Shown here: in pieces, positions 1 to 64,000 of the stretch
How the letters are laid out: the number at the start of each line of letters is the position of its first letter
Numbering within the stretch: the stretch's first letter is position 1
Assembly (NCBI GenBank): GCA_965225945.1
Contig: CBDDBZ010000038.1
Coordinates: 224,001 to 288,000, forward strand
Source: Alphaproteobacteria bacterium
GTDB taxonomy: Bacteria > Pseudomonadota > Alphaproteobacteria > GCA-2731375
DNA length: 64,000 nucleotides
Direction of reading: 5' to 3'
Program-made: the position numbers and the translations under genes
The notes under the pieces: model-generated
Databases searched by the model: none
The model's input: only the letters and a program-made list of their open reading frames with translations
What the model was told of the DNA's origin: nothing

Positions 1-32
1 GCGAGATTGCGCTCCATGGTGTCATAGATATT

Positions 33-1062
33 CCTGATTACGCACTAACCTCAGCCAATTTCAGGAGCCGATATGGCATGGGCGGCGTGCGCAGGGCATC
101 GCGGCCGAGGGCTTCGATCATGTCGGCGAGCCGGTAGCGGCGGTTGTATCGGTACTGGAACGCCGCCAGGTAGCGCGGCACATGCTTGGGTCGGATCGCA
201 TGGTAGGTACCGCGCAGGGTGTTTTTGAGGTTGCCGAGGGTGGTGTTGACCCATTTGAAGGCGGGCCCGGCGACGGCCCCGGGTCCGGAGCCGGTGGATA
301 TCGGATGATGCGCACAGCCCCGCGTGGTGACGGCGGTGAAGCAGTTGAGCCCGTCGCTGAAAACGCTCGCCCCAGGGCTCAGGTCGCGCTTGGCCATCTT
401 GGCGATCTCGCTCTTGCGGAAGCCCTTGACGCGGCGCAGCTTGATGCGCACGGGCTGGCCCTCCGCCGTGGTCTGGACGGCGGCGACGAACGGCGTCTTG
501 CCCGGCGCGCCCCGGCCGCGCTTGGCCCCGGAACGGCGGCCGCCGAGGTAGGCATCGTCCATCTCCACCCGCCCGGTGAGCGGCAATTTGGCGTCGCGCT
601 CGAGCATGGACTGCATCAGTTTCTGCTTGATCTTCCAGGCCGTGGTCTGGGTGACGCCGAGCCGCCGGCCGAGTTCGAGGGAGGAGATCCCTTTCTTCGA
701 TTGGGTCATGTGATAGATCGCCGAGAACCACAGGGTCAGCGCCAGCTTGGTCGCGTGGAAGAGCGTGCCGGCGGTCAGCGAGACTTGATGACGGCAGGCG
801 GCGCATTGGTAGAGTTTTCGCCCGGCGATCTCGCAATGGCGCGTGGCGCCACATCGGGGGCAGGAGAACCCCTCCGGCCAGCGCCAGCGGAACAGGGCCT
901 CGCGACACTGCTGCTCGGTACCGTACAACTCACGAAAACGCGGCTCGCTGAGCCCCTTCTGGAACTGAACCTTGTTGCGTGGCATTGTGAACCTCCAGAA
1001 AAACCACCAAATGTTCACGATTTGCACCACATCAATCCGGCTGAGTAAAGCGCGTAATCAGG
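33..1062 (-). mobile_element. IS1595-family insertion sequence
   Basis: Imperfect 24-bp terminal IRs (cctgattacgcactaacctcagcc at 33-56; ggctgagtaaagcgcgtaatcagg at 1039-1062) enclose a single transposase; flanks share gatatt. Confidence 0.9.
38..985 (-). CDS. IS1595-family transposase (Zn ribbon + DDE)
   Basis: CPRC..CAAC zinc ribbon, VEMDDAYLGG, FSDG and RYLAAFQYRYNRR motifs; start placed at MPRNKVQFQKG after a GGAGG RBS. Confidence 0.92.
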   Translation of the reverse strand: MPRNKVQFQKGLSEPRFRELYGTEQQCREALFRWRWPEGFSCPRCGATRHCEIAGRKLYQCAACRHQVSLTAGTLFHATKLALTLWFSAIYHMTQSKKGISSLELGRRLGVTQTTAWKIKQKLMQSMLERDAKLPLTGRVEMDDAYLGGRRSGAKRGRGAPGKTPFVAAVQTTAEGQPVRIKLRRVKGFRKSEIAKMAKRDLSPGASVFSDGLNCFTAVTTRGCAHHPISTGSGPGAVAGPAFKWVNTTLGNLKNTLRGTYHAIRPKHVPRYLAAFQYRYNRRYRLADMIEALGRDALRTPPMPYRLLKLAEVSA

Positions 1063-1202
1063 TGATATTTGCAGCCATCTCAGGAGTGGATTCTATCGTT
1101 GCCATTTCCCAGCCATCCCAAAGCAATCTGAATTAACAAATCTAAAAGAGTCTTGAACTCACTCGCGGGCAAGGCTCTTTAAAACGGCACCTGCGCGTGT
1201 GC

Positions 1203-1585
1203 GAGCTATGGCCGAAAGTTGGTGATGGCCTGACCAGGCGGCGTTTTGGATTTTCCTGATTCCGTCCTCAAACCTCACGCCTCGGATGACTTCGGCGAGC
1301 CGATTGGATCCATTGAGCCTGCGCCATTTCTTACGCGCGCTCAAGAGCAACTTGAAGACCGTGGCGAGCGCCGTCTTCCGGCTGAGGCAGCCCTTGGTCT
1401 TTTCGGTCCTGAGCCGCACCGTGGGACAAGTGCTCTCGATCGGGTTGGTCGTGCGCAGGTGGTTCCCGTGCTCGGTCGGAAACGCGTAGAAGGCGAGCCA
1501 AGCGAACTCGGTCTTGGCCAGGCAGGCGACCGGCTTGTCATACTCAGGCCGTAGGCCCGATGAAGAAGTCGAAGGCCGCCTCCAT
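1203..1585 (-). pseudogene. IS256-family transposase 3' fragment with right end
   Basis: HLRTTNPIES..VRLRTEKTKGCLS..KKWRRLNG motif, frameshifted; ends in an IS256-like terminus (..ccatagctc). Confidence 0.8.
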
Positions 1586-1872
1586 GATCCCTGCCAGTCG
1601 CGTCACCTTGCGGCCGCGCTCAAGTCGGGAAATTTTTTAGCTCTTGCTCGTTCGGAGAAAGTCTCGCAAAGCCGCCAGCAAACGCCTAAGCGCGCCGCGC
1701 GAGCTCCAAGTCTTCCGCAAGCTCGGCGGTGTCCTTGGCCTGCGACGTGCCCTCCAATGCAGCACTGGCGGTCTCCAGCCTTAACTGTAGCTCTTCCATC
1801 CCCTCTGGAATATAATTCGCCTCAAGAACATTGGTAGTGTCCTTCGTCGCTTCCTTCCCGGCATCAGCCCCA

Positions 1873-1917
1873 GAATGTCCGAAGCTGGGGGCAAACTCAC
1901 CGTCGAAGTGACAAGGC
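1873..1917 (+). repeat. Modular repeat unit S1 (GGGGCA core), cut by an IS110 remnant
   Basis: gaatgtccgaagctgggggcaaactcaccgtcgaagtgacaaggc aligns with 42706-42750. Confidence 0.7.
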
Positions 1918-2110
1918 TAGACCACATGTCCGGTTGAGTCCGGGGCGACCCGCCTCACGATATGCAGGCTTTCGAGGATTGCGTCGGATTGGCCGGCGCA
2001 GGGCCTCATGCATAGGAGACGAGTCATGAACGAGAATATCAGGTTTGTCGGTCTGGACGTGCACAAGTCGTCCACCCATGTGGCGGTCGCGGAGCGCGGC
2101 GGCGAGATGA
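1917..2110 (+). pseudogene. IS110-family left end plus 5' transposase fragment
   Basis: ATG at 2026 encodes MNENIRFVGLDVHKSSTHVAVAE (DEDD RuvC start) and then loses homology; preceded by a ~110-nt non-coding end starting at CTAG. Confidence 0.7.
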
Positions 2111-2239
2111 GGGAGCCCGGGCCAGCCGAGCCGACGCTATAGGGGTAATCTCGGTGAAGGTGAGGTAGCGTCAGAGTTTCGGGCACGGATCCGGACCCAG
2201 CCCACCTCAAAGCGGCGGGGCAACAGGAGGCGCGGCGTC

Positions 2240-2974
2240 ATGCGGTATGAACTCTACTATTGGCCATCGATCCAGGGCCGCGGCGAGTTCGTTCGCTTGG
2301 CCTTGGAAGCGGCCGGTGCCGACTACGTCGATGTGGCGAGAGGCGCGGAGGCACAAGGCGCCAGCATGTCCGCACTGCTCCGCTTGCTCGATGGCGAGAC
2401 GATTCCGCGTCCGCCCTTCGCGCCACCCTTCCTCAAGGCGGGCAAGCTCATGATGGGTCAAACCGCCAACATCCTCTTGTTCCTCGGGGCCCGCCATGGC
2501 CTAGCGCCGGCGAGCGAGGCGGGTCGATCGTGGGCCCATCAGCTGCAGCTCACGCTCGCCGATCTCGTAGGGGAGGTGCACGACACGCATCATCCGATCT
2601 CGAGCGGCCTCTATTACGAGGACCAGCGGAGGGAGGCCCGTGAGTGTGCCGCGGACTTTCTGGCGACGCGCGCTCCGAAATACCTCGGATACTTCGAGCA
2701 GGTCCTGGCGCGCAATCCCGCGGGCGAGCGGCATCTGATCGGGGCGAGGCTCAGCTATCCCGATCTCTCGCTGTTCCAGGTCGTGGCAGGGCTGCGTTTC
2801 GCCTTCCCACGGGCGATGGCGCGGCTCGAGGAGACCCATCCCCGAACCGTCGCCTTGCACGAGAGGATCGCAACACGGCGTCGCATCGCCGCCTATTTGG
2901 CCTCGGATCGTCGGATTGCCTTCAACGAGGACGGAATATTTCGCCACTACGAGGCGCTCGACTCCGAAACCTGA
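2240..2974 (+). CDS. Glutathione S-transferase family protein
   Basis: YELYYWPSIQGRGEFVRLALE, PFL..GQTANIL and LSYPDLSLF motifs; GGAGG RBS. Confidence 0.9.
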   Translation: MRYELYYWPSIQGRGEFVRLALEAAGADYVDVARGAEAQGASMSALLRLLDGETIPRPPFAPPFLKAGKLMMGQTANILLFLGARHGLAPASEAGRSWAHQLQLTLADLVGEVHDTHHPISSGLYYEDQRREARECAADFLATRAPKYLGYFEQVLARNPAGERHLIGARLSYPDLSLFQVVAGLRFAFPRAMARLEETHPRTVALHERIATRRRIAAYLASDRRIAFNEDGIFRHYEALDSET

Positions 2975-3080
2975 CCGCTGCCCCGCCTGGTTTTTCGTCG
3001 CGACGCTAACGCGTCGCATGGCCCGGCGGGCCGCGCGAGCGGCCATCGACAAAGAGCCGCGAGGGGGTCGGCGCGGGTGC

Positions 3081-4625
3081 TCATGAAACGGCGTAACGGC
3101 GGGCCGGGCGGCCCACGGCCATGAGGAACATGACCGACTTGCCGGCGGCATGGGGCGAGAAGAATTCCGTTACCTCGTCATCGAGGAAGGTGAGCCCCGT
3201 GGCTCCGCAGCCGAGCGCGTAGGCCGCCAGATAGACCTTGCCGCCCCGCATCCCCCCTTCGAGCTGGGCCGCGCGATAGCCACGCTCACCCAACCGTGCC
3301 ACCGCGCGCGGGAGGTCGGCGAGATAGTAGAGGTTGACGCTGGCCTCGCCCGCCAGTTCTTGTCCCAAGGCCAAATCTCGGGCAACCTCGCGGAACGCTC
3401 CCTCGCGCAGCAGCTCCAGGCCACCATGGCTCGCCACGTAGGCGTAAGTCCCGGCCGCAAGCCCGTCGACGGCGTTGACGATCAGGTAGAGGTCGCAAAG
3501 GGAGGCGCCGGGCGGGTTGAGAAAGTCGGCGGAGATGGCGCGGCTGGTCCGCGCCACGATCACCGAGAGTTGCGCGAAGGATATGCTCTCGTCGCTAAAT
3601 CGGCGGGTAGAGCCGCGCCGCCGGATCACCCTCTCCACCGCATCGGCGCGAAGCGCGTCGTCCCGGGCGCTCTCCAAGGGGAAGATCCTCCCTGGCGGCG
3701 AACCTGGCTCGCGCTCCAGCGCCACGCGCCACACCGCCGCCTCGCCGCCGGTGTTCAGGTTCGAGGCGGCGTGGGCGGCGGGGATCTCGGGGTAGGCCAC
3801 CTCGTGGCGGGAGAGCGGTTCCGTCGAGAGAGCGAGAGGCTCGAAGCGGGGCGCGGGCGTCGAGGGGGCCGGACCCCCGCGCCCGATCGCCAGCAGCGCC
3901 AGGGAAGCCTCCCTCGAGGCATCGACGTCGAGCAGACGGTTCACGGAATTATCGCCATAGCCGAGAACCACCTGGGCCGGAAGCTCGAGGGCGACCGCTT
4001 GGGCGAGAAGGTTGGCGATCATGCAGCCCGAGTCCCACCAGGCGTGGCGATAGGCCCGCGCCCGGTACTTCCAGGCGTTGCGCCACCAGGTGCTGGTCAG
4101 GACGAGCACCGCCGGCGCTTGTGCCACCGCGGGGTGAGCGCCGCTCGCCACGACGAGAGCTTGCCGGTAGTCGCCGGCCCGTAGCGGGCAGAGCGAGAAG
4201 TCCTCCGGCTGGAACTGATAAACGCCCGCCGATAGCCCGTCCAGGTCGGCCGAGACCAGGTAGACCTCGATGTGATAGAGCGCGCCGGTGCACGAGGCGG
4301 CGCGGAACGCCATCTCGCCCCCCGGGGTGCGCCGCCGTTTGGTGATGGCGACGGCGGACAGCAGATGGGCCAAGTCGTTCAGGCTGGGCACCCGATCGGC
4401 GCCGGGGCGCGCGCCCGCTTGCGCCAATGCCGCAAGTGCCGGAACGGCGCTTTCCGTCCATTCCCTCGGCAGCGGCTTGCGCGCCACGTCGGAATAGATC
4501 TTGAAGGGGCGCGGCATGTTCGCGAAGTCGAGCGAGTGGGGGTCCGCGTGGATGCGCTCCCAGGAGTGCTTGGTGGCTTCGTGGTAGTCCAGTGCCTTCA
4601 TCACCGACTCGCTCGATGGGGGCAT
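3081..4625 (-). CDS. SagB/ThcOx-family dehydrogenase (tandem nitroreductase domains)
   Basis: YHEATKHS..LDFANMPRPFKIY, RAASCTGALY, WKYRARAYR and IRRRGSTRRF motifs. Confidence 0.88.
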   Translation of the reverse strand: MPPSSESVMKALDYHEATKHSWERIHADPHSLDFANMPRPFKIYSDVARKPLPREWTESAVPALAALAQAGARPGADRVPSLNDLAHLLSAVAITKRRRTPGGEMAFRAASCTGALYHIEVYLVSADLDGLSAGVYQFQPEDFSLCPLRAGDYRQALVVASGAHPAVAQAPAVLVLTSTWWRNAWKYRARAYRHAWWDSGCMIANLLAQAVALELPAQVVLGYGDNSVNRLLDVDASREASLALLAIGRGGPAPSTPAPRFEPLALSTEPLSRHEVAYPEIPAAHAASNLNTGGEAAVWRVALEREPGSPPGRIFPLESARDDALRADAVERVIRRRGSTRRFSDESISFAQLSVIVARTSRAISADFLNPPGASLCDLYLIVNAVDGLAAGTYAYVASHGGLELLREGAFREVARDLALGQELAGEASVNLYYLADLPRAVARLGERGYRAAQLEGGMRGGKVYLAAYALGCGATGLTFLDDEVTEFFSPHAAGKSVMFLMAVGRPARRYAVS

Positions 4626-4862
4626 CCGTCTGCTTGAGATACTAGCGTCCCTTCCGGACCCTTTTTAAATCTGTGACTGAAGAGCGCATAAATCAACCCA
4701 GCTTGTCGCTCGTTCGCACTTCAATATTACGGACCGGCTAATGATGCAGTGGACGGCTCCTGCCATCGGCATCGCAATGTGCCAAATTGCGGTTGCTTTT
4801 GAGGAGCCACCTACCTGAAATTTTGTCCACACATTAGAAAGATGGAATGTCAACTCTTGGCT

Positions 4863-5020
4863 GAGGCTGTTGAAAAAGTCGGTCAAGCGCCCGCTCGGTG
4901 GCGTTCGGCGAAAGAAAAGAATCGGGGGAGGGCCTGATCTGGTGCCATCTTTCGTCGGGGTTGGCCGGCGCGCATCAATCTTTCGAGCGCGAGGACCCAA
5001 AATACTTTTTCAACAGCCTC
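4863..5020. mobile_element. 158-bp MITE (IS5/IS1182-type ends)
   Basis: Perfect 17-bp TIR gaggctgttgaaaaagt / actttttcaacagcctc; 4-bp direct repeat GGCT at 4859-4862 and 5021-5024; no transposase. Confidence 0.85.
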
Positions 5021-5470
5021 GGCTATCAATGACCGAATCGACCACCACGGCCCAACGGGGATTCTACCCCCAACATACGACATTCGAGCGGCGCTCACGG
5101 GCCAGGCGGCTCGATCCCGTACTTCGCCGCGAGGCCGTCGACGAGCCAGGCCAGCCCTGGCCCCTCGGCGCACCTACGGCGCCGCGCCCCGGCGGGTAGA
5201 GCAAGTTGTGCTCGGCGGCGCCGGGAGCGCCGAACTCGTGCTCGGCGAAGTCCCAGAGGTGGGGCAACGACGACCGACACATAGTCTCCGTGCGAGCCCA
5301 AAGTCAGCAACGGCCCCCGCCGGACAGAAATCTGGTCCAGCGATTCGCCCGGCTGGCCGCCGAGCCCCATCTCGAAGTCGGCACCGCGCGGCGCGATCAG
5401 GTGCACCTCCACGGATAGGCCCTCGGCGACGCTCCGGAGCCCGGAGAGCCACCTTCCGGCCCTCGGGTAG

Positions 5471-5968
5471 GGGGCTAAGGGATTCACACATCTTCATGGA
5501 GTGACCAACCCTGTTGCATGGCTTGGAACTGCTGCCAGCCGTTGTGCATGGTTATGGGGCCGGGAGGACGTTCGGACTTATAGCCGTTCCACCCGCCGAG
5601 ACGGGCGATGATCCAGGCGAGCCAGGCCAGTGTTCCCTCGCGATGGGGATTCTTTTGCTTCCGTGTCTTGCCTTCGAGCCTGTGCAGCAGCGTGCGCGCG
5701 AAGGGATGGAACTCGGGCGCCAAGACATCGCTGGCCGGACGCTTGAGCCGGCCGTCGCGGGCGAACACCAACTGCATGATTCGGATCGCCGCCACGAGCG
5801 CCATCGCCGCCAGGTTCATCAGGGCCTCGGCGCTCGTGAGCTGGCTGCTCTCGATGTTCAGGCCCTGGCGCTTGAGGGTGCGGAAGACTTGCTCGATATG
5901 CCAGCGCTGGCGATACCAGCCGACGATGCGCCATGCGTCTTCCGCGCTTTCGACCTCATGGGTGGTCA
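5471..5968 (-). pseudogene. IS4-family (IS50/Tn5-like) transposase C-terminal fragment
   Basis: YRQRWHIEQVFRTLK (YREK) and WIIARLGGW..PPG motifs; N-terminus missing. Confidence 0.85.
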
Positions 5969-6316
5969 TGCCCAACAACGCCCGACCGGCCGGACTCGTG
6001 GTGTCGACGCCCTGCCGGTCGAGGTAGAGGTCGACGCCGAGGGTACGGAGTGTCGCAAACAGCCCGACCAGCTGCCGCGGCGACCTCCCAAGGCGCCTGA
6101 CGTCGCTGGACCACTTCCCCTCCGGCGCCCCGCGGCCCGGCGCCAGAGGCGGTCGGGGGATATGACCAGCGGGTCGAAAGAGGGAACGACGGCCTCGCCG
6201 AGGCTCCCCAGCACGCGACTGGCGGTACCAGAGTATGTTCCTGGCGGCGAACGCCCCGACCGCGCGACGCGCGCCATCGTCCCCTGGCGCCGATCAGGAG
6301 ATCCAGGCGCCTTCAC
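5968..6316 (-). pseudogene. Degraded serine resolvase (catalytic domain)
   Basis: One frame reads RRLGRSPRQLVGLFATLRTLGVDLYLDRQGVDTTSPAGRALLGM, typical of resolvases; frameshifted upstream and cut by the IS4 fragment. Confidence 0.7.
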
Positions 6317-6345
6317 CGGGACGCGTATGGGAGCCGGTCGGCGGT

Positions 6346-6375
6346 CTTTCCCATTTCTAACCTTTAATGGGAAAG
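6346..6375. promoter_or_regulatory. Inverted repeat, putative recombinase binding or crossover site
   Basis: ctttcccatt-N10-aatgggaaag lies immediately upstream of the recombinase; a third half-site (aatgggaaagt) is at ~6444. Confidence 0.55.
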
Positions 6376-6392
6376 TCTGCTATCCTCGGCCT

Positions 6393-7025
6393 ATGGAAAA
6401 CAAGCCTCTATCACCCAAGTCGAAGCCCAGGCCGAACACCGTAAATGGGAAAGTCCCCCCGCCGCGTCGGCCGAACGCCGCGCGACGGCCGCGTGAATAT
6501 CTGACCGAGAAGGAAGTCGACCAGCTGATCGAGACGGCCCGCAAGCGGGGACGCCACGGGCATCGAGACTCGACGGCGATCCTCGTCGCCTACCGGCACG
6601 CGCTCCGCGTGTCGGAGCTCTGCTCGCTCCGATGGGACGCGATCGACCTCGAAAGCGGCCTCATGCACGTCCGGAGGCTCAAGAACGGCACGCCGAGCGT
6701 CCATCCCCTCCGTGGCGTCGAGATCCGCGCACTCCGGAGGCTCGAACGCGAGACGCCGGTCTCTCCCTACGTCTTCACGACCGAGCGCCGGGGGCCCATG
6801 ACCCCGGCGGGGTTCCGCAAGACCTTGGCGGCGATCGCCGAGGCCGCGTCCTTCCCCTTCCCGATCCATCCCCACATGCTTCGCCACTCCGCCGGATACA
6901 AGCTGGTGAACGACCGTGAGGACACCCGCTCCGTCCAGCACTACATGGGGCACAAGAACATCCAGCACACCGTGAGATACACGGAGCTCGCCACGGGTCG
7001 GTTCGACAGCTTCTGGGAGGACTGA
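6393..7025 (+). CDS. FimB/FimE-like tyrosine recombinase
   Basis: REYLTEKEV, RHALRVSEL, HPHMLRH and YMGHKNIQHTVRY motifs; catalytic domain only (210 aa); the longer ORF from 5514 is read-through. Confidence 0.88.
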   Translation: MENKPLSPKSKPRPNTVNGKVPPPRRPNAARRPREYLTEKEVDQLIETARKRGRHGHRDSTAILVAYRHALRVSELCSLRWDAIDLESGLMHVRRLKNGTPSVHPLRGVEIRALRRLERETPVSPYVFTTERRGPMTPAGFRKTLAAIAEAASFPFPIHPHMLRHSAGYKLVNDREDTRSVQHYMGHKNIQHTVRYTELATGRFDSFWED

Positions 7026-7297
7026 TCAGATGGGGCCTCGGACGGGCCTCGACGGCTGCGTGCGGTGTATCGATCCTTCCCGCTGGTCAACGGGGCCCGG
7101 AAGCGGAAAGGTCCCGGGGGCGCGTCTTCCTCTCCAAGACGACCCTGATCCTGGCCCAGGCCCCCGAGGCGCGGGCCAGGCGGGGATCATCCTCCACGAC
7201 GAGTCGCTGCGACGATCACCAACTCGGCGAGCTGATCACCGAGGCCGCCCCCTGGTCATCCCGCCGTGGATTCTGCTCGCCCTGAAATCACGATTCG

Positions 7298-7501
7298 CTA
7301 ACGCACAGGTGGATAATCCGCGTAAACCACCGGCTTGTCCTTGTAATAGGCTTCCCACGCCTCGACCGATGAGAATCCGTAGGGCACGAAGAGCCCCTGG
7401 CCGACCTCCCGGTAGCGCCCGACGAGTTGGTCGTCGGTTATCCGTCCCGTCCTGAGGCGAACCTCGAAAAGGAAATCCCGGAACTTACCCATCCGTGCCA
7501 T
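7298..7501 (-). CDS. Small hypothetical protein
   Basis: 67-aa ORF overlapping the end of the terS-like gene. Confidence 0.45.
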   Translation of the reverse strand: MARMGKFRDFLFEVRLRTGRITDDQLVGRYREVGQGLFVPYGFSSVEAWEAYYKDKPVVYADYPPVR

Positions 7502-8051
7502 CCTTGACCGCGTCGATCTTCTCGATGAGCTCGATCAGCAACGTCTGCTCCGCCTCGTCGAGCGCCATGATATCGGACGGGTCCAGGACCGCCACGGCGT
7601 GCAGGTGGGCGTGACGGTGGTCGACATCCCCGCTGTGCTCGACGCGTTGTCGATCGGACCACTCGGGGTTCAGGCGCGAGGCGACCCGCAACAGCAGGCG
7701 GTTGTCGTATTCCTCGATGTAGTCCTTGAGCTCGCCCCGCGAGAAGACGGGCCGCCGGGTCGGGGTCATGGCGCGTCGCATGATCTCGGTCTCGACACGG
7801 GCGAGCGCCGCCTCCATGGCGCGCTCCCAGGCCATCGCGAATCTGGGGTCCCGCTTTCGCTCGTCGCGGAAGGTGCTGAGGCCGCCGTGCTCCCCGGTCG
7901 CCCAGGGGGTGGCCGCCTGGGCGGCGGCCACGGTGGAGCCGGTCTCCGCTAGCGTGTCGAGGAAGACCTTCTTGCGCTCGGCGGTCAGGGTATGTTGCCG
8001 GGCCGGTGGCGCTGGAGACGCGGCTTGCAAAGTACGTTTCTCCCGGTCCAA
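7485..8051 (-). CDS. Terminase small subunit-like protein
   Basis: FLDTLAETG helix-turn-helix, DPRFAMAWERA..E..RRA and YDNRLL..VEHSG pattern of phage TerS-like proteins. Confidence 0.65.
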   Translation of the reverse strand: MDREKRTLQAASPAPPARQHTLTAERKKVFLDTLAETGSTVAAAQAATPWATGEHGGLSTFRDERKRDPRFAMAWERAMEAALARVETEIMRRAMTPTRRPVFSRGELKDYIEEYDNRLLLRVASRLNPEWSDRQRVEHSGDVDHRHAHLHAVAVLDPSDIMALDEAEQTLLIELIEKIDAVKDGTDG

Positions 8052-8265
8052 GTCGTAGTGATATTATGTATTATTCGGCTTTCCTAGTAAAGTAGAATTA
8101 TTGGAATCTTAAGGCTTACCGTCATCGCTTCGAAGATCTCGCGCGCGAAAGGATCATCGCGCGGGCCGCGCGGCCGAGTGTCTGTACGACACCGCGGTCG
8201 GTGGGCTCCTGCCGGAAAGAACGAGGTGCCAAATGACGGCGCAAATGCCACTCTCTGGGGACGGA

Positions 8266-8387
8266 CCGGAGCCAGTGGAGCCGGCTCCAGAGCATTGTTT
8301 CATTATTGGGGAATGCCATGAGGAGAGGAGCAGAAGGGAAAGGATATAGGAAAACAATAGGACGGTGCCGGCTCCACCGGCTCCAGG
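8266..8387. other. Putative satellite/plasmid replication origin remnant
   Basis: GGWGCC/GGCWCC iterons and palindromes around a purine-rich core; homologous to the reverse complement of 38144-38237. Confidence 0.4.
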
Positions 8388-8519
8388 TGTGGAACGGCGT
8401 GCAAAGTTGACCCCTGTGCCATGAGGAGAGGAGCAGAAGGGAAAGGATATAGGAAAACAATAGGACGGTGCCGGCTCCACCGGCTCCAGGTGTGGAACGG
8501 CGTGCAAAGTTGACCCCTG
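8314..8519 (+). repeat. Exact 103-bp tandem duplication including the first 29 bp of IS21
   Basis: 8314-8416 is identical to 8417-8519. Confidence 0.9.
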
Positions 8520-8596
8520 TTGAGGGGTGATCGGCGTCCCCCCTGAGCCTGGCTAGTCCAAGTCACCTCGTTTTTGGGCGGACGAGGTGGTGGGGG

Positions 8597-10108
8597 ATGT
8601 TGGTCGTGGAGACGATAGCGCGGATCCGGCGGGAGTATTTCGTCAAGGGGAAGCCGATCAAGGAGATCGTGCGGGACGTGAAGGTCTCGGGCAACACGGT
8701 GCGCAAGGTGATCCGTTCGCAGGCGACGGCGTTCACCTACGACCGGCGGGTCCAGCCGATGCCGAAGCTGGGGCCGTGGACGGCCGAGCTGGAGCGGATG
8801 CTGGAGGCCAACGAGACCAAGTCGAAGCGGGAGCGGCTGACGCTGCTACGGATCTCCGAAGCCCTCGAGGGTCTGGGCTATGGCGGCGGCTACGACGCGG
8901 TGCGGCGCTACGCCAAGGCGTGGCGGTGGCGCCGTTCGGCATCGACGGCGCAGACCTATGTGCCGTTGGTGTTCTCGCCGGGCGAGGCCTATCAGTTCGA
9001 CTGGAGCCACGAGTACGTGGTGCTGGCGGGGGTGACGACCAAGGTCAAGGTCGCGCACGTCCGGCTGTGCCACAGCCGAATGTTCTTCGTCCGCGCTTAT
9101 CCGCGCGAGAGCCAGGAGATGGTGTTCGACGCCCACGACCGGGCATTCCGGCTGTTCCAGGGTGCCTGCCGGCGAGGCATCTACGACAACATGAAGACGG
9201 CGGTGCAGACCGTCCTCATCGGCAAGGAGCGCGCGTTCAACCGGCGCTTCGTGCAGATGTGTGGCCACTACCTGGTCGAACCGACAGCATGCACGCCGGG
9301 AGCGGGATGGGAGAAGGGGCAGGTCGAGAACCAGGTCGGGATCATCCGCGGTCGGTTCTTCACCCCGCGGCTGCGCTTCAAGACCTACGACGAGCTCAAC
9401 GCCTGGCTCTTGGACCAGTGCGTCGCCTACGCCCGGCGTCATCCCCACCCGGTGTTCAAGGACAGGACTGTCTGGCAGGTGTTCGAGGACGAGCGTCCGT
9501 CCCTGGTCGGCTATCGCGGGCCGTTCGACGGCTTCCACGCGGTCCCGGCGTCGGTGTCGAAGACCTGCCTGGTGCGCTTCGACAGCAACAAGTACAGCGT
9601 GGCGGCGCGCGCCGTCGGCCGTCCGGTCGAGGTCCATGCCTACGCCGATCGCATCGTCATCCGCCAGGACGGCGAGATCGTCGCCGAGCATGCCCGGCGC
9701 TTCGGCCGCGACCAGACCGTCTATGACCCGTGGCACTACGTGCCCGTGCTGGCGAGGAAGCCCGGTGCGCTTCGTAACGGCGCGCCGTTCAAGGACTGGG
9801 CGCTGCCCGGCGCCCTGGGTCGCGTGCGCGTCCGGCTCGCCGGCCACGACGACGGCGACAGGCAGATGGTCGAGATCCTCACCGCCGTGCTGGCGGATGG
9901 GCTGGCGGCGGTGGAGGCCGCCTGTGCCGAGGCGCTCGCTGGCGGCGTGTGCAGCGCCGACGTCGTGCTCAACATCCTCAATCGTCGGCGCCAGCCGTCC
10001 GAGACGGCGCCGATCCCGACGCCCGCGAACCTGCGTCTTCGCTTTGAGCCGGTGGCCGATTGCACCCGCTACGACCGCTTGAGGGGGGTCGGCCATGGAG
10101 CGCCATGA
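8597..10108 (+). CDS. istA: IS21 transposase IstA
   Basis: [15 protein letters not shown] and EKGQVE DDE motifs. Confidence 0.95.
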
Positions 10109-10823
10109 GGTCCTGGAGATGATGGCCGCACTCAAGCTCGCCGGCATGCGCGACGCGTTCGACGAGGTGCTCGCCGACGGCCTCAAGCGCCAGCATCCGA
10201 TGCAGCGAATCATCGGCGAGCTGTTGAAGGCCGAGATCGCCGACAAGCAGGCGCGATCCATCAAGTACCAGATGAGTGGCGCCAAGCTGCCGCTGGCCAA
10301 GGAGCTGGCCGACTTCGACTTCACCGACACCCCGGTCAACGAGCCGCTGGTCCGCGAGTTGGCGGTCGGCGGCTTCCTGGCCAACCAGCGCAACGCCGTG
10401 CTGATCGGCGGCACCGGCACCGGCAAGAGCCATCTCGCCGTCGCCATCGCGCGGGCCTGCATCCGCGATGGCGCCCGGGGCCGCTTCTTCAACGTCGTCG
10501 ACCTGGTCAACCGGCTCGAGGCCGAAGCCCGCGCCGGCCGTCAGGGCCGGCTCGCCGATCAGCTGGCCCGGCGCGACCTCGTCATCCTCGACGAGCTCGG
10601 CTACCTGCCCTTCGCCCAAACCGGAGGCCAGCTGCTGTTCCACCTCGTCAGCCGGCTCTACGAGCGCACCTCGATCATCGTCACCACCAACCTGACCTTC
10701 GGCGAATGGCCGTCCGTCTTCGGCGACGCCAAGATGACCACCGCGCTCCTCGATCGTCTGACGCACCACTGCGAGATCATCGAGACCGGAAACGACTCCT
10801 GGCGCTTCAAGAATCGGTCCTAA
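10095..10823 (+). CDS. istB: IS21 helper ATPase IstB
   Basis: Walker A GGTGTGKS, Walker [18 protein letters not shown]. Confidence 0.95.
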
Positions 10824-11157
10824 AGGCAACCGATCCACCTGCCGCCCGGTCGCCCAGGTGGGCCCACAGGAACCTCCCACGCGCGGTCCGCCGCCAGCCG
10901 CGTGGTGGGCGCGTCGGCCCGCGCGCGGGCCCCTCCTATGGACTACCTGTACGACCTCCGCCGTGCATCCCCAAAGGGGTCAACATTGCACGCCGATAGG
11001 GGGTCAATGTTCAACGCCGATTGACATAGCACCGGCCGCTGATCGGTGAAAAACGAGAATATCTCGGCCAACGCATGGATATTTTTCATGCGAGATGCGC
11101 GGTCGATACTGACTGGAAGTGAAATAGAATGTGCCTCACCGCCACTGGGTGGCCGGC

Positions 11158-11540
11158 ATGGTGGACCGGGTGCTCGGGGTGCCGGTCGCCCTCGACGAAA
11201 ACTCGATACTTGCGCTCAAGGAGCCGTGTAAAGGCGCGGCCTGGCTTGGTCACACTACTACAGCAAGTCCTATTCGAACCGACCCGGCCAGCGGGATCGC
11301 CAACCGCTCGTGGTGAACGGCCTCGTGGAGAAGCTGTCGGACGTCTCGGCGCCGCCTCTCGGCGATCGACCGGTCGCGCTGCTGGAGGTCGCAACGATCT
11401 TCGCCAAGTGGTGTCGCCACAGGAGACGCGAGTATCCCTTGTTCCACGAGACCCGGGAGGTGGCCGCTGCGCTTGACGAGTGGTCCGCTGTCACTGAGAC
11501 CGCCGCGCGCCTGAGGCTTGCCTTGCCCCGCCACGAATGA
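11158..11540 (+). pseudogene. Frameshifted gene fragment of unknown function
   Basis: Coding-like codon usage continues across two frames and ends at TGA 11540; 5' part missing. Confidence 0.3.
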
Positions 11541-12072
11541 TCCGCCGTCATCTGTGGACGGCGCCTCCTTGGCAAGGGTTTTCTCGGTGTCGATGCAGGG
11601 CTGGTCGGATGCGATCAACTGTAGGTTACATCGTCGCCAGCTTGGCGCTGCGGCTCTACCAACTGAACCGCCTGGAACGGGCCACCAGGACGGTCTGCCA
11701 CGCTCGGTATGGAGGGGAACCGGACTTTTTGAGTTTCCGCCCAGGGCTATTGTTCTCAGAATTCCCAGAATGGAAAACAATGAAAAGGCGAAGATGGGCG
11801 GTATTCAAACCAGTGGCGATGACCTGGAATCCGTCGAGTCTGGCGAGCGGGCCCCCCGGCCACAGGTCAGCCGCCCCCAAGCCCACGCCGGCGCTACGGC
11901 CCGTCGCGAGGCCGTTCAAACGCGTGACGCCGGCCGAGCCGTGGACGAACTCGTGACCTGGCGTTACGCTCAAGCCCAAGCGCAACGGCCGCTTTGGCCA
12001 CGCGATAGGTCGGGATCGCCGGACGGTAACCTTCAATCCCCGCACACCGCCATTTATTCGGAGGAGACCGGA

Positions 12073-12741
12073 ATGAACCTCAAACTCTATTCCAGGTATC
12101 GCAACTCGGCCGGACAGCGCGTTCGCACGTCGCTCAACATCAAGGGCCTCGCGTACGAATACATTCCGGTTTCGCTAGCCGGCGGCGCACCGGATTCGTA
12201 TCGCGAGGAGATCAACCCGCAGGCCCTGATTCCATCGCTCGTGATCGACGGCGAGATCGTAACCCAGTCAACCGCCCTGATCGAATTCATCGAAGAGAGT
12301 TTCGAGGGACCCTCGCTGTTGCCAGCCGACCCGATCGCGCGGGCGCGGTCCCGCGCTTTCAGCCAGGTCATCGCCTGCGAGATCCACCCGGTCATCGGCC
12401 CTAAAATTCAGCGACATCTTCGTGCGACCTTCGATACCGCCAAGGAGGATACGCTTGCCTGGTATTGCCATTGGCTCCACCACGGCTTTGCAACGTTGGA
12501 AGAACTGTTGCGCCGGCGCCCGACCGCAACGCCCTTTTGCTACGACGAAAAACCGACGTTCGGCGACATCTACCTCGTACCGCAGCTCTATAACGCGCGC
12601 CGCGCCGGGGTCGAGCTGGACCTTTCGGATTATCCGCTGCTCACCGAGATCGACGAACGCTGCCGGGCGCTGCCTGAATTCGACCGCGCCATGCCGGAAA
12701 ACCAACCAGATTTCCCGGCGAACCCGGCGGATCGGCGATAG
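12073..12741 (+). CDS. maiA: Maleylacetoacetate isomerase / zeta-class GST
   Basis: LYSRYRNSAGQRVR, NPQALIPSL, IACEIHP and LVPQLYNARR motifs; GGAGGAG RBS. Confidence 0.85.
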   Translation: MNLKLYSRYRNSAGQRVRTSLNIKGLAYEYIPVSLAGGAPDSYREEINPQALIPSLVIDGEIVTQSTALIEFIEESFEGPSLLPADPIARARSRAFSQVIACEIHPVIGPKIQRHLRATFDTAKEDTLAWYCHWLHHGFATLEELLRRRPTATPFCYDEKPTFGDIYLVPQLYNARRAGVELDLSDYPLLTEIDERCRALPEFDRAMPENQPDFPANPADRR

Positions 12742-12880
12742 CCCCAACCCGCGTCGTCCCGGGAACGCGTAGCGTTAAGTTAGCGTCTAGCCCCTCATGC
12801 GCGAAGGCCGGAACGGGCCGGTGGTGCGGAACGGTCTCCGGCGCCGGCGGCCTGTAGCCGAGGGCGCCGTGTGGCTTGGG
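12742..12880 (-). pseudogene. IS3-family 3' end remnant
   Basis: PHGALGYRPPAPET motif typical of IS3 OrfB C-termini. Confidence 0.6.
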
Positions 12881-12903
12881 CATGTCTAGCCTCAGGGGTG
12901 GTA

Positions 12904-13761
12904 TCAGTCTCGTGCTCGGGTGCATATGGCCTCGATCAGGCGCTGCATGGTCGCCTTGACCGTTGCGAAGCCGTCGGTCCGTGTGAAGGTTTTGGTGTCG
13001 ATGAACATCCGCTTGTTGATCTCGACGAAGATGCTCTCGACGCCGCTCGCTGGATCGCTGTGCCGCCGCGTGAGATAGCCACCATAGTATGGGAAGTTGA
13101 TGCTGACCGAGTGGCCAGCCGCCTCCAGCGTTTTGGTTGCAAATTCCAAGAATTCGGGTTTGCAGGTGGTGCCATGAACGTCGCCGAGATTGAAGTCGGC
13201 GCGCTCCTGTCCCGGATCGGCATGGGTCGGCGCGCCGACCGCCGACATGCAGTGACACGAAACCTGAAAGGCGCGGCCGTGCTCCGCCTTCATCGTGGCG
13301 AGAATGCGCGCCAATTCCCGGTGGTAGGGCTCGTGATAGAGGTCGAGGCGCGCCCGGACCTCTTCGACCGTCAGCTTCCGCTCCTGCATATCCTCGCCAT
13401 AGCGGGACAGACGTTTGATCAGACCAAGGCCGCGCTCGGTGAAATCGCTCTGCTCGACCGGTCCCGGCCAGGTGCCGTCGATCATTCGCTCGTCGATATC
13501 GGCGGCGCTGCGATTGGTGTCGACATAGGTATTGGGAAAGCTGGCGTAGAGCATGGTCGCGCCGAGCCGTGGTGCCATGCCGCACAGCTCCTCGACATAC
13601 ATCGAGACATTGTCGTGCAGGACCGTGAACGGGATTGGCGAGCGAAAATCGTGGGGGTATTCGCGCCCGCTCCGCGAGACGTCGACGAGCACGGGCACCG
13701 GTCGGCCCACCGGTTCGTAACGCAGGAAGACGCCGGGGCGGACCGCGATCGATACCGCCAT
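12904..13761 (-). CDS. N-formylglutamate amidohydrolase family protein
   Basis: SGREYP, YVDTNR, YHEPYH, CHCM, LGDVHG and VEINKR motifs; note SRSG where PHSG is usual. Confidence 0.85.
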   Translation of the reverse strand: MAVSIAVRPGVFLRYEPVGRPVPVLVDVSRSGREYPHDFRSPIPFTVLHDNVSMYVEELCGMAPRLGATMLYASFPNTYVDTNRSAADIDERMIDGTWPGPVEQSDFTERGLGLIKRLSRYGEDMQERKLTVEEVRARLDLYHEPYHRELARILATMKAEHGRAFQVSCHCMSAVGAPTHADPGQERADFNLGDVHGTTCKPEFLEFATKTLEAAGHSVSINFPYYGGYLTRRHSDPASGVESIFVEINKRMFIDTKTFTRTDGFATVKATMQRLIEAICTRARD

Positions 13762-13842
13762 GCCCCATCCCTTCTCTTCGGTCCGAAATCATGCACCCGC
13801 CATCATACCGTCGAGCCCGGCCGGCGCCGCCGCCTCCATCCT

Positions 13843-13975
13843 CGCGTCGATCCCGTGAAGGCGGATGCGCTCCCCGGCGATCTCGATCAGTCGCCGTCGA
13901 TCACGCGGCCGGACCCGTGACGTCGGCCAGGGCGAGGGTCGGGAGGAGCGTGAGCACGAAGGCAAGGCGGAGCAT
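13843..13975 (-). pseudogene. Thermonuclease (SNase) 5' fragment F1
   Basis: MLRLAFVLTLLPTLALADVTG..IEIAGERIRLHGIDA with a frameshift; homologous to 28701, 33272 and 53073. Confidence 0.8.
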
Positions 13976-14029
13976 GGTGGGGAGCGTAGCAGGGCCGGCG
14001 TGGTGTGCATGCGATGGCCATTCGCCACG

Positions 14030-14125
14030 ATGTCGGCTTTCGCTCAGATCACGTCCGGTGTACCCCCAAGACTCACCTAAACATTAGCTGGCGCTAACGG
14101 GAGATTGTTGATCCGCAGCAGCCAT
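14030..14125 (-). repeat. Modular repeat unit S2
   Basis: Reverse complement: atggctgctgc-GGATCA|acaatctcccgttagcgccagCTAAT-gtttaggtgagtct-TGGGGGTA-caccggacgt-gatctgagc-gaaagccgacat. Confidence 0.8.
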
Positions 14126-14443
14126 ACCGGAATGTGGCGGAGAGATTGACCGTCGCCCGCGATTGAGGCTCCACTCAGTCCTATAAAAACTGAGGCAATT
14201 GAAGTCCCGCCATTTTCCGCAGCGGCCTACCAAGGGTTCAAGGATTTGCGACGGCCGGAACCAGGACACGTGCTACTTTGCCAATGCAGGGGGCGCAACT
14301 TGACCCGGTCTGGCCATTACACAAGGAAACAGCCGCCGAAGGAGGGGTGGCAATACCGCCAAACCATCTCCTAAAAATCGCACCGCTTAGATCGAGCCGA
14401 TCTGATAGTGCGGTCCATGCACAAGCAATAGGGAGTATTCGCG

Positions 14444-15257
14444 TTGCCGAAAATGCCGATACCGCCGGACGGCGAGATCAACTATGTGGTCGACGATTTT
14501 GCGTGGCCGTGGGAGACGCCGGAGAGCATTCTCTGCGTGCATGGCGTGGCGGAAGGCACCCGCGCATGGGTCCGTTGGGTGCCCTACCTCGCCCGGCTGG
14601 GGCGGGTGGTCCGCATGGATCAGCGCGGCTACGGAGACTCGACGCCGATGGCGGCGGATTTCGCCTGGAATCTGGATCAACTGGCCGACGACGTGGTGCG
14701 GTTGATCGAACTTGTCGCCCCGGAAGGCCTTCATCTCATCGGCGCCAAGATCGGCGGCCCCGTCGTCACCCGGGCCGCGACGCGCCGCCCGGACCTGATC
14801 AAGACCCTCACTCTTGTCGGCACGCCGATCAAGGGGCCGGAAGAGGCCGATCAAGGGGCCGGAAGAGCATGAATGGCTCGCGATGGTGGAGCGGGACGGC
14901 GTGCGCGCCTGGGCGGAGAAAACCATGGAGGCCCGCCTCGAGGGCATGAGCGATGCGGCCAAGGCCTGGTGGATCGACATGATGGCGGAAACGCCGCAAT
15001 CGACGCTGATCGGATTTTTCCGCTTCGTGTCCAGTATCGACGTCAGCGGCGATCTCGCGAAGATTGCCTGCCCGACCCTGGTGATCGGCTCCGACAATCC
15101 GCGCCGCCCGATTCAAGACGCCCGCGACTGGCAGAAAATAATCCCCAATTCCACATTGGACCTAGTCCCGGGCAAGGGCTATCACGCCGCCGTGACCCAG
15201 GCAGCGAAATGCGCGACGGTCACCTCCGATTTCATCGCACGACATCTGAGTGGCTGA
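14444..15257 (+). pseudogene. Alpha/beta hydrolase split by a 22-bp duplication
   Basis: HGV, DQRGYGDS, GAKIGG and PTLVIGSD motifs; gccgatcaaggggccggaagag is duplicated at 14824-14867 and shifts the frame. Confidence 0.85.
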
Positions 15258-15361
15258 AAATGCAGGATAAATTATCCCGAGTTGTGCTATTTTATTGGCG
15301 CAGCTTTCCCGGCATTGGTTTGAGCTACCGACGATGCATTACATTTTTTGGAGGCATCCGG

Positions 15362-15450
15362 ATGATACGCGGTCCGAGTGACCTAAACGACGACTTTCTT
15401 CTCAGTTTGCCCGACGAAGGGCCGGTCGTCGTGGTTAATCTTGTGCGCTT
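15362..15450 (+). pseudogene. DUF1330-like 5' fragment
   Basis: GGAGG RBS then MIRGPSDLNDDFLLSLPDEGPVVVVNLVRL, then truncated. Confidence 0.4.
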
Positions 15451-15741
15451 GCAACGGCGAGTCAACCCCCAGCAATTGACCTCCATCGGATGCAGGTCCG
15501 GAATCGCCCCTCGATGGTAACTACCCAGGTCTGATTGGCCCGAGCGTTTGTATGTGAGGGATCGTGGGGGTCCGGGCTGGTAGCGGTGCCGGTGTTCTCA
15601 GAGGCGCAGTTGGGGGATTAGTTGCATCGGATCGGGATGCACCAGGGTCTGGAGGACGTTCCAGCCTTGCTTTCGTGAGTCGGACCCGATTTCCTTGGAC
15701 ACAGAATTGGCTTAATCGAAGTGTCCAAGGAGGACCGGAAC

Positions 15742-16149
15742 ATGACCGACAATTTTGAGAACAAAGTTGCTGTTGATGGGCCTGTGGTAAACGAGGGCGA
15801 GCTTGGCTCGTCCACGTTTTCCCCGGGCCAGGTTTCGCCGGCAGGCCCGCTGGGACTTGGCCAGCGGTGGACGGTGACGCGCAAGCGTGAGGTTGCCCTG
15901 CGGCTTTTGCGTGGCGAGCCGGTGGAACTTTTGTCGCGGCAGTTGGGCGTGGAGATTTTCCGGCTCGAGCAGTGGCGTGAGAAGGCGATCGCCGGGATCG
16001 ATGCCTCGCTCAAGGAACGCAAGGGCGATCCGGTAAAGGCGGAACTGGACATCATGAAGCGGATCGGGGAGTTGATCATGCAGGTGGAACTGCTGGAGGC
16101 CAAGACGGAGACGTCCGGCCCTTTGGGGCGGCGGAGGTCGCGGCGATGA
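15742..16149 (+). CDS. IS3-like OrfA (HTH)
   Basis: RWTVTRKREVALRLLRGE..LSRQLGV; overlaps orfB at ATGA. Confidence 0.8.
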   Translation: MTDNFENKVAVDGPVVNEGELGSSTFSPGQVSPAGPLGLGQRWTVTRKREVALRLLRGEPVELLSRQLGVEIFRLEQWREKAIAGIDASLKERKGDPVKAELDIMKRIGELIMQVELLEAKTETSGPLGRRRSRR

Positions 16150-17660
16150 GTGCCGCCACCTCTCCCGGCACGGGTTTGGCCTACGGCCTCCAGCGGGTCT
16201 GTGCGGCCTGGGGTTTTGCCCGTTCCTCGTTCCTTGCCTATCCGGTTATCACCCACACCCACTATATGTAGTGTGTCTCCTTGGACTGCAGGCAAGGGCC
16301 GGCGCAGGCCATTGAGGAGGCGATCCGGCTAATTCTTGATTGTTCTGAAAACCGAACCGGAGTTTAATTCACGTCACGTACTTAACATCGGGGGACGGAA
16401 CGGTGGCGACCAAGGGAAAAACGAAGAAACCCACGGCCAGACGGGAAGCTGTGATGAAACGACATCGTCTGAGCGATTGACGGCACTAGTCGAAGAAAGC
16501 GACGCGCTGGCACGAATCGTTGCGAAGAACCCGTCCGCGCCTGTTAGTCTCCTGCGCGTTTTTCGCAGCGAAGACGAAGCGACACGCAAGAACGTGATCC
16601 TCAATCCGTTTACTTCATATGACGTATTGAGCGAACTTGAAAACCAGTTCACAGAGCTATTTGTGAATAATCCGGCACTCGAATCCTACAATTCAATGAA
16701 GCTCTGTGAATATTCCATCGTCGTTCACCTCCTCAGATAAATTTCAATGAAGTGACGGTCCTTTATGCAACGTGGCGTTTTGCCTAAATCCGGTCTGTCG
16801 GCCTTGGGGTTTTGCCCGATTCCTCGTTCACGCCATGAAATCCCGGCAGCAGGCCACCGCTGAGCGCCCCCAGCAAAGCGCCGGGGACCAAGCCCTCGAT
16901 CTCGGACGAGGCTCTGCTGGTGGCCATCGAGGCCGACCTCGGCATCCCCCTGGGAGGGCGAGGGACCGCAAGGTCTGGGCTCGGCTTCGGGTCTGTCGTG
17001 GCGATCTGCGTGTTCCCCCTCCCGCAAGGCGGGTCGGCTCCGGGTGATGCGCGCGAGAACAACCTGCTCTCGCCCCATCGCTGCCGCCGCCGTGGCGGAA
17101 ATCCCCATGTCGGTGAGATCATCACCCATGCCCCCAACCTCATGTGGGGCACGGACGGCGTTCGGGTGTTCACGGTGGACGACGGCTGGGGCTGGATATT
17201 CACCGCCATCGAGCATTGGAACGCCGAGTGCGTCGGCTGGCATGTGTGCAAGCGAGGCGACCGCTTCGCCGCCCTTCAGCCGATCTCCATGGGGCTTGCG
17301 AGGCTGTATGCCTCGACCTCCGCCGGTGCGGCGCGGGGGCTGGCCTTGCGGATGGATCACGGCTCCCAGTATCTGTCGGACCACTTCACCAACCAGATCA
17401 AGTTCTGGGGCATCCAGCCGTCCTACGCCTTCGTCGAACAGCCCCAGACCAACGGCGTCGCCGAGAGGTTCAATCGCACGCTCAAGGAACAGATCATCCA
17501 TGGCCGCATCTACCGCAACATCGCGGAGCTGCGGAACGCCGTCCGCGGGTTCGTCGAACAGTACAATGCCCAGTGGATCGTGGAGAAGAACGGCTACCTG
17601 AGCCCCGCTCAAGCTCGTCAGGCGTGGCACACCGCGATGTCACTCAGGCCCGCCGCATGA
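16146..17660 (+). pseudogene. IS3-like OrfB, disrupted
   Basis: WGTD, DHGSQY and NGVAERFNRTLKE intact in the 3' half; the 5' half has a ~540-bp insert and many indels. Confidence 0.85.
16336..16740 (+). CDS. Leucine-rich-variant repeat-like fragment in an AT-richer insert
   Basis: Repeated VAKNPSAP / VILNPFT / VNNPAL units; lower GC than the flanks. Confidence 0.45.
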   Translation: MIVLKTEPEFNSRHVLNIGGRNGGDQGKNEETHGQTGSCDETTSSERLTALVEESDALARIVAKNPSAPVSLLRVFRSEDEATRKNVILNPFTSYDVLSELENQFTELFVNNPALESYNSMKLCEYSIVVHLLR

Positions 17661-19167
17661 GACAAACTTGTGTCCAAGGAACCGGGTGCGATACACCAGC
17701 CTTGCTTTCGGGCGGTGGCGATGACGGCACGCATTCTGGCGAAGTTGTAGGCACCCCTCTCGGAGCGGAAGCCACCGGAGATCTTCTGGCGCAGCTTGGC
17801 CATTCGGAGGTCACGTTCGGCCTCATTGTTCGTAAACGGCGTGCGCGGGTCGGTGAGGAATCGCAGGCATCCCTCCTTGTGCTTGCGGAGGCGGAGCGCG
17901 AGGTTATGACCGATGCGGCGTTTCTTTCGTCCGCGCTTGCCGGTCCGGAGCGGCGGCTGCGCCTCGTGGAAGGCGATGGCGTGGTCGAGGATGCGGGCCC
18001 AGGCCCGCGAGATCCGGGCCACCAGGGAGGCGGGCACGTCGCGGCCGTTCTCACGGGAGAAGCGGGTAGCCCTGTGTGCGCGCTCAAGGAGGCGGTGCAT
18101 GCTCTTTGCCCAGTCTTCCTTCTCGATGTCGATCAGGGCCTGGAGTTCGCGCAGGTGATGGGCGTTGCAGGCGCCGTGGCGCACGCCCTTGAGGGTGAAG
18201 TAGGCGGCGTAATCGTCATGGATGAGGATGCCTTCGAGGTCCTTTTCGACATCGCCGCGTCCCGCGCCGATGCGCAGGACGGTCAGGAATGGGGTGCACA
18301 GCACGTGGAGCCAGCGGGTACGGGCGGCGATCCGCAGGCCGGTTTCGTCGAGGTGCTTGACCGGGACCGCTGTGCGGATCACGTCTGCGACATGGGCGAG
18401 GAAGGGCTCGAAGCGCCTGGCGATTCGCCGGCCCATGGCGGTGATCGTGGCTGTGGAGATGGACACTGCGAAGAGGTCGCTCATGAGTTCGGCCAAGCGC
18501 TTCTCGGGAACGAACTGGGCGTACAGCAGGTAGCTCACCCAGGCGGTGATGCGTGGCCCGTACTGGACCGGGGCGGTCACGCCGTCCGGGAAGACGGCTC
18601 CTGTCACGGTGGCGCAGGCGCCGCAGAGGCAGCGATGGGCGCGGTGTTCGGTGACCTCCAGGGGGCGTGGCTCGGGCACATCGAAGACCTGTCGACAGAC
18701 GGGCGCGCGGTGACGGTCGGCGTCCGACAGCGGTGCGCCGCAGCCCGAACAGGCGGAGGGGTCATGATCCACAACATGGTCCGGGCTCTCGGTCCGCGCC
18801 AGCGTCGTTCCCTTGTGGCCCGGCTGGCCGCCGCTTGGCCTGCCGGACTTGCCGCGCTGGCTTCGGGTGCGCCTCTGGGTTCCGCTCTTCTTGCGCAGGC
18901 CGTCGCTGGCGGGCGGCTTGCTGCTGGTGGTGCTGTCAAGCGCCGCGCTCCGCTCGAGCTCGGCGATGCGGTCCCGCAGGGTCGCGTTCTCCCGCTCGAG
19001 CGCGGCATTCTCCCGGACGAGCGCCGTGGCCAGGCGCAACAGCCCCTGGCCCCATTCCCGGAAGGCCTTGACGACTGTGATTGCGAAGGATGAGGGGTCA
19101 AGAAGATCTTGCAGGCACGCGAAGGCCTCGTCATGGGCGGCGAGGTCCTCGTGCCAGCGCGACAGCG

Positions 19168-19833
19168 TCACGGGTCCTCGGCATCGACGGCCATCATGGC
19201 GGCCAGCACCGCGAGGCGTTCGCCCGCCGGCAAGGCCTTGTAACGCCGGCCCCAGTTGGCCGCCTTACGCTTGATGCGCTGGCGGTCGGTGAAGTTCCGG
19301 CCTGCGTAGCTCGCCCAATGCACCCGGTCGGGCGCGAAGTTGAACCACACGACCTCGGTCCGCACCTGGGCCTGGGTCGTCACCTGCAGCGCCAGACTGC
19401 GCCAGCCCGCCAGCATCTCGTCATAGAGCGCCGAGGGATGGCCCGAGACCATCACCTGGCAGGGCAGATCCTTGAGCAGGTCCAGGAGCGCGACATGGTC
19501 GACCTCCTCGTAGTCGAAGCGATAGCGCCGTGCCGAACGGCGGGTCGCGTGCAGATAGGGGGGATCGCTGTAGACCAGCTCCGGGCCCAGAAACGGGAAC
19601 GAGGCCAAAAAGGCATGGGCACAGCCATGCACCAACTCGACCGGGTAGTCACAGGCAAAGGCCTCGAGCGCCTGCGCATCGCGGTCGATGCCGATCGAGC
19701 GCACGCCCGTTGGCTTGCGCTTCATCAGCGCACCGCCCCCCAGGTGGCTCTCGATGTAAACGCTGTGCGGCGGCATCAGCGCAATCAGCGCCTGGCACAG
19801 ACCGCTCGTCGCCTTCGACCCAAAATATTCCAC
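19168..19833 (-). CDS. DNA adenine methyltransferase (Dam/D12-like), IS66 passenger
   Basis: YFGSK, YIESHLGGG (motif I) and YSDPPY (motif IV); stop overlaps the transposase start (GTGA). Confidence 0.85.
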   Translation of the reverse strand: MEYFGSKATSGLCQALIALMPPHSVYIESHLGGGALMKRKPTGVRSIGIDRDAQALEAFACDYPVELVHGCAHAFLASFPFLGPELVYSDPPYLHATRRSARRYRFDYEEVDHVALLDLLKDLPCQVMVSGHPSALYDEMLAGWRSLALQVTTQAQVRTEVVWFNFAPDRVHWASYAGRNFTDRQRIKRKAANWGRRYKALPAGERLAVLAAMMAVDAEDP

Positions 19834-19982
19834 GCGCCGCTCCCGTCACACGAGAGCGCAACCCATAGACGCCCGATTCTATGGAGTCAAGAGACGATCA
19901 ACGACGCGGCGGCGGAAACCCGGCCCCGGCGACCACCTACATCATCCTCTCGCGGTCAAGAGCGGGGTACCTGGGTAGTTAC

Positions 19983-20063
19983 CCTCGATGTCGTATGTTC
20001 CCCCAGGTACGGGCATGATATCAGAAGATGCTGTTTTACCGGTTATGACCCGAAGGCGACATT
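19983..20063 (-). repeat. Modular repeat unit S3 (its tail at 15495-15516 split off by IS66)
   Basis: Reverse complement: aatgtcgccttc-GGGTCA|taaccggtaaaacagcatcttCTGAT-atcatgcccgtacc-TGGGGGAA-catacgacat; close match to 35323-35394. Confidence 0.75.
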
Positions 20064-20086
20064 ACCAATCCTTGAAAACCCAACTA

Positions 20087-21853
20087 TTATTCCGGCAGTC
20101 CAGCTGCTCTCAAACCACCCAAAAGGCGCCGAACAATTGCGTTATTGCTGACCATCAAAAGTTCAGGAACGTGCTTAAGACGCAAATTGGGAGCAAACTG
20201 TCGGACTTCCTTCATGGCGTTGGCCGCTTCATCCAACCGTCCAGTCTGGCTCAGGATGTAGGCCTTCTGGAGCCAGGAGTGCAGATGCGTCGGTTCAGCC
20301 TCCAGGATCGCGTCAAACAGCGCCAACGCTTCGTCGAATTCAGAAAGCAGCAGCAGAACCCGCCCCAGACCATTCCTGTACCAGTTCGGACAAAAGGGGC
20401 TGAGCGAGATCGCGGCGCGAAAATGCTCCGCACCCTCGGCGAAGTCTCCAGCGCGGGTTAGTGCAAGCCCGAGATGAGCGCGTGCATGCGCGATACCCGG
20501 ATACAGCTCCACACTACGCCGTGCGATGGCCAGGGCTTCGAAGGCGCGATTCTGAGACCCCGCAACCACGTTACTCAATCCTAGTGCCCAGGGAAGGTTA
20601 TTGTCCAACTCCAGCGCGCGTTCGGCGCATTCCTTGGCGCGTGCGATCTTGGCTTCAGCATCGCCCGTATGGCCCACCCGGCCATCGTGCCAGAAGGTGT
20701 AACCGAGGGTAGCCCAGGCGTAGGCGTAATTCGGGTCGTGGGCCAATGCGTTCTCCGCCAGCGTGCGGGCCTCCAGATAATCCGAGGTATTCCAACGCTC
20801 GATCAGTTCCGTTGCTCTGACACAAAGCTGCCAGGCCTCGATATCCGTGGTACCGCTACCCCATAAACGGGCTTCCTCACCGTCGGTGAGCTTGATGCGT
20901 AACGCTGTGACAATCTCTTTGGTGATCTCGTCTTGAATATCGAAGAGATCATCGATGGTACGGTCGAAGCGTTCGGCCCATACATGGCTGCCGTCGCTCG
21001 CGTCGATCAGCTGCGCGGTGATGCGCAGTCGGTCACCACCTTTCCGGATGCTCCCTTCCATCACATAGCGGACGCCCAGCTCGTTGGCGACCCGGCGCAA
21101 GTCGATGGCTTGCCCCTTGTAGACGAAGGTTGAGTTGCGCGCGATGACGCGCAGTTGCGAAATCTTCGACAGCGCGGTGATGATTTCCTCAGCCATACCG
21201 TCGGCGAAGAACTCCTGCTCGCGATCGCCCGACATGTTGTCGAAGGACATTACTGCGATCGAGGGCTTGTCGGGCAATGGCAACGCGTCACCGCCGGCGA
21301 TTTCCTGAGCGGAGCCAGCGGGCGTTCCCAGGGGAGACCAGCGCCAGACCTGGACTGGCTTGGCGATGTTCTTGACCTCGTGGAGGCCGTCGTCGGTGAA
21401 CTGCGCGTCCGTCTTGCCCTGCACCTGCTCATGGACGTTGCCCGAGATCGCTATGTCGCCGGCCTCGGCAAGCGCCTCCAGACGTGCCGCGACATTGACG
21501 CCATCACCATGGATGTCGTCGCCATCGATGATGATGTCACCGAGATTGATGCCGACGCGGAAGAGCATCCGGCGATCATCGGGCTCGCCCGCGTTGCGTT
21601 CCGCCATTCCCTGCTGAACCTCGATACAGCACCTGACCGCGTCCAAAACACTGGCAAACTCCAAAAGGATTCCGTCGCCGGTCGTCTTGACGATACGGCC
21701 TCGGTGCTCGGCGACCTTGGGATCGACCAGTTCGCGCCGATGCGCCTTCAGCGCCGCCAGCGTGCCATCCTCGTCCACGCCCATGAGACGCGAATACCCG
21801 ACCACGTCGGCGGCGACGATGGCGGCCAGTCTGCGCTGTGTGCCCTCGGACAT
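20087..21853 (-). CDS. Class III adenylate/guanylate cyclase with TolB-like and TPR domains
   Basis: RRLAAIVAADVVGYS, KTTGDG, GDGVNVAARLE, PDKPSIAV and TPR repeats. Confidence 0.93.
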   Translation of the reverse strand: MSEGTQRRLAAIVAADVVGYSRLMGVDEDGTLAALKAHRRELVDPKVAEHRGRIVKTTGDGILLEFASVLDAVRCCIEVQQGMAERNAGEPDDRRMLFRVGINLGDIIIDGDDIHGDGVNVAARLEALAEAGDIAISGNVHEQVQGKTDAQFTDDGLHEVKNIAKPVQVWRWSPLGTPAGSAQEIAGGDALPLPDKPSIAVMSFDNMSGDREQEFFADGMAEEIITALSKISQLRVIARNSTFVYKGQAIDLRRVANELGVRYVMEGSIRKGGDRLRITAQLIDASDGSHVWAERFDRTIDDLFDIQDEITKEIVTALRIKLTDGEEARLWGSGTTDIEAWQLCVRATELIERWNTSDYLEARTLAENALAHDPNYAYAWATLGYTFWHDGRVGHTGDAEAKIARAKECAERALELDNNLPWALGLSNVVAGSQNRAFEALAIARRSVELYPGIAHARAHLGLALTRAGDFAEGAEHFRAAISLSPFCPNWYRNGLGRVLLLLSEFDEALALFDAILEAEPTHLHSWLQKAYILSQTGRLDEAANAMKEVRQFAPNLRLKHVPELLMVSNNAIVRRLLGGLRAAGLPE

Positions 21854-21920
21854 GGGTGAAGTCTAACTGAGCTGGCCAACCGCAGGAACTGCGACCTCGA
21901 ACGAAAAGGCGTGTCGGTGC

Positions 21921-21945
21921 ATTAGGGATATTGAATGGAAGGTGT
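21921..21945 (-). repeat. Right half of repeat S4 (target continuation after the Int-IS91 element)
   Basis: Reverse complement acaccttccattcaatatccCTAAT matches the 25-26-nt post-CA module. Confidence 0.65.
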
Positions 21946-22268
21946 TGTGCAGGTTTCTCGGATGCCTTGCCGGCATAGGGAGTGAGGCGCGGTGTTTGCC
22001 GGCGTCCGAGAAGCGCCAAGGCACGAAATCGCGGGATACAGGCGTCGCTATGGGGATTTGAGCGTGGCGTCGATGGTGGTGTCGTCTGGACGACCCGCAT
22101 ATGGGGCGTGAGGCGCCATAAGGAGATCGTCGAGCGCGGTGAAGCGTTGCCGAGGGGGGCACGAGCGGGGCCGGGGCGGCCAACGATGCCGCCGTTTTCG
22201 GTGTCCCGGGCGAGCGAAGTCGAGCGCCGAGGCTCGGCGGGGAAGGTGGCTGATGTTTTGGGTCGGTG

Positions 22269-23511
22269 TCATGAGCTATCGATGGCCTTCGGCGGTGAAC
22301 GGGCCTTTGGTTGACAGCCGGCCTCGAAGACCTCGACGACGATCATGGGACCGCCACAACGGGGGCACGGTCGGGCGCCCTGGCGTTGGTCCTCGGGAGG
22401 CTCCGAGGCCTCTTCCTCGCTGGCGTCGGGCGCCGGTGGTCCGCCGAGCAGTTCGCGAGCGCGTTTTATGTTGGCGGCGCGGTTGCCGTTTGCAAAGAGG
22501 CCGTAGTGTCGGATGCGGTGGAAGCCCTTGGGCAGGACGTGCATGAGGAAGCGGCGGATGAACTCCGCGACATCGAGGGTCATGGTCCCGTAGCGCTCGG
22601 CGCCGTCGCGGCGGTAGTCCTTGTAGGTGAAGGTAACGGCGCCGTTGTCGAGGCGGAGCAAGCGGCGGTTGGAGATGGCGACGCGGTGGGTGTATCGGGC
22701 GAGGTAGGCGAGCACGGCCTCGGGCCCGCCGAAGGGGCGCTTGGCATAGACGACCCATTCACTCTTGCGCATGGGCGCGAGGAAGGTGCCGAACGCCGCC
22801 GGTTCGGCGAGGCCCGCGTGCTCGGCGAAGAACTTCAGACGTTCGGTCTCGTGGGCGGCGGCGAGCTTCTCGATGAAGAGCCGGCGGAAGAGGCGCGAGA
22901 GCACGCGGACGGGCAAGAAGAAGCCGGGCCGGCAGGCAATCCATTCCGTGCCGTCCGGAGAGACCCCGCCGCCGGGCACGATCATGTGGATGTGTGGTGA
23001 GGCGCCGGTGCGCCATCGGTCCGAGCACGGCGCCGTAAAGCGTCATGGCCGAGCCCCAGGTGTGGAGCACGGCGGTGATGCCGATCTTGGCGCCGAGGTG
23101 CTTTGGATCGGCGGCGATGGTGATCATGGTCTCGGCGCTCGCCTTGAACAGGATGTCGTAGACGACGGCCTTGTTCTGGTACGCGATGTCGGCGATCGCC
23201 GCCGGCAGGGTGAAGACGAGATGGTAGTAGGGGACGGGCAGTAGTTCGGCCTCGCGCTCGGCCAACCAGTCCCGGGCCGCCGCCCCCTGGCACTTGGGGC
23301 AATGGCGGTTGCGGCACGAGTTGTAGGCGATCTGGGTGTGCTCGCAGTCCTCGCAGGCCAAGACGTGCCCGCCGAGCGCGGCCGTGCGGCAGCGCTCGAT
23401 GGCGCTCATGACCTTCAGCTGTTGCAAGCTCACGTGGCCGGCATTGGCCCGACGCCAGGCGGGGCCGAAGTCGCGGAAGATATCCGCGACCTCCAACCCA
23501 TGGGCTGTCAC
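22269..23511 (-). pseudogene. IS91-family (Y2/HUH) transposase, frameshifted
   Basis: YNSCRNRHCPKC Zn-binding domain, HTWG, HIH, YLARY and HRIRHYG motifs; a ~37-nt hairpin insert (23001-23034) shifts the frame just before HUH. Confidence 0.88.
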
Positions 23512-23524
23512 GACCCGGCGGCGC

Positions 23525-24436
23525 TTACCCCGACGGCTTGGCCTTCTTCCGCTTCTTGCCACCGGGCTTGGACAAGAGATCCAGCGGACTCTCGATGGCG
23601 GCGATGGCGCCGGTCGCGACCCGGGTATAGCGCGCCGTGGTGTCGAGCTTGTCGTGGCCCAAAAGCGCTTGGATGTAGCGAATGTCGGTGCCGCGCTCGA
23701 GCAAGTGGGTGGCGAAGGAATGCCGCAACGAGTGCGGCGTCACGTGCTTGGTGATCCCGGCGGCGGCCACCGCCTCCTCGAACAACCGGCTGAACTGCCG
23801 GGTCGTGGCGTGCCGCCCCGCCTCGCGACCGGGGAAGAGCCAGCGCTGTTGCGCAGGCACGCCCGCGTCGTGGCGGGTCGGGCGGGCCCGCCACCATTGC
23901 CTGAGCAACGCCAGCAGTCCCTTCGACAGCATCACGTTACGGTCCTTGCGGCCCTTGCCCTGGACGATACGGATGATGCCTTGGGCGCTGTCGATGTCGC
24001 CGACGCGCAAGCGCACCACCTCGCCCGCTCGCATGCCACAGCCATAGGCGAGCGAGAGCAGCGCGCGGGTCTTCAGGTTCCGGGCCATCACCAGGAGACG
24101 CTTGGCCTCGTCCTGGCTCATCACCTTCGGCAGCCTTTGCGGCTCGCGGATGTGGAAGATCTCCGCCGCGAGATCGAGCCGTCGCAAGGTCACGCGGAAC
24201 AGAAAACGGAGCCCGGTCATGGTCCGGTTGCGGTTGCAGATGCTCATCCCGCTCTCCGCCAGATGAACTTGGAAGCGGCGGACGTCCTCGGCCACGGCGG
24301 TATCGGGCGAGCCATCCAGAAACACGGCAAAGCGCTCGCAGCCGCGGAGGTGGCCCTTCTGCGTGCCCGCCACCAGCTTGCGGGCGTTCATGTCCTCGAT
24401 CATGCGCTGGCGCAATGGGGTCATCGTCGTCGTCAC
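23525..24436 (-). CDS. Tyrosine integrase (integron-integrase-like N-terminus, lacking the IntI insert)
   Basis: YGCGMRAGE, GKGRKDR, HSLRHSFATHLLE and LLGH..TTARY; R-K-H-R-H-Y intact. Confidence 0.93.
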   Translation of the reverse strand: MTTTMTPLRQRMIEDMNARKLVAGTQKGHLRGCERFAVFLDGSPDTAVAEDVRRFQVHLAESGMSICNRNRTMTGLRFLFRVTLRRLDLAAEIFHIREPQRLPKVMSQDEAKRLLVMARNLKTRALLSLAYGCGMRAGEVVRLRVGDIDSAQGIIRIVQGKGRKDRNVMLSKGLLALLRQWWRARPTRHDAGVPAQQRWLFPGREAGRHATTRQFSRLFEEAVAAAGITKHVTPHSLRHSFATHLLERGTDIRYIQALLGHDKLDTTARYTRVATGAIAAIESPLDLLSKPGGKKRKKAKPSG

Positions 24437-24580
24437 GGAGATGCTCCTTCCTGAGTTGAGGTCGACGAGACCTCAATGATCAGGAACGAGCGCTCGAAGT
24501 GTTATCGATGAAATCCACGGCGGTGGCTGGGCGCGCCATGACCCCTCACCCACGAAATATCGCGTAGCGATTTAGTGCTA

Positions 24581-24645
24581 TGGCTACGAATAGCCGTCCC
24601 GGGCACCCTGGCCCGACGGGGAATGTACCCCCGATAGCCGACATT
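24581..24645 (-). repeat. Left half of repeat S4
   Basis: Reverse complement: aatgtcggctatc-GGGGGTA-cattccccgtc..gacggctattcg-TAGCCA| followed by the element. Confidence 0.8.
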
Positions 24646-24666
24646 GGTGGCCCTCGCCGCGTGAGC

Positions 24667-24765
24667 TCACCCAACCACCCCACGCCCGGCAGATGCCTGT
24701 AGAGCGTCGACGGCGACACCTGCAGCCGCTCCGCCACCTCCGCCACGGAAATGCCGTTCAGCTTC
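24667..24765 (-). pseudogene. Resolvase-type HTH fragment
   Basis: ISVAEVAERLQVSPSTLYRHL. Confidence 0.55.
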
Positions 24766-24991
24766 GAGAAGCCCGCCACGCTCACGGCTCATCCGGCTTT
24801 TGTGGGCGCCGTGATCCATGACCTCGTTGGCCCGCCGGCGCGGTAGGCCTGAAAGCCTGTCTGGAGATTGTCCTTGACCCCGCTCTTTCACTTTGGAAGC
24901 TCTAGCGGGTCGGGCAAGCGCTCGACAGTATCAGCAGGATCCGGAAATCCGCCTGGCTCGCGCCGTCGAGGGCGGCAATGAAATGGAGGCA

Positions 24992-25681
24992 ATGATGCAC
25001 AAGATCGACATCCCCCAAAAGGTCATCGATTCCTGCATTCGCTTGCGCGGCCGCCGGCATGCGCTCGAGTCGATTGAGCCCCAGCGTCTCGCCATGATCG
25101 TCGTCGACATGCAGAACAGTTGGGTCGAGCCCGGTCTCTCGCCCCTGGAGATTCCGATGACCCGCGAAATCATACCGAACATCAACAGGCTGGCGGCGGC
25201 TGTGCGCGCCGCGGGGGGTATCGTCGCCTGGACCCAGTCGGTTTTCCCCGAGGACTGGACACGGCACGTCTATGAACATTTCGGAACGCCCGAATGGCGC
25301 GACCGCGTCATCGCCGATACCCAACCCGGCGCGCACGGCCACAAGATCGCAAACCAGATGGACGTTGGGCCCGAGGACGTGATCGTCGTGAAGAACCGCC
25401 CGAGCGCCTTCATTCAGGGGGCGTCGAACCTCGAGGCCGAGTTGCGCCGGCGTGGCCGGGACACCTTGATCATTACCGGCACGCTGACCAATGCTTGCTG
25501 TGAATCGAGCGCCCGCGACGCCGCCGCGCTTGGCTTCGTCAGCATCATGGTGTCGGATGCCATGGCGACCCGGACGGACGAGGAGCACAATGCGACGTTG
25601 ATCAACGTCATGCAGCTGACCGCCGACGTCAGATCGATGGATGAGGTCCTGGGCCTGCTCGAGGCCAGCACGACACGATAG
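24992..25681 (+). CDS. Isochorismatase / cysteine hydrolase family protein
   Basis: VVDMQN, KNRPSAF and TGTLTNACCESSARDA motifs. Confidence 0.9.
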   Translation: MMHKIDIPQKVIDSCIRLRGRRHALESIEPQRLAMIVVDMQNSWVEPGLSPLEIPMTREIIPNINRLAAAVRAAGGIVAWTQSVFPEDWTRHVYEHFGTPEWRDRVIADTQPGAHGHKIANQMDVGPEDVIVVKNRPSAFIQGASNLEAELRRRGRDTLIITGTLTNACCESSARDAAALGFVSIMVSDAMATRTDEEHNATLINVMQLTADVRSMDEVLGLLEASTTR

Positions 25682-26143
25682 CCGGGCGTGCCCATAGAGC
25701 TCCTATAATCGGCCACGTCGGCGGCCGGGATCGCGGCGAGGCGGCGCTCCATGCTTGGTCCCCCTTAGTTGGGAGAGTAGCGCCTGAACCATGGCAATCA
25801 TCTCGCGGTCCGCGGAGGACCAGAGCCGCGCTGCTTCCATCACGCACGGCTCGAGGACGCCGTACATCAGCCCTTCGTGGTAGAGCGGAGCGTGCACCAG
25901 AGCGCGGTGCCGAAAGTACTTCAGCTCGTACTCGCGATTGACCAATGATGGATCTGCGGTCGTCACATCTTCGATGTAGAGCGCAACCGGACTGCGCAGG
26001 GCTTCCGCGAACATCGGGTCGTTCTCGACCAGCGACGGAGGCTCTTTTTGCCAGCCGCGATCTTCTCTGGCCAATGCGTATTCCGGCTTACGCTCCCACG
26101 CATGCGTCTGTATCGCACCCGGTTCCTTGGACACAAGTTTGTC

Positions 26144-27055
26144 TCATGCGGCGGGCCTGAGTGACATCGCGGTGTGCCACGCCTGACGAGCTTGAGCGGG
26201 GCTCAGGTAGCCGTTCTTCTCCACGATCCACTGGGCATTGTACTGTTCGACGAACCCGCGGACGGCGTTCCGCAGCTCCGCGATGTTGCGGTAGATGCGG
26301 CCATGGATGATCTGTTCCTTGAGCGTGCGATTGAACCTCTCGGCGACGCCGTTGGTCTGGGGCTGTTCGACGAAGGCGTAGGACGGCTGGATGCCCCAGA
26401 ACTTGATCTGGTTGGTGAAGTGGTCCGACAGATACTGGGAGCCGTGATCCATCCGCAAGGCCAGCCCCCGCGCCGCACCGGCGGAGGTCGAGGCATACAG
26501 CCTCGCAAGCCCCATGGAGATCGGCTGAAGGGCGGCGAAGCGGTCGCCTCGCTTGCACACATGCCAGCCGACGCACTCGGCGTTCCAATGCTCGATGGCG
26601 GTGAATATCCAGCCCCAGCCGTCGTCCACCGTGAACACCCGAACGCCGTCCGTGCCCCACATGAGGTTGGGGGCATGGGTGATGATCTCACCGACATGGG
26701 GATTTCCGCCACGGCGGCGGCAGCGATGGGGCGAGAGCAGGTTGTTCTCGCGCATCACCCGGAGCACCCGCTTGCGGGAAACACGGATGCCACGACAGAC
26801 CCGAAGCCGAGCCCAGACCTTGCGGTGTCCCTCGCCCTCCCAGGGGGATGCCTCCAGGTCGGCCTCGATGGCCACCAGCAGAGCCTCGTCCGAGATCGAG
26901 GGCTTCGGTCCCCGGCGCTTTGCTGGTGGGCGCTCAGCGGTGGCCTGCTGCCGGGATTTCATGGCGTAGAACGAGGAACGGGCAAAACCCCAGGCCGCAC
27001 AGACCCGCTGGAGGCCGTAGGCCAAACCCGTGCCGGGAGAGGTGGCGGCACTCAT
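26144..27055 (-). CDS. IS3-like OrfB (DDE integrase core)
   Basis: GHRKVWARL, WGTD, DHGSQY and AERFNRTLKE motifs. Confidence 0.9.
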   Translation of the reverse strand: MSAATSPGTGLAYGLQRVCAAWGFARSSFYAMKSRQQATAERPPAKRRGPKPSISDEALLVAIEADLEASPWEGEGHRKVWARLRVCRGIRVSRKRVLRVMRENNLLSPHRCRRRGGNPHVGEIITHAPNLMWGTDGVRVFTVDDGWGWIFTAIEHWNAECVGWHVCKRGDRFAALQPISMGLARLYASTSAGAARGLALRMDHGSQYLSDHFTNQIKFWGIQPSYAFVEQPQTNGVAERFNRTLKEQIIHGRIYRNIAELRNAVRGFVEQYNAQWIVEKNGYLSPAQARQAWHTAMSLRPAA

Positions 27056-27462
27056 CGCCGCGACCTCCGCCGCCCCAAAGGGCCGGACGTCTCCGTCTTG
27101 GCCTCCAGCAGTTCCACCTGCATGATCAACTCCCCGATCCGCTTCATGGCGATGTCCAGTTCCGCCTTTACCGGATCGCCCTTGCGTTCCTTGAGCGAGG
27201 CATCGATCCCGGCGATCGCCTTCTCACGCCACTGCTCGAGCCGGAAAATCTCCACGCCCAACTGCCGCGACAAAAGTTCCACCGGCTCGCCACGCAAAAG
27301 CCGCAGGGCAACCTCACGCTTGCGCGTCACCGTCCACCGCTGGCCAAGTCCCAGCGGGCCTGCCGGCGAAACCTGGCCCGGGGAAAACGTGGACGAGCCA
27401 AGCTCGCCCTCGTTTACCACAGGCCCATCAACAGCAACTTTGTTCTCAAAATTGTCGGTCAT
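27052..27462 (-). CDS. IS3-like OrfA
   Basis: HTH; ATGA overlap with orfB. Confidence 0.82.
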   Translation of the reverse strand: MTDNFENKVAVDGPVVNEGELGSSTFSPGQVSPAGPLGLGQRWTVTRKREVALRLLRGEPVELLSRQLGVEIFRLEQWREKAIAGIDASLKERKGDPVKAELDIAMKRIGELIMQVELLEAKTETSGPLGRRRSRR

Positions 27463-27727
27463 GTTCCGGTCCTCCTTGGACACTTCGATTAAACCAATTC
27501 TGTGTCCAAGGAACCGGCCCGGTTCATCGGGTCCGACTCACCCACGCATGCGTCGCCCGTGAGCGACGGGTGTGAGGATCACGAAGGAACAACACACACA
27601 CCGGTCGCAATTGAGCGCCTCGCACAGCACCGGCATCAAGTCGCCAAGCAAGTTGTCAGGCGTAGCGTCGCTGTTCAGTAGAGTATCCAAATCAACTGTC
27701 ATGTCGGCTAGGCTGGCCAATGCACAA

Positions 27728-28504
27728 TTAGGCTGCTTGAAGCAGACAGTCGTCGGCGAGGGGCTCCAGCGACTCGGCGTCCCAAGAGGCATAGAACTCA
27801 GGTCGGACACGACGGCGAATGCGGTTTTCCACGTGGTTCAAACTGGAATAGACATTGTTACGCGGCCAGGGCGAGATGTTTGGCGCCGAGGCGTGCGCGG
27901 TACAGCCATGGAAGAACAGCCCAGTCCCAGCCGGTCCCTTCGGCGCGAAAATACCGCTGCTCTCCGCCAGCCGCGCGACCGTATCCCGATCCAGCGCGGC
28001 AAAATCCGAGGAGCCATCGAGCGGCTTCACGGACGCCTCGATCAGGCCATGGCGGTGCGAGCCGGGAATGAGGCAGATCGGACCGTTGAACTCGCCGACC
28101 TCGTCGAGAAAGAGCGCGAAATTGATCGCCCGGGGTTCGGGCATGCCGTCGATGGCGTGCCAGGTGCCGAAGTCCTGATGCCAGGGAAAATCGAGCTGGC
28201 CGAACGGGTGTTTGGTCACCAGCTTGTACTGATGCGAATAAATCGGCCCACCGATGAGCTGGCGCGCCGGCCCGACCATGCGCGGGTGGCGTAGGAGCCG
28301 CGCGAAGGGCTCACTGTAGCGTTCCGGCCGGTGCGCCAGCCGAGGCTCGCCGGTCTCGGTCTTCGGAACTTCCGGCCGGTCGAGTGCGAAGATGCGCGGT
28401 AGCTCGGCCTGTAACACCGCGACTTCGGATTCCGAGAACAGGCTGGGCAGAACCAAAAAGCCATTGCGCTCGAAGGCGGCCACCTGTTTTGGCGACAGCT
28501 CCAT
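27728..28504 (-). CDS. Phytanoyl-CoA dioxygenase (PhyH/EctD-like) family protein
   Basis: FERNGF, WHQD, NGPICLIPGSH and HASAPN Fe(II)/2OG motifs. Confidence 0.9.
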   Translation of the reverse strand: MELSPKQVAAFERNGFLVLPSLFSESEVAVLQAELPRIFALDRPEVPKTETGEPRLAHRPERYSEPFARLLRHPRMVGPARQLIGGPIYSHQYKLVTKHPFGQLDFPWHQDFGTWHAIDGMPEPRAINFALFLDEVGEFNGPICLIPGSHRHGLIEASVKPLDGSSDFAALDRDTVARLAESSGIFAPKGPAGTGLFFHGCTAHASAPNISPWPRNNVYSSLNHVENRIRRRVRPEFYASWDAESLEPLADDCLLQAA

Positions 28505-28700
28505 CAGGGCGCCACCTCATTCCCCGTCGCCAAGAGGTCGGCACCGCTCACCAGCCTCTCGAACGTGCTTTGGAGCTCGGCGGCAATGTAAGGTTCGAGA
28601 TCGACGATCGAAATCGCCGCCGCCGACAACGAGATCGCTCCACCAAGCGCCATCTCTCGCGACCTCCGTGTGTAGAATTTCAAGTAAGGCTAACAGATTC

Positions 28701-28934
28701 TCACTGTCCGCACCAAACGAGGAAGCGCAGGGTGGCGCTCGCCTCGGCCCCGCATGGCCACGTCACCCCGCGCCGCTCGCAAGCCTGCCGTCCCTCGGGC
28801 GCGTCTATGCCGTGAAGGCGGATGCGCTCGGCCCCGACTTCGATGGTGTCGCCGTCGACCACGCCGGCCGGGCCGGAGACGTCGGCCAGGGCGAGGGCGG
28901 GGAAGAGGGCGAGCAGGAAGGCGAGGCGGAACAT
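28701..28934 (-). pseudogene. Thermonuclease 5' fragment F2
   Basis: Signal peptide + VVDGDTI..IRLHGIDAPE..QAC..WPCG; truncated. Confidence 0.85.
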
Positions 28935-28937
28935 GGT

Positions 28938-30062
28938 CTAGTGTCCCGATTCCGAAGTTCGCATGATTTTCGCCTGCTGTTCAGCGATTTCGATTGTTCG
29001 GAGGCAGAAGCGCTGGATGGCGCCGAGGATGTCATCGGCGGATTTGGTCCATTTGAAGGGTTTGGGGTTCTGGTTTGTCGTGTCGATGTAGTCGAGGATG
29101 GTGCGCTCCAACTCCTTGGTGGAGCGATGGACGCCGCGCCTGATCTGCTTGTCGGTCAGCAGCCCGAACCAGCGCTCGACCTGGTTGAGCCAGGAGGCGC
29201 TGGTGGGTGTGAAATGGGCCTGCCAGCGCGGCCGTTTGGCGAACCAGTCGCGGATCGCCTTGGTCTTGTGGGTCCCGTAGTTGTCCATGACGATGTGGAT
29301 GTCGAGATCACCAGGGACGTTCGCCTCGACGAGGTCGAGGAATTTGCGGAACTCTCGGGCCCGATGGCGCGGGAAACATTTGCCGATGATCTCTCCCGTG
29401 GCGATGTCGAGGGCCGCGAAGAGAGAGGTCGTGCCGTGGCGCTTGTAGTCGTGGCTGCGCCGCTCCGCCTGCCCGGGGCGCATCGGCAAGAGGGGCTGGG
29501 AACGGTCCAAGGCCTGGATCTGGCTCTTTTCGTCGACACAGAGAACCAGGGCACGATCCGGCGGCGCCAAATACAGACCGACGATGTCGCGGACCTTCTC
29601 CACGAAGAAGGGATCGCTCGACAGCTTGAAGGTCTCCGAGCGATGCGGCTGCAAGCCGAAGGCCCGCCAGATGCGATGAATGGTCGAGGGCGCGTGGCCG
29701 CTCGCCCGCGCCATCGAGCGAAGGCTCCAATGGGTCGCGTCCGGCGGCGTCTCTTCCAGCGTCAGCCGGACCGCTTCCGCGATGGCGTCATCGCCGATTT
29801 GACGCGGCGCGCCGGGGCGGGGTTCGTCGTACAGACCGTCGAGGCCCTCCGCCGCATAGCGGCGACGCCACTTGCCCACGGTGTCCGCGCTCGCCTCGAG
29901 ACGAACGGCGATCTCCTTGTTCTCCAACCCTTCCGCCGCCGCCAAGACGATCCGAGCCCGCCGCGCAAGCCCCTGCGACGTCTTGCGACGACGAGACAGC
30001 GCCTCCAATTCGGCGCGCTCGTCATCGCTCAAAGAGATCGTCACCGCCACTCTCGCCATCAA
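28938..30062 (-). CDS. IS630 transposase
   Basis: [25 protein letters not shown] and [10 protein letters not shown] motifs. Confidence 0.95.
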
Positions 30063-30119
30063 TCGCGCCTCCTGAAAACAAATAGAGACATAATCATATC
30101 AATTTATCGATCAGGACAC
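28941..30119 (-). mobile_element. IS630-family element
   Basis: CTAG/TA at both ends; tagtgtcc..ggacacta IRs. Confidence 0.92.
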
Positions 30120-30121
30120 TA

Positions 30122-31196
30122 GCAGGGTCTCGGCCTCGCCCAGCGCCTCGGGGTGCCGCCCGAGCGCTTCCAGCGTCGGCTCGATCTGTCGCTTGTCGTT
30201 GGGGGCCTGGACCACATCGTTGGTGACCACCAGCAGGCTGTCGACCGCCACCGTGGCCTGGGCGTTGTAAGACTGTTCGAAGCCACCGCCGGCCACCGGC
30301 ATGATGCGCGAGTCCGCGTCCGTCAGGTTGACTTGGTCCTTCGGCCCGGGCCCGGCCACCGGCGGCTTGGGGGGACGGCCGCCCGGCTTGCGGCCCGTCT
30401 TCTCGGCCTTCTCCTCGCGCGCCTGGAGCTTCGCCTCGTACTCGGCCCGTTCCCGCTCATGGCGTTCGCGGGCCCGCGCCTCGATCACCGCCTTGGCCTC
30501 GGCGATGCGGGCCAGACGATCCTCGCGCCGCGCCTGTTCCTCGGGCACAGACATCCCGTCGGGCACATCCACCCCATCGGCGGCCTCCGCCAGCGCCATC
30601 AGCTCCGCCACCTCGGCCTTCAAGCGGGCTTCGAGCTCGCAGGCATGTTTCCACGACAGCGCGCTGTGCTTGCTCGCGTTGGCATGCACCTTGGTGCCGT
30701 CCAGCGCCACCGTGCCGAGCTTCAGCATCCCGGTTTCCCGAGCCAGCATCAGCACCTCGACGAACAGCCCTTCGATCGAACCGAGAAAACGCCGACGGAA
30801 GCTGGCGATGGTGTCGTGGTCGGGATGATCGTTGGCGGCGATGAAGCGGAAGGCCACCGAATCATAGCTCGCCCGCTCCAGCTTGCGGCTCGAAAACACC
30901 CCCGTGGCATAGCCGTAGACCAGAAGCCCCAGCAGCACGCTCGGGTGATAGAACGCCGAGCCCGAGCCGCGATAGGCCTTCACGAACGCCGAGAGGTCCA
31001 GATGATCGATCACCTCGACCACGAAGCGCGCCAGATGCCGCTCGGGAAGCCATTCGTCCACCGACGGCGGCAGCAAAAACCCGGTCTCGCGATCAACCGG
31101 TCGGAAGTTGCTCATAACGAATCCCATCACTCGAGAGCGAATCACCCGAGACCGTGGAATCCCATCTCGACCCTCGGCTCAAGTCCGACAGGCTGC
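30122..31196 (-). pseudogene. IS1182-family element, 3' truncated by IS630
   Basis: LLPPSVDEWLP, SSRKLE, PDHDTI, DGTK and NLTDADSR motifs; left IR gcagcctgtcggactt at 31181-31196; start at 31115. Confidence 0.88.
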
Positions 31197-31239
31197 TAGA
31201 CTGGAGCCACGGCTGATTCATTGGGAAAGGAAGCAGCGG

Positions 31240-32508
31240 ATGAACATAGATCGGTTCGGCAATGCCCATGCTCCGGGGTTGCCCTATGCCCATGGCGGCA
31301 TCATTCAGGATAGCCGCGACGATCACCGCAAGCTGCGACAGGCATGGCGGCATATCAGAGCGCGGGAGAAGAGCCACGGACTGGATGCGATCTATAACCT
31401 CTCCGGCCTGGACAGGCGCTATGAGGCCGCACCCGAAACCTTTCCTCTGATGGATGATGAACTGGCACCGGCACTGATGGGCGGGCGGCTTGAAGAACTG
31501 GCGCTGGATCATTTAGGCGGCGATCCGGCGTCAGACGCGATCATGGTTTTCAATCGTCAGACCGCTGCCATCCTGACTGCGACTCTGACGCTGGTGAATC
31601 CGGGCCAAACAGTGATCGGTGCGTCGCCCACTGGTAGTCACCCCTGCGTCGTCCGGGCAGCAAAACGCGCCGGTGCTGTGTTCATCGACACCTTGGGCTT
31701 GGCGGACTTCGAGAAAGCCTTCGCGGACGCCGAAGACGTCGCCCTGGTCTCCCTGACCCGCTTGGCCGTGAGCTATGAAATCTTCAGCCTCCGCGAGATC
31801 GAAAAAATCGTCACCCTGGCCCATGACAAGGGGGCCCGCGTGTTGGTGGACGATGCCGGAGGTGCTCGTGTCGGACCAGCAATATTCGATCAGCCAAAGA
31901 TGTTGGAACTGGGCGTCGATGTGGGTTCCACAGGGCTTGATAAATACGGCACGATTGGCCCCCGCGTTGGCCTCATGGGTGGGCAGCGGGAACTGGTCGA
32001 AAAAATTCGGGCGCTGGCATTTGAGCTTGGCGTCGAGGCGCGGCCGATGATCTTTCCCGCTATCGTCCACTCGCTGGAACAGTATGATCCGGCCCGAGTG
32101 CGTGAACTGGCGGACACTACCAAGGACGTCATTGCTGCGGTTAAAAAACGCCTCGGCAACCGTGTCACGGAAACGCCTGTGATCGCCCGCCTGGAGGGCG
32201 AGGACACTCTAGAAATCGCCATCGAACGCGCAGGGCTCAAAGATCGTCCCTCCATTGTACCGATCGAGGCGACGGCAGCACTTTCCATGCTGTTGCTCCG
32301 CGATCATGGCGTCATGACGGTGCATTTCGCGGGCCTCCCGCCGGGCACGTCGGCAATGTTGATAAAGTTCGTGGTGCCGGAAACGCTGCAACGCTTCGGC
32401 GGCGCGGAAAAGCTGGCGGATGCTATCGATGGATCGTTGGATGCGCTGGCCGGCGTCATTGGCGATGAAATTGCCTTCCGGGAGTTGCTGTATGGCGAGG
32501 TGAACTAG
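31240..32508 (+). CDS. PLP-dependent SelA-like protein (UPF0425-type)
   Basis: NRQTAA, SHP, VDDAGGAR and STGLDKYG..GPRVGL (PLP lysine) motifs. Confidence 0.75.
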   Translation: MNIDRFGNAHAPGLPYAHGGIIQDSRDDHRKLRQAWRHIRAREKSHGLDAIYNLSGLDRRYEAAPETFPLMDDELAPALMGGRLEELALDHLGGDPASDAIMVFNRQTAAILTATLTLVNPGQTVIGASPTGSHPCVVRAAKRAGAVFIDTLGLADFEKAFADAEDVALVSLTRLAVSYEIFSLREIEKIVTLAHDKGARVLVDDAGGARVGPAIFDQPKMLELGVDVGSTGLDKYGTIGPRVGLMGGQRELVEKIRALAFELGVEARPMIFPAIVHSLEQYDPARVRELADTTKDVIAAVKKRLGNRVTETPVIARLEGEDTLEIAIERAGLKDRPSIVPIEATAALSMLLLRDHGVMTVHFAGLPPGTSAMLIKFVVPETLQRFGGAEKLADAIDGSLDALAGVIGDEIAFRELLYGEVN

Positions 32509-32556
32509 ATACGATTGGTGAGCACCATTCCATGCCTTATCGGCGTCATTCCGCCG

Positions 32557-32584
32557 CCAGTTGCTTGTCCTCCGGAAGTGACAT
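32557..32584 (-). repeat. Possible single site of the repeat family
   Basis: ttgcttg-TCCTCC-ggaagtgacat; same core as at ~35342. Confidence 0.4.
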
Positions 32585-32722
32585 GTAGTGGCGGGAGATT
32601 TCGCCGGGGTGGTCAGCCAAATTTCGTTCCGAACGTCCTTAGGAGAGAAGCCCTAAAAAGCGCGCGCGCGCGAGGACATCGCCTTTTGGGGTTTTCTTCC
32701 AGCGATTTAGCCCGATCTAGCC

Positions 32723-33271
32723 ATGCTGAAACCGGTTCGCCGCATCGTCACCGGCCACGACGAGGCTGGCCGCTCGATAATCGTCTCCGATCAAACTTCG
32801 CCGCACGTGTTGGAGAACCCGGTCCGCCCGGGCCGTGGCCTGACCGATCTCTGGCGCACCGACCAGACGCCGGCGACAAACGCCGGCGGTGACGACGCGG
32901 CCGCCTGGCCGGTGATCCTGAACCCGCCCGAAGCGGGCAGCGTCTTCCGCTTCTTCCAGCTCAACCCGGGAGCGGACGAGGCCGGGCTGACGGAGTCGGA
33001 GCGCGAGGCTCGCTACGCCCAGGCCTTTGCCGCCATGGGCGCCAGCGCCGACCGCCACGACACCAACCGCCATCCTGGCATGCACCAGACCCGGACGGTG
33101 GACTACATCATCCTGCTCGAAGGCGAGGTGACGTTGGTGCTGGACGAGGCCGAGGTCGAACTCAGGCCCTTCAACGTGGTGGTTCAGCGTGGCACCAACC
33201 ACGCCTGGATCAACAAGGGCCAGACACCGGCGCTGCTGGCCGGGATCCTGATCGACGCCGAACCGCTCTAG
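32723..33271 (+). CDS. Cupin-domain protein
   Basis: RRIVTGHD, MHQTRTVDY and VVQRGTNHAW motifs. Confidence 0.9.
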   Translation: MLKPVRRIVTGHDEAGRSIIVSDQTSPHVLENPVRPGRGLTDLWRTDQTPATNAGGDDAAAWPVILNPPEAGSVFRFFQLNPGADEAGLTESEREARYAQAFAAMGASADRHDTNRHPGMHQTRTVDYIILLEGEVTLVLDEAEVELRPFNVVVQRGTNHAWINKGQTPALLAGILIDAEPL

Positions 33272-33378
33272 GCTCCGCCGATGGCACCCGCGCCGAGATG
33301 CCGCCAGATCGACCGGGCTTGGCGGGTGACGGCGGCCAGTGTCGGGAGGAGCGTGAGCAGGAGGGCCTGGCGGAGCAT
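33272..33378 (-). pseudogene. Thermonuclease 5' fragment F3
   Basis: MLRQALLLTLLPTLAAVT..; upstream DNA homologous to F1 and F4. Confidence 0.7.
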
Positions 33379-33430
33379 GGTGGAGGGTGTAGCAGGGCGA
33401 GGTTGGCACGCATGCGATGGCATCGATCGG

Positions 33431-33529
33431 CCGAATGTCGGCTTCGCTCGGATCACGTCCGATGTACCCCCAATATTCCCCGTAATATTAGCTGATGCCG
33501 AACGGAGAATCATGACCCGACCCGGACAT
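33431..33529 (-). repeat. Modular repeat unit S5
   Basis: Reverse complement: atgtccgggtc-GGGTCA|tgattctccgttcggcatcagCTAAT-attacggggaatat-TGGGGGTA-catcggacgt-gatccgagc-gaagccgacattcgg. Confidence 0.85.
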
Positions 33530-33554
33530 CGCCGGAGTAAGCTAGACTGGCGAT

Positions 33555-34442
33555 ATGAGCGAGCGAATTATTCATACAACGAAGATTGATGGGGGCGATC
33601 GTCTATCCACGGATGATAAACCCAATTTACGTTTTCCATGGTGGAGCTTCACGAAAACCGCGCTGTCCGCTTGTGCACTTCAGTTGGTTGCCCAAGACCG
33701 TGTGAAACTAAACGATCCTTTGCCCGGCAATCCCTACACGCTCCGCCAGCTGTTGCAACATACCGCCGGCGTCCCGAACTACGGCCCGCTCGCGTCCTAT
33801 CACGATGCCGTGGCAAGAGGCGATGAACCTTGGACGGTGGATGAATTGCTCGAAAGAGTCGGCGCTGACCAACTCGATTTCGCACCGGGTCAGGGTTGGG
33901 CTTACTCAAATGTCGGCTACCTATTCGTACGTCAGCTCATCGAGGAAACATCGGGCTCGGATTTGGCCACCGTCTTGCGAAAGCTAGTCTTCGATCCGCT
34001 CGATCTTCGCTCGATAGCGTTGGCGACGAAGCCCACCGATCTCGATGGCACAGCTTGGGGGAACCAGGATCGATATCATCCGGGATGGGTCTTTCATGGC
34101 CTTCTCATCGGCACTGCAATGGATGCTGCGTGCCTTCTGGATGGACTTATGTCGGGTCGTCTGCTGCCGCCAGACCTCCTGGACATCATGAAATCCCGGC
34201 ATCCTCTCGGCGGCCCTATACCTGGACGCCCCTGGGAAACAACAGGGTATGGGCTTGGGTTGATGACTGGCCAAATGTCGATAGCTGGCCCGGCCATCGG
34301 TCATTCAGGTATCGGGCCTGGTAGTGTGAGCGCCGTCTACCACTTTCCCGAACGCAACCCATCCTGCACGGTCGCCGCATTTGCGCAGGGCGATGACGAA
34401 GGTGTCAACGAGCATGAAGTGGTTCGCCTAGCTACTCAATAA
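33555..34442 (+). CDS. Serine hydrolase, beta-lactamase class C/PBP-like
   Basis: SFTK (SxxK), LLQHTAG, YSN and GHSG motifs. Confidence 0.88.
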   Translation: MSERIIHTTKIDGGDRLSTDDKPNLRFPWWSFTKTALSACALQLVAQDRVKLNDPLPGNPYTLRQLLQHTAGVPNYGPLASYHDAVARGDEPWTVDELLERVGADQLDFAPGQGWAYSNVGYLFVRQLIEETSGSDLATVLRKLVFDPLDLRSIALATKPTDLDGTAWGNQDRYHPGWVFHGLLIGTAMDAACLLDGLMSGRLLPPDLLDIMKSRHPLGGPIPGRPWETTGYGLGLMTGQMSIAGPAIGHSGIGPGSVSAVYHFPERNPSCTVAAFAQGDDEGVNEHEVVRLATQ

Positions 34443-34520
34443 CGGCAGCTTTTGGCTACCAATCGCCTAAGCGGCCATGTCGACCTGACGGTGACTATAC
34501 CCCTAATTCCGGAAAGTCGG
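34441..34520 (-). repeat. Modular repeat unit S6
   Basis: Reverse complement: actttccggaatt-AGGGGTA-tagtcaccgtc..ggccgcttaggcgattgg-TAGCCA|aaagctgccgtt; shares 24 bp exactly with S8. Confidence 0.85.
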
Positions 34521-34554
34521 AGTAAGATCCGCTGGGCAAAGGCGCGAGGGCGGC

Positions 34555-34737
34555 ATGGAAGACGGCGAGCTGATCGGATCGAAGGAAGCAGCGCTTATCG
34601 TCGCGCCGGACGGGGAAGTGCGACTAGTACTGCCAGAGAGCGACGGGGTAAACGACCGCGTGGCACTGCTGGCGCTGGTCGCGGCGCGGTTCGAAGATCC
34701 GAAGTGGGTGGCCAGAATGCTTGTCGAGTATCGGTGA
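34555..34737 (+). CDS. Small hypothetical protein
   Basis: 60-aa ORF with RBS-like GAGG directly after S6. Confidence 0.45.
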   Translation: MEDGELIGSKEAALIVAPDGEVRLVLPESDGVNDRVALLALVAARFEDPKWVARMLVEYR

Positions 34738-34799
34738 TGGATCAGGCTTCAGAGATACCGGGCCTCTTTGCGTTTTGGAGAGCCGCCGACAGCATCACG

Positions 34800-34960
34800 A
34801 GGCGATCTGAGGTTTGGCTGTCAGGTGCGCCGTCTCAGGCTCTACGCCTCGGTTTTGGCCGGAAGGGGACATGCCGGGCCGGAAGCAAACGAGACGAACG
34901 ACGGTGAAGACTATACGGCGATCCAGCGGCTGACTTTCGCGCACGGTCTGTCAGCGCGAG
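34800..34960 (+). pseudogene. 5' remnant of a second IS21-type istA
   Basis: Homologous to 58170-58295 (MPGRKQTRRT..). Confidence 0.55.
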
Positions 34961-35035
34961 GTGGTGGAGGGGTCGAAAGTCCCGGATCATCAGTTGCCGA
35001 GGATAGATTCCCTTTTTGATTGGAGGAGAAGAATC

Positions 35036-35296
35036 ATGAGCCAGAGGCGAAAGCCGGATGCGCGCGACCCCATCGACTGGGATGTGCCCGACTGGGTCGA
35101 CCCAACATTTGATCGTACGACCCCGTATACCGAGGATGAGTTGGATGCCTTGGTGGACGGCACGCTGGAAGCCATTCGAGACACGGCGTCTTGGGCGAGC
35201 TTGGTCGATCGCGTAGGGGATGAAGAGGCCCGGCGCGTACTTCGCGCCAGGCTGATCATGCGGGACGAGAATGCCAGACGGCAGTCGCGGCACTGA
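35036..35296 (+). CDS. Hypothetical protein
   Basis: GGAGGAG RBS then MSQRRKPDARDP.. Confidence 0.55.
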   Translation: MSQRRKPDARDPIDWDVPDWVDPTFDRTTPYTEDELDALVDGTLEAIRDTASWASLVDRVGDEEARRVLRARLIMRDENARRQSRH

Positions 35297-35322
35297 GGGA
35301 GGACAGTTCAGCTGTGGCTCCA

Positions 35323-35394
35323 ACCCCTCGATATCGTATTTTCCTCCAGGTACAGGCATGATATCAGTAGATACTGATTTACTGCACTTGACCA
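35323..35394 (-). repeat. Modular repeat unit S6b, cut by IS4
   Basis: Reverse complement: TGGTCA|agtgcagtaaatcagtatctaCTGAT-atcatgcctgtacc-TGGAGGAA-aatacgatat. Confidence 0.75.
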
Positions 35395-36613
35395 TGGTAC
35401 ACGACGGCATTTACGTAGGACGTTGAAAAGGTTGTAGGATTCCCGATTCACTCCACGACGAGTCAAGAGGGAAATCATGCGAGACAACCCGATCAACGCC
35501 CTGCGTGAGACGCTACGATGCGGCTTCGCCTTTCGCAAGAGCCGTCTGGAGAGCCTTTGCGTCTTGGTCTTCGGCGTGTTCGTCGCCCGGACGGTGAACC
35601 TCTCTCACTTGGCCTGCCACTTTCCGGGGCGCGCGCGATCCAGCTCCAACTATCGGCGCCTGCAACGGTTTTTCGAGCAAGTCGATTTCGATTACGATCG
35701 CCTCGCCGAGTTCCTGGTCGCGATGATGGGGCTCCAGGCGGGGCCGTGGCGGCTGACCATGGACCGGACCAACTGGCGGCTGGGTCGCCGCGACGTCAAC
35801 ATCTTGATGATCGGCATCGTCAACCGCGCCATCGCCATTCCCGTGTGCTGGCGGGTGCTCGACAAGGCGGGCAATTCCAATACCAAGGAGCGGATCGCGA
35901 TCCTCGAACACGTCCTCCGGCTCTTCGGGGTCGACAAGATCGCCAGCCTCCTGGCCGACCGGGAATTCATCGGCGACGCCTGGCTGGCATGGTTGCAGGA
36001 AAAGGCCATCCCCTTTCACATCCGCATCCGATCCAACATCAAGATCGCCAACACGCGTGGTCGCATGGTCAAGGCGAGGGAGCTGTTTCGCGACCTCAAA
36101 CCCGGGGAAAGCCGCATCCTCTCCAACGCCAGGCGCCTCTCGGAGGCCAGAAAACCCAAGGCCAGGCCCGTCTTCGTCGCCGCGCTCCATCTCAAGACCG
36201 GCGAACTGTTGATCGTCGTGACCAACGACGCGCCCGAGGAGGCCTTGGCCATCTACGCCCAGCGCTGGCAAATCGAGACCCTCTTCGCCGCCTTGAAAAC
36301 CCGTGGCTTCAACCTCGAAGACACCCACATGACCGACCCGGAGCGCATCTCCAAGCTCACCGCCGTCCTTTCCATCACCTTCTGCTGGGCGCACAAAGTC
36401 GGCGATTGGCTCCACGAGGCCGAGCCGATCCGCCTCAAAACCCACAAAAGGATGGCAAAATCCATCTTCCGATACGGTTTCGAGTGGATAAGGCGACAGC
36501 TCGTCAATCCTATCGACAGGCGTCAAGCCATTGAGCTGATTCGTTTCCTCGTCCCCGGAAAACCACCAGTCCAGGTGCCCAGGCCAAAGCCAGCATGAAC
36601 GAGTCGTGTACTG
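35395..36613 (+). mobile_element. IS4-family (IS10-group-like) element
   Basis: IR core gtacacgac / gtcgtgtac; no TSD seen. Confidence 0.85.
35477..36598 (+). CDS. IS4-family transposase
   Basis: MDRTNW, LADREF and YAQRWQIETLFAALK motifs. Confidence 0.92.
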   Translation: MRDNPINALRETLRCGFAFRKSRLESLCVLVFGVFVARTVNLSHLACHFPGRARSSSNYRRLQRFFEQVDFDYDRLAEFLVAMMGLQAGPWRLTMDRTNWRLGRRDVNILMIGIVNRAIAIPVCWRVLDKAGNSNTKERIAILEHVLRLFGVDKIASLLADREFIGDAWLAWLQEKAIPFHIRIRSNIKIANTRGRMVKARELFRDLKPGESRILSNARRLSEARKPKARPVFVAALHLKTGELLIVVTNDAPEEALAIYAQRWQIETLFAALKTRGFNLEDTHMTDPERISKLTAVLSITFCWAHKVGDWLHEAEPIRLKTHKRMAKSIFRYGFEWIRRQLVNPIDRRQAIELIRFLVPGKPPVQVPRPKPA

Positions 36614-36649
36614 TGAGAATTTACATCTTCTCTGACATAGAGTCCTTGA

Positions 36650-37834
36650 ATGGCAACTCTTGAAAACTGTCCTGTTTGCGGCAACAAGACATCGTCAAAT
36701 GCGGAACAATGTCCAAGTTGCGGAGAGCCGCTTGGGGAGGGGTGGGCCGAAAAACTATCTACGGACAAAAAGGTTAAGAAAGGCCGAGAGAAGAAGAAAA
36801 AGGGACGTGCCTTTTGGGTTGTAGTGGCAATTTTTCTTCTGCCGTTTTTCCTTCTTACCTTTTTCTCTGGGGAACCGGAATCCGTACGGGAAGCGCCTAT
36901 CAAGGAGAAGGCTGAATTGCCTACTTCGAAAGATCCCGCTAACGGATCATTGGCTCGAGAAACACCAAAGAAAGACACGATATTTACAAATACCCCAGAG
37001 AGAGAAAATCCGTCGAAGAACAGTTCCGGAAGTGAATCGAAGGAGCCAAAACCACATATTCAGCAGGCGGTGGTTCGAAAGAATAACCCCTCAAGTCAAG
37101 CCAAGTCGCGTCAAAATATCTTCAAGTGGGTCGCATCTAGTCGCGGCGCAAGCATCTATTCGAAACCAAGCCAAACGAGTTTGATAATCGGAAAGGTTTT
37201 AGCAGGAAAAGAAGTCCATGCTACAGCGCTTTCCGGCATATGGGTTGAAGCAGTGTTTGAGTCGGGAGCGAATGGTTGGTTGATGGCAGGAGATCTATGG
37301 CGGGAACGTGACGATGGAAGCCCACCTTATACCATCGTTCGAAGCGACTCTCTACATCCGCACAAGCTCAGTTATGATATCGGATTGGACAAAAAGGCAA
37401 CGGAGTCTCAGTTGCGTGGGATAGCTCAAGAGCTTTACAAGTTTTCTTCAGGATCGAAATTTGATCGTGTATTTATTGTGTATCTCCTTAGAGATACCTC
37501 CCCGGCTTCTGGTGCATGGGCGACCTCACATTTCAACCCAAATCTAGACGTCCGAATTTCAGGTGCAACGATTGAACAAGACAAAAAGTTTGAGACCGCT
37601 GCCAAATCGGTTCCCGGAACTCTTGTTGGAGCTTGGCAGAATGACGGAATCATATCCATACACATCACGATCTACCGAGAGTCGAGTGCCGTACATATGA
37701 TACAGCAATACAACGATGGCGGCAGCAGAAAGTCACGAATGAAGGAGAGAAAGACCGCCCGCGGTTTACGATTTGATTACGTCGGCGGTGCTACTGCTGG
37801 CGATCATTATGTTTTGCTAAAGTCAGGCTACTAG
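36650..37834 (+). CDS. Hypothetical membrane protein (Zn ribbon, TM helix, SH3-like domain)
   Basis: CPVC..CPSCG, a hydrophobic segment, IYSKPS..IIGKV..W..NGW; clearly lower GC. Confidence 0.65.
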   Translation: MATLENCPVCGNKTSSNAEQCPSCGEPLGEGWAEKLSTDKKVKKGREKKKKGRAFWVVVAIFLLPFFLLTFFSGEPESVREAPIKEKAELPTSKDPANGSLARETPKKDTIFTNTPERENPSKNSSGSESKEPKPHIQQAVVRKNNPSSQAKSRQNIFKWVASSRGASIYSKPSQTSLIIGKVLAGKEVHATALSGIWVEAVFESGANGWLMAGDLWRERDDGSPPYTIVRSDSLHPHKLSYDIGLDKKATESQLRGIAQELYKFSSGSKFDRVFIVYLLRDTSPASGAWATSHFNPNLDVRISGATIEQDKKFETAAKSVPGTLVGAWQNDGIISIHITIYRESSAVHMIQQYNDGGSRKSRMKERKTARGLRFDYVGGATAGDHYVLLKSGY

Positions 37835-37953
37835 AAATCAGAGACGATGAAGGACTAATTTCGACTGCTCGGCGATTGAGGTAAACCGAACGGACAACCG
37901 CATTGCATCGAGAATAGGGGTGCGTCGCCGTACCCAAACTACAGAGAGAGAGA

Positions 37954-38028
37954 GGGTCACCAGTCGCCGATTAACGCTCGCTAGTGTTACGGGGAATCTA
38001 GGGGCAACACTGGACGGACATCGGACAT
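37954..38028 (+). repeat. Modular repeat unit S7
   Basis: GGGTCA|ccagtcgccgattaacgctcgCTAGT-gttacggggaatct-AGGGGCA-acactggacgg. Confidence 0.75.
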
Positions 38029-38143
38029 CGGCGGCTCCCCTGTCCCACGGGCCAACGACCGGCTCGCCACGCGGGCCATAGCAAGGACGAGTGCAACGCG
38101 GGCGCCGAGTGGTCCGCCTTGGAGCGGCATCCGCCCAGGGTGG

Positions 38144-38237
38144 CGGTGCCGGCACCGAACGATTCTGTTCCTATCTATCCCCCTACCGTCCTTCCCCTCT
38201 CCCCAGTAGGAGCAACAATACTCCGGTGCCGGCACCG
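38144..38237. repeat. Two 14-bp palindromes (cggtgccggcaccg) around a pyrimidine-rich core, origin-like
   Basis: Palindromes at 38144-38157 and 38224-38237; homologous to 8272-8375. Confidence 0.6.
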
Positions 38238-38240
38238 CTA

Positions 38241-39377
38241 GTGTTCCAATCCTAACAAAAGTTTCCCAAAGGGCTTGCGTTCTGCGATTCTGGGGGAATG
38301 ACGAAGACATTGGCATGCATCTGGCTGTCTCCCGCGGAGCGGGTGACGCTGGAAGGGTTGGTTTCTGGGCGGAACACGCCGCAGAAGCTGGTTTGGCGGG
38401 CACGGATAGTGTTGCTGTCGGCTGACGGGATCGGCACGATGACGATCGTCCGGTTGGTCGGCAAAAGTAAGGTGACGGTGTGGCGCTGGCAGGAGCGCTA
38501 CCTTGCCAAAGGCATCGCCGGACTGCGCCGCGATGCGACGCGACCGGGACGCAAGCCGCCGCTGAGCGCCGAGGTGATCGAGCGGGTTGTGCATAAGACC
38601 TTGCACGAGACGCCGGAGGCGGCGACGCATTGGAGCATCCGCAAGATGGCCCGTGCCGTCGGCCTCAGCTACACCAGCGTGCAGCGGATCTGGAAGGCGC
38701 ACGGCCTCAAGCCGCACCTGGTGAAGACCTTCAAGCTGTCGAATGACGAGCACTTCGTCGAGAAGGTGCGCGATATCGTCGGTCTCTATCTCGATCCGCC
38801 GGACAAGGCGCTGGTTCTCTCGGTCGACGAGAAGAGCCAGATCCAGGCGCTCGACCGCACACAGCCCGGCTTGCCGATCAAGAAGGGCCGAGCCGGCACC
38901 ATGACGCATGACTACAAGCGCCACGGCACGACGACATTGTTCGCCGCGCTCGACGTCGCCACCGGCAAGGTCATCGGCCACTGCATGAAGCGGCACCGCC
39001 ATCAGGAATGGCTGAAATTCCTGCGCCGTATCGACGCCGAGACGCCCAAGAAGCTCGACCTGCATCTGATCGCCGACAACTACGCCACCCACAAGCATCC
39101 CAAGGTCAAGGCGTGGTTGGCAAAACATCCTCGCTTCCATATGCACTTCACTCCGACATCCGCCTCCTGGCTCAGCCAGGTCGAACGCTTCTTCGGCCTG
39201 ATCACCAGCGATCAAATCCGTTGCGGCGTGTTCAAGAGCGTCGCCGAACTCGAAACAGCCATTCAGGAATACCTCGAGCACCACAGTGCCGATCCAAAAC
39301 CCTTCGTATGGACCGCTTCCGCCACCGCCATACTCGAAAAAGTCGCTCGTGGGCGACAGGCGCTAGAGTCGGTACAC
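38241..39377 (+). mobile_element. IS630-family element (distinct from the one at 28941)
   Basis: CTAG/TA at both ends. Confidence 0.9.
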
Positions 39378-39380
39378 TAG
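38298..39380 (+). CDS. IS630 transposase
   Basis: [19 protein letters not shown] and WLSQVERFF motifs. Confidence 0.95.
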   Translation: MTKTLACIWLSPAERVTLEGLVSGRNTPQKLVWRARIVLLSADGIGTMTIVRLVGKSKVTVWRWQERYLAKGIAGLRRDATRPGRKPPLSAEVIERVVHKTLHETPEAATHWSIRKMARAVGLSYTSVQRIWKAHGLKPHLVKTFKLSNDEHFVEKVRDIVGLYLDPPDKALVLSVDEKSQIQALDRTQPGLPIKKGRAGTMTHDYKRHGTTTLFAALDVATGKVIGHCMKRHRHQEWLKFLRRIDAETPKKLDLHLIADNYATHKHPKVKAWLAKHPRFHMHFTPTSASWLSQVERFFGLITSDQIRCGVFKSVAELETAIQEYLEHHSADPKPFVWTASATAILEKVARGRQALESVH

Positions 39381-39410
39381 CGCAGGGAAGAGATCGGGGA
39401 GGGGACGGCG

Positions 39411-40760
39411 ATGACCACGAACGGCGGCGCGCGCGAGGCGCTGGAACGCTCGCTGACGCGGATCGATGCGGAGAGCGAACGGCTGAACGCCTTCATCACG
39501 CTGGCGCCGGATGCGGCGCGCGCGGCGGCGGACGTGGCCGACAAGGCCGCGGCCGAGGGCCGCTGGCTCGGCCTGTTGCACGGCATGCCGATGGCGGTGA
39601 AGGACTGTATCGATACGGCGGGCCTGAGAACCACCAGCGGCTCAACTTTCTTTGAGCACCACGTGCCGAACGACGATGCCCCCGTGGTCGCCCGCCTGCG
39701 CCAGGCCGGCGCGGTGCTGGTCGGCAAGGCGACCCTGCAAGAGCTTTGTTTCGGCATCCGCTCGGTCAATCCGATTTCGGGCCAGTGCCACAACCCCTGG
39801 AACATCGACCGCGTGCCCGGCGGCTCCAGCGGCGGCTCCGGCGCCGCGCTGGCGGCGGATATGGTGCAGGGCGCGCTCGGCTCCGATACCGGCGGCTCGG
39901 TCCGCCTGCCGGCGTCCTTCTGCGGTGTCTCCGGCCTGCGTCCGACGGTCGGGCGGGTGCCGAACCATGGTGCTGCCCAGCTCAGTCCCACTTTCGACAC
40001 CATTGGGCCCATGGCGCGCTCGGTTGCGGACGTGGCCCGCATCCTGGCGGTCATCGCCGGGCCGGACCGGCGCGATCCGATGTCGGTTGACAAGCCGCTC
40101 GATAACTTTTTGCCCCGCCTGGACGACGGGGTCCGGGGCTTGCGCATCGGCGTGCCGAGCAACTCCTATTTCGAGAATGTGCCGGACGATATTGCGAGAC
40201 CGGTGATGGCGGCGCTGGCCGCGCTCGAGGCCCAGGGGGCCACGCTGGTCGACGTCGAGCTGTCGGGCGCGGCGGAAACCTACGAACACGCCGCGCTGAT
40301 CGTTTTCTCCGATGCCTGCGCCCATCACGCCGAACGCCTCGCCACCCGGCCAGAGGGCTTCAGCGCAGACGTGCATACTCGGTTGATCACCGGCCAGACG
40401 TTCACGGGGGTCGACTATGCTGGCGCCGTTCGCGCGCGGGAGGCCTGGCGCCGCACCCTGGCCGACGTCTTCGAGGAGGTCGACATCCTGGCCTCGCCGA
40501 CGGGGCGGGCGGATCCGCCGCCGATCGCCGACGACCGCGGCCTGCTGGAAGCGACGCGCGATGCCAGCCGTAACACCTATGCAGGCGGCCTTGGCGCCAT
40601 TCCTGGACTGTCCGTGCCGTGCGGCTTTTCCGCCATCGGCCTGCCCGTCGGCCTGCAACTGGAGGGGGCGTGGTGGCAAGAGCCTCTGCTGCTGCAAGTT
40701 GGCCACGCCTACCAGTCGGCGACCGAGTGGCATCTGGCCCGACCGCCAGAAGTCGCATGA
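39411..40760 (+). CDS. Amidase (amidase-signature family)
   Basis: AVKD, GGSSGGS and GSDTGGSVRLPAS motifs. Confidence 0.93.
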   Translation: MTTNGGAREALERSLTRIDAESERLNAFITLAPDAARAAADVADKAAAEGRWLGLLHGMPMAVKDCIDTAGLRTTSGSTFFEHHVPNDDAPVVARLRQAGAVLVGKATLQELCFGIRSVNPISGQCHNPWNIDRVPGGSSGGSGAALAADMVQGALGSDTGGSVRLPASFCGVSGLRPTVGRVPNHGAAQLSPTFDTIGPMARSVADVARILAVIAGPDRRDPMSVDKPLDNFLPRLDDGVRGLRIGVPSNSYFENVPDDIARPVMAALAALEAQGATLVDVELSGAAETYEHAALIVFSDACAHHAERLATRPEGFSADVHTRLITGQTFTGVDYAGAVRAREAWRRTLADVFEEVDILASPTGRADPPPIADDRGLLEATRDASRNTYAGGLGAIPGLSVPCGFSAIGLPVGLQLEGAWWQEPLLLQVGHAYQSATEWHLARPPEVA

Positions 40761-41508
40761 GCGGACATTCTGTCGACCCGGTGGAGGTCGTCGTCGGACA
40801 TCCGGGCCAACCGGGCATCTACGCGGCCGAGCAGTCAACCTCTCTCGCCGCCGGTCTTAGGTACCGGACGGCGATATCGAGCGGATCTTGGAGGCCGCAC
40901 GGCACAGTCCATCAGGGGCCAACGCGCAGCCCTGGCATTTCGTCGTCGTCGAGTCGATCGAGACCAAGGCGGCGATCGGCGACTATTTCATCGCCGAGGC
41001 GACGCGCCGGGCCAAGCTCAAAATGAAGTTTCCAACGCCGAATTATGCCGGCATGAAGACGGCGCCCGGCTTCATCGTTGTGATAGCCGATTTTCGCTAC
41101 GTCGATGCCTTTCCGGTGCTGAACGACGGTTCCGAGCTCGACACTATGTACCGCAAGAACGCGGAAAGGATCCTGCTGCAAAGCGTCGCCGCCGCGACAA
41201 TGGCGGCGCATCTGGCCGTGGCCGCGCTCGGTCATGCGGTCTGGTGGGTGACGGCGATCGGGCAAGAAGCCGCCCAGCAGGCACTGAGGCCGCTCCTCGG
41301 CGTGCCCGACGACCTCTCGGTCATCGACATCATGTGCTTTGGTGCGCCCTTAAAGCTACCCTATACGCGCTGGAAGAAGGACCTGGCCACGATCCACAGC
41401 CGAGACCGTTTTGACATGTCGAAATATCAGTCCCCGGCGGAGATCGACGACTGGATTCGCAATACCCGTCACAAGGTGATGTATCAAGACCAGACTAAAG
41501 TCGATTGA
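40757..41508 (+). pseudogene. Nitroreductase-family protein, frameshifted near the 5' end
   Basis: ATGA overlap with the amidase; LEAARHSPSGANAQPWHFVVV intact from 40888. Confidence 0.8.
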
Positions 41509-41593
41509 TCGGGAGCAGATCGCACGGCCTCGAAATTCTCTAAACCGGAATTCCCCAGATGGCTTTTCCGAATCGCCGAGGAGGGACGCTGCC

Positions 41594-42547
41594 ATGATCA
41601 TCGCCGCCGACAACATCGACAGGCTTCTGGCCGTCGAGATGCGCCGTCAAGGCATCCCGCGCGGCTTCAAGTGGCGCATCTTCGAGATCGCCCGGCGATG
41701 GCAGGGCGAGCCGCTGTGCCTGGCCGCGGCCCGGCCACTGATCGGCACGCCGATGCGCGTTGCCCTCGTCACCGGCGCCTGGGTGCCGGAGCATATGCCG
41801 GTCGGGGAAAGCGACGGGCCCTACGGGAGCGTGATACTGGCCCGAGCCCTAGCACGGATCGGCCATGCTGTGACGATTTACACCGACCGCGAGACCGCGC
41901 CGCCGATCAATTTCCTGGCCGACTACCTTGGCGGGGAGGCCACGGTCGAGGCGGTCGGACGCGACGACGACGGCGCCAATTCGCGAATCGCCGAGGAAAA
42001 CGACGCCTTCATCGCCGTCGAGCGCCTGGGCCGGAACGTCAACGGCATTCTGTACAGCATGAACGCCTTTCCACTCTCCGAGCATCAGCATGCCTTCGAC
42101 GACTGCGTTGATATGATGCGGGCCGCCGGCAAACCGGCCATTTCGATCACCGACGGTGGCAACGAGATCGGCTACGGCGTCATACGTGACGCCCTGATCG
42201 AAGCCCTGCCGGACCTCAATCTCGCCGATAAGACGGCGTGCGGCGGCGGAATCGTCTCGGCTACTGAATGCGATGTGCTAGTCGTCGCGAACTCCTCCAA
42301 CCTCGGCGCCTACGGCGTCGTTGCCGGACTGGCGCTTCTGACAGGAGATGCAACGCTATGCCATGAGCCAGCGGAGGAACTGGCGCTGCATCACGTCGGT
42401 GTCGGTCTGGGACTGATCGACGGCGGCGGGGGTGGCGCGGTCGCTGCTTGCGACGGTATACCCGCCGAGGCCAGCGCCGCCGTCGTGCACCTCGTCCAGA
42501 ACATCGTCGAGCGAGCCCTCGAGGCGCCGCGCGAGCGCCCCTTCTGA
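41594..42547 (+). CDS. D-glutamate cyclase-like (DUF4392) protein
   Basis: ESDGP, AVERLG, DGGNEIG and SNLG motifs. Confidence 0.82.
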   Translation: MIIAADNIDRLLAVEMRRQGIPRGFKWRIFEIARRWQGEPLCLAAARPLIGTPMRVALVTGAWVPEHMPVGESDGPYGSVILARALARIGHAVTIYTDRETAPPINFLADYLGGEATVEAVGRDDDGANSRIAEENDAFIAVERLGRNVNGILYSMNAFPLSEHQHAFDDCVDMMRAAGKPAISITDGGNEIGYGVIRDALIEALPDLNLADKTACGGGIVSATECDVLVVANSSNLGAYGVVAGLALLTGDATLCHEPAEELALHHVGVGLGLIDGGGGGAVAACDGIPAEASAAVVHLVQNIVERALEAPRERPF

Positions 42548-42705
42548 GCCCTATCCGACGTCGGCCTCGCACAGTGGAGCGCCGCCGCGACCTTCTCTCG
42601 GTGAGCGCCCGGCAACGCTTGAAGATCCATGCGCCTCGGCATTGGCCGATACAGAGCCGTGTCGGGGGACGATTGCCGAGAGTGGTTCGCGAACCGGGTC
42701 GGATG

Positions 42706-42795
42706 AACTTCCGCAGCTGGGGGTATATTCCCCGTCGAGGCGACACGGCCGCTTAGGCGATTGGTAGCCAGCATTTTCCGTTAGCGGAATCTAAT
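42706..42795 (+). repeat. Modular repeat unit S8
   Basis: aacttccgcagc-TGGGGGTA-tattccccgtc..ggccgcttaggcgattgg-TAGCCA|gcattttccgttagcggaatCTAAT. Confidence 0.85.
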
Positions 42796-42935
42796 TTCGG
42801 GAAGAGGAATGCGAGCGACAGTGCCTCATGACGCATCAAGGGCAACGGATTGAATTGACAGCCCCACCGAGGCTCTATAGCGTCCCTGATGATCGCGCCC
42901 GGGACCTCGACTCGATGACGCAGGGGGAGGAGAAC

Positions 42936-44066
42936 ATGAGAAAAAGCAGGCTTGGTCGCGCGTCGGCTGTCGCCGTCGCCGCCGCGTTCACGGTTGCAAC
43001 GCTGATGATTGGCGTGTCCACCGCCGCCAACGCCGAGTTGCAAAAGGTGATCATCCGCGTCTCGGTCGATCTGCCGCCGCCGCCTCATCCGACGGCCATC
43101 GCCATGGAATGGTTCAAGAAGCAGGTGGAAGCGCAATTCCCCAAGGGCAGCGAGGTGCGCAATTTCTACGCCGGCGCCCTTTACAAGGACCCGGACGCCT
43201 TGTCGGCGATGACCCAGGGCAACCTGGAGATGGGCTGGCTCGTCACGGGCAAGACCGCAGCCACCGACATCTGGCTGAGCATCATCGGCCAGCCCGGTGT
43301 CCTTACCACCGTGGCCGCCATTCATGATCTCCCGAACCAGCCCACAGGTAAGATGCTGCTCGATCGGCTGCGTGAGAAGCACGGCATCGTTCCCTTCGGA
43401 TTCGCCGACCTGAGCTTCGCCCTCGCTATGGCGGGCAAAGAGCGTCTGCTCACCGTGGACTCGTTCAAAGGCAAGAAGATCCGCACATTCGCCGCGGCAG
43501 TGAACCCGGTCGTGGCCTCCTGGGGTGCCTCGCCGGTGGTGATGTCGTTCGGCGACGTGCCCAGCGCCCTCGAGTCCGGAGTTCTCGATGGCATAATCAC
43601 CTCCATCGGGGGCTGGCGCTCCATCACCGAGCAAACCCCCTACTATACCATTGCAGGCATCTCCACGGTCACGTTCGACAACTACTGGGTCGGCGCGAGC
43701 GCACAATGGTTCAACAACCTGAACCAGGATACGCAGGCCAAAATCAGGGAGCTCACCACCCAGGCCATCAGCTACCAGAACGAACTGAACTGGTGCAACG
43801 ACGAGTTCGCCATCCGAGAGTTCAAGGCGAAGACCCCGTCCGAGCCCGGAATCTACGTGGCCACAGCCGCGGAAGCGAAGCCGTTGCAGCAGGCTATCGG
43901 CAACAACGTGGCCAATTATCTCAAGGAAAAGCTGCCACAAGAGGCGCATGCCTGGGTCGACCGGTACCTGGAGGAAGGACGGGCTGCGTCCGCTCGCCTC
44001 GGCCCCGGCAGCGACCCGGTAGAGAGTCTGGACTGCGCCAAGCACGAGCCAGTCCTGAAGAGATAG
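42936..44066 (+). CDS. dctP: TRAP transporter substrate-binding protein
   Basis: Signal peptide, FKGKKIR, WGASPVVMSFGDV..ALESGVLDG. Confidence 0.9.
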   Translation: MRKSRLGRASAVAVAAAFTVATLMIGVSTAANAELQKVIIRVSVDLPPPPHPTAIAMEWFKKQVEAQFPKGSEVRNFYAGALYKDPDALSAMTQGNLEMGWLVTGKTAATDIWLSIIGQPGVLTTVAAIHDLPNQPTGKMLLDRLREKHGIVPFGFADLSFALAMAGKERLLTVDSFKGKKIRTFAAAVNPVVASWGASPVVMSFGDVPSALESGVLDGIITSIGGWRSITEQTPYYTIAGISTVTFDNYWVGASAQWFNNLNQDTQAKIRELTTQAISYQNELNWCNDEFAIREFKAKTPSEPGIYVATAAEAKPLQQAIGNNVANYLKEKLPQEAHAWVDRYLEEGRAASARLGPGSDPVESLDCAKHEPVLKR

Positions 44067-44088
44067 CGCGGGATCCCCGACAGTGGAA

Positions 44089-44688
44089 ATGGAGGGCCAA
44101 CCCGACCCTCCCCGACCGGACGCCATGAGCAAACTGTTCTGGGCGTGGCGCACGTTTCAGGAGTCGTTCCTGCAGTACGTCGCGGCGCTGCTGCTACTCG
44201 GTCTGACACTCCTCGCGGTGCTGGAAGTGATACGCCGCTACGTCTTCGGCGTGTCCTTTGAATGGCAACAGGACGCAGTGACCTACGGAATCCTCTCCGG
44301 CGTGTTTCTGTTCTTTGCCATTACCCAAAGCCGCAAGGCCCACCTGCGCGTGACCGTTTTCCTCCTCCTGCTGCGTGAAAAGGGCGGGCGCCCGGGCTCC
44401 ATCATGGCCACCGTCCTGGAAATATTCGGTGCCGCGGTCGGCATCGCCTTCTGCGTCTGGTTGGTCTGGCACGGAATCGAAGCGATACAGCTGATGATCA
44501 GTCAGGGCCGCAGGACGGAGAGCCTGTTGTTCCCGCTCTGGCTGTTCTTCGCCGTCTTCCTGGCCGGCATGGCATTCCTCGCGGTGAGCTTCTTCTTCCA
44601 GCTCATTCACGAAATTCGGGTTCTGCGCGGCAAGGAACGGCCCGTGGACAGATACGAGGAGGAGGGAGCGGGCGGCTCGCTTCTCTAG
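44089..44688 (+). CDS. dctQ: TRAP transporter small permease
   Basis: Four TM helices, VIRRYVF, HLRV; start uncertain. Confidence 0.88.
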   Translation: MEGQPDPPRPDAMSKLFWAWRTFQESFLQYVAALLLLGLTLLAVLEVIRRYVFGVSFEWQQDAVTYGILSGVFLFFAITQSRKAHLRVTVFLLLLREKGGRPGSIMATVLEIFGAAVGIAFCVWLVWHGIEAIQLMISQGRRTESLLFPLWLFFAVFLAGMAFLAVSFFFQLIHEIRVLRGKERPVDRYEEEGAGGSLL

Positions 44689-44760
44689 CTCCATCAAGAC
44701 GCTCGGCACAACGCCTCGGTAAGTCTCCTAGCCCCCGTCCAGCCCACGAGAAATCACACG

Positions 44761-46050
44761 ATGGGTGCTCTCCTCGTCAGTATCCTGACGTTTCTCGGCT
44801 CGGGCGTCACCATCGGCATCGCCATGGGGGCGGCGAGCATGCTGTTCATCCACTTCGATCCGCTGCTAGACGCCCGCGTGCTCTCCCAGAGCTTCTTTGC
44901 CTTTCTCGGCAGCTACAGCCTGATGGCCGTGCCGCTGTTCATTTTCGCCGGCTTCCTGATGGAACGAACCGGGATGATCCGCCAGCTCTTCGAGTTCGCC
45001 GAAGCGCTGGTGAGCTGGGTCTTTGGCGGCTTCGGGCTCGCCACGGTCACCACCTGCGTGCTCTTCAGCGCGATCTCCGGCTCCAGCGTCGCGGTCGCTT
45101 CCGCCATGAGCATCATCGCCATCCCGGAGATGCGCTTGCGCAACTACCCGGACTGGCTGTCGGCGGGCATCGTCGCCTCGGGCGGGGGGATCGGCCTGCT
45201 CATTCCGCCGAGCCTCTCCCTGATCATCTACGGCATCGCGACCGAGACCTCCATCGTGCGCCTGTTCATGGCCGGCGTCGTGCCCGGGCTTATGCTGGCC
45301 ACCGGGATGTACGTGGTGATCATCATCGCCGCGTGGCGCATCCCGGGCCTGGACCGCGGCGAGTTCCGGCTGAAGCCCCTGCTGACGAGCACCTGGGGCG
45401 CGCTGCCCGGTCTCGGTATGCCCGTGCTGGTGCTGGGTGGCCTTTACGGTGGGCTGTTCACGCCTACGGAGGCGGCGGCGGCGGCCTGCGGGTATGCGCT
45501 TGTCTACGGCCTCATCAGCGGGCGTGGACGGTTCCTGCGCGAGCTGTTGCCGGTTGCCGCCCGCGCCATGAATCTCTCGGCCGTGGTCTTCTTTCTGGTC
45601 GGCAGCGTGGGCATATTCCAGTTCGTCGCCGCCAATCAGGCTTGGCCCCAGCAGCTGGCGCAGATGGTCATCGACATGCATCTGGCGCCCCTGCCGTTCC
45701 TCTTTGGCTACCTGGGCCTGCTGCTGATGCTCGGCACCTTTCTGGACGGCATCGCCATGATCCTGTTGACCGTGCCGGTGGTCTTTCCGGTGGCCCGCGC
45801 ACTCGGCATCGATCCGATCCACCTCGGCATCATCGTGACCATGGGCGTGGAGCTCAGCGTCATCACCCCGCCGGTCGGCTTCAACCTCTATGCGGTGAGC
45901 GGCATTGCCCGGATCCCCATCCAGACGGTGCTTCGCGGAGCCATGATTTTCTTTCTGTCCGATCTCGCCGTGACCCTCATCATCGTCCTTGTGCCGGAGT
46001 TCTCCACATGGCTCCCCAAGACGCTGAGCGCCCCATCTCCGTTCGAGTAG
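44761..46050 (+). CDS. dctM: TRAP transporter large permease
   Basis: AVPLFI, ISGSS, IPPS, FTPTEA and TPPVG motifs. Confidence 0.93.
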   Translation: MGALLVSILTFLGSGVTIGIAMGAASMLFIHFDPLLDARVLSQSFFAFLGSYSLMAVPLFIFAGFLMERTGMIRQLFEFAEALVSWVFGGFGLATVTTCVLFSAISGSSVAVASAMSIIAIPEMRLRNYPDWLSAGIVASGGGIGLLIPPSLSLIIYGIATETSIVRLFMAGVVPGLMLATGMYVVIIIAAWRIPGLDRGEFRLKPLLTSTWGALPGLGMPVLVLGGLYGGLFTPTEAAAAACGYALVYGLISGRGRFLRELLPVAARAMNLSAVVFFLVGSVGIFQFVAANQAWPQQLAQMVIDMHLAPLPFLFGYLGLLLMLGTFLDGIAMILLTVPVVFPVARALGIDPIHLGIIVTMGVELSVITPPVGFNLYAVSGIARIPIQTVLRGAMIFFLSDLAVTLIIVLVPEFSTWLPKTLSAPSPFE

Positions 46051-46053
46051 ACG

Positions 46054-46190
46054 ACCACGACACCGATCTCCTTCAGGTCGTCCTCGCCAAGGTAAGGCAA
46101 TGCATCGAGATCGATCTCGTTCTCGGTGAACACGTCCACGTATTTACCGAGGCCTAGATCGTCCAACCAGTTGGCGATGTCGTGCGCCAT
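46054..46190 (-). pseudogene. SAM-domain 5' fragment (adenylate cyclase-type)
   Basis: MAHDIANWLDDLGLGKYVDVFTENEIDLDALPYLGEDDLKEIGV, then abuts the dctM stop. Confidence 0.8.
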
Positions 46191-46270
46191 TCCTGCCTCA
46201 ATGAGACCTGGTCTAAATGGAAGCTTAGGTGCATTTTGGCCCGCGTAATCCATTGGCACAGGCCGGGTCG

Positions 46271-46291
46271 CCGAATGTCTCTTGTGGGTCA
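46271..46291 (+). repeat. Left half of repeat S9
   Basis: ccgaatgtctcttgt-GGGTCA| immediately before the Int-IS91 element. Confidence 0.75.
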
Positions 46292-46435
46292 AGGCACTAA
46301 ATCGCTACGCGATATTTCGTGGGTGAGGGGTCATGGCGCGCCCAGCCACCGCCGTGGATTTCATCGATAACACTTCGAGCGCTCGTTCCTGATCATTGAG
46401 GTCTCGTCGACCTCAACTCAGGAAGGAGCATCTCC

Positions 46436-47347
46436 ATGACGACGACGATGACCCCATTGCGCCAGCGCATGATCGAGGACATGAACGCCCGCAAGCTGGT
46501 GGCGGGCACGCAGAAGGGCCACCTCCGCGGCTGCGAGCGCTTTGCCGTGTTTCTGGATGGCTCGCCCGATACCGCCGTGGCCGAGGACGTCCGCCGCTTC
46601 CAAGTTCATCTGGCGGAGAGCGGGATGAGCATCTGCAACCGCAACCGGACCATGACCGGGCTCCGTTTTCTGTTCCGCGTGACCTTGCGACGGCTCGATC
46701 TCGCGGCGGAGATCTTCCACATCCGCGAGCCGCAAAGGCTGCCGAAGGTGATGAGCCAGGACGAGGCCAAGCGTCTCCTGGTGATGGCCCGGAACCTGAA
46801 GACCCGCGCGCTGCTCTCGCTCGCCTATGGCTGTGGCATGCGAGCGGGCGAGGTGGTGCGCTTGCGCGTCGGCGACATCGACAGCGCCCAAGGCATCATC
46901 CGTATCGTCCAGGGCAAGGGCCGCAAGGACCGTAACGTGATGCTGTCGAAGGGACTGCTGGCGTTGCTCAGGCAATGGTGGCGGGCCCGCCCGACCCGCC
47001 ACGACGCGGGCGTGCCTGCGCAACAGCGCTGGCTCTTCCCCGGTCGCGAGGCGGGGCGGCACGCCACGACCCGGCAGTTCAGCCGGTTGTTCGAGGAGGC
47101 GGTGGCCGCCGCCGGGATCACCAAGCACGTGACGCCGCACTCGTTGCGGCATTCCTTCGCCACCCACTTGCTCGAGCGCGGCACCGACATTCGCTACATC
47201 CAAGCGCTTTTGGGCCACGACAAGCTCGACACCACGGCGCGTTACACGCGGGTCGCGACCGGCACCATCGCCGCCATCGAGAGCCCGCTGGATCTCTTGT
47301 CCAAGCCCGGTGGCAAGAAGCGGAAGAAGGCCAAGCCGTCGGGGTAG
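46436..47347 (+). CDS. Tyrosine integrase
   Basis: Identical to 23525-24436 apart from an A/T change near the C-terminus. Confidence 0.93.
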   Translation: MTTTMTPLRQRMIEDMNARKLVAGTQKGHLRGCERFAVFLDGSPDTAVAEDVRRFQVHLAESGMSICNRNRTMTGLRFLFRVTLRRLDLAAEIFHIREPQRLPKVMSQDEAKRLLVMARNLKTRALLSLAYGCGMRAGEVVRLRVGDIDSAQGIIRIVQGKGRKDRNVMLSKGLLALLRQWWRARPTRHDAGVPAQQRWLFPGREAGRHATTRQFSRLFEEAVAAAGITKHVTPHSLRHSFATHLLERGTDIRYIQALLGHDKLDTTARYTRVATGTIAAIESPLDLLSKPGGKKRKKAKPSG

Positions 47348-47723
47348 CGCCGCCGGGTCGTGACAGCCCATGGGTTGGAGGTCGCGGAAATCTTCCGCGA
47401 CTTCGGCCCCGCCTGGCGTCGGGCCAATGCCGGCCACGTGAGCTTGCAACAGCTGAAGGTCATGAGCGCCATCGAGCGCTGCCGCACGGCCGCGCTCGGC
47501 GGGCACGTCTTGGCCTGCGATGTCAATCGGCGTTGAACATTGACCCCCTATCGGCGTGCAATGTTGACCCCTTTGGGGATGCACGGCGGAGGTCGTACAG
47601 GTAGTCCATAGGAGGGGCCCGCGCGCGGGCCGACGCGCCCACCACGCGGCTGGCGGCGGACCGCGCGTGGGAGGTTCCTGTGGGCCCACCTGGGTGACCG
47701 GGCGGCAGGTGGATCGGTTGCCT

Positions 47724-48452
47724 TTAGGACCGATTCTTGAAGCGCCAGGAGTCGTTTCCGGTCTCGATGATCTCGCAGTGGTGCGTCAGACGATCGAGGA
47801 GCGCGGTGGTCATCTTGGCGTCGCCGAAGACGGACGGCCATTCGCCGAAGGTCAGGTTGGTGGTGACGATGATCGAGGTGCGCTCGTAGAGCCGGCTGAC
47901 GAGGTGGAACAGCAGCTGGCCTCCGGTTTGGGCGAAGGGCAGGTAGCCGAGCTCGTCGAGGATGACGAGGTCGCGCCGGGCCAGCTGATCGGCGAGCCGG
48001 CCCTGGCGGCCGGCGCGGGCTTCGGCCTCGAGCCGGTTGACCAGGTCGACGACGTTGAAGAAGCGGCCCCGGGCGCCATCGCGGATGCAGGCCCGCGCGA
48101 TGGCGACGGCGAGATGGCTCTTGCCGGTGCCGGTGCCGCCGATCAGCACGGCGTTGCGCTGGTTGGCCAGGAAGCCGCCGACCGCCAACTCGCGGACCAG
48201 CGGCTCGTTGACCGGGGTGTCGGTGAAGTCGAAGTCGGCCAGCTCCTTGGCCAGCGGCAGCTTGGCGCCACTCATCTGGTACTTGATGGATCGCGCCTGC
48301 TTGTCGGCGATCTCGGCCTTCAACAGCTCGCCGATGATTCGCTGCATCGGATGCTGGCGCTTGAGGCCGTCGGCGAGCACCTCGTCGAACGCGTCGCGCA
48401 TGCCGGCGAGCTTGAGTGCGGCCATCATCTCCAGGACCTCATGGCGCTCCAT
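47724..48452 (-). CDS. istB: IstB
   Basis: Identical protein to copy 1. Confidence 0.95.
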
Positions 48453-49950
48453 GGCCGACCCCCCTCAAGCGGTCGTAGCGGGTGCAATCGGCCACCGGCT
48501 CAAAGCGAAGACGCAGGTTCGCGGGCGTCGGGATCGGCGCCGTCTCGGACGGCTGGCGCCGACGATTGAGGATGTTGAGCACGACGTCGGCGCTGCACAC
48601 GCCGCCAGCGAGCGCCTCGGCACAGGCGGCCTCCACCGCCGCCAGCCCATCCGCCAGCACGGCGGTGAGGATCTCGACCATCTGCCTGTCGCCGTCGTCG
48701 TGGCCGGCGAGCCGGACGCGCACGCGACCCAGGGCGCCGGGCAGCGCCCAGTCCTTGAACGGCGCGCCGTTACGAAGCGCACCGGGCTTCCTCGCCAGCA
48801 CGGGCACGTAGTGCCACGGGTCATAGACGGTCTGGTCGCGGCCGAAGCGCCGGGCATGCTCGGCGACGATCTCGCCGTCCTGGCGGATGACGATGCGATC
48901 GGCGTAGGCATGGACCTCGACCGGACGGCCGACGGCGCGCGCCGCCACGCTGTACTTGTTGCTGTCGAAGCGCACCAGGCAGGTCTTCGACACCGACGCC
49001 GGGACCGCGTGGAAGCCGTCGAACGGCCCGCGATAGCCGACCAGGGACGGACGCTCGTCCTCGAACACCTGCCAGACAGTCCTGTCCTTGAACACCGGGT
49101 GGGGATGACGCCGGGCGTAGGCGACGCACTGGTCCAAGAGCCAGGCGTTGAGCTCGTCGTAGGTCTTGAAGCGCAGCCGCGGGGTGAAGAACCGACCGCG
49201 GATGATCCCGACCTGGTTCTCGACCTGCCCCTTCTCCCATCCCGCTCCCGGCGTGCATGCTGTCGGTTCGACCAGGTAGTGGCCACACATCTGCACGAAG
49301 CGCCGGTTGAACGCGCGCTCCTTGCCGATGAGGACGGTCTGCACCGCCGTCTTCATGTTGTCGTAGATGCCTCGCCGGCAGGCACCCTGGAACAGCCGGA
49401 ATGCCCGGTCGTGGGCGTCGAACACCATCTCCTGGCTCTCGCGCGGATAAGCGCGGACGAAGAACATTCGGCTGTGGCACAGCCGGACGTGCGCGACCTT
49501 GACCTTGGTCGTCACCCCCGCCAGCACCACGTACTCGTGGCTCCAGTCGAACTGATAGGCCTCGCCCGGCGAGAACACCAACGGCACATAGGTCTGCGCC
49601 GTCGATGCCGAACGGCGCCACCGCCACGCCTTGGCGTAGCGCCGCACCGCGTCGTAGCCGCCGCCATAGCCCAGACCCTCGAGGGCTTCGGAGATCCGTA
49701 GCAGCGTCAGCCGCTCCCGCTTCGACTTGGTCTCGTTGGCCTCCAGCATCCGCTCCAGCTCGGCCGTCCACGGCCCCAGCTTCGGCATCGGCTGGACCCG
49801 CCGGTCGTAGGTGAACGCCGTCGCCTGCGAACGGATCACCTTGCGCACCGTGTTGCGCGAGACCTTCACGTCCCGCACGATCTCCTTGATCGGCTTCCCC
49901 TTGACGAAATACTCCCGCCGGATCCGCGCTATCGTCTCCACGACCAACAT
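48439..49950 (-). CDS. istA: IstA
   Basis: Near-identical to copy 1. Confidence 0.95.
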
Positions 49951-51478
49951 CCCCCACCACCTCGTCCGCCCAAAAACGAGGTGACTTGGACTAGCCAGGC
50001 TCAGGGGGTCAAATTTGGACGCCGATCACCCCTCAACAGGGGTCAACTTTGCACGCCGTTCCACAGCCTGCGAGGACTGCGAGCACACCCAGATCGCCTA
50101 CAACTCGTGCCGCAACCGCCATTGCCCCAAGTGCCAGGGGGCGGCGGCCCGGGACTGGTTGGCCGAGCGCGAGGCCGAACTACTGCCCGTCCCCTACTAC
50201 CATCTCGTCTTCACCCTGCCGGCGGCGATCGCCGACATCGCGTACCAGAACAAGGCCGTCGTCTACGACATCCTGTTCAAGGCGAGCGCCGAGACCATGA
50301 TCACCATCGCCGCCGATCCAAAGCACCTCGGCGCCAAGATCGGCATCACCGCCGTGCTCCACACCTGGGGCTCGGCCATGACGCTTTACGGCGCCGTGCT
50401 CGGACCGATGGCGCACCGGCGCCTCACCACACATCCACATGATCGTGCCCGGCGGCGGGGTCTCTCCGGACGGCACGGAATGGATTGCCTGCCGGCCCGG
50501 CTTCTTCTTGCCCGTCCGCGTGCTCTCGCGCCTCTTCCGCCGGCTCTTCATCGAGAAGCTCGCCGCCGCCCACGAGACCGAACGTCTGAAGTTCTTCGCC
50601 GAGCACGCGGGCCTCGCCGAACCGGCGGCGTTCGGCACCTTCCTCGCGCCCATGCGCAAGAGTGAATGGGTCGTCTATGCCAAGCGCCCCTTCGGCGGGC
50701 CCGAGGCCGTGCTCGCCTACCTCGCCCGATACACCCACCGCGTCGCCATCTCCAACCGCCGCTTGCTCCGCCTCGACAACGGCGCCGTTACCTTCACCTA
50801 CAAGGACTACCGCCGCGACGGCGCCGAGCGCTACGGGACCATGACCCTCGATGTCGCGGAGTTCATCCGCCGCTTCCTCATGCACGTCCTGCCCAAGGGC
50901 TTCCACCGCATCCGACACTACGGCCTCTTTGCAAACGGCAACCGCGCCGCCAACATAAAACGCGCTCGCGAACTGCTCGGCGGACCACCGGCGCCCGACG
51001 CCAGCGAGGAAGAGGCCTCGGAGCCTCCCGAGGACCAACGCCAGGGCGCCCGACCGTGCCCCCGTTGTGGCGGTCCCATGATCGTCGTCGAGGTCTTCGA
51101 GGCCGGCTGTCAACCAAAGGCCCGTTCACCGCCGAAGGCCATCGATAGCTCATGACACCGACCCAAAACATCAGCCACCTTCCCCGCCGAGCCTCGGCGC
51201 TCGACTTCGCTCGCCCGGGACACCGAAAACGGCGGCATCGTTGGCCGCCCCGGCCCCGCTCGTGCCCCCCTCGGCAACGCTTCACCGCGCTCGACGATCT
51301 CCTTATGGCGCCTCACGCCCCATATGCGGGTCGTCCAGACGACACCACCATCGACGCCACGCTCAAATCCCCATAGCGACGCCTGTATCCCGCGATTTCG
51401 TGCCTTGGCGCTTCTCGGACGCCGGCAAACACCGCGCCTCACTCCCTATGCCGGCAAGGCATCCGAGAAACCTGCACA

Positions 51479-51504
51479 TGATTCTCCGTCAAGCATCTTC
51501 TAAT
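51479..51504 (+). repeat. Right half of repeat S9 (continues at 53006-53020)
   Basis: tgattctccgtcaagcatcttCTAAT is 21/26 identical to the S5 module. Confidence 0.75.
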
Positions 51505-53005
51505 GGAGCGTCCGGACCTGGGCGTGTTCCGGACGTCGATTCGGCGAAAGATGGTGTATCGCGGCGGCTGTGCCTGATGATATCAGGATGAGCGCAGCCC
51601 CTTCACGCATGATCGTTGAATCGGGGTCGCCCTGACCTCGAACATCGAGAAAGGAGCGACGACGATGGCACATTTTGTAGGTCTGGATGTTTCGGTGAAG
51701 GAGACGGCGGTATGCGTCGTCGACGAGGTTGGCGAGGTGGTGTTGGAGCGGAAAGTACCGACCGAGCCGGATGACATCGTCACGCTGCTGACCTCGATCG
51801 GCGAGGCCTATGGCCGGGTCGGGATCGAAGCCGGTCCGCTCTCGCAATGGCTGGTCAACGGTCTGGCTGCTACCGGGCTGCCGGTTGTCTGCGTCGAGAC
51901 TCGGCACATGCAAGCGCTGCTCAAGGGGCAGCAGATCAACAAGAGCGACCGCAACGATGCACGCGGCATCGCCCAGATGATGCGGGTCGGGCTGTTCAAG
52001 CCGGTGCATGTGAAGACCCTGGTTGTCCAGGAGCAGCGGATGCTGCTGACCAGCCGCAAGCTGCTCCAGAGAAAACTGCTCGACGTCGAGAACGATCTAC
52101 GCGGGACGCTGCGCAACTTCGGTCTCGAGGTGGGCAAGGTCAGCACCCGCGGGTACGAGGCGCGGATCCGCGAGCTGGTCGAAGATTTTCCGAAGTTGGC
52201 CGCTATCGTGGAACCGCTGCTCACCGTCCGGCGAGTGATGCGCCAGCAATTCGCGGTCCTCCACAAAATGGTGCTCGACACGGTCCGCCATGACCCGGTC
52301 TGCCGACGGCTCATGACGGCACCCGGCGTCGGCGTGGTCGTCGCGCTGACCTACCGGGCTACCATCGATCAGCCGCAGCGCTTCGTTCACTCCAGGGCGG
52401 TCGGCGCGCATGTCGGCCTGACGCCGAAGCGCTTCCAGTCCGGCGAGATCGACTATGATGGTTGCGTGTCCAAGTGCGGCGACAGCATGCTCCGCACGAT
52501 GCTGTACGAGGCCGCGCAGTCCCTCCTCACCCACGGCCGGAAATGGTCCTGGCTGAAGGCGTGGGGCATGCGAGTGGCCCAGCGACGTGGCATGCGCCGT
52601 GCCATCGTCGCCGTCGCGAGGCGCCTGGCCGTAGTTCTGCACCGCATGTGGGTCGACGGCACCGAGTTCCGCTGGAGCAACGGCCCTGCTGACGCCGTCA
52701 AGGCGGATTGAACCTTCGACTGTACTGACAAGGAGATCAACGAGTTCTGCTTAGGCAGAGAGATGTCCTCACGGGGACGACGGGTGGGGTGAGTTCGTAA
52801 TGTCGGTAGACCCTGCCGCTGACCGGCGGCAAGGACGCGCGAAAGATTGAACCGCCTCATCCTCTGATCCCATCATGAGGTGGCCACGCGCCAACCTCGA
52901 AGAGAAGCAAGAGCCCCGTGCGGCAACATCCGCCAGTGCGGAACGACGTGAAGAAGGAATATGGCATGACGTAACCAGAAAGGGCTTGACCGAGGACGCG
53001 ATAGA
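51496..53005 (+). mobile_element. IS110-family (IS1111-group-like) element; left boundary uncertain by ~10 bp
   Basis: Transposase plus ~290-nt downstream non-coding region; weak subterminal IR (gcgtcc/ggacgc); TTGACC near the right end. Confidence 0.8.
51665..52711 (+). CDS. IS110-family DEDD transposase
   Basis: VGLDVS, GIEAG, KSDRNDA, PGVG and GLTPKRFQSGE motifs. Confidence 0.95.
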   Translation: MAHFVGLDVSVKETAVCVVDEVGEVVLERKVPTEPDDIVTLLTSIGEAYGRVGIEAGPLSQWLVNGLAATGLPVVCVETRHMQALLKGQQINKSDRNDARGIAQMMRVGLFKPVHVKTLVVQEQRMLLTSRKLLQRKLLDVENDLRGTLRNFGLEVGKVSTRGYEARIRELVEDFPKLAAIVEPLLTVRRVMRQQFAVLHKMVLDTVRHDPVCRRLMTAPGVGVVVALTYRATIDQPQRFVHSRAVGAHVGLTPKRFQSGEIDYDGCVSKCGDSMLRTMLYEAAQSLLTHGRKWSWLKAWGMRVAQRRGMRRAIVAVARRLAVVLHRMWVDGTEFRWSNGPADAVKAD

Positions 53006-53056
53006 GAAGCCGACATTCGGCCGTCGGCCCCCGCCGCATGCGCGCCATCCCGGCCC

Positions 53057-53065
53057 TGCTACACT
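53057..53065 (+). promoter_or_regulatory. Putative extended -10 (TGCTACACT) for a leaderless SNase transcript
   Basis: 7 nt before the ATG; conserved with single changes upstream of F1 and F3. Confidence 0.45.
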
Positions 53066-53072
53066 CCCCACC

Positions 53073-53265
53073 ATGCTCCGCCTGGCCCTCCTGCTCACGC
53101 TCCTCCCCGCCCTCGCCCTGGCCGACGTCACCGGACCACCCCGTGTCATAGACGGTGACACGATCGAGGTCGCGGGCGAGCGCATCCGCCTTCACGGTAT
53201 CGACGCGCCGGAAAGCCGACAGACCTGCCGCCGCGATGGCACGACATGGCTATGCGGCGCCGAGG
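53073..53265 (+). pseudogene. Thermonuclease 5' fragment F4
   Basis: MLRLALLL..VIDGDTIEVAGERIRLHGIDAPESRQTC..WLCGAE, then unrelated sequence. Confidence 0.85.
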
Positions 53266-53467
53266 GGAACGTCGTCATCATCGGCCCTTCCGCTCTGTCC
53301 TGGCCACCTCCGCCTCGATCGCCGCCACCAGCCCGACCACGGCCCCGATGGGGCTCGCCGGCGATGTCGCCGCTCCGAATCCGCCGCCCAGCCGCGACAT
53401 GGAGCGCCTGAGACAGGTCGTCTCGCTTTAGGGCTGACATTTGGCACATGATGCGTATCATGAGCTA

Positions 53468-53989
53468 ATGAGATTGAAACCGCACACTGCTTCAGAGTCG
53501 AACCCTGTCACCGGTCTCGACCGTTCGTGTCTGAGCGCACCGGAGTTGGCGGAAGAGACACAGGCCACTCTGAGACAGGTCCAAATTTGGACCGATCATC
53601 GTATTCTGCTTGCCATACCAGCGACGGAACATCAGGGCCGCGGTAGTAAGCGACTGTACGAACCTGTCGAACTCGCGGTCGGCAATTTTACGTCTGTTCT
53701 GGCGCGATTAAAGTTTCCGATCGGCATGCTGAAGGGTTACGCAGGCGTGCTGCGCGGCTTCATCATTGAAACACAGCCGGAGGCGCACTACGAGGAACAA
53801 CCACGCGAATGGTATCGACGGGCGCTACGCGGGGATTTTGATAGCTGGCTGATATGCATTCCAGTGCTCATCGGTGGCAAGGTTCGTGTGGAATGGCAGG
53901 ACCGCGAGAATTTCTTCCAAATCATGAAGACCTATCGGACGGGTGTGGTGGTCGATGTTCGCGAGGTCATTTCGCCGTACCTGCGCTGA
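53468..53989 (+). CDS. MerR-like HTH regulator
   Basis: SAPELAEETQATLRQVQIW..GRGSKRLY; start uncertain. Confidence 0.6.
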   Translation: MRLKPHTASESNPVTGLDRSCLSAPELAEETQATLRQVQIWTDHRILLAIPATEHQGRGSKRLYEPVELAVGNFTSVLARLKFPIGMLKGYAGVLRGFIIETQPEAHYEEQPREWYRRALRGDFDSWLICIPVLIGGKVRVEWQDRENFFQIMKTYRTGVVVDVREVISPYLR

Positions 53990-54166
53990 CGTTCAATTGA
54001 GTTGTGGATACATGGTACGATTCAAGGAACTACATTGTGAATTGGCACTTTAGGCCATGAGAGCAAGGACGCCAGTTCCCATAACACCTTATTCGTGCCA
54101 GTTCGGCTCGACACTGTTGATGCAATTTTGGCTGGCGGAGCGCGTGAGGGAGAGGCCGTACTGGTC

Positions 54167-54346
54167 ATGATCGATCCGGTCTACAAGATCGCTCTACCGC
54201 TGCCGGAGGCCGCCGAGGCAGTGGGCTTGACCGAGGGCGAATTCAAGGGCGCGGTGAAGCGCGGAGAGCTGCCGTCTGGCAAGCGGTACGGCGCCGTATG
54301 CTGTGGAGCTTGAAGGCGCTCGGGGAAGCTGTGGAGGGGCCTCTAG
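54167..54346 (+). pseudogene. Excisionase-like HTH (apparent frameshift)
   Basis: LPLPEAAEAVGLT..VKRGELPSG directly upstream of the integrase. Confidence 0.55.
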
Positions 54347-54379
54347 GCGGCGATATCGACCTGGATAAGGAGCTGGGTA

Positions 54380-55537
54380 TTGGCGGCTAAGGCGATCCTC
54401 CCCAAATACACCCGTCCGAAGCGGCTCAAGGCCGGCGGCGTCGCCTACTATTGGGAGCCGCCGACCTGGGCTAAGAAGCGCGAGTGCCGGATCGTCGCCG
54501 AGCCGCTGGGCACCGACTTGGCACAGGCTGTCGCCCGGGCCAACATGCTGAACAAGAGCTTCGACAACTGGCGCACCGGCAAGCCGGGCGGACCAGCACC
54601 AGGCTCGGTGGATAGGCTGGTCGACTGGTATCAACGTCACCCGCGGTACCTTAAGCTCAAGCCAAAGACAAAACGCAGTTACGACCAGTGCCTCACCCTC
54701 TTGGCCAATATCGAGCTCAAGACCGTCAGGCTGGGTGAGGTGCGAGCGCACAAGATCGAGCCGAAGCACGCCGACGAAATCTATAGGCGCATCCAATGGG
54801 TCGGCGAGCGGCACCGGCTGGCGACGGCCAACGCGGTCATGCGTGTTGCGCAGGCGATGTGGAAGCTCGCACTGCGGGCCGGGCACGTGAAGCAGAATCC
54901 GTTTACCGCGATGGGCCTGGAGCAAACCGGCGGGCATACCGTCGCGGCGACCAGGGATCAGGTCTATACCTTCGTCGCCAAGGCCGACGAGATGGGCTAT
55001 CCGGCCATGGGCACCGCGACGGTCCTCGCATTCGAACTCTGCCAGCGTGAGGGCGACGTGATCGGCACCATAGCTTGGAACGATTACCGACCGGGCGATT
55101 CGATTCACGTGCGCCAGGCCAAGACCAACGAGCTGGTGTGGCTACCCTTGCGAGACGAAGACGGGCGGCTCTACCCCGAGGTGGAGGACCGGCTTGAGGC
55201 CACCCCGAAGCGCGGCACGCTGCTGGTGATGCGCGACCAGATCGACATTCGGTCCAAGACCTATCTCCCCTACAGCGAGCACCTGGTTCGCAAGCACTTC
55301 CGCAAGATTAGGGAAGCGGCGGTCCTGCCCGATTCCTTCACCTTCATGAGCCTCCGTCACGGCGGTTTGACCGAGCTTGGCGAGGCCGGGGCGACGGATT
55401 CGGAAATGATGGCGATCAGTGGCCACAAGACGCGCGGCATCCTCACCGTCTACAGCAAACAAACCCCTCAGCAGGCCGCCAATGCAGCGCGGAAACGGCG
55501 GGCGTGGCGAACGAAACAGGGGGTTTTGTCGGAATGA
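54380..55537 (+). CDS. Phage-type tyrosine integrase
   Basis: CQREGD, RQAKT, SLRHGG and SGHKT..Y motifs. Confidence 0.9.
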   Translation: MAAKAILPKYTRPKRLKAGGVAYYWEPPTWAKKRECRIVAEPLGTDLAQAVARANMLNKSFDNWRTGKPGGPAPGSVDRLVDWYQRHPRYLKLKPKTKRSYDQCLTLLANIELKTVRLGEVRAHKIEPKHADEIYRRIQWVGERHRLATANAVMRVAQAMWKLALRAGHVKQNPFTAMGLEQTGGHTVAATRDQVYTFVAKADEMGYPAMGTATVLAFELCQREGDVIGTIAWNDYRPGDSIHVRQAKTNELVWLPLRDEDGRLYPEVEDRLEATPKRGTLLVMRDQIDIRSKTYLPYSEHLVRKHFRKIREAAVLPDSFTFMSLRHGGLTELGEAGATDSEMMAISGHKTRGILTVYSKQTPQQAANAARKRRAWRTKQGVLSE

Positions 55538-55560
55538 GTGTCGGAATGGTTGTCGGAATG
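55527..55560 (+). repeat. 3x TGTCGGAATG at 12-bp spacing, putative integrase arm sites
   Basis: Copies at 55527, 55539 and 55551, between the integrase stop and the att core. Confidence 0.75.
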
Positions 55561-55616
55561 AAAATGGCCAGCATTACCCAGACCGGCGATTTTCGGTTTA
55601 GATCCAACCGATTAAA

Positions 55617-55662
55617 TGGTGGGCGCACACGGACTCGAACCGTGGACCCGCTGATTAAGAGT
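55617..55662 (-). tRNA. 3' half of tRNA-Lys(CTT), att-site remnant (not a functional gene)
   Basis: Reverse complement actCTTaatcagcgggtccacgGTTCGAgtccgtgtgcgcccaCCA; D arm and 5' acceptor strand absent. Confidence 0.85.
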
Positions 55663-55848
55663 TAATGACTAAAGCCTATCACTACCTAACGAATCAGAAG
55701 CTCCTATCTATAATAGATAACGGAATCAATTGACTTTAGTTGCATCTACCCTCACACTACCAACCACATAGGTAACAGCTCATATCAGCTTGTTATGTTA
55801 CCTCCCTGTTACCTTCCTGGAGCGCCTGATTTTCAGAGGAGCCGATGA

Positions 55849-57428
55849 ATGCCGCGTATCAAGCTCACGGCCGCCGCCGTAGAGCGCCTCAAGGCGCCCG
55901 ATGGCGGGCAGATCGATCATTTCGACGCCGCCTATCCCGGCTTGGCCCTGCGGGTGAGTGCGAGGGGTGTCAAGTCCTGGACCTATTTCGGGCGCGTCAA
56001 CGGCAAGTTGAAGCGCGTCACCTTGGGACGCTGGCCTTCGCTGACGCTGCCCAAGGCGCGCGAGATGGCCGGTCAAGAGGCCGATCGTATGAAAGCTAGT
56101 ATTGATCCTACCGCGGCGAAGCGTGCGGCCAGGAGAGAGCCGAAGGACAAGGATACGATCGAGGCCGTGGTGGCCGAGTGGCTCAAAAGGGACCAAGCCA
56201 GAAACCGCTCCAAGGCCGAGGTCGAGCGCCTCATGAACCGCGATGTGTTATCGAAGTGGCGGGGTCGGCGAATTGACACAATTTCCCGCCGAGACGTCGT
56301 CGAGCTAATCGACCGCATCGCCGATCGCGGAGCCGAGACGCTGGCGCGGCGACTACATGCCCATCTGCATCGCATGTTCCGATGGTGCGTGGCACGAGGC
56401 ATCCTCGAAACCAACCCGATGAGAGACCTGCCGAAGCCAGGCAAGGAGGTCAAACGAGACCGGGTGCTGAGCGATGATGAATTAAAGTGGATATGGTGCG
56501 CTGCGGGCGAGAACGGTTGGCCGTTTGGCCCGGCGGTCAAACTCTTGATTCTCACGGGCGCCCGACGCGATGAGATCGGCGGATTACGTTGGAGCGAAAT
56601 CGATGAGGAGCGCAGCCAGGTGCGGCTTGCGGGCTCACGGACAAAGAACAATGAAGCTCACATCATACCCCTGTCGGACCTCGCGCTTCGGACCATCAAT
56701 GAATCGGCGGAACAGCGCGATCGTCGAGGCGGCTGTTATCCTCTCGGCCTGGACCAAGGGGCGTTTTTGAGCGCAGCCGTGGAGATTGATGCGCTGGCGC
56801 CCCGAGCGAAATCGATGAGCCATGGACTGAGCGAATTCCAGTGCACCACCTCGTCGGCGGCCAAGCCGTTGAGCAACTTATCGGCCTCTGATAAAGGCGG
56901 CCTGCTCTCACCTGAGCCGGACATTCGAAGAACGCTCAGTATCGCGGTAAAAGCCGTTGGCTCATAGCTCCCCTGTCGGACCTCGCGCTTCGGACCATCA
57001 ATGAACTTCCGCGAATCTCCGACGATACTGGAAGATCCGTCTTTGTATTCACTACTACCGGATCAACGCCGGTCTCGGGCTGGTCTAAGGCAAAAAGGCT
57101 ACTTGACGTCAAGATAGAAGAGCTGCGCCAGAAAAATTCAAGCAAGATTGGCATCGATCCTAGCAGTGTTAAACCACTTCCCGCATGGCGGTTCCACGAC
57201 TTGCGTCGTACCGTTGCGACTGGGTTGCAGCGACTCGGCTTCCGGCTTGAAGTAATAGAAGCCGTTTTGGGGCATGTATCGGGTTCCCGTGCAGGAATCG
57301 TTGGCGTCTACCAACGCCATGGATTCGACGATGAGAAACAGATGGCGCTCGACGCTTGGACACGGGAGGTCGAGACGCTTTCTGTAGGCCCACCGGCTAA
57401 TGCCGTAGAGTTGGAGTGGGAGACTTAG
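55849..57428 (+). pseudogene. P4-like integrase interrupted by a 266-bp insert
   Basis: GLALRVSARGVKSW arm-binding domain, TGARRDE, TKN; C-terminus resumes after 57005 (WRFHDLRRT, VLGH, VYQRH). Confidence 0.88.
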
Positions 57429-57431
57429 AAA

Positions 57432-58133
57432 ATGTCTTCTAAGCGCGCCAAGCGAGGCACCGGGATGACTGAACGGGAAGTATTGGAGATAGTCCCGCCC
57501 TTTGGTTCCGAAGAAGTCAGACATATGCTCTCCAATATCGAGCGACAACAAAGTTTCGAAGCACTTCACGGCACTTATCTTGAAGTCGCCTATCACTCGA
57601 TACTAGAGTCTAAGGGCATGATCTATGATGGCCAACTGAAGATCAGTGGTCGAGTGGCGACACGAGGTAAAGATTACGAAGACGATGACGAGGTGCATTT
57701 CTCATATCGAATTCTTCGTGAATTAGATGGTGTGAGGTGGGCAGTTAATAACAATCAACCTGAGAGCGCTGCAAAACATGGCGTGATGCTTGGGCGCTTG
57801 ACAAGTACGGCGGAGATAAAGTTTGCGTGGGAGCCGATTGCTCTACACGGACAGAAGTTTAGGAATGGTGCAAAACTACCAAGGCGCGACGCTCTAGCTC
57901 TAAAAATCTACGCAGCGCTGAAGGAGCTTGGCTTGAAGGCGTCTGCAAGAGACATATTTGATTGGTTAGTGAGAAATAAAGACGACAAAGTGCACGATTT
58001 TGACGAAGATAATGATACGATCTATTGGACCGACTTCGGTGGGAAAGAGAAAGCGACCAAGTATAAATCCTTTTTGAATCGCGTGTCGTCTCGGCGAAAA
58101 ATACTGCGCGATTTGGAAAGATCCAGACGGTGA
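57432..58133 (+). CDS. Hypothetical protein
   Basis: 233-aa lower-GC ORF directly after the integrase. Confidence 0.6.
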   Translation: MSSKRAKRGTGMTEREVLEIVPPFGSEEVRHMLSNIERQQSFEALHGTYLEVAYHSILESKGMIYDGQLKISGRVATRGKDYEDDDEVHFSYRILRELDGVRWAVNNNQPESAAKHGVMLGRLTSTAEIKFAWEPIALHGQKFRNGAKLPRRDALALKIYAALKELGLKASARDIFDWLVRNKDDKVHDFDEDNDTIYWTDFGGKEKATKYKSFLNRVSSRRKILRDLERSRR

Positions 58134-58139
58134 TTCGGA

Positions 58140-58503
58140 AAAGGCCCGGACAGGGTCAGGGGACGGTCTGAGTTCGGCTTTCGGGTGCGCCGGCTCGGCG
58201 TCTACCCCTCGGCCTTTGCCGGGAGGGGACATGCCGAGACGGAAGCAGGCGAGACGAACGATGGTGAAGGATGCACGGGCGACTCTGCGGTTGCACCTTC
58301 GGACACCAGGCCGCCAAGCTCGATCACTCCGTCCTATTCGTCCGAATGCCCAGGCTCTTCGAGGACCTCGCCATGGCCCGCCTCGATGGCAGCCTGCCCA
58401 GACTGATCGACCGGCTCGCCAGGGTCCAGCTCCTGATCCTCGACAACTGGGGAACCCACGGCCTGGCCGACCGGCAGCGCCTCGACCTCCTGGAAATCTT
58501 CAC
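58140..58503 (+). pseudogene. Internally deleted IS21-type element (istA 5' fused to istB middle)
   Basis: MPRRKQARR.. joined to [24 protein letters not shown]. Confidence 0.75.
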
Positions 58504-58805
58504 CGAAATCCGCAGAAAAAGACTTTTCCCGGTTATCGATTAGACGGGATTTCTGTTCGATAGAGTGCCTCCCGTGTTCTAACGCGTGGAGGCCACATTG
58601 ATTGTCAATCGGCGTTGAACATTGACCCCCTATCGGCGTGCAATGTTGACCCCTTTGGGGATGCACGGCGGAGGTCGTACAGGTAGTCCATAGGAGGGGC
58701 CCGCGCGCGGGCCGACGCGCCCACCACGCGGCTGGCGGCGGACCGCGCGTGGGAGGTTCCTGTGGGCCCACCTGGGTGACCGGGCGGCAGGTGGATCGGT
58801 TGCCT

Positions 58806-59534
58806 TTAGGACCGATTCTTGAAGCGCCAGGAGTCGTTTCCGGTCTCGATGATCTCGCAGTGGTGCGTCAGACGATCGAGGAGCGCGGTGGTCATCTTGG
58901 CGTCGCCGAAGACGGACGGCCATTCGCCGAAGGTCAGGTTGGTGGTGACGATGATCGAGGTGCGCTCGTAGAGCCGGCTGACGAGGTGGAACAGCAGCTG
59001 GCCTCCGGTTTGGGCGAAGGGCAGGTAGCCGAGCTCGTCGAGGATGACGAGGTCGCGCCGGGCCAGCTGATCGGCGAGCCGGCCCTGGCGGCCGGCGCGG
59101 GCTTCGGCCTCGAGCCGGTTGACCAGGTCGACGACGTTGAAGAAGCGGCCCCGGGCGCCATCGCGGATGCAGGCCCGCGCGATGGCGACGGCGAGATGGC
59201 TCTTGCCGGTGCCGGTGCCGCCGATCAGCACGGCGTTGCGCTGGTTGGCCAGGAAGCCGCCGACCGCCAACTCGCGGACCAGCGGCTCGTTGACCGGGGT
59301 GTCGGTGAAGTCGAAGTCGGCCAGCTCCTTGGCCAGCGGCAGCTTGGCGCCACTCATCTGGTACTTGATGGATCGCGCCTGCTTGTCGGCGATCTCGGCC
59401 TTCAACAGCTCGCCGATGATTCGCTGCATCGGATGCTGGCGCTTGAGGCCGTCGGCGAGCACCTCGTCGAACGCGTCGCGCATGCCGGCGAGCTTGAGTG
59501 CGGCCATCATCTCCAGGACCTCATGGCGCTCCAT
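58806..59534 (-). CDS. istB: IstB
   Basis: Identical protein to copies 1 and 2. Confidence 0.95.
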
Positions 59535-61032
59535 GGCCGACCCCCCTCAAGCGGTCGTAGCGGGTGCAATCGGCCACCGGCTCAAAGCGAAGACGCAGGT
59601 TCGCGGGCGTCGGGATCGGCGCCGTCTCGGACGGCTGGCGCCGACGATTGAGGATGTTGAGCACGACGTCGGCGCTGCACACGCCGCCAGCGAGCGCCTC
59701 GGCACAGGCGGCCTCCACCGCCGCCAGCCCATCCGCCAGCACGGCGGTGAGGATCTCGACCATCTGCCTGTCGCCGTCGTCGTGGCCGGCGAGCCGGACG
59801 CGCACGCGACCCAGGGCGCCGGGCAGCGCCCAGTCCTTGAACGGCGCGCCGTTACGAAGCGCACCGGGCTTCCTCGCCAGCACGGGCACGTAGTGCCACG
59901 GGTCATAGACGGTCTGGTCGCGGCCGAAGCGCCGGGCATGCTCGGCGACGATCTCGCCGTCCTGGCGGATGACGATGCGATCGGCGTAGGCATGGACCTC
60001 GACCGGACGGCCGACGGCGCGCGCCGCCACGCTGTACTTGTTGCTGTCGAAGCGCACCAGGCAGGTCTTCGACACCGACGCCGGGACCGCGTGGAAGCCG
60101 TCGAACGGCCCGCGATAGCCGACCAGGGACGGACGCTCGTCCTCGAACACCTGCCAGACAGTCCTGTCCTTGAACACCGGGTGGGGATGACGCCGGGCGT
60201 AGGCGACGCACTGGTCCAAGAGCCAGGCGTTGAGTTCGTCGTAGGTCTTGAAGCGCAGCCGCGGGGTGAAGAACCGACCGCGGATGATCCCGACCTGGTT
60301 CTCGACCTGCCCCTTCTCCCATCCCGCTCCCGGCGTGCATGCTGTCGGTTCGACCAGGTAGTGGCCACACATCTGCACGAAGCGCCGGTTGAACGCGCGC
60401 TCCTTGCCGATGAGGACGGTCTGCACCGCCGTCTTCATGTTGTCGTAGATGCCTCGCCGGCAGGCACCCTGGAACAGCCGGAATGCCCGGTCGTGGGCGT
60501 CGAACACCATCTCCTGGCTCTCGCGCGGATAAGCGCGGACGAAGAACATTCGGCTGTGGCACAGCCGGACGTGCGCGACCTTGACCTTGGTCGTCACCCC
60601 CGCCAGCACCACGTACTCGTGGCTCCAGTCGAACTGATAGGCCTCGCCCGGCGAGAACACCAACGGCACATAGGTCTGCGCCGTCGATGCCGAACGGCGC
60701 CACCGCCACGCCTTGGCGTAGCGCCGCACCGCGTCGTAGCCGCCGCCATAGCCCAGACCCTCGAGGGCTTCGGAGATCCGTAGCAGCGTCAGCCGCTCCC
60801 GCTTCGACTTGGTCTCGTTGGCCTCCAGCATCCGCTCCAGCTCGGCCGTCCACGGCCCCAGCTTCGGCATCGGCTGGACCCGCCGGTCGTAGGTGAACGC
60901 CGTCGCCTGCGAACAGATCACCTTGCGCACCGTGTTGCGCGAGACCTTCACGTCCCGCACGATCTCCTTGATCGGCTTCCCCTTGACGAAATACTCCCGC
61001 CGGATCCGCGCTATCGTCTCCACGACCAACAT
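59521..61032 (-). CDS. istA: IstA
   Basis: Near-identical (R40C). Confidence 0.95.
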
Positions 61033-61147
61033 CCCCCACCACCTCGTCCGCCCAAAAACGAGGTGACTTGGACTAGCCAGGCTCAGGGGGTCAAATTTGG
61101 ACGCCGATCACCCCTCAACAGGGGTCAACTTTGCACGCCGTTCCACA

Positions 61148-61534
61148 CAGATGATCGGCAAACTCGTAGCGGCGCCGCTCGGGCATCTCCTCGATCGCTT
61201 GAACCAGATGGCGCAGCGGATCCGCGCGCAAGAGCTTGCGCCCCCCTGGCGCGACGATCAGGCGATGCGTGCGCCGGTCGGCCTCGACCCACACGCGCCG
61301 CAGCAGGTCCCGGGCGACCAGGGCGTTGATCGTCTGCGAGGCACTGGACGGCGAGGTCTTGTTGTATTTGGCGAAGTTGCCGACGGTCCGGGCGCTTTCC
61401 TCGGAATTGGCGAAGTATCTGAGCGCGGTCCACTGCGTCGGCCGCAGGCCGCCCGTGAACCCCAGAGAGTAGGAGATCTGCGCGATGGTCTCGAGTATCT
61501 CCGCCGCAGCCTCCGAAGAGATCTTCGCCGCCAT
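61148..61534 (-). pseudogene. MarR-family regulator, 3' end cut by IS21
   Basis: GLRPTQWTAL, SASQTINALVARDL..DRR motifs. Confidence 0.75.
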
Positions 61535-61720
61535 GACGAACCGCCGCTTCACGACACACCGGCACGGCTCACGTCTTCCGTGGGGCACACGCGCCGCCGA
61601 TGCTAGAGCATGATCCGACCGCCCGCTTCGCCCGGCCTCGGCCGGCCCCGGCGTAGGCGAGTGGTGTAGCCCCGAATGGTGGCGAATGGCAACCTCGCGA
61701 TCGGCTCGCCTTGCGCCTAT

Positions 61721-61804
61721 GATGACGACTCGATGACGACTCGATGACGACATGGGGACGACATCGGGACGACATGGGGACGACATCGGGACGACATCGG
61801 GACG
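61721..61804 (+). repeat. 11-bp tandem repeat (NNNGACGACWY), 7 full units + 1 partial
   Basis: gatgacgactc x2, gatgacgacat, then ggggacgacat/cgggacgacat alternating. Confidence 0.9.
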
Positions 61805-61842
61805 GCCCCATGGGGTCGGCCGGCAATAGAGGAGGGACGTCG

Positions 61843-63003
61843 ATGACGGGCGCGCTGTCACATCTCAAGGTCGTGGACATCACCACCCATCTCTCGGGGC
61901 CCTATTGCGCCATGCTGCTCGCCGATCAGGGCGCGGAGGTGATCAAGGTCGAGCGGCCGGGCGAGGGCGACGTGCTGCGCCAGACGCCGCCCTTCATCGC
62001 GGGCGAGAGCGCGCCCTTCATGCTCTGGAACCGCAACAAGCGGAGCATCGAGCTGGATCTGAAGGCGCCGCCCGACCTGGAGATCTGCAAGCGACTGATC
62101 GCCGGCGCCGACATCATGATCGAGAACGCGCGGCCCGGCGTCATGGCCCGCCTCGGTCTCGGCTATGAGGCGATGCACGCGTTCAATCCCCGCCTGGTCT
62201 ACTGCTCGATTTCGGGATTTGGCCAGAGTGGGCCCTATTCGCCGCGCGGCGGCTTCGATCTGGTGGCGCAGGCGATGTCGGGCCTGATGGCGATCTCGGG
62301 CGACGAGGACGGCCCGCCCCATCGCCTGCCGATCGCGATCTCCGACACCAGCGCCGGGATGTTCGCGGCGGTCGGCATCCTCGCCGCGATCGCCCAGCGC
62401 GAGGTGAGCGGGGAGGGCCAGCAGGTCGACGTCTCGCTCTACGAATCGGCGATTTCCAAATGCGTCTACGAGGCCGCCAACTACTTCGCCACGAATGAGC
62501 GGCCGAGCAAGCTCGGCCAGCAGCATCGCGGCTCCTCGCCCTATCAGGTGTTCGAGACCAAGGACGGCTGGCTGGTCCTGGGCGGCGCGCAGCAGAACCT
62601 CTGGGCCAAATCGTGCAAGGTGCTCGGCTGCGAAGAGCTGTTGGAGGATCCGCGCTTCCTCACCAAGGCCGATCGGGTCCTGAACAACAAGGCCCTGGTG
62701 GCGCTGTTGCAGGCGCGCTTCATCACCGACAGCAACGAATCGTGGTTCGCCAAGCTCGACGCCGTCGGCGTTCCCGCCGGCCCGGTGCGCTATCACGACG
62801 AGGTCTTCACCGACCCCCACGTGCTGGCCCGCGAGATGGTGGTCGAGGTCGACCATCCCAAGGCCGGCCGCCAGCGCAACATCGGCACGCCGATCAAGCT
62901 CTCCGCCACCCCCGGTGGGGTGCGGCGAGCGGCGCCGCTCTTGGGCGAGCATACGGTGGAGATCCTGGCCGAGCTCGAGGCGCGGGAGCAGGCGGCGGAA
63001 TAG
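61843..63003 (+). CDS. CaiB/BaiF family III CoA-transferase
   Basis: GAEVIKVE, NRNKRS, ENARPG and SGFGQSGP..GFD motifs. Confidence 0.93.
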   Translation: MTGALSHLKVVDITTHLSGPYCAMLLADQGAEVIKVERPGEGDVLRQTPPFIAGESAPFMLWNRNKRSIELDLKAPPDLEICKRLIAGADIMIENARPGVMARLGLGYEAMHAFNPRLVYCSISGFGQSGPYSPRGGFDLVAQAMSGLMAISGDEDGPPHRLPIAISDTSAGMFAAVGILAAIAQREVSGEGQQVDVSLYESAISKCVYEAANYFATNERPSKLGQQHRGSSPYQVFETKDGWLVLGGAQQNLWAKSCKVLGCEELLEDPRFLTKADRVLNNKALVALLQARFITDSNESWFAKLDAVGVPAGPVRYHDEVFTDPHVLAREMVVEVDHPKAGRQRNIGTPIKLSATPGGVRRAAPLLGEHTVEILAELEAREQAAE

Positions 63004-63196
63004 CCCGCACCGGCGGCGAGGGGGCGGCGGCAAGGCGGCGGCTTCATCCAATCGCCCTTGCGTGCGACCGCGCTCGCGATCCGAACCGATCCTGAAATTT
63101 CGGACAACTCGAAGTCCCGCTGGCCGAGGGCGCGGTTCAACGCTTGCCGGGAGATCGACTATGATGGCGGGGCTACACGCGATCTCGGGGACCATC

Positions 63197-64000
63197 GTGG
63201 AAACAAAGGGCATGCGGCGTCGGCTCGCCGCGATCATGGGCGCCGATGTGGTCGGCTACAGCGCGCTGATGGCCGTCGACGAGGAAGGTACGCTCGCCCG
63301 CCTCAAGGCCCATCGCGAGGAACTGGTCGAGCCGACGATCGCCGCGCACGAAGGCCGCGTCGTCAAGCTGATGGGCGATGGCCTATTGGTGGAATTTCCG
63401 AGTGTCGTCGAGGCGGTGCGCGCCGCCGTCGAAGTTCAGCGCGGGATGGCCGAGCGCAATGCCGATACGCCCGAGGAACAACGGATCACCTTCAGAATTG
63501 GCGTCAATCAAGGCGACGTGATCGTCGACGGCGACGACATTTACGGCGACGGTGTCAACGTGGCGGCGCGACTGCAGGAACGCGCGACGCCCGGCGGCAT
63601 CTGCATATCCGATCGCGTCCACGGTGATATTCGCGGCCGGATCGACGTCGGCATCGACGATCTGGGTGATCAGGAACTGAAGAACATTCCCCAGCCCGTC
63701 CGTGTTTTTCGTGTGCTGACCGGACCCGACAGCGGCTCGCGCGCGAGCCGGGCGCTCGGATCACGACGCGTGACGAGACGCCTGGCACTGGCCGCCTCGG
63801 CGGCGCTCGTCGGCGGAATCGCCGGGCTGGCCACTTGGACCTGGTTCTGGTCGCCGGCACCGGCCGATCCGGATCTCGCGCACGCGACCAGGCCCTCGAT
63901 CGCGGTGCTGCCGTTCAGCAATCTCGGCAAGCCGGGTGAAGACGAATATTTCAGCGACGGCATTACCAACGACCTTATCAACGACCTCTCTAAATTCCGC
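63197..64000 (+). CDS. Class III adenylate/guanylate cyclase (runs off the window)
   Basis: RRLAAIMGADVVGYS, KLMGDG, GDGVNVAARLQ, TM segment, PSIAVLPF. Confidence 0.9.
   Translation, partial: METKGMRRRLAAIMGADVVGYSALMAVDEEGTLARLKAHREELVEPTIAAHEGRVVKLMGDGLLVEFPSVVEAVRAAVEVQRGMAERNADTPEEQRITFRIGVNQGDVIVDGDDIYGDGVNVAARLQERATPGGICISDRVHGDIRGRIDVGIDDLGDQELKNIPQPVRVFRVLTGPDSGSRASRALGSRRVTRRLALAASAALVGGIAGLATWTWFWSPAPADPDLAHATRPSIAVLPFSNLGKPGEDEYFSDGITNDLINDLSKFR

Follow-up and report, generated by a model that had tools for sequence, protein, structure and literature searches.

How do dispersed repeats come to exchange their flanks at one fixed nucleotide? The question is raised by a 64,000-nucleotide stretch of an Alphaproteobacteria bacterium genome (the window), in which a sequence-only reading had listed degenerate repeat units and interpreted them as recombination sites of an array whose cassettes are excised and reordered. 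We read the sequences at all the listed coordinates and found a repeat unit at each, although the list had missed the unit at 5021 and a left half at 15454-15516. As claimed, homology between copies ends at a fixed point beside TGGCTA or TGACCC, the orientation is plus from 14 to 35 kb and minus from 38 to 53 kb, and the split units 21921+24581 and 46271+51479 are genuine. We propose that the repeats probably serve as landing pads, and that the fixed breakpoint is the site-specific insertion point of several insertion sequences (ISs), in most cases an IS91-type element with an integron-like recombinase. Cassette shuffling was not observed.

The units belong to two related families of intergenic repeats, modules A and B2, which are restricted to a few related genera. 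Module A (about 100 nt) consists of an arm of about 10 nt, a body, the core TTGACCC and a second, inverted arm. Module B2 (about 65 nt) begins with the core TTGGCTA, followed by a body and then an arm, and inverted arms bracket both modules. Iterative nhmmer searches of the entire 6.27-Mb genome (E<=1e-3) recovered 45 copies of A and 47 of B2, and covariance-type models found 51 and 55, respectively. The supposed local array at 1.9-53 kb proved to be a small sample of a genome-wide population: the copies are spread over more than 20 contigs, 9 of the 92 lie within the window, which represents 1% of the genome, and congeners contain them too. By a crude GC3 gene call covering 72% of the genome, 89 of the 92 copies are intergenic. 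The family-model scan suggested by the sequence-only reading was extended to 41 related genomes. A was detected in 14 of them, in three genera of one family, and was absent from all 16 of the other families represented; B2 was detected in 5 of the 41, with 55, 29 and 2 copies in congeners. Alignment columns are on average 61% identical in A and 75% in B2. In the window, nhmmer placed A at 14033, 19983, 33438, 38025 (minus) and 51549 (minus), and B2 at 5021, 24581, 34453 and 42770 (minus); an A' at 35326 and a degenerate, minus-strand B2 at 1873 are weaker copies. The features are as follows.

1873..1945, minus: degenerate B2-like unit, the first on the earlier list (S1), assigned to B2 by eye
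4858..5020: MITE of about 165 nt with inverted ends of about 16-19 nt, inside the TGGCT/A core of the next B2
5021..5083, plus: B2 (nhmmer; C38 229021-229083)
5514-7025: gene for a 503-aa tyrosine recombinase (Pfam), 431 nt downstream of B2 5021..5083
14023..14134, plus: A, with arm, body, hairpin-like ATTAGC..GCTAA and TTGATCC core
15454..15516, plus: left portion of a B2'.A' composite, interrupted by IS66
15517..19982: IS66-family element with nested IS3-like pieces (Pfam DDE_Tnp_IS66, rve)
19983..20060, plus: right portion of the A' unit, listed earlier at 19983
21946..24578, minus: ISX copy 1, between a unique flank and a B2 start
22759-23562 and 22269-22985: IS91-family transposase of ISX copy 1, frameshifted
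23525-24436: tyrosine recombinase of ISX copy 1, 303 aa
24581..24644, plus: B2 adjoining the ISX right end (..GTGC/TA TGGCTA)
33428..33540, plus: A
34453..34516, plus: B2, separated from the A at 33438 by a beta-lactamase-fold gene alone
35326..35392, plus: A', cut at TTGACC by a 1.2-kb IS
35393-36615: 1.2-kb DDE-transposase IS, about 55 copies in the genome
37958..38036, minus: A, listed earlier at 37954
42706..42770, minus: B2, listed earlier at 42706, in the segment shared with the sister genome G002 (98-99.9% identical)
46271..46293, minus: core and arm, reading TTGACCC-N5-GACATTCGG on this strand and forming the 3' end of the A with its body at 51479-51550
46294..51478, plus: ISX copy 2, split by an IS21-family element (47516-50065)
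51479..51550, minus: A body between ISX and IS110
51551..53009, plus: IS110-family element in the left arm of A, transposase at 51665-52711 (Pfam)
53010..53020, minus: leftover A arm (CCGACATTCG) beyond IS110

The unit at 1873 lies below the family HMM threshold, and as a single nhmmer query it gave one other match, a weak one.

Each unit had been described as made of complete 28-30-bp arm-core-arm sites. We found that this full site is not over-represented (40 occurrences of a relaxed pattern versus 91 in the reversed-sequence control); the half arrangements are enriched over such a control, with 22 versus 1 for arm followed by core and 24 versus 2 for core followed by inverted arm. The strict arm motif was observed 39 times versus about 27 expected. 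The claimed change of context at the core holds as regards the fixed point, but several of these changes are IS ends, namely those of ISX (21946-24578 and 46294-51478), IS66 (15517-19982), the IS at 35393-36615 and IS110 (51551-53009). In at least six window units the change of flank is explained by an identifiable IS. Besides ISX and IS110, the units are interrupted by IS66, the 1.2-kb DDE-transposase IS, IS630-like elements and the 165-nt MITE. The IS66 insertion is flanked by an 8-bp duplication, CCTCGATG, at 15509-15516 and 19983-19990, and the end of this element occurs about 17 times in the genome.

Two elements, ISX (4 copies in the genome) and ISY (about 20), are located directly 5' of NWTG-RCYM, in one orientation and without target duplication, and this motif marks where B2 starts and where A ends on its 3' side. 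The right end of ISX adjoins TGGCTA in three of its four copies and TGACCC in the remaining one, and the left flanks are unrelated in two of the four. An empty ISX site in G002 (L170) has the same left flank of about 30 nt fused to B2 without duplication. For ISY, TG[GA]C[TC] directly follows NWTG in 13 of 22 right-end junctions read by eye, and 7 of 23 left flanks correspond to the 3' portion of differing, diverged A copies. Because the ISY copies are about 99.7% identical to one another, these diverged flanks represent independent insertions at one position. The ORFs of ISY (404 and 315 aa) are intact. Matches to the NCBIfam IS91 equivalog reached 207 and 198 bits (cut-off 125), and the best NCBIfam match of the recombinase was the integron-integrase subfamily (191 bits, below the cut-off of 265), with a split profile match in which the IntI-specific insertion is absent. 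Passages of a preprint (10.1101/542381) place IS91-borne recombinases in an 'integron-like' subgroup together with IntI, and likewise describe the IntI-specific insertion as missing from them. In sections of PMC13181058, IS91 members are reported to insert without duplication beside a specific tetranucleotide adjoining one end, and their one-ended transposition carrying neighbouring DNA is documented.

We fetched 80 loci with the ISY recombinase (359 relatives) and placed the junction in 58 of them. A flank of about 20 nt is conserved beside these 58 IS91-plus-recombinase elements from many phyla, with G at position 4 in 55, C at position 6 in 49 and G at position 15 in 52. Core-like flanks were found in 33 of the 58 versus 0.79 expected, and flanks resembling core plus arm in 19 versus 0.13 expected; within a single genome, flanks differ between copies of 99-100% identity. 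The recurrence of the same flank at 58 elements makes the core plus arm a conserved target. An IS91-family subgroup with an integron-like tyrosine recombinase, here ISX and ISY, uses this sequence (YTGRCYM-N5-CGGACATT) as its landing site, and an IS110-family element lands in the arm itself. The IS110 transposase matches the NCBIfam IS110 equivalog with 250 bits (cut-off 140), and of the 11 copies of the element six occupy the same position in A (116-118 nt from the A match) and one lies in a B2 arm, the junction in the arm being AG^CCGACATTCGG. Since the core and arm are repeatedly hit by site-specific ISs, the flank exchange after CA results mostly from insertions nested at one fixed nucleotide and not from cassette shuffling. 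Orientation-specific, duplication-free insertion could have built co-oriented, IS-rich stretches like the window, possibly with a contribution from IS91-type one-ended read-through. The target may be recognised through its resemblance to the element's own far end, because CGGACA occurs in each at a distance of about 13 nt from the junction.

A purely passive target role leaves the co-orientation and the order of the copies unaccounted for. When neighbouring copies within 15 kb of each other are paired, both members point the same way in 39 of 42 pairs in this genome and in 28 of 29 in G002, the sister species, and the A-then-B2 order dominates in both (19 of 42 and 18 of 29 pairs). Recurrent B2.A junctions of 3-26 nt (six here, four in G002) bring together two inverted arms of about 9 nt, about 8 nt apart; a direct, 'empty' A.B2 junction was absent from the neighbour-pair survey of the two genomes. 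G002 has isolated A..B2 pairs with a spacing of 0.8-4 kb. None of the A..B2 pairs in G002 has an ISY-type recombinase inside, and the lone 100% identical copy of that recombinase sits elsewhere. The inter-repeat segments contain from 0 to 7 genes in both orientations, with an IS fraction between 0 and 1.0. One A-to-B2 interval of 939 nt has a beta-lactamase-fold gene (33555-34442) as its sole gene, and another of 414 nt contains a 74-aa ORF. Copies are concentrated in IS-rich regions. The passive-target view also fails to account for a cross-species breakpoint located at a core, as the sequence-only reading had anticipated: a 6.9-kb segment common to the window and G002 (98-99.9% identical) has its left breakpoint exactly on the core at 46271..46293, and the G002 side of this breakpoint has no recognisable IS91 element.

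The order and orientation could instead reflect transposition of the repeats themselves. A and B2 might be the left and right ends of mostly non-autonomous units, A-cargo-B2 with inverted arms of about 11 nt, mobilised or accreted through rolling-circle or one-ended transposition of the IS91 type, or through another transposase, and the B2.A junctions would be adjacent units or interior-deleted derivatives. We consider this a tentative alternative, consistent with the A-then-B2 order, the isolated pairs in G002, the arms around each module, the strongly varying B2 numbers among congeners, the clustering in IS-rich regions and the one-ended transposition with neighbouring DNA described in part of PMC13181058. 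Against it, the pair interiors share no common transposase, target duplications were not seen at the units, the copies are old judging from their column identities, the strict arm motif hardly exceeds expectation, and no similarity between the A and B2 profiles and the ISX or ISY ends was detectable. Less probable still, and in our view unlikely, is that the recombinase of ISX/ISY, or another one, uses the cores as att-like crossover sites, with the A-B2 segments as movable cassettes. The best family of the recombinase is integron integrase or XerC, the grouping with IntI in the preprint passages points the same way, and the conserved flank of about 20 nt far exceeds the known 4-nt target of IS91. 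Co-oriented copies with A before B2, the two intervals with one small gene each, the breakpoint on a core and the inverted arms at the B2.A junction would also fit. However, the complete site is not above background, no empty A.B2 junction was found in the survey, the cargo is mixed in orientation, often multi-gene and mostly IS, and the IntI-specific insertion is missing from the recombinase. No circle or deletion junction turned up, with the exception of one weak contig joint. Moreover, paralogous units retain the same neighbour, a 5' fragment of a secreted-protein gene beside A, at about 80% identity, so there has been little shuffling. Of the site-specific recombination proposed earlier, a sequence-defined exchange point and a plausibly connected tyrosine recombinase thus survive, but not an array of genome-wide copies that excises and reorders such segments.

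Functional non-coding elements, with A as a promoter, leader or small RNA and B2 as a terminator or 3' element at paralogous genes such as those for adenylate cyclase/TPR proteins, are very improbable. The copies are intergenic, A terminates in GGAGA..NTG resembling a ribosome-binding site and start codon, and cyclase-type genes follow some A copies and, both in the window and at G002 L170, are located between A' and B2. Nevertheless, there was no Rfam match at E<=1, A folded no better than shuffled sequences in eight of eight copies (z from -0.93 to +0.68), RNAalifold gave no consensus structure for B2, the orientation relative to flanking genes is inconsistent, and the downstream ORFs are mutually unrelated. 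Least credible of all are REP/REPIN-type palindromes spread by a RAYT (Y1 HUH) transposase. A dispersed intergenic repeat family and eight Y1_Tnp matches in the genome, five above the cut-off, would agree with such a system, but the modules are 65-110 nt long, A is not palindromic, and three of the matches are near-identical and probably belong to an IS200-type element.

Landing pads of this kind have parallels in known systems. REPs are targets of IS110-family elements, as with IS621 in E. coli, and IS4321/IS5075 insert in Tn21-type inverted repeats; here, too, a dispersed repeat is hit repeatedly at one nucleotide (7 of 11 copies in the arm), but the target is an arm of about 11 nt common to two mosaic modules, in place of a REP hairpin or 38-bp transposon end. 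E. coli BIMEs, rhizobial RIMEs and pneumococcal BOX are mosaic intergenic repeats, and Brucella Bru-RS1/2 are hot spots of IS711. They resemble A and B2 in being modular (about 100-180 nt), lineage-restricted IS hot spots with shared sub-motifs, but our repeats stand apart by their strong co-orientation, their fixed A-then-B2 order and the little palindromic character of A. In the pdif modules of Acinetobacter plasmids, XerC/D sites flank genes, which similarly lie between short recombinase-type sites; pdif sites, however, alternate in orientation and follow an 11-6-11 XerC/D consensus, whereas ours are co-oriented and complete inverted-arm sites are not above background. Integron attC sites, too, attract mobile elements, namely IS1111-attC elements and group IIC-attC introns. 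Like attC sites, our units are 60-140-nt repeats that lie between genes in a shared orientation, with several site-specific mobile elements and an IntI-like recombinase. Unlike attC sites, they occupy more than 20 contigs with no intI-attI platform and, by the sequence-only reading and our inspection, no R''/R' boxes, A has no strong single-strand fold, and the cargo does not consist of single ORFs in one orientation. ISX and ISY share with IS91/ISCR elements the absence of duplication, asymmetric ends with a subterminal hairpin, the possible accretion of neighbouring genes and a fixed tetranucleotide (NWTG, compared with CTTG/GTTC for IS91 in sections of PMC13181058). They differ in carrying an extra tyrosine recombinase and in a conserved flank of about 20 nt instead of 4, which adjoins the end upstream of the genes. 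The MITE in the core of the first B2 occupies the same position in G002 (L077 10540-10706), where it is 94% identical.

The sequence-only reading had described about eleven lox/dif-like repeat units as a candidate cassette array. Each of the listed positions indeed holds a unit, but the units belong to genome-wide families. Used as single-sequence nhmmer queries, 11 units from the window matched at 67 genomic places (genome of 6.27 Mb, 66% G+C, 39 contigs; the window is C38:224001-288000), and iterated profiles yielded two families of repeat modules, A with 45 copies (a profile of about 77 positions; about 100-110 nt once the ends are counted) and B2 with 47 copies (64 positions). Sequence-only covariance models gave 51 and 55 matches, respectively. 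Because the window holds 9 of the 92 profile matches on 1% of the genome, with weaker copies also at 35326 and 1873, it is about tenfold enriched, yet the repeats are not specific to it: further clusters lie on contigs C24, C29 and C34 and on the rest of C38, and copies are spread over more than 20 contigs. By a crude GC3-based gene call covering 72% of the genome, 89 of the 92 copies are intergenic. Among the 41 genomes searched, A is present in 14 and B2 in 5. A occurs in all three genomes of the genus (51, 34 and 5 matches) and in two other genera of the family (the one genome of the first, 10 of the 13 of the second), and is absent from the 8 genomes of the family's remaining five genera and from the 16 genomes of other families. 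B2 has 55 matches in the genome itself, 29 in the sister species G002 and 2 in the congener G001; two other genera add a single weak match apiece. A third family of dispersed repeats, about 160 nt long and likewise ending ATGACCC, has 9 matches in the sister species and 8 in the window's own genome, including the following places.

L077 2392-2554 (sister species): third repeat family, ATGACCC end
C31:85019-85180 (own genome): third repeat family, ATGACCC end
C34:265-267 kb (own genome): third repeat family, ATGACCC end

Degenerate inverted arms of about 10 nt bracket both A and B2. A starts with the arm CCRAATGTCSG; its body contains TGTACCCCC and a small hairpin, ATTAGC..GCTAA, and is followed by GGAGA, the core TTGACCC, a 5-nt spacer and the inverse arm. 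B2 has the core TTGGCTA at its start, often with an arm 5-8 nt upstream, and the inverse arm at its end. Since the sub-motifs CGAATCGNC and TNTACCCCC are common to both, A and B2 are probably diverged relatives. Six loci have an A 14-26 nt after a B2, and the junction there contains a pair of inverted arms separated by about 8 nt. The proposed lox/dif-like geometry holds for half sites: arm followed by core was found 22 times against once in a reversed-sequence control, and core followed by inverse arm 24 times against 2. It does not extend to the complete site. XerC/D sites of the dif/pdif type have two inverted arms of about 11 bp round a 6-bp centre in one complete site; arm-core-arm, sought with a relaxed pattern, was matched 40 times, versus 91 in the reversed control, and on this result we rejected the class. 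The strict arm motif matched 39 places in the genome where about 27 would be expected, most of them outside the HMM matches, which indicates an arm whose degeneracy precludes a census by regular expression.

Integron attC sites are imperfect palindromes with R'' and R' boxes that fold as single strands. For A, all 8 copies folded had z scores between -0.93 and +0.68, no improvement on shuffled sequence, and B2 did only modestly better (4 of 10 copies below -1.8). For 30 B2 copies, RNAalifold predicted 2 pairs, with zero covariation, and no consensus structure, on MAFFT columns that placed two B2 subtypes in different registers. R''/R' boxes were absent from A and B2 when compared by eye with the attC consensus, and an attC identity was rejected. 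REP and REPIN sequences are palindromes of 20-40 nt, often in inverted pairs and linked to a RAYT Y1 transposase gene; Y1_Tnp genes exist in the genome, and the size of the modules and the fold-free A count against this class. A MITE would have terminal inverted repeats and a target duplication, and would be present in some relatives and absent from others; no target duplication was seen at A or B2 copies. We found no orthologous empty sites in the two congeners, whose flanks are too diverged, and at one A locus compared across species homology ended at the gene stop, 180 nt before A.

At least 10 IS copies of seven families crowd the 64-kb window. Three identical IS21-family copies and two copies of the 2.6-kb element ISX, one split by IS21, are accompanied by IS66, IS3-like, IS630-like, IS5-like, IS1595 and IS110-family elements and by a 1.2-kb DDE-transposase IS with about 55 copies across the genome. 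Four tyrosine-recombinase genes lie in the window. A tRNA search of the window found none, and an Rfam scan (E<=1) gave only two sub-threshold matches to miRNA models, both within IS3-like copies. ISX (21946-24578, and 46294-51478 for the copy split by IS21) codes for an IS91-family transposase, frameshifted into two ORFs, that passes the model for the family's HUH Y2 enzyme (NF033538, 207 and 198 bits on the gene halves, cut-off 125) and contains Zn_Tnp_IS91 according to Pfam, and for a 303-aa tyrosine recombinase with integron integrase (TIGR02249) and XerC as best NCBIfam models. The related ISY is present in about 20 copies, about 99.7% identical mutually and 82-85% identical to ISX in the transposase gene, with intact ORFs of 404 and 315 aa. 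The split ISX transposase gene (22269-23562) has overlapping frames covering profile positions 1-149 and 156-355, and the window contains a second copy that is 100% identical to this frame-split one; its ISY counterpart is one intact ORF.

Both elements start with TGT and insert at a fixed point. The recombinase-gene end of ISX abuts TGGCTA in three of four copies and TGACCC in the other, and TG[GA]C[TC] directly follows a variable NWTG at this end of ISY in 13 of 22 junctions, read by eye. On the opposite side of ISY, 7 of 23 flanks consist of 3' sequence from different A copies that have diverged, indicating that the same position in A was struck repeatedly and independently. None of the 4 ISX and 22 ISY ends has a target duplication. 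In the sister species, locus L170 has a flank of about 30 nt as at window 21900-21945, joined straight to the start of a B2 copy, and is the uninterrupted counterpart of the ISX insertion site. The IS91 family makes no duplication and inserts beside a tetranucleotide adjoining one end (PMC13181058), and ISX and ISY show this trait, being duplication-free and inserted beside a specific tetranucleotide at one end. Of the ori and ter ends that go with a rolling-circle mechanism, only a subterminal hairpin at their target-proximal end can be seen. In another study, IS91-borne recombinases group with integron integrases and are without the IntI-specific insertion (10.1101/542381). The A and B2 profiles, run with filters off, found nothing below E = 0.6 in ISX and ISY, and a single match (L093, E = 2e-4) among 80 foreign loci with an IS91 transposase and recombinase. 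In two ISY copies (C38:212485 and C9:32074) the recombinase-proximal end is adjoined by a sequence starting GTGTGCC.., which also abuts an IS91+recombinase element of a Bradyrhizobium sp. CB82 plasmid (L178, about 400-535); we take this sequence to resemble a group II intron 5' end.

Other phyla show the same target. A search of a species-representative genome collection, the window's own genome left out, with the ISY recombinase found 359 stretches with a relative, and the best 80 of them are from Alpha-, Beta- and Gammaproteobacteria, Gemmatimonadota, Nitrospira, Acidobacteriota and others. Between copies within a single genome, identity of 99-100% halts at ..GCGGTTTAGTCC, a conserved end beyond which the flanks differ. 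The end motif led to 58 junctions in the best 80 loci, where about 20 nt past the end are conserved: T at position 3 (40/58), G at 4 (55/58), C at 6 (49/58), C at 13 (44/58), G at 15 (52/58) and C at 17 (44/58). A core-like flank occurs at 33 of these 58 junctions (0.79 expected) and a core plus an arm-like sequence at 19 (0.13 expected). This conservation indicates that the 'core plus right arm' of the sequence-only reading is the conserved insertion flank of this IS91 subgroup with a recombinase. The elements' far end is arranged similarly over its first 20 nt, CGGACA lying about 13 nt from the tip, and we infer that the target may mimic the element's own other end. The element type is already known, as 438 plasmid records have the PGAP-annotated pair 'IS91 family transposase' and 'tyrosine-type recombinase/integrase'. 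Within the literature searched, no paper describes the 20-nt target, and the grouping of IS91-borne recombinases noted above was the only relevant statement. One widespread IS91 subgroup, which also carries a recombinase related to integron integrases, appears to pick a site of about 20 nt in a family known only for a 4-nt target. If the recombinase makes the site choice, this would be a new way to combine rolling-circle copying with site-specific integration.

Other elements interrupt the same units. An IS110-family element (51551-53009; NF033542, 250 bits, cut-off 140; PF01548 and PF02371) has 11 copies, six of which lie 116-118 nt from an A match with an identical junction and one in a B2 arm; these seven share the junction AG^CCGACATTCGG. 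Its transposase would be of the DEDD type by family, and sequence-specific insertion in that family is guided by an RNA which the element encodes. IS66 (15517-19982) splits a composite of variant B2 and A copies with an 8-bp duplication, and another variant A copy is cut off at 35392 by the 1.2-kb IS (35393-36615). A MITE of about 165 nt (4858-5020) with inverted ends of about 16-19 nt sits within the TGGCT^A core of the B2 at 5021, and the same MITE is found at the same place in the sister species (L077 10540-10706), 94% identical. These nested insertions explain the split units (21921+24581; 46271+51479; 53020) and the 'three different contexts after TAGCCA'. The change of flanks at a fixed point was correctly observed, and several of the window cases trace to such insertions and not to cassette exchange.

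Neighbouring copies at most 15 kb apart are co-oriented in 39 of 42 pairs, with A followed by B2 as the commonest type (19), ahead of B2 followed by A (12, six of them direct junctions), A-A (4) and B2-B2 (4). The closed genome of the sister species has 28 of 29 pairs co-oriented, 18 of them A followed by B2, and many are isolated pairs 0.8-4 kb apart; no ISY-type recombinase lies within these A..B2 pairs. Orientation relative to flanking genes is inconsistent, and GC skew around the copies is too weak and noisy to tie it to replication. An IntI integron has an integrase with an extra domain and one platform (intI, attI, promoter) with an array of co-oriented, mostly single-ORF cassettes. Here the intervals hold 0-7 called genes in both orientations, multi-copy IS DNA makes up 0-100% of their length, and ten intervals in the sister species are likewise mixed. 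A platform with a single array was rejected on this content and on the scatter of copies over contigs, and an integron integrase because the ISX recombinase stays below the IntI cut-off (191 versus 265 bits), matching in two stretches. Against the proposal that cassettes are excised and reordered stand the mixed-orientation, IS-rich intervals, the lack of direct A.B2 junctions in the genome and the kept neighbours: paralogous loci retain the same 5' fragment of a secreted-protein gene beside A at about 80% identity, which counts against frequent shuffling. The 5' end (signal-peptide region) of a gene without a Pfam match, together with upstream DNA, occurs in four copies that are 68-91% identical; three adjoin A and one is cut by an IS630-like element.

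13843-14018: copy of the signal-peptide gene 5' end
28736-28937: copy of the signal-peptide gene 5' end
33309-33421: copy of the signal-peptide gene 5' end
53035-53271: copy of the signal-peptide gene 5' end

A breakpoint at a core was found at one edge of one segment. The 6.9 kb at 39377-46295, with genes for an amidase, a nitroreductase, a D-glutamate-cyclase-like protein and a TRAP transporter and including a B2, is 98.4-99.9% identical in the sister species (L077 2694-10391) while the other flanks of both species are unalignable, which indicates a recent transfer. Its left breakpoint lies at the core, ..CTTGACCC behind ISX here and ..CTAGACCC behind unrelated DNA in the sister species, and its right one is the end of the IS630-like element. 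Orientation-specific serial insertion of IS91-type elements with occasional read-through fits the co-orientation, the A-to-B2 order and this core breakpoint, and so does a reading in which A and B2 are the termini of ancient non-autonomous units; of the three, genuine site-specific exchange at the cores is the least likely. The best-supported mechanism is serial insertion: IS91+recombinase elements would insert repeatedly, in a specific orientation and without duplication, into motifs of the dispersed two-module repeats, and an IS110 element would likewise insert into their conserved motifs. This is a new form of a known theme, repeats as landing pads for ISs. Repeats that act as favoured landing sites steer IS insertion and help to shape which regions become IS-rich and plastic, and the window, with at least ten IS copies, is an extreme case. 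The original observation was thus largely right, while the evidence is mostly against a cassette array. An integron-like reading is a minority possibility that has become testable with enzyme candidates and a site of about 20 nt defined. It is rather unlikely, in our estimate, that the elements are hybrids in which an HUH transposase copies out a circle and the recombinase integrates it at an att-like site of about 20 bp, YTGRCCC-N5-CGGACAT, common to the phyla, the genus having multiplied this site on A and B2 so that co-oriented A..B2 frames serve as a dispersed capture platform. Such a platform would loosely resemble an integron but lack attC.

Contigs of 4 metagenome runs were placed on 32000-51999; most joints had sides of 20-26 letters and were not used. 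In X9 and X12, contigs left 36669-38002 without cover, from which no reading was drawn. Across 26 letters, one X9 contig of depth 5.6 connects the A body (51550) with the B2 (42716), rebuilding a B2.A arm-arm junction without IS110; for this weak joint, from one run with a minimum likeness of 92, a paralogous composite, a tandem and a circle are all conceivable. A contig of run X1 contains a head-to-tail joint of the 1.2-kb IS (36615 to 35393, 18 letters between), either a circle or a tandem. At 54380-56967, two adjacent tyrosine-recombinase genes encode 385 and 372 aa, the latter P4-type with an arm-binding domain and an only partial catalytic domain, and an exact 36-nt repeat lies by the pair at 56668 and 56970. 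A single-copy gene at 5514-7025, 431 nt downstream of a B2, encodes a 503-aa protein with a C-terminal 180 residues that resemble tyrosine-type DNA invertases (132 bits versus a cut-off of 221) and a long N-terminal portion without a match. Immediately outside the end of an IS21-family copy, 8314-8519 is a perfect 103-nt tandem duplication, and its 50-nt end recurs beside the other two IS21-family copies.

Follow-up and report, generated by a model that had tools for sequence, protein, structure and literature searches.

The 64,000-nt stretch of alphaproteobacterial DNA analysed here (the window) contains two copies of an insertion element of the IS91 type. Copy 1 (2,633 nt; 21946-24578, minus strand) starts with GCACTAAATCGCTACGCGAT.. 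and finishes ..GAGAAACCTGCACA. It carries a gene for a tyrosine recombinase of 303 aa (23525-24436, minus strand; Pfam PF00589, 1.4e-44, and PF13495), which lies upstream of a gene for an IS91-family (HUH, two-tyrosine) transposase (22269-23562, minus strand; PF14319, 1.3e-34, and PF04986, 1e-53) read in two frames (22759-23562 and 22269-22985). Copy 2 (46294-51478, plus strand) is split by an IS21-family insertion sequence of 2,545 nt (IstA/IstB; 47521-50065, plus strand) within its transposase gene. The genome has four copies in total, 99.2 to 100% identical; a candidate fifth copy on C29 proved to be an isolated remnant of the left end, with which a spurious right end had been paired.

The recombinase gene is intact in all four genomic copies. 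The positions R..K..HxxR..H..Y, read here as the catalytic residues, are among the invariant columns of 31 recombinase sequences, and the recombinase's nearest relatives of solved structure are Xer proteins and IntI4, including enzymes that work on folded single strands. The earlier note had described this integrase as close to IntI without the IntI-specific insert, and alignment with IntI4 (2a3v) bears this out: residues 181-212 of the query lie opposite chain residues 180-244, the alignment splits and the integrase is about 33 residues shorter at the break. As it is conserved and looks catalytically competent, the integrase appears to have a role. Copies with a broken transposase gene and an intact integrase gene (4/4) would fit integrase-driven movement equally well.

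Relative to four intact relatives, the frames of the transposase gene are split by a 37-nt insertion at approximately 22995-23041, just ahead of the HUH motif. The insertion has an exact match in copies 1 to 3 (both window copies and the copy on C35); it was unmatched in copy 4, yet this copy has the same length of 2,633 nt and no visible length change. In contigs of runs X3 and X2 a 10-nt form replaces the 47 nt at this point. Because its transposase gene is frameshifted, the window element is predicted to be a non-autonomous derivative. The HUH and YxxxY motifs are kept in 30 transposase relatives, on our reading of their consensus. The four copies were probably mobilized in trans by the intact transposase of ISF, a sister family in the same genome, with an amino acid identity of about 85% and 74% (85.5% and 73.7%) to the two halves of the element's transposase.

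Both window copies are inserted in a repeat. To the left of copy 1 is a repeat module, half A (24581-24656, minus strand; nhmmer E 1.3e-19), which terminates in the target hexamer TAGCCA (24581-24586, minus strand). An extra dinucleotide, TA (24579-24580, minus strand), lies between the CA of the target and the conserved left end of the element. The right flank consists of N20 followed by CTAAT (21921-21945, minus strand) and is the part of the repeat that adjoins the hexamer in intact sites. Copy 2 is preceded by the hexamer GGGTCA (46286-46291) and the extra dinucleotide AG (46292-46293; together 46286-46293, plus strand), and to its right is half B of the repeat (51479-51546, plus strand), with N21, CTAAT (51500-51504) and ggagcgtccggacc... 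The junctions of copy 1 (minus strand) are ..attcgTAGCCA-ta-(GCACTAAATC...CCTGCACA)-acaccttccattcaatatcc-CTAAT and those of copy 2, which has the same ends, are ..cttgtGGGTCA-ag-(element)-tgattctccgtcaagcatctt-CTAAT, exactly as quoted in the earlier note. Each of the four genomic copies is preceded by a hexamer with a terminal CA (TAGCCA or GGGTCA) and two variable nucleotides (TA or AG; hereafter NN). Their left flanks are TAGCCAta, GGGTCAag, TAGCCAta and TAGCCAag, and at +1/+2 their right flanks show no relationship. Within this genome NN tracks two sub-lineages, with TA in c1 and c3 and AG in c2 and c4.

The left-end module, GCACTAA and then a hairpin, ATCGC-tac-GCGAT (24559-24578, minus strand), rests on a computed fold and is kept across genomes. 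The right-end module (21946-22040, minus strand), kept across loci, consists of a conserved ..CGCGATTTCGTGCCTTGGCGCTT.. block, a hairpin and CCGAGAAACCTGCACA. The structure of the right-end module is not significant by itself (z -0.12), and neither are the folds of the window's own element ends and repeat modules. The element's ends, as read, show no terminal inverted repeats, and an Rfam scan of the window gave no family at gathering scores, with only chance-level matches at the empty site.

Removal of the element plus the two nucleotides restores a normal repeat, as had been proposed, since intact paralogous sites are without them. One intact site (33444-33518, minus strand) has GGGTCA (33513-33518), N21, CTAAT (33487-33491) and the rest of half B; the empty form, GGGTCA followed directly by tgattctccgt, is present at 33502-33518 (minus strand), where it had first been reported. 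In an intact site of the other type (42719-42795, plus strand) half A runs to TAGCCA (42765-42770), N20 and CTAAT. Of 33 regex matches, approximately 22 are intact repeat members on our reading of their flanks. The arrangement is GGGTCA-N21-CTAAT in 11 of 13 intact GGGTCA sites (N22 and N23 in one each) and TAGCCA-N20/21-CTAAT in intact TAGCCA sites (n = 5); in occupied sites the distance from hexamer to CTAAT is 2+20 and 2+21. Three close paralogues of the copy 2 site run from GGGTC(A/G) directly into right-flank sequence, the 2 nt being absent. Likewise, candidate empty sites in other genomes (five chosen from 15 regex matches) enter the right-flank register straight after GTGCCA.

Every empty site compared is a paralogue and not an orthologous pre-insertion allele. 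No orthologous empty site was recognizable in 31 relatives of genome G004, queried with one filled locus and its flanks, because the flanks are multi-copy gene families, and no such allele was obtained from the read contigs of four runs over window positions 20500-26000. The right junction is covered by these contigs (21737-21974; X1, X2 and X6), and at the left end they break off (24388-24578; X1 and X6); among the joints listed, none spans the element and none is a circle junction.

The repeat modules are dispersed, with eight in the window, about 1 to 10 kb apart and in both orientations, and 38+33 in the genome. This distribution is not that of a cassette array and speaks against the earlier suggestion that the element is a self-mobile cassette. 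In G004 the motif had 32 matches, against three control matches.

IS91-type elements with an upstream recombinase are widespread. A scan of species-representative genomes gave 441 such loci, and 33 distinct intact integrase-transposase pairs were extracted from relatives. Distant matches were found in 412 plasmid records, with pairs annotated as 'IS91 family transposase' and 'tyrosine-type recombinase/integrase' among the 15 listed. These gene pairs, together with the literature, substantiate the earlier note's statement that elements of this kind exist.

The junction of the window copies recurs in these relatives. In ISF, CA at -4/-3 is followed by two variable nucleotides in 21 of 22 left ends, and at 69 paired sites, from several other genomes plus the present one, positions -3 to -6 are occupied by A (66), C (67), C/T (60/7) and G (59). 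The commonest context in other genomes is GTGCCA followed by NN, frequently within the loop of an imperfect palindrome. The CA+NN pattern is far beyond chance, because it recurs both in ISF left ends and in paired sites of several genomes. It is clear that insertion is specific in position and orientation at one point of the repeat and adds two variable nucleotides, as the earlier note had it. YCA is all that nine sites in genome G001 have in common, and three ISF copies (C37_56645, C30_123891 and C24_83094) sit in non-repeat DNA. As some sites have only YCA in common, the target is a short IS91-style word with a context preference rather than an integron-like or dedicated recombination core. 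The outcome that the earlier note had named as contrary to its proposal is in part observed, related copies lying at sites with no more than a short motif in common.

Some candidate sites were set aside: two ISF left flanks reading CACA were group II intron junctions, and one L033 row among the paired sites was a false pairing. An element of another sub-lineage on a Bradyrhizobium plasmid (L123) has a left flank without a terminal CA.

Right ends finish ..CTGCACA in the loci listed, bar a few interrupted or variant ones; for ISF the ending is ..CGCTTAACA (19 of 23). The resemblance between element end and target that had been pointed out is evident from a right end of ..GCACA and a target of ..GYCA. 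Tandem right-end modules joined as ACA+TA, ACA+TC and ACA+TT show that the right end of the element can itself act as a target.

The two flanks of a site are often complementary. The right-flank consensus, nnAGCGGACAT, is complementary to the left GTCCGCT, and complementarity reached at least 7 of 9 positions in 15 of 65 sites (maximum 14 in 200 partner shuffles). The flank hairpin of locus L007 has a z of -4.0. Left flanks folded alone against shuffles gave a mean z of -0.71 with nine of 65 below -2 and no overall excess. Preferred sites are within dispersed REP-like repeats, and the frequent flank complementarity indicates insertion in the loop of an imperfect palindrome.

The dinucleotide NN is hypervariable among elements that are otherwise nearly the same. 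Over 1,745 nt at least nine ISF copies show no informative difference, and their dinucleotides are AA, TA, TG, AC, AT and CA; five G001 copies with 1 to 6 nt of difference between them have GG, AT, AC, CG and GG. Right-flank bases show no consensus at +1/+2 and a consensus from +3 on. The earlier statement that there are neither terminal inverted repeats nor a target duplication is correct, as the end sequences are not inverted copies and NN is identical to the right-flank dinucleotide at +1/+2 at 10 of 69 sites, with 7.0 expected (p 0.15). The second base of NN matches the right-flank base at +1 at 32 of the 69 sites (21.2 expected; p 0.0024 before correction for six comparisons), a weak signal.

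The element is an IS91-family insertion sequence, of the subgroup in which the HUH transposase gene is preceded by one for a tyrosine recombinase; transposition of the IS91 type is the overall explanation favoured here, with some reserve. The published descriptions of IS91 have a flank word at one end that is related to the word closing the other end, no target duplication, and a transposase that cuts 3' of the short flank word and 3' of the related word ending the element. From the same sources, the element resembles IS91, IS801 and IS1294 in its transposase domains (zinc-binding N-terminal and Y2 HUH), the absence of terminal inverted repeats and target duplication, its subterminal hairpins and its insertion in one orientation by a short flank word, a related word ending the element. 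As in IS91, such words are found at both places, (G)YCA in the flank and ..CACA or ..AACA at the right end.

There are also differences from these elements. The flank word is (G)YCA, with CA as its close, whereas those given for IS91, IS801 and IS1294 are CTTG/GTTC, and none of the three has the tyrosine recombinase gene or the strong preference for REP-like palindromes. In the IS91 descriptions consulted the flank word adjoins the end downstream of tnpA (oriIS); in contrast, the word here adjoins the end upstream of int and tnpA on the coding strand, which would mean movement of the opposite strand or a different polarity. Exactly two hypervariable nucleotides separate the word from the conserved end (4/4 copies, 21/22 in ISF and 66-67 of 69 paired sites), unlike the clean junction of IS91, which is our own reading of descriptions that, in the parts available, make no mention of added junction bases and leave the precise junction unstated.

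Gene pair, gene order and a recombinase without the IntI insertion are all shared with the integrase-carrying IS91 subgroup as described in the literature, of which the element is a member. The recombinases of this subgroup, which lack the IntI insertion, make up the group that Smyshlyaev et al. (bioRxiv 10.1101/542381) term 'Integron-like'. In the literature searched, no published target rule or extra dinucleotide was found for this subgroup.

Similarities with IS200/IS605 elements and REP/Y1 systems, on the descriptions available, are HUH enzymes acting on single strands, a target word resembling the word at the element end and links with palindromic repeats. The transposase here is of the two-tyrosine IS91 type, in contrast to Y1. 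Neither IS200/IS605 nor REP/Y1 systems are known to add bases at the junction or to act together with a recombinase. REP sequences are high-copy palindromes with a single-copy Y1 gene, whereas the repeats described here are of moderate copy number (38+33).

Insertions of the element and its relatives are in one orientation, directly 3' of (G)YCA and without target duplication. Site choice and strand transfer would follow the single-strand logic of IS91 and other HUH enzymes, and the repeats may be hot spots through offering the target word in a suitable hairpin setting, probably a single-stranded one. Each insertion carries exactly 2 nt after the target CA, ahead of the conserved left end, and these change at nearly every transposition. 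Fixed cut points predict that NN is inherited unchanged, which ISF and G001 copies contradict. As near-identical copies differ in NN, the core HUH model is incomplete at this feature of the junction, which is hard to explain through HUH chemistry alone. However, NN follows sub-lineages in this genome and hence is not re-drawn at every event. Among possible origins of NN, first place tentatively goes to joining points that lie 2 nt apart on the two strands, for which a second activity, for example that of the integrase, would be required. Untemplated or error-prone fill-in at the joint is a lesser possibility, carry-over from donor flanks is doubtful and some other origin improbable.

The earlier note had the IntI-like integrase alone recombining a circle junction with a repeat 'core', the element being a self-mobile cassette and NN carried over like a coupling sequence from its previous site; such sequences are a feature of Tn916 and Tn554. 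This model is unlikely. The integrase gene is intact in 4/4 copies and the transposase gene frameshifted, the putative catalytic positions (our assignment) are invariant in 31 sequences and the nearest solved structures, Xer and IntI4, include enzymes acting on folded single strands, all of which would suit such a reaction; so would a variable junction that needs no match to the target, typical of recombination with heterologous overlaps, and some rare NN equal to the right flank of another copy in the same genome (AG here; TC and CG in G001). However, relatives whose transposase gene is intact bear this signature too (33 distinct intact pairs extracted), and sites with nothing but YCA in common exist. 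Known tyrosine recombinases have an overlap of 6 to 8 nt, and one of 2 nt would be unlike them. Carry-over gained no support from a donor-flank test, albeit of low power, in which NN equalled the right-flank dinucleotide of another copy in 19 cases, with 20.4 expected (p 0.67). In G001 the proposed donors are 10 to 84 nt from their supposed offspring and nearest-neighbour copies differ in NN, so that the phylogeny of these copies is at odds with such donors. The sites form no array.

Coupling sequences of Tn916, CTnDOT and Tn554 are 5 to 7 nt long, are produced by tyrosine recombinases alone and can be traced to the donor flank. The element is like these in having variable junction bases that need not match the target and no true target duplication, and unlike them in having 2 nt for which donor tracing, in the low-power test above, fails. 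With integron cassettes (IntI, attC and attI) it shares a related recombinase. Integron recombination sites can be folded single strands. Here, in contrast, the IntI insert and an array are absent, no attC-type site was identified and the unit has its own transposase.

In a combined reaction, also unlikely, the HUH transposase would nick one strand 3' of CA and join it, and the complementary strand would be processed at a distance of 2 nt by the recombinase or by another active site of the transposase. The element and its target would both contribute an unmatched 2-nt overlap, one per junction. This would account for exactly two added nucleotides, for variation both in NN and at +1/+2 of the right flank, for strict conservation of the integrase and transposase genes and for IS91 itself being described, in the sources available, without extra bases. 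Against it, NN and the target dinucleotide agree, position by position, no more often than by chance in the 69 sites (27 with 24.2 expected at the first position; 21 with 18.6 expected at the second). Furthermore, the common AA of G004 is always on the left (6/8 paired copies tabulated), so the two sides are not equivalent, and we know of no precedent for a two-enzyme reaction of HUH transposase and tyrosine recombinase. A more particular form, in which the transposase cuts and joins 3' of CA in a hairpin loop and the recombinase processes the complementary strand two bases away, leaving the unmatched 2-nt overlap as NN, is a little less likely still.

That nothing is added, and the element enters 2 nt after CA in rarer, longer repeat alleles, is very improbable: the spacer of intact sites does vary slightly (N20-N23) and the empty sites compared are all paralogues, but in approximately 22 intact family sites the hexamer is never followed at once by two additional bases, the closest paralogues of the copy 2 site align base for base without them, candidate empty sites in other genomes resume the right-flank register after GTGCCA, and a rare allele would be required at all occupied sites.

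With the IS91-family reading preferred, the target rule of a word ending in CA and the hypervariable dinucleotide are apparently an undescribed feature of a known IS91-recombinase subgroup, no account of either having been found in the literature searched. To our knowledge, the role of the recombinase in IS91-type elements has never been explained, and such elements are common (441 loci; 412 plasmid records with distant matches). The signature, a word ending in CA and exactly two bases that vary between otherwise identical copies, would give a transposition assay a direct read-out of what each of the two enzymes contributes. For annotators it gives a rule for element ends and for finding hot spots in REP-like repeats. 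If true, a two-enzyme route would be a hybrid of rolling-circle transposition and site-specific recombination, undescribed for any mobile element.

The element, an IS91-type unit with a tyrosine recombinase (integrase) gene upstream, is present as four copies of 99.2 to 100% identity in the assembly (6.27 Mb in 39 contigs). On contig C38 of that assembly the window covers 224001-288000. Copy 1 occupies window positions 21946-24578 (minus strand, 2,633 nt), while copy 2 (46294-51478, plus strand) is split at 47521-50065 by a 2.5-kb IS coding for IstA- and IstB-like proteins. Between the CA of the target and the conserved left end are two extra nucleotides (NN), and the four junctions read TAGCCA-ta/element/ac, GGGTCA-ag/element/tg, TAGCCA-ta/element/ag and TAGCCA-ag/element/aa. 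The sequences quoted in the earlier note for both window copies and an empty site were exact on re-reading. On contig C29 of this genome (100546), a solo left-end remnant follows TAGCCA-ag and is succeeded by unrelated genes.

The IS interrupting copy 2 belongs to the IS21 family (IstA with rve and Mu-transposase C-terminal domains; IstB) and is the middle one of three identical copies in the window, the others lying at 8491-11031 (minus; copy 2's is on the plus strand) and 58603-61148 (plus). A 103-nt perfect tandem duplication (8314-8519) adjoins the end of one IS21-family copy. Inverted segmental duplicates (645, 363 and 180 nt, all 100% identical) lie either side of the copy-1 region, at 15691-17695 and 26109-27513.

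The element flanks are members of a dispersed repeat family with two modules: half A ends in TAGCCA, and half B begins directly after GGGTCA with N21-CTAAT and a conserved block. At one place half B is succeeded in tandem by half A. Genome-wide, nhmmer detected 38 modules of half A and 33 of half B. Eight of these are in the window, approximately 1 to 10 kb apart and in both orientations; such dispersed modules do not form a cassette array. The proposal that insertion adds two nucleotides at the repeat crossover was upheld. In our own reading of 33 motif matches, intact sites were GGGTCA-N21-CTAAT in 11 of 13 of that type and TAGCCA-N20/21-CTAAT in five; the corresponding spacing at the two occupied sites of the window is 2+21 and 2+20 nt. 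The site of copy 2 aligns base for base with its three closest paralogues, which lack the two nucleotides. The extra dinucleotide is therefore considered real, the empty sites compared being paralogous, not orthologous.

Similar N-terminal peptides resembling signal peptides are encoded at paralogous gene starts at window 13906-14018, 28865-28937, 33309-33421 and 53003-53137. For at least two of these starts (near 14040-14111 and 33444-33518) a half-B module lies about 100 nt upstream. Pfam gave no match for the 230-aa product of 32717-33409.

A scan of species-representative genomes revealed 441 loci encoding integrase relatives, 79 of which were fetched, and the ends are conserved across the fetched genomes (left, GCACTAAATCGC..; right, ..AAACCTGCACA). 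These loci and the contigs of this genome, including extra copies from four genomes, provided 69 distinct paired sites (two being pairing artefacts). Their consensus is G(54) T/G G(59) C/T(60/7) C(67) A(66) N N on the left and n n A(51) G C(48) G G(59) A C A T(48) on the right. In five candidate empty sites from other genomes, chosen from 15 regex matches, the right-flank register comes directly after GTGCCA. ATGTC-N6-GYGCCA occurs 32 times in another genome, G004, compared with three for the reversed control, and by coordinates at least six of the 32 are immediately left of an element copy. The target is often palindromic, with left GTCCGCT complementing right AGCGGAC, so that the insertion falls in an approximately 10-nt loop; complementarity reached at least seven of nine positions in 15 of 65 sites (maximum of 14 in 200 partner shuffles). 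Left flanks alone showed no unusual folding (mean z -0.71).

A dedicated repeat-core target, as earlier supposed, is not supported, since nine sites in genome G001 and three sites of ISF, the sister family in this genome, in non-repeat DNA have only YCA in common. The right end of the element itself terminates in CA. Other sub-lineages may use other flank words, because the left flank of an ISF-like IS91-integrase element on Bradyrhizobium guangdongense plasmid NZ_CP030052.1 (locus L123, 873.4-876.1 kb) ends in ..AGGATT rather than CA+NN.

ISF is about 2.6 kb long, has both genes intact and shows about 75% nucleotide identity to the element; transposase identity is 85% and 74% in the two halves, and that of the integrase only 49%. 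Left ends of ISF show ..CA, two variable nucleotides (AA, TA, AC, CA, AT or TG) and the conserved end in 21 of 22 cases, although a group II intron occupies the junction in two of the 22, which are thus no true flanks. With the repeat on both sides, three cases read G(G/A)GTCA-NN-[ISF]-N21-CT(A/G)AT and a fourth has approximately N20. Several ISF copies carry extra right-end modules in tandem, joined as ACA+TA, ACA+TC and ACA+TT, which suggests that the right end can itself serve as a target. These modules (about 337-365 nt; the two joining bases differ from case to case) follow full copies at 202868-203231 of C38, the contig of the window, at C39 252598-253299 and near C31 11154-11440.

Full ISF elements also have an internal degenerate right-end-like block just before the right-end module. 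In many copies (for example, C38 contig positions 124549-126964) an IS of about 1 kb, found elsewhere in the genome at 90-99% identity, occupies the same internal position of the transposase gene. The group II intron, whose reverse-transcriptase ORF lies on the opposite strand, is positioned precisely at the junction of the left end of IS91-integrase elements, immediately past the hairpin of that end (contig C9 30133-32069, and near 209781 of C38, outside the window). The same intron-like end adjoins the left end at three loci in other genomes (L052, L057 and L060), a pattern suggestive of homing by the intron into the end of the IS.

The element carries a gene for a tyrosine recombinase of 303 aa (PF00589, PF13495) and, after it, one for a transposase of the IS91 family (PF14319, PF04986). 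The best solved relatives of the recombinase are Xer proteins and IntI4, and its description as IntI-like without the IntI insert is confirmed, as IntI4 is longer by about 33 residues at the point where the alignment with it is interrupted. An 'Integron-like' group lacking this insert is described as taking in IS91-borne recombinases (bioRxiv 10.1101/542381). Distant matches occur in 412 plasmid records, and most of the 15 matches listed sit under an 'IS91 family transposase' and integrase gene pair. From domain content, recombinase group and these plasmid pairs, the element is classed as an already known type, the integrase-bearing IS91 subgroup.

NN as a target duplication was rejected (10 of 69 matches, 7.0 expected). 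The element does not qualify as an integron-type system, having neither IntI insert nor array. The earlier note proposed that NN is carried over like a coupling sequence. In favour, a few rare types match a putative donor's right flank (AG in this genome; TC and CG in G001); the G001 copies concerned have nearer relatives than the donors proposed for them, and a low-power test of donor-flank origin, as expected of Tn916-type elements, gave matches at chance level overall (19 matches, 20.4 expected, p 0.67). A weak signal concerns the second NN base, which is identical to the first base of the right flank in 32 of 69 sites (21.2 expected; p 0.0024, uncorrected for six comparisons). NN is not passed on stably: six different NN occur among at least nine ISF copies that show no informative difference over 1,745 nt, and five G001 copies 1-6 nt apart carry GG, AT, AC, CG and GG. 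Neither is it random, being AA in six of eight paired G004 copies and AT in the other two, and tracking two sub-lineages in this genome (TA with a GTG start codon, AG with ATG).

Single-strand HUH transposition of the IS91 type is, by a modest balance of probability, the core explanation, because it fits the site choice and orientation, the absence of duplication and a right end that terminates in CA. In IS91, a short flank word at one end is described as related to the word ending the other, without duplication (PMC13181058). The element matches this logic but has its flank word at the end upstream of the genes, and two extra bases at the junction. In the literature searched, neither the CA+NN junction nor REP-like hot spots were described; ISfinder, TnPedia and paper supplements, outside that search, may record the rule.

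The transposase gene is broken by 37 extra nucleotides just 5' of the HUH motif, which shift the frame relative to four intact relatives (exact in copies 1-3; copy 4 was unmatched but is also 2,633 nt long). The four copies therefore probably moved in trans; ISF encodes an intact related transposase. At window 22995-23041, contigs from two sequencing runs, X3 (depth about 110) and X2, have 10 nt in place of 47, restoring the transposase frame; as these contigs are about 92% alike to the window sequence, their source is a related element.

HUH cuts at fixed positions cannot account for an NN that differs among identical copies, which makes a further step necessary. This could be error-prone fill-in, flank carry-over below the power of the donor-flank test, or a 2-nt offset of one strand's joining point relative to the other's, which may be the task of the integrase. 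The integrase is intact in all four genomic copies (0-2 substitutions). Judged from positions fitting the catalytic set (our own assignment) that are invariant across 31 sequences, and from both genes being kept intact at 33 distinct loci, it is under selection as an enzyme.
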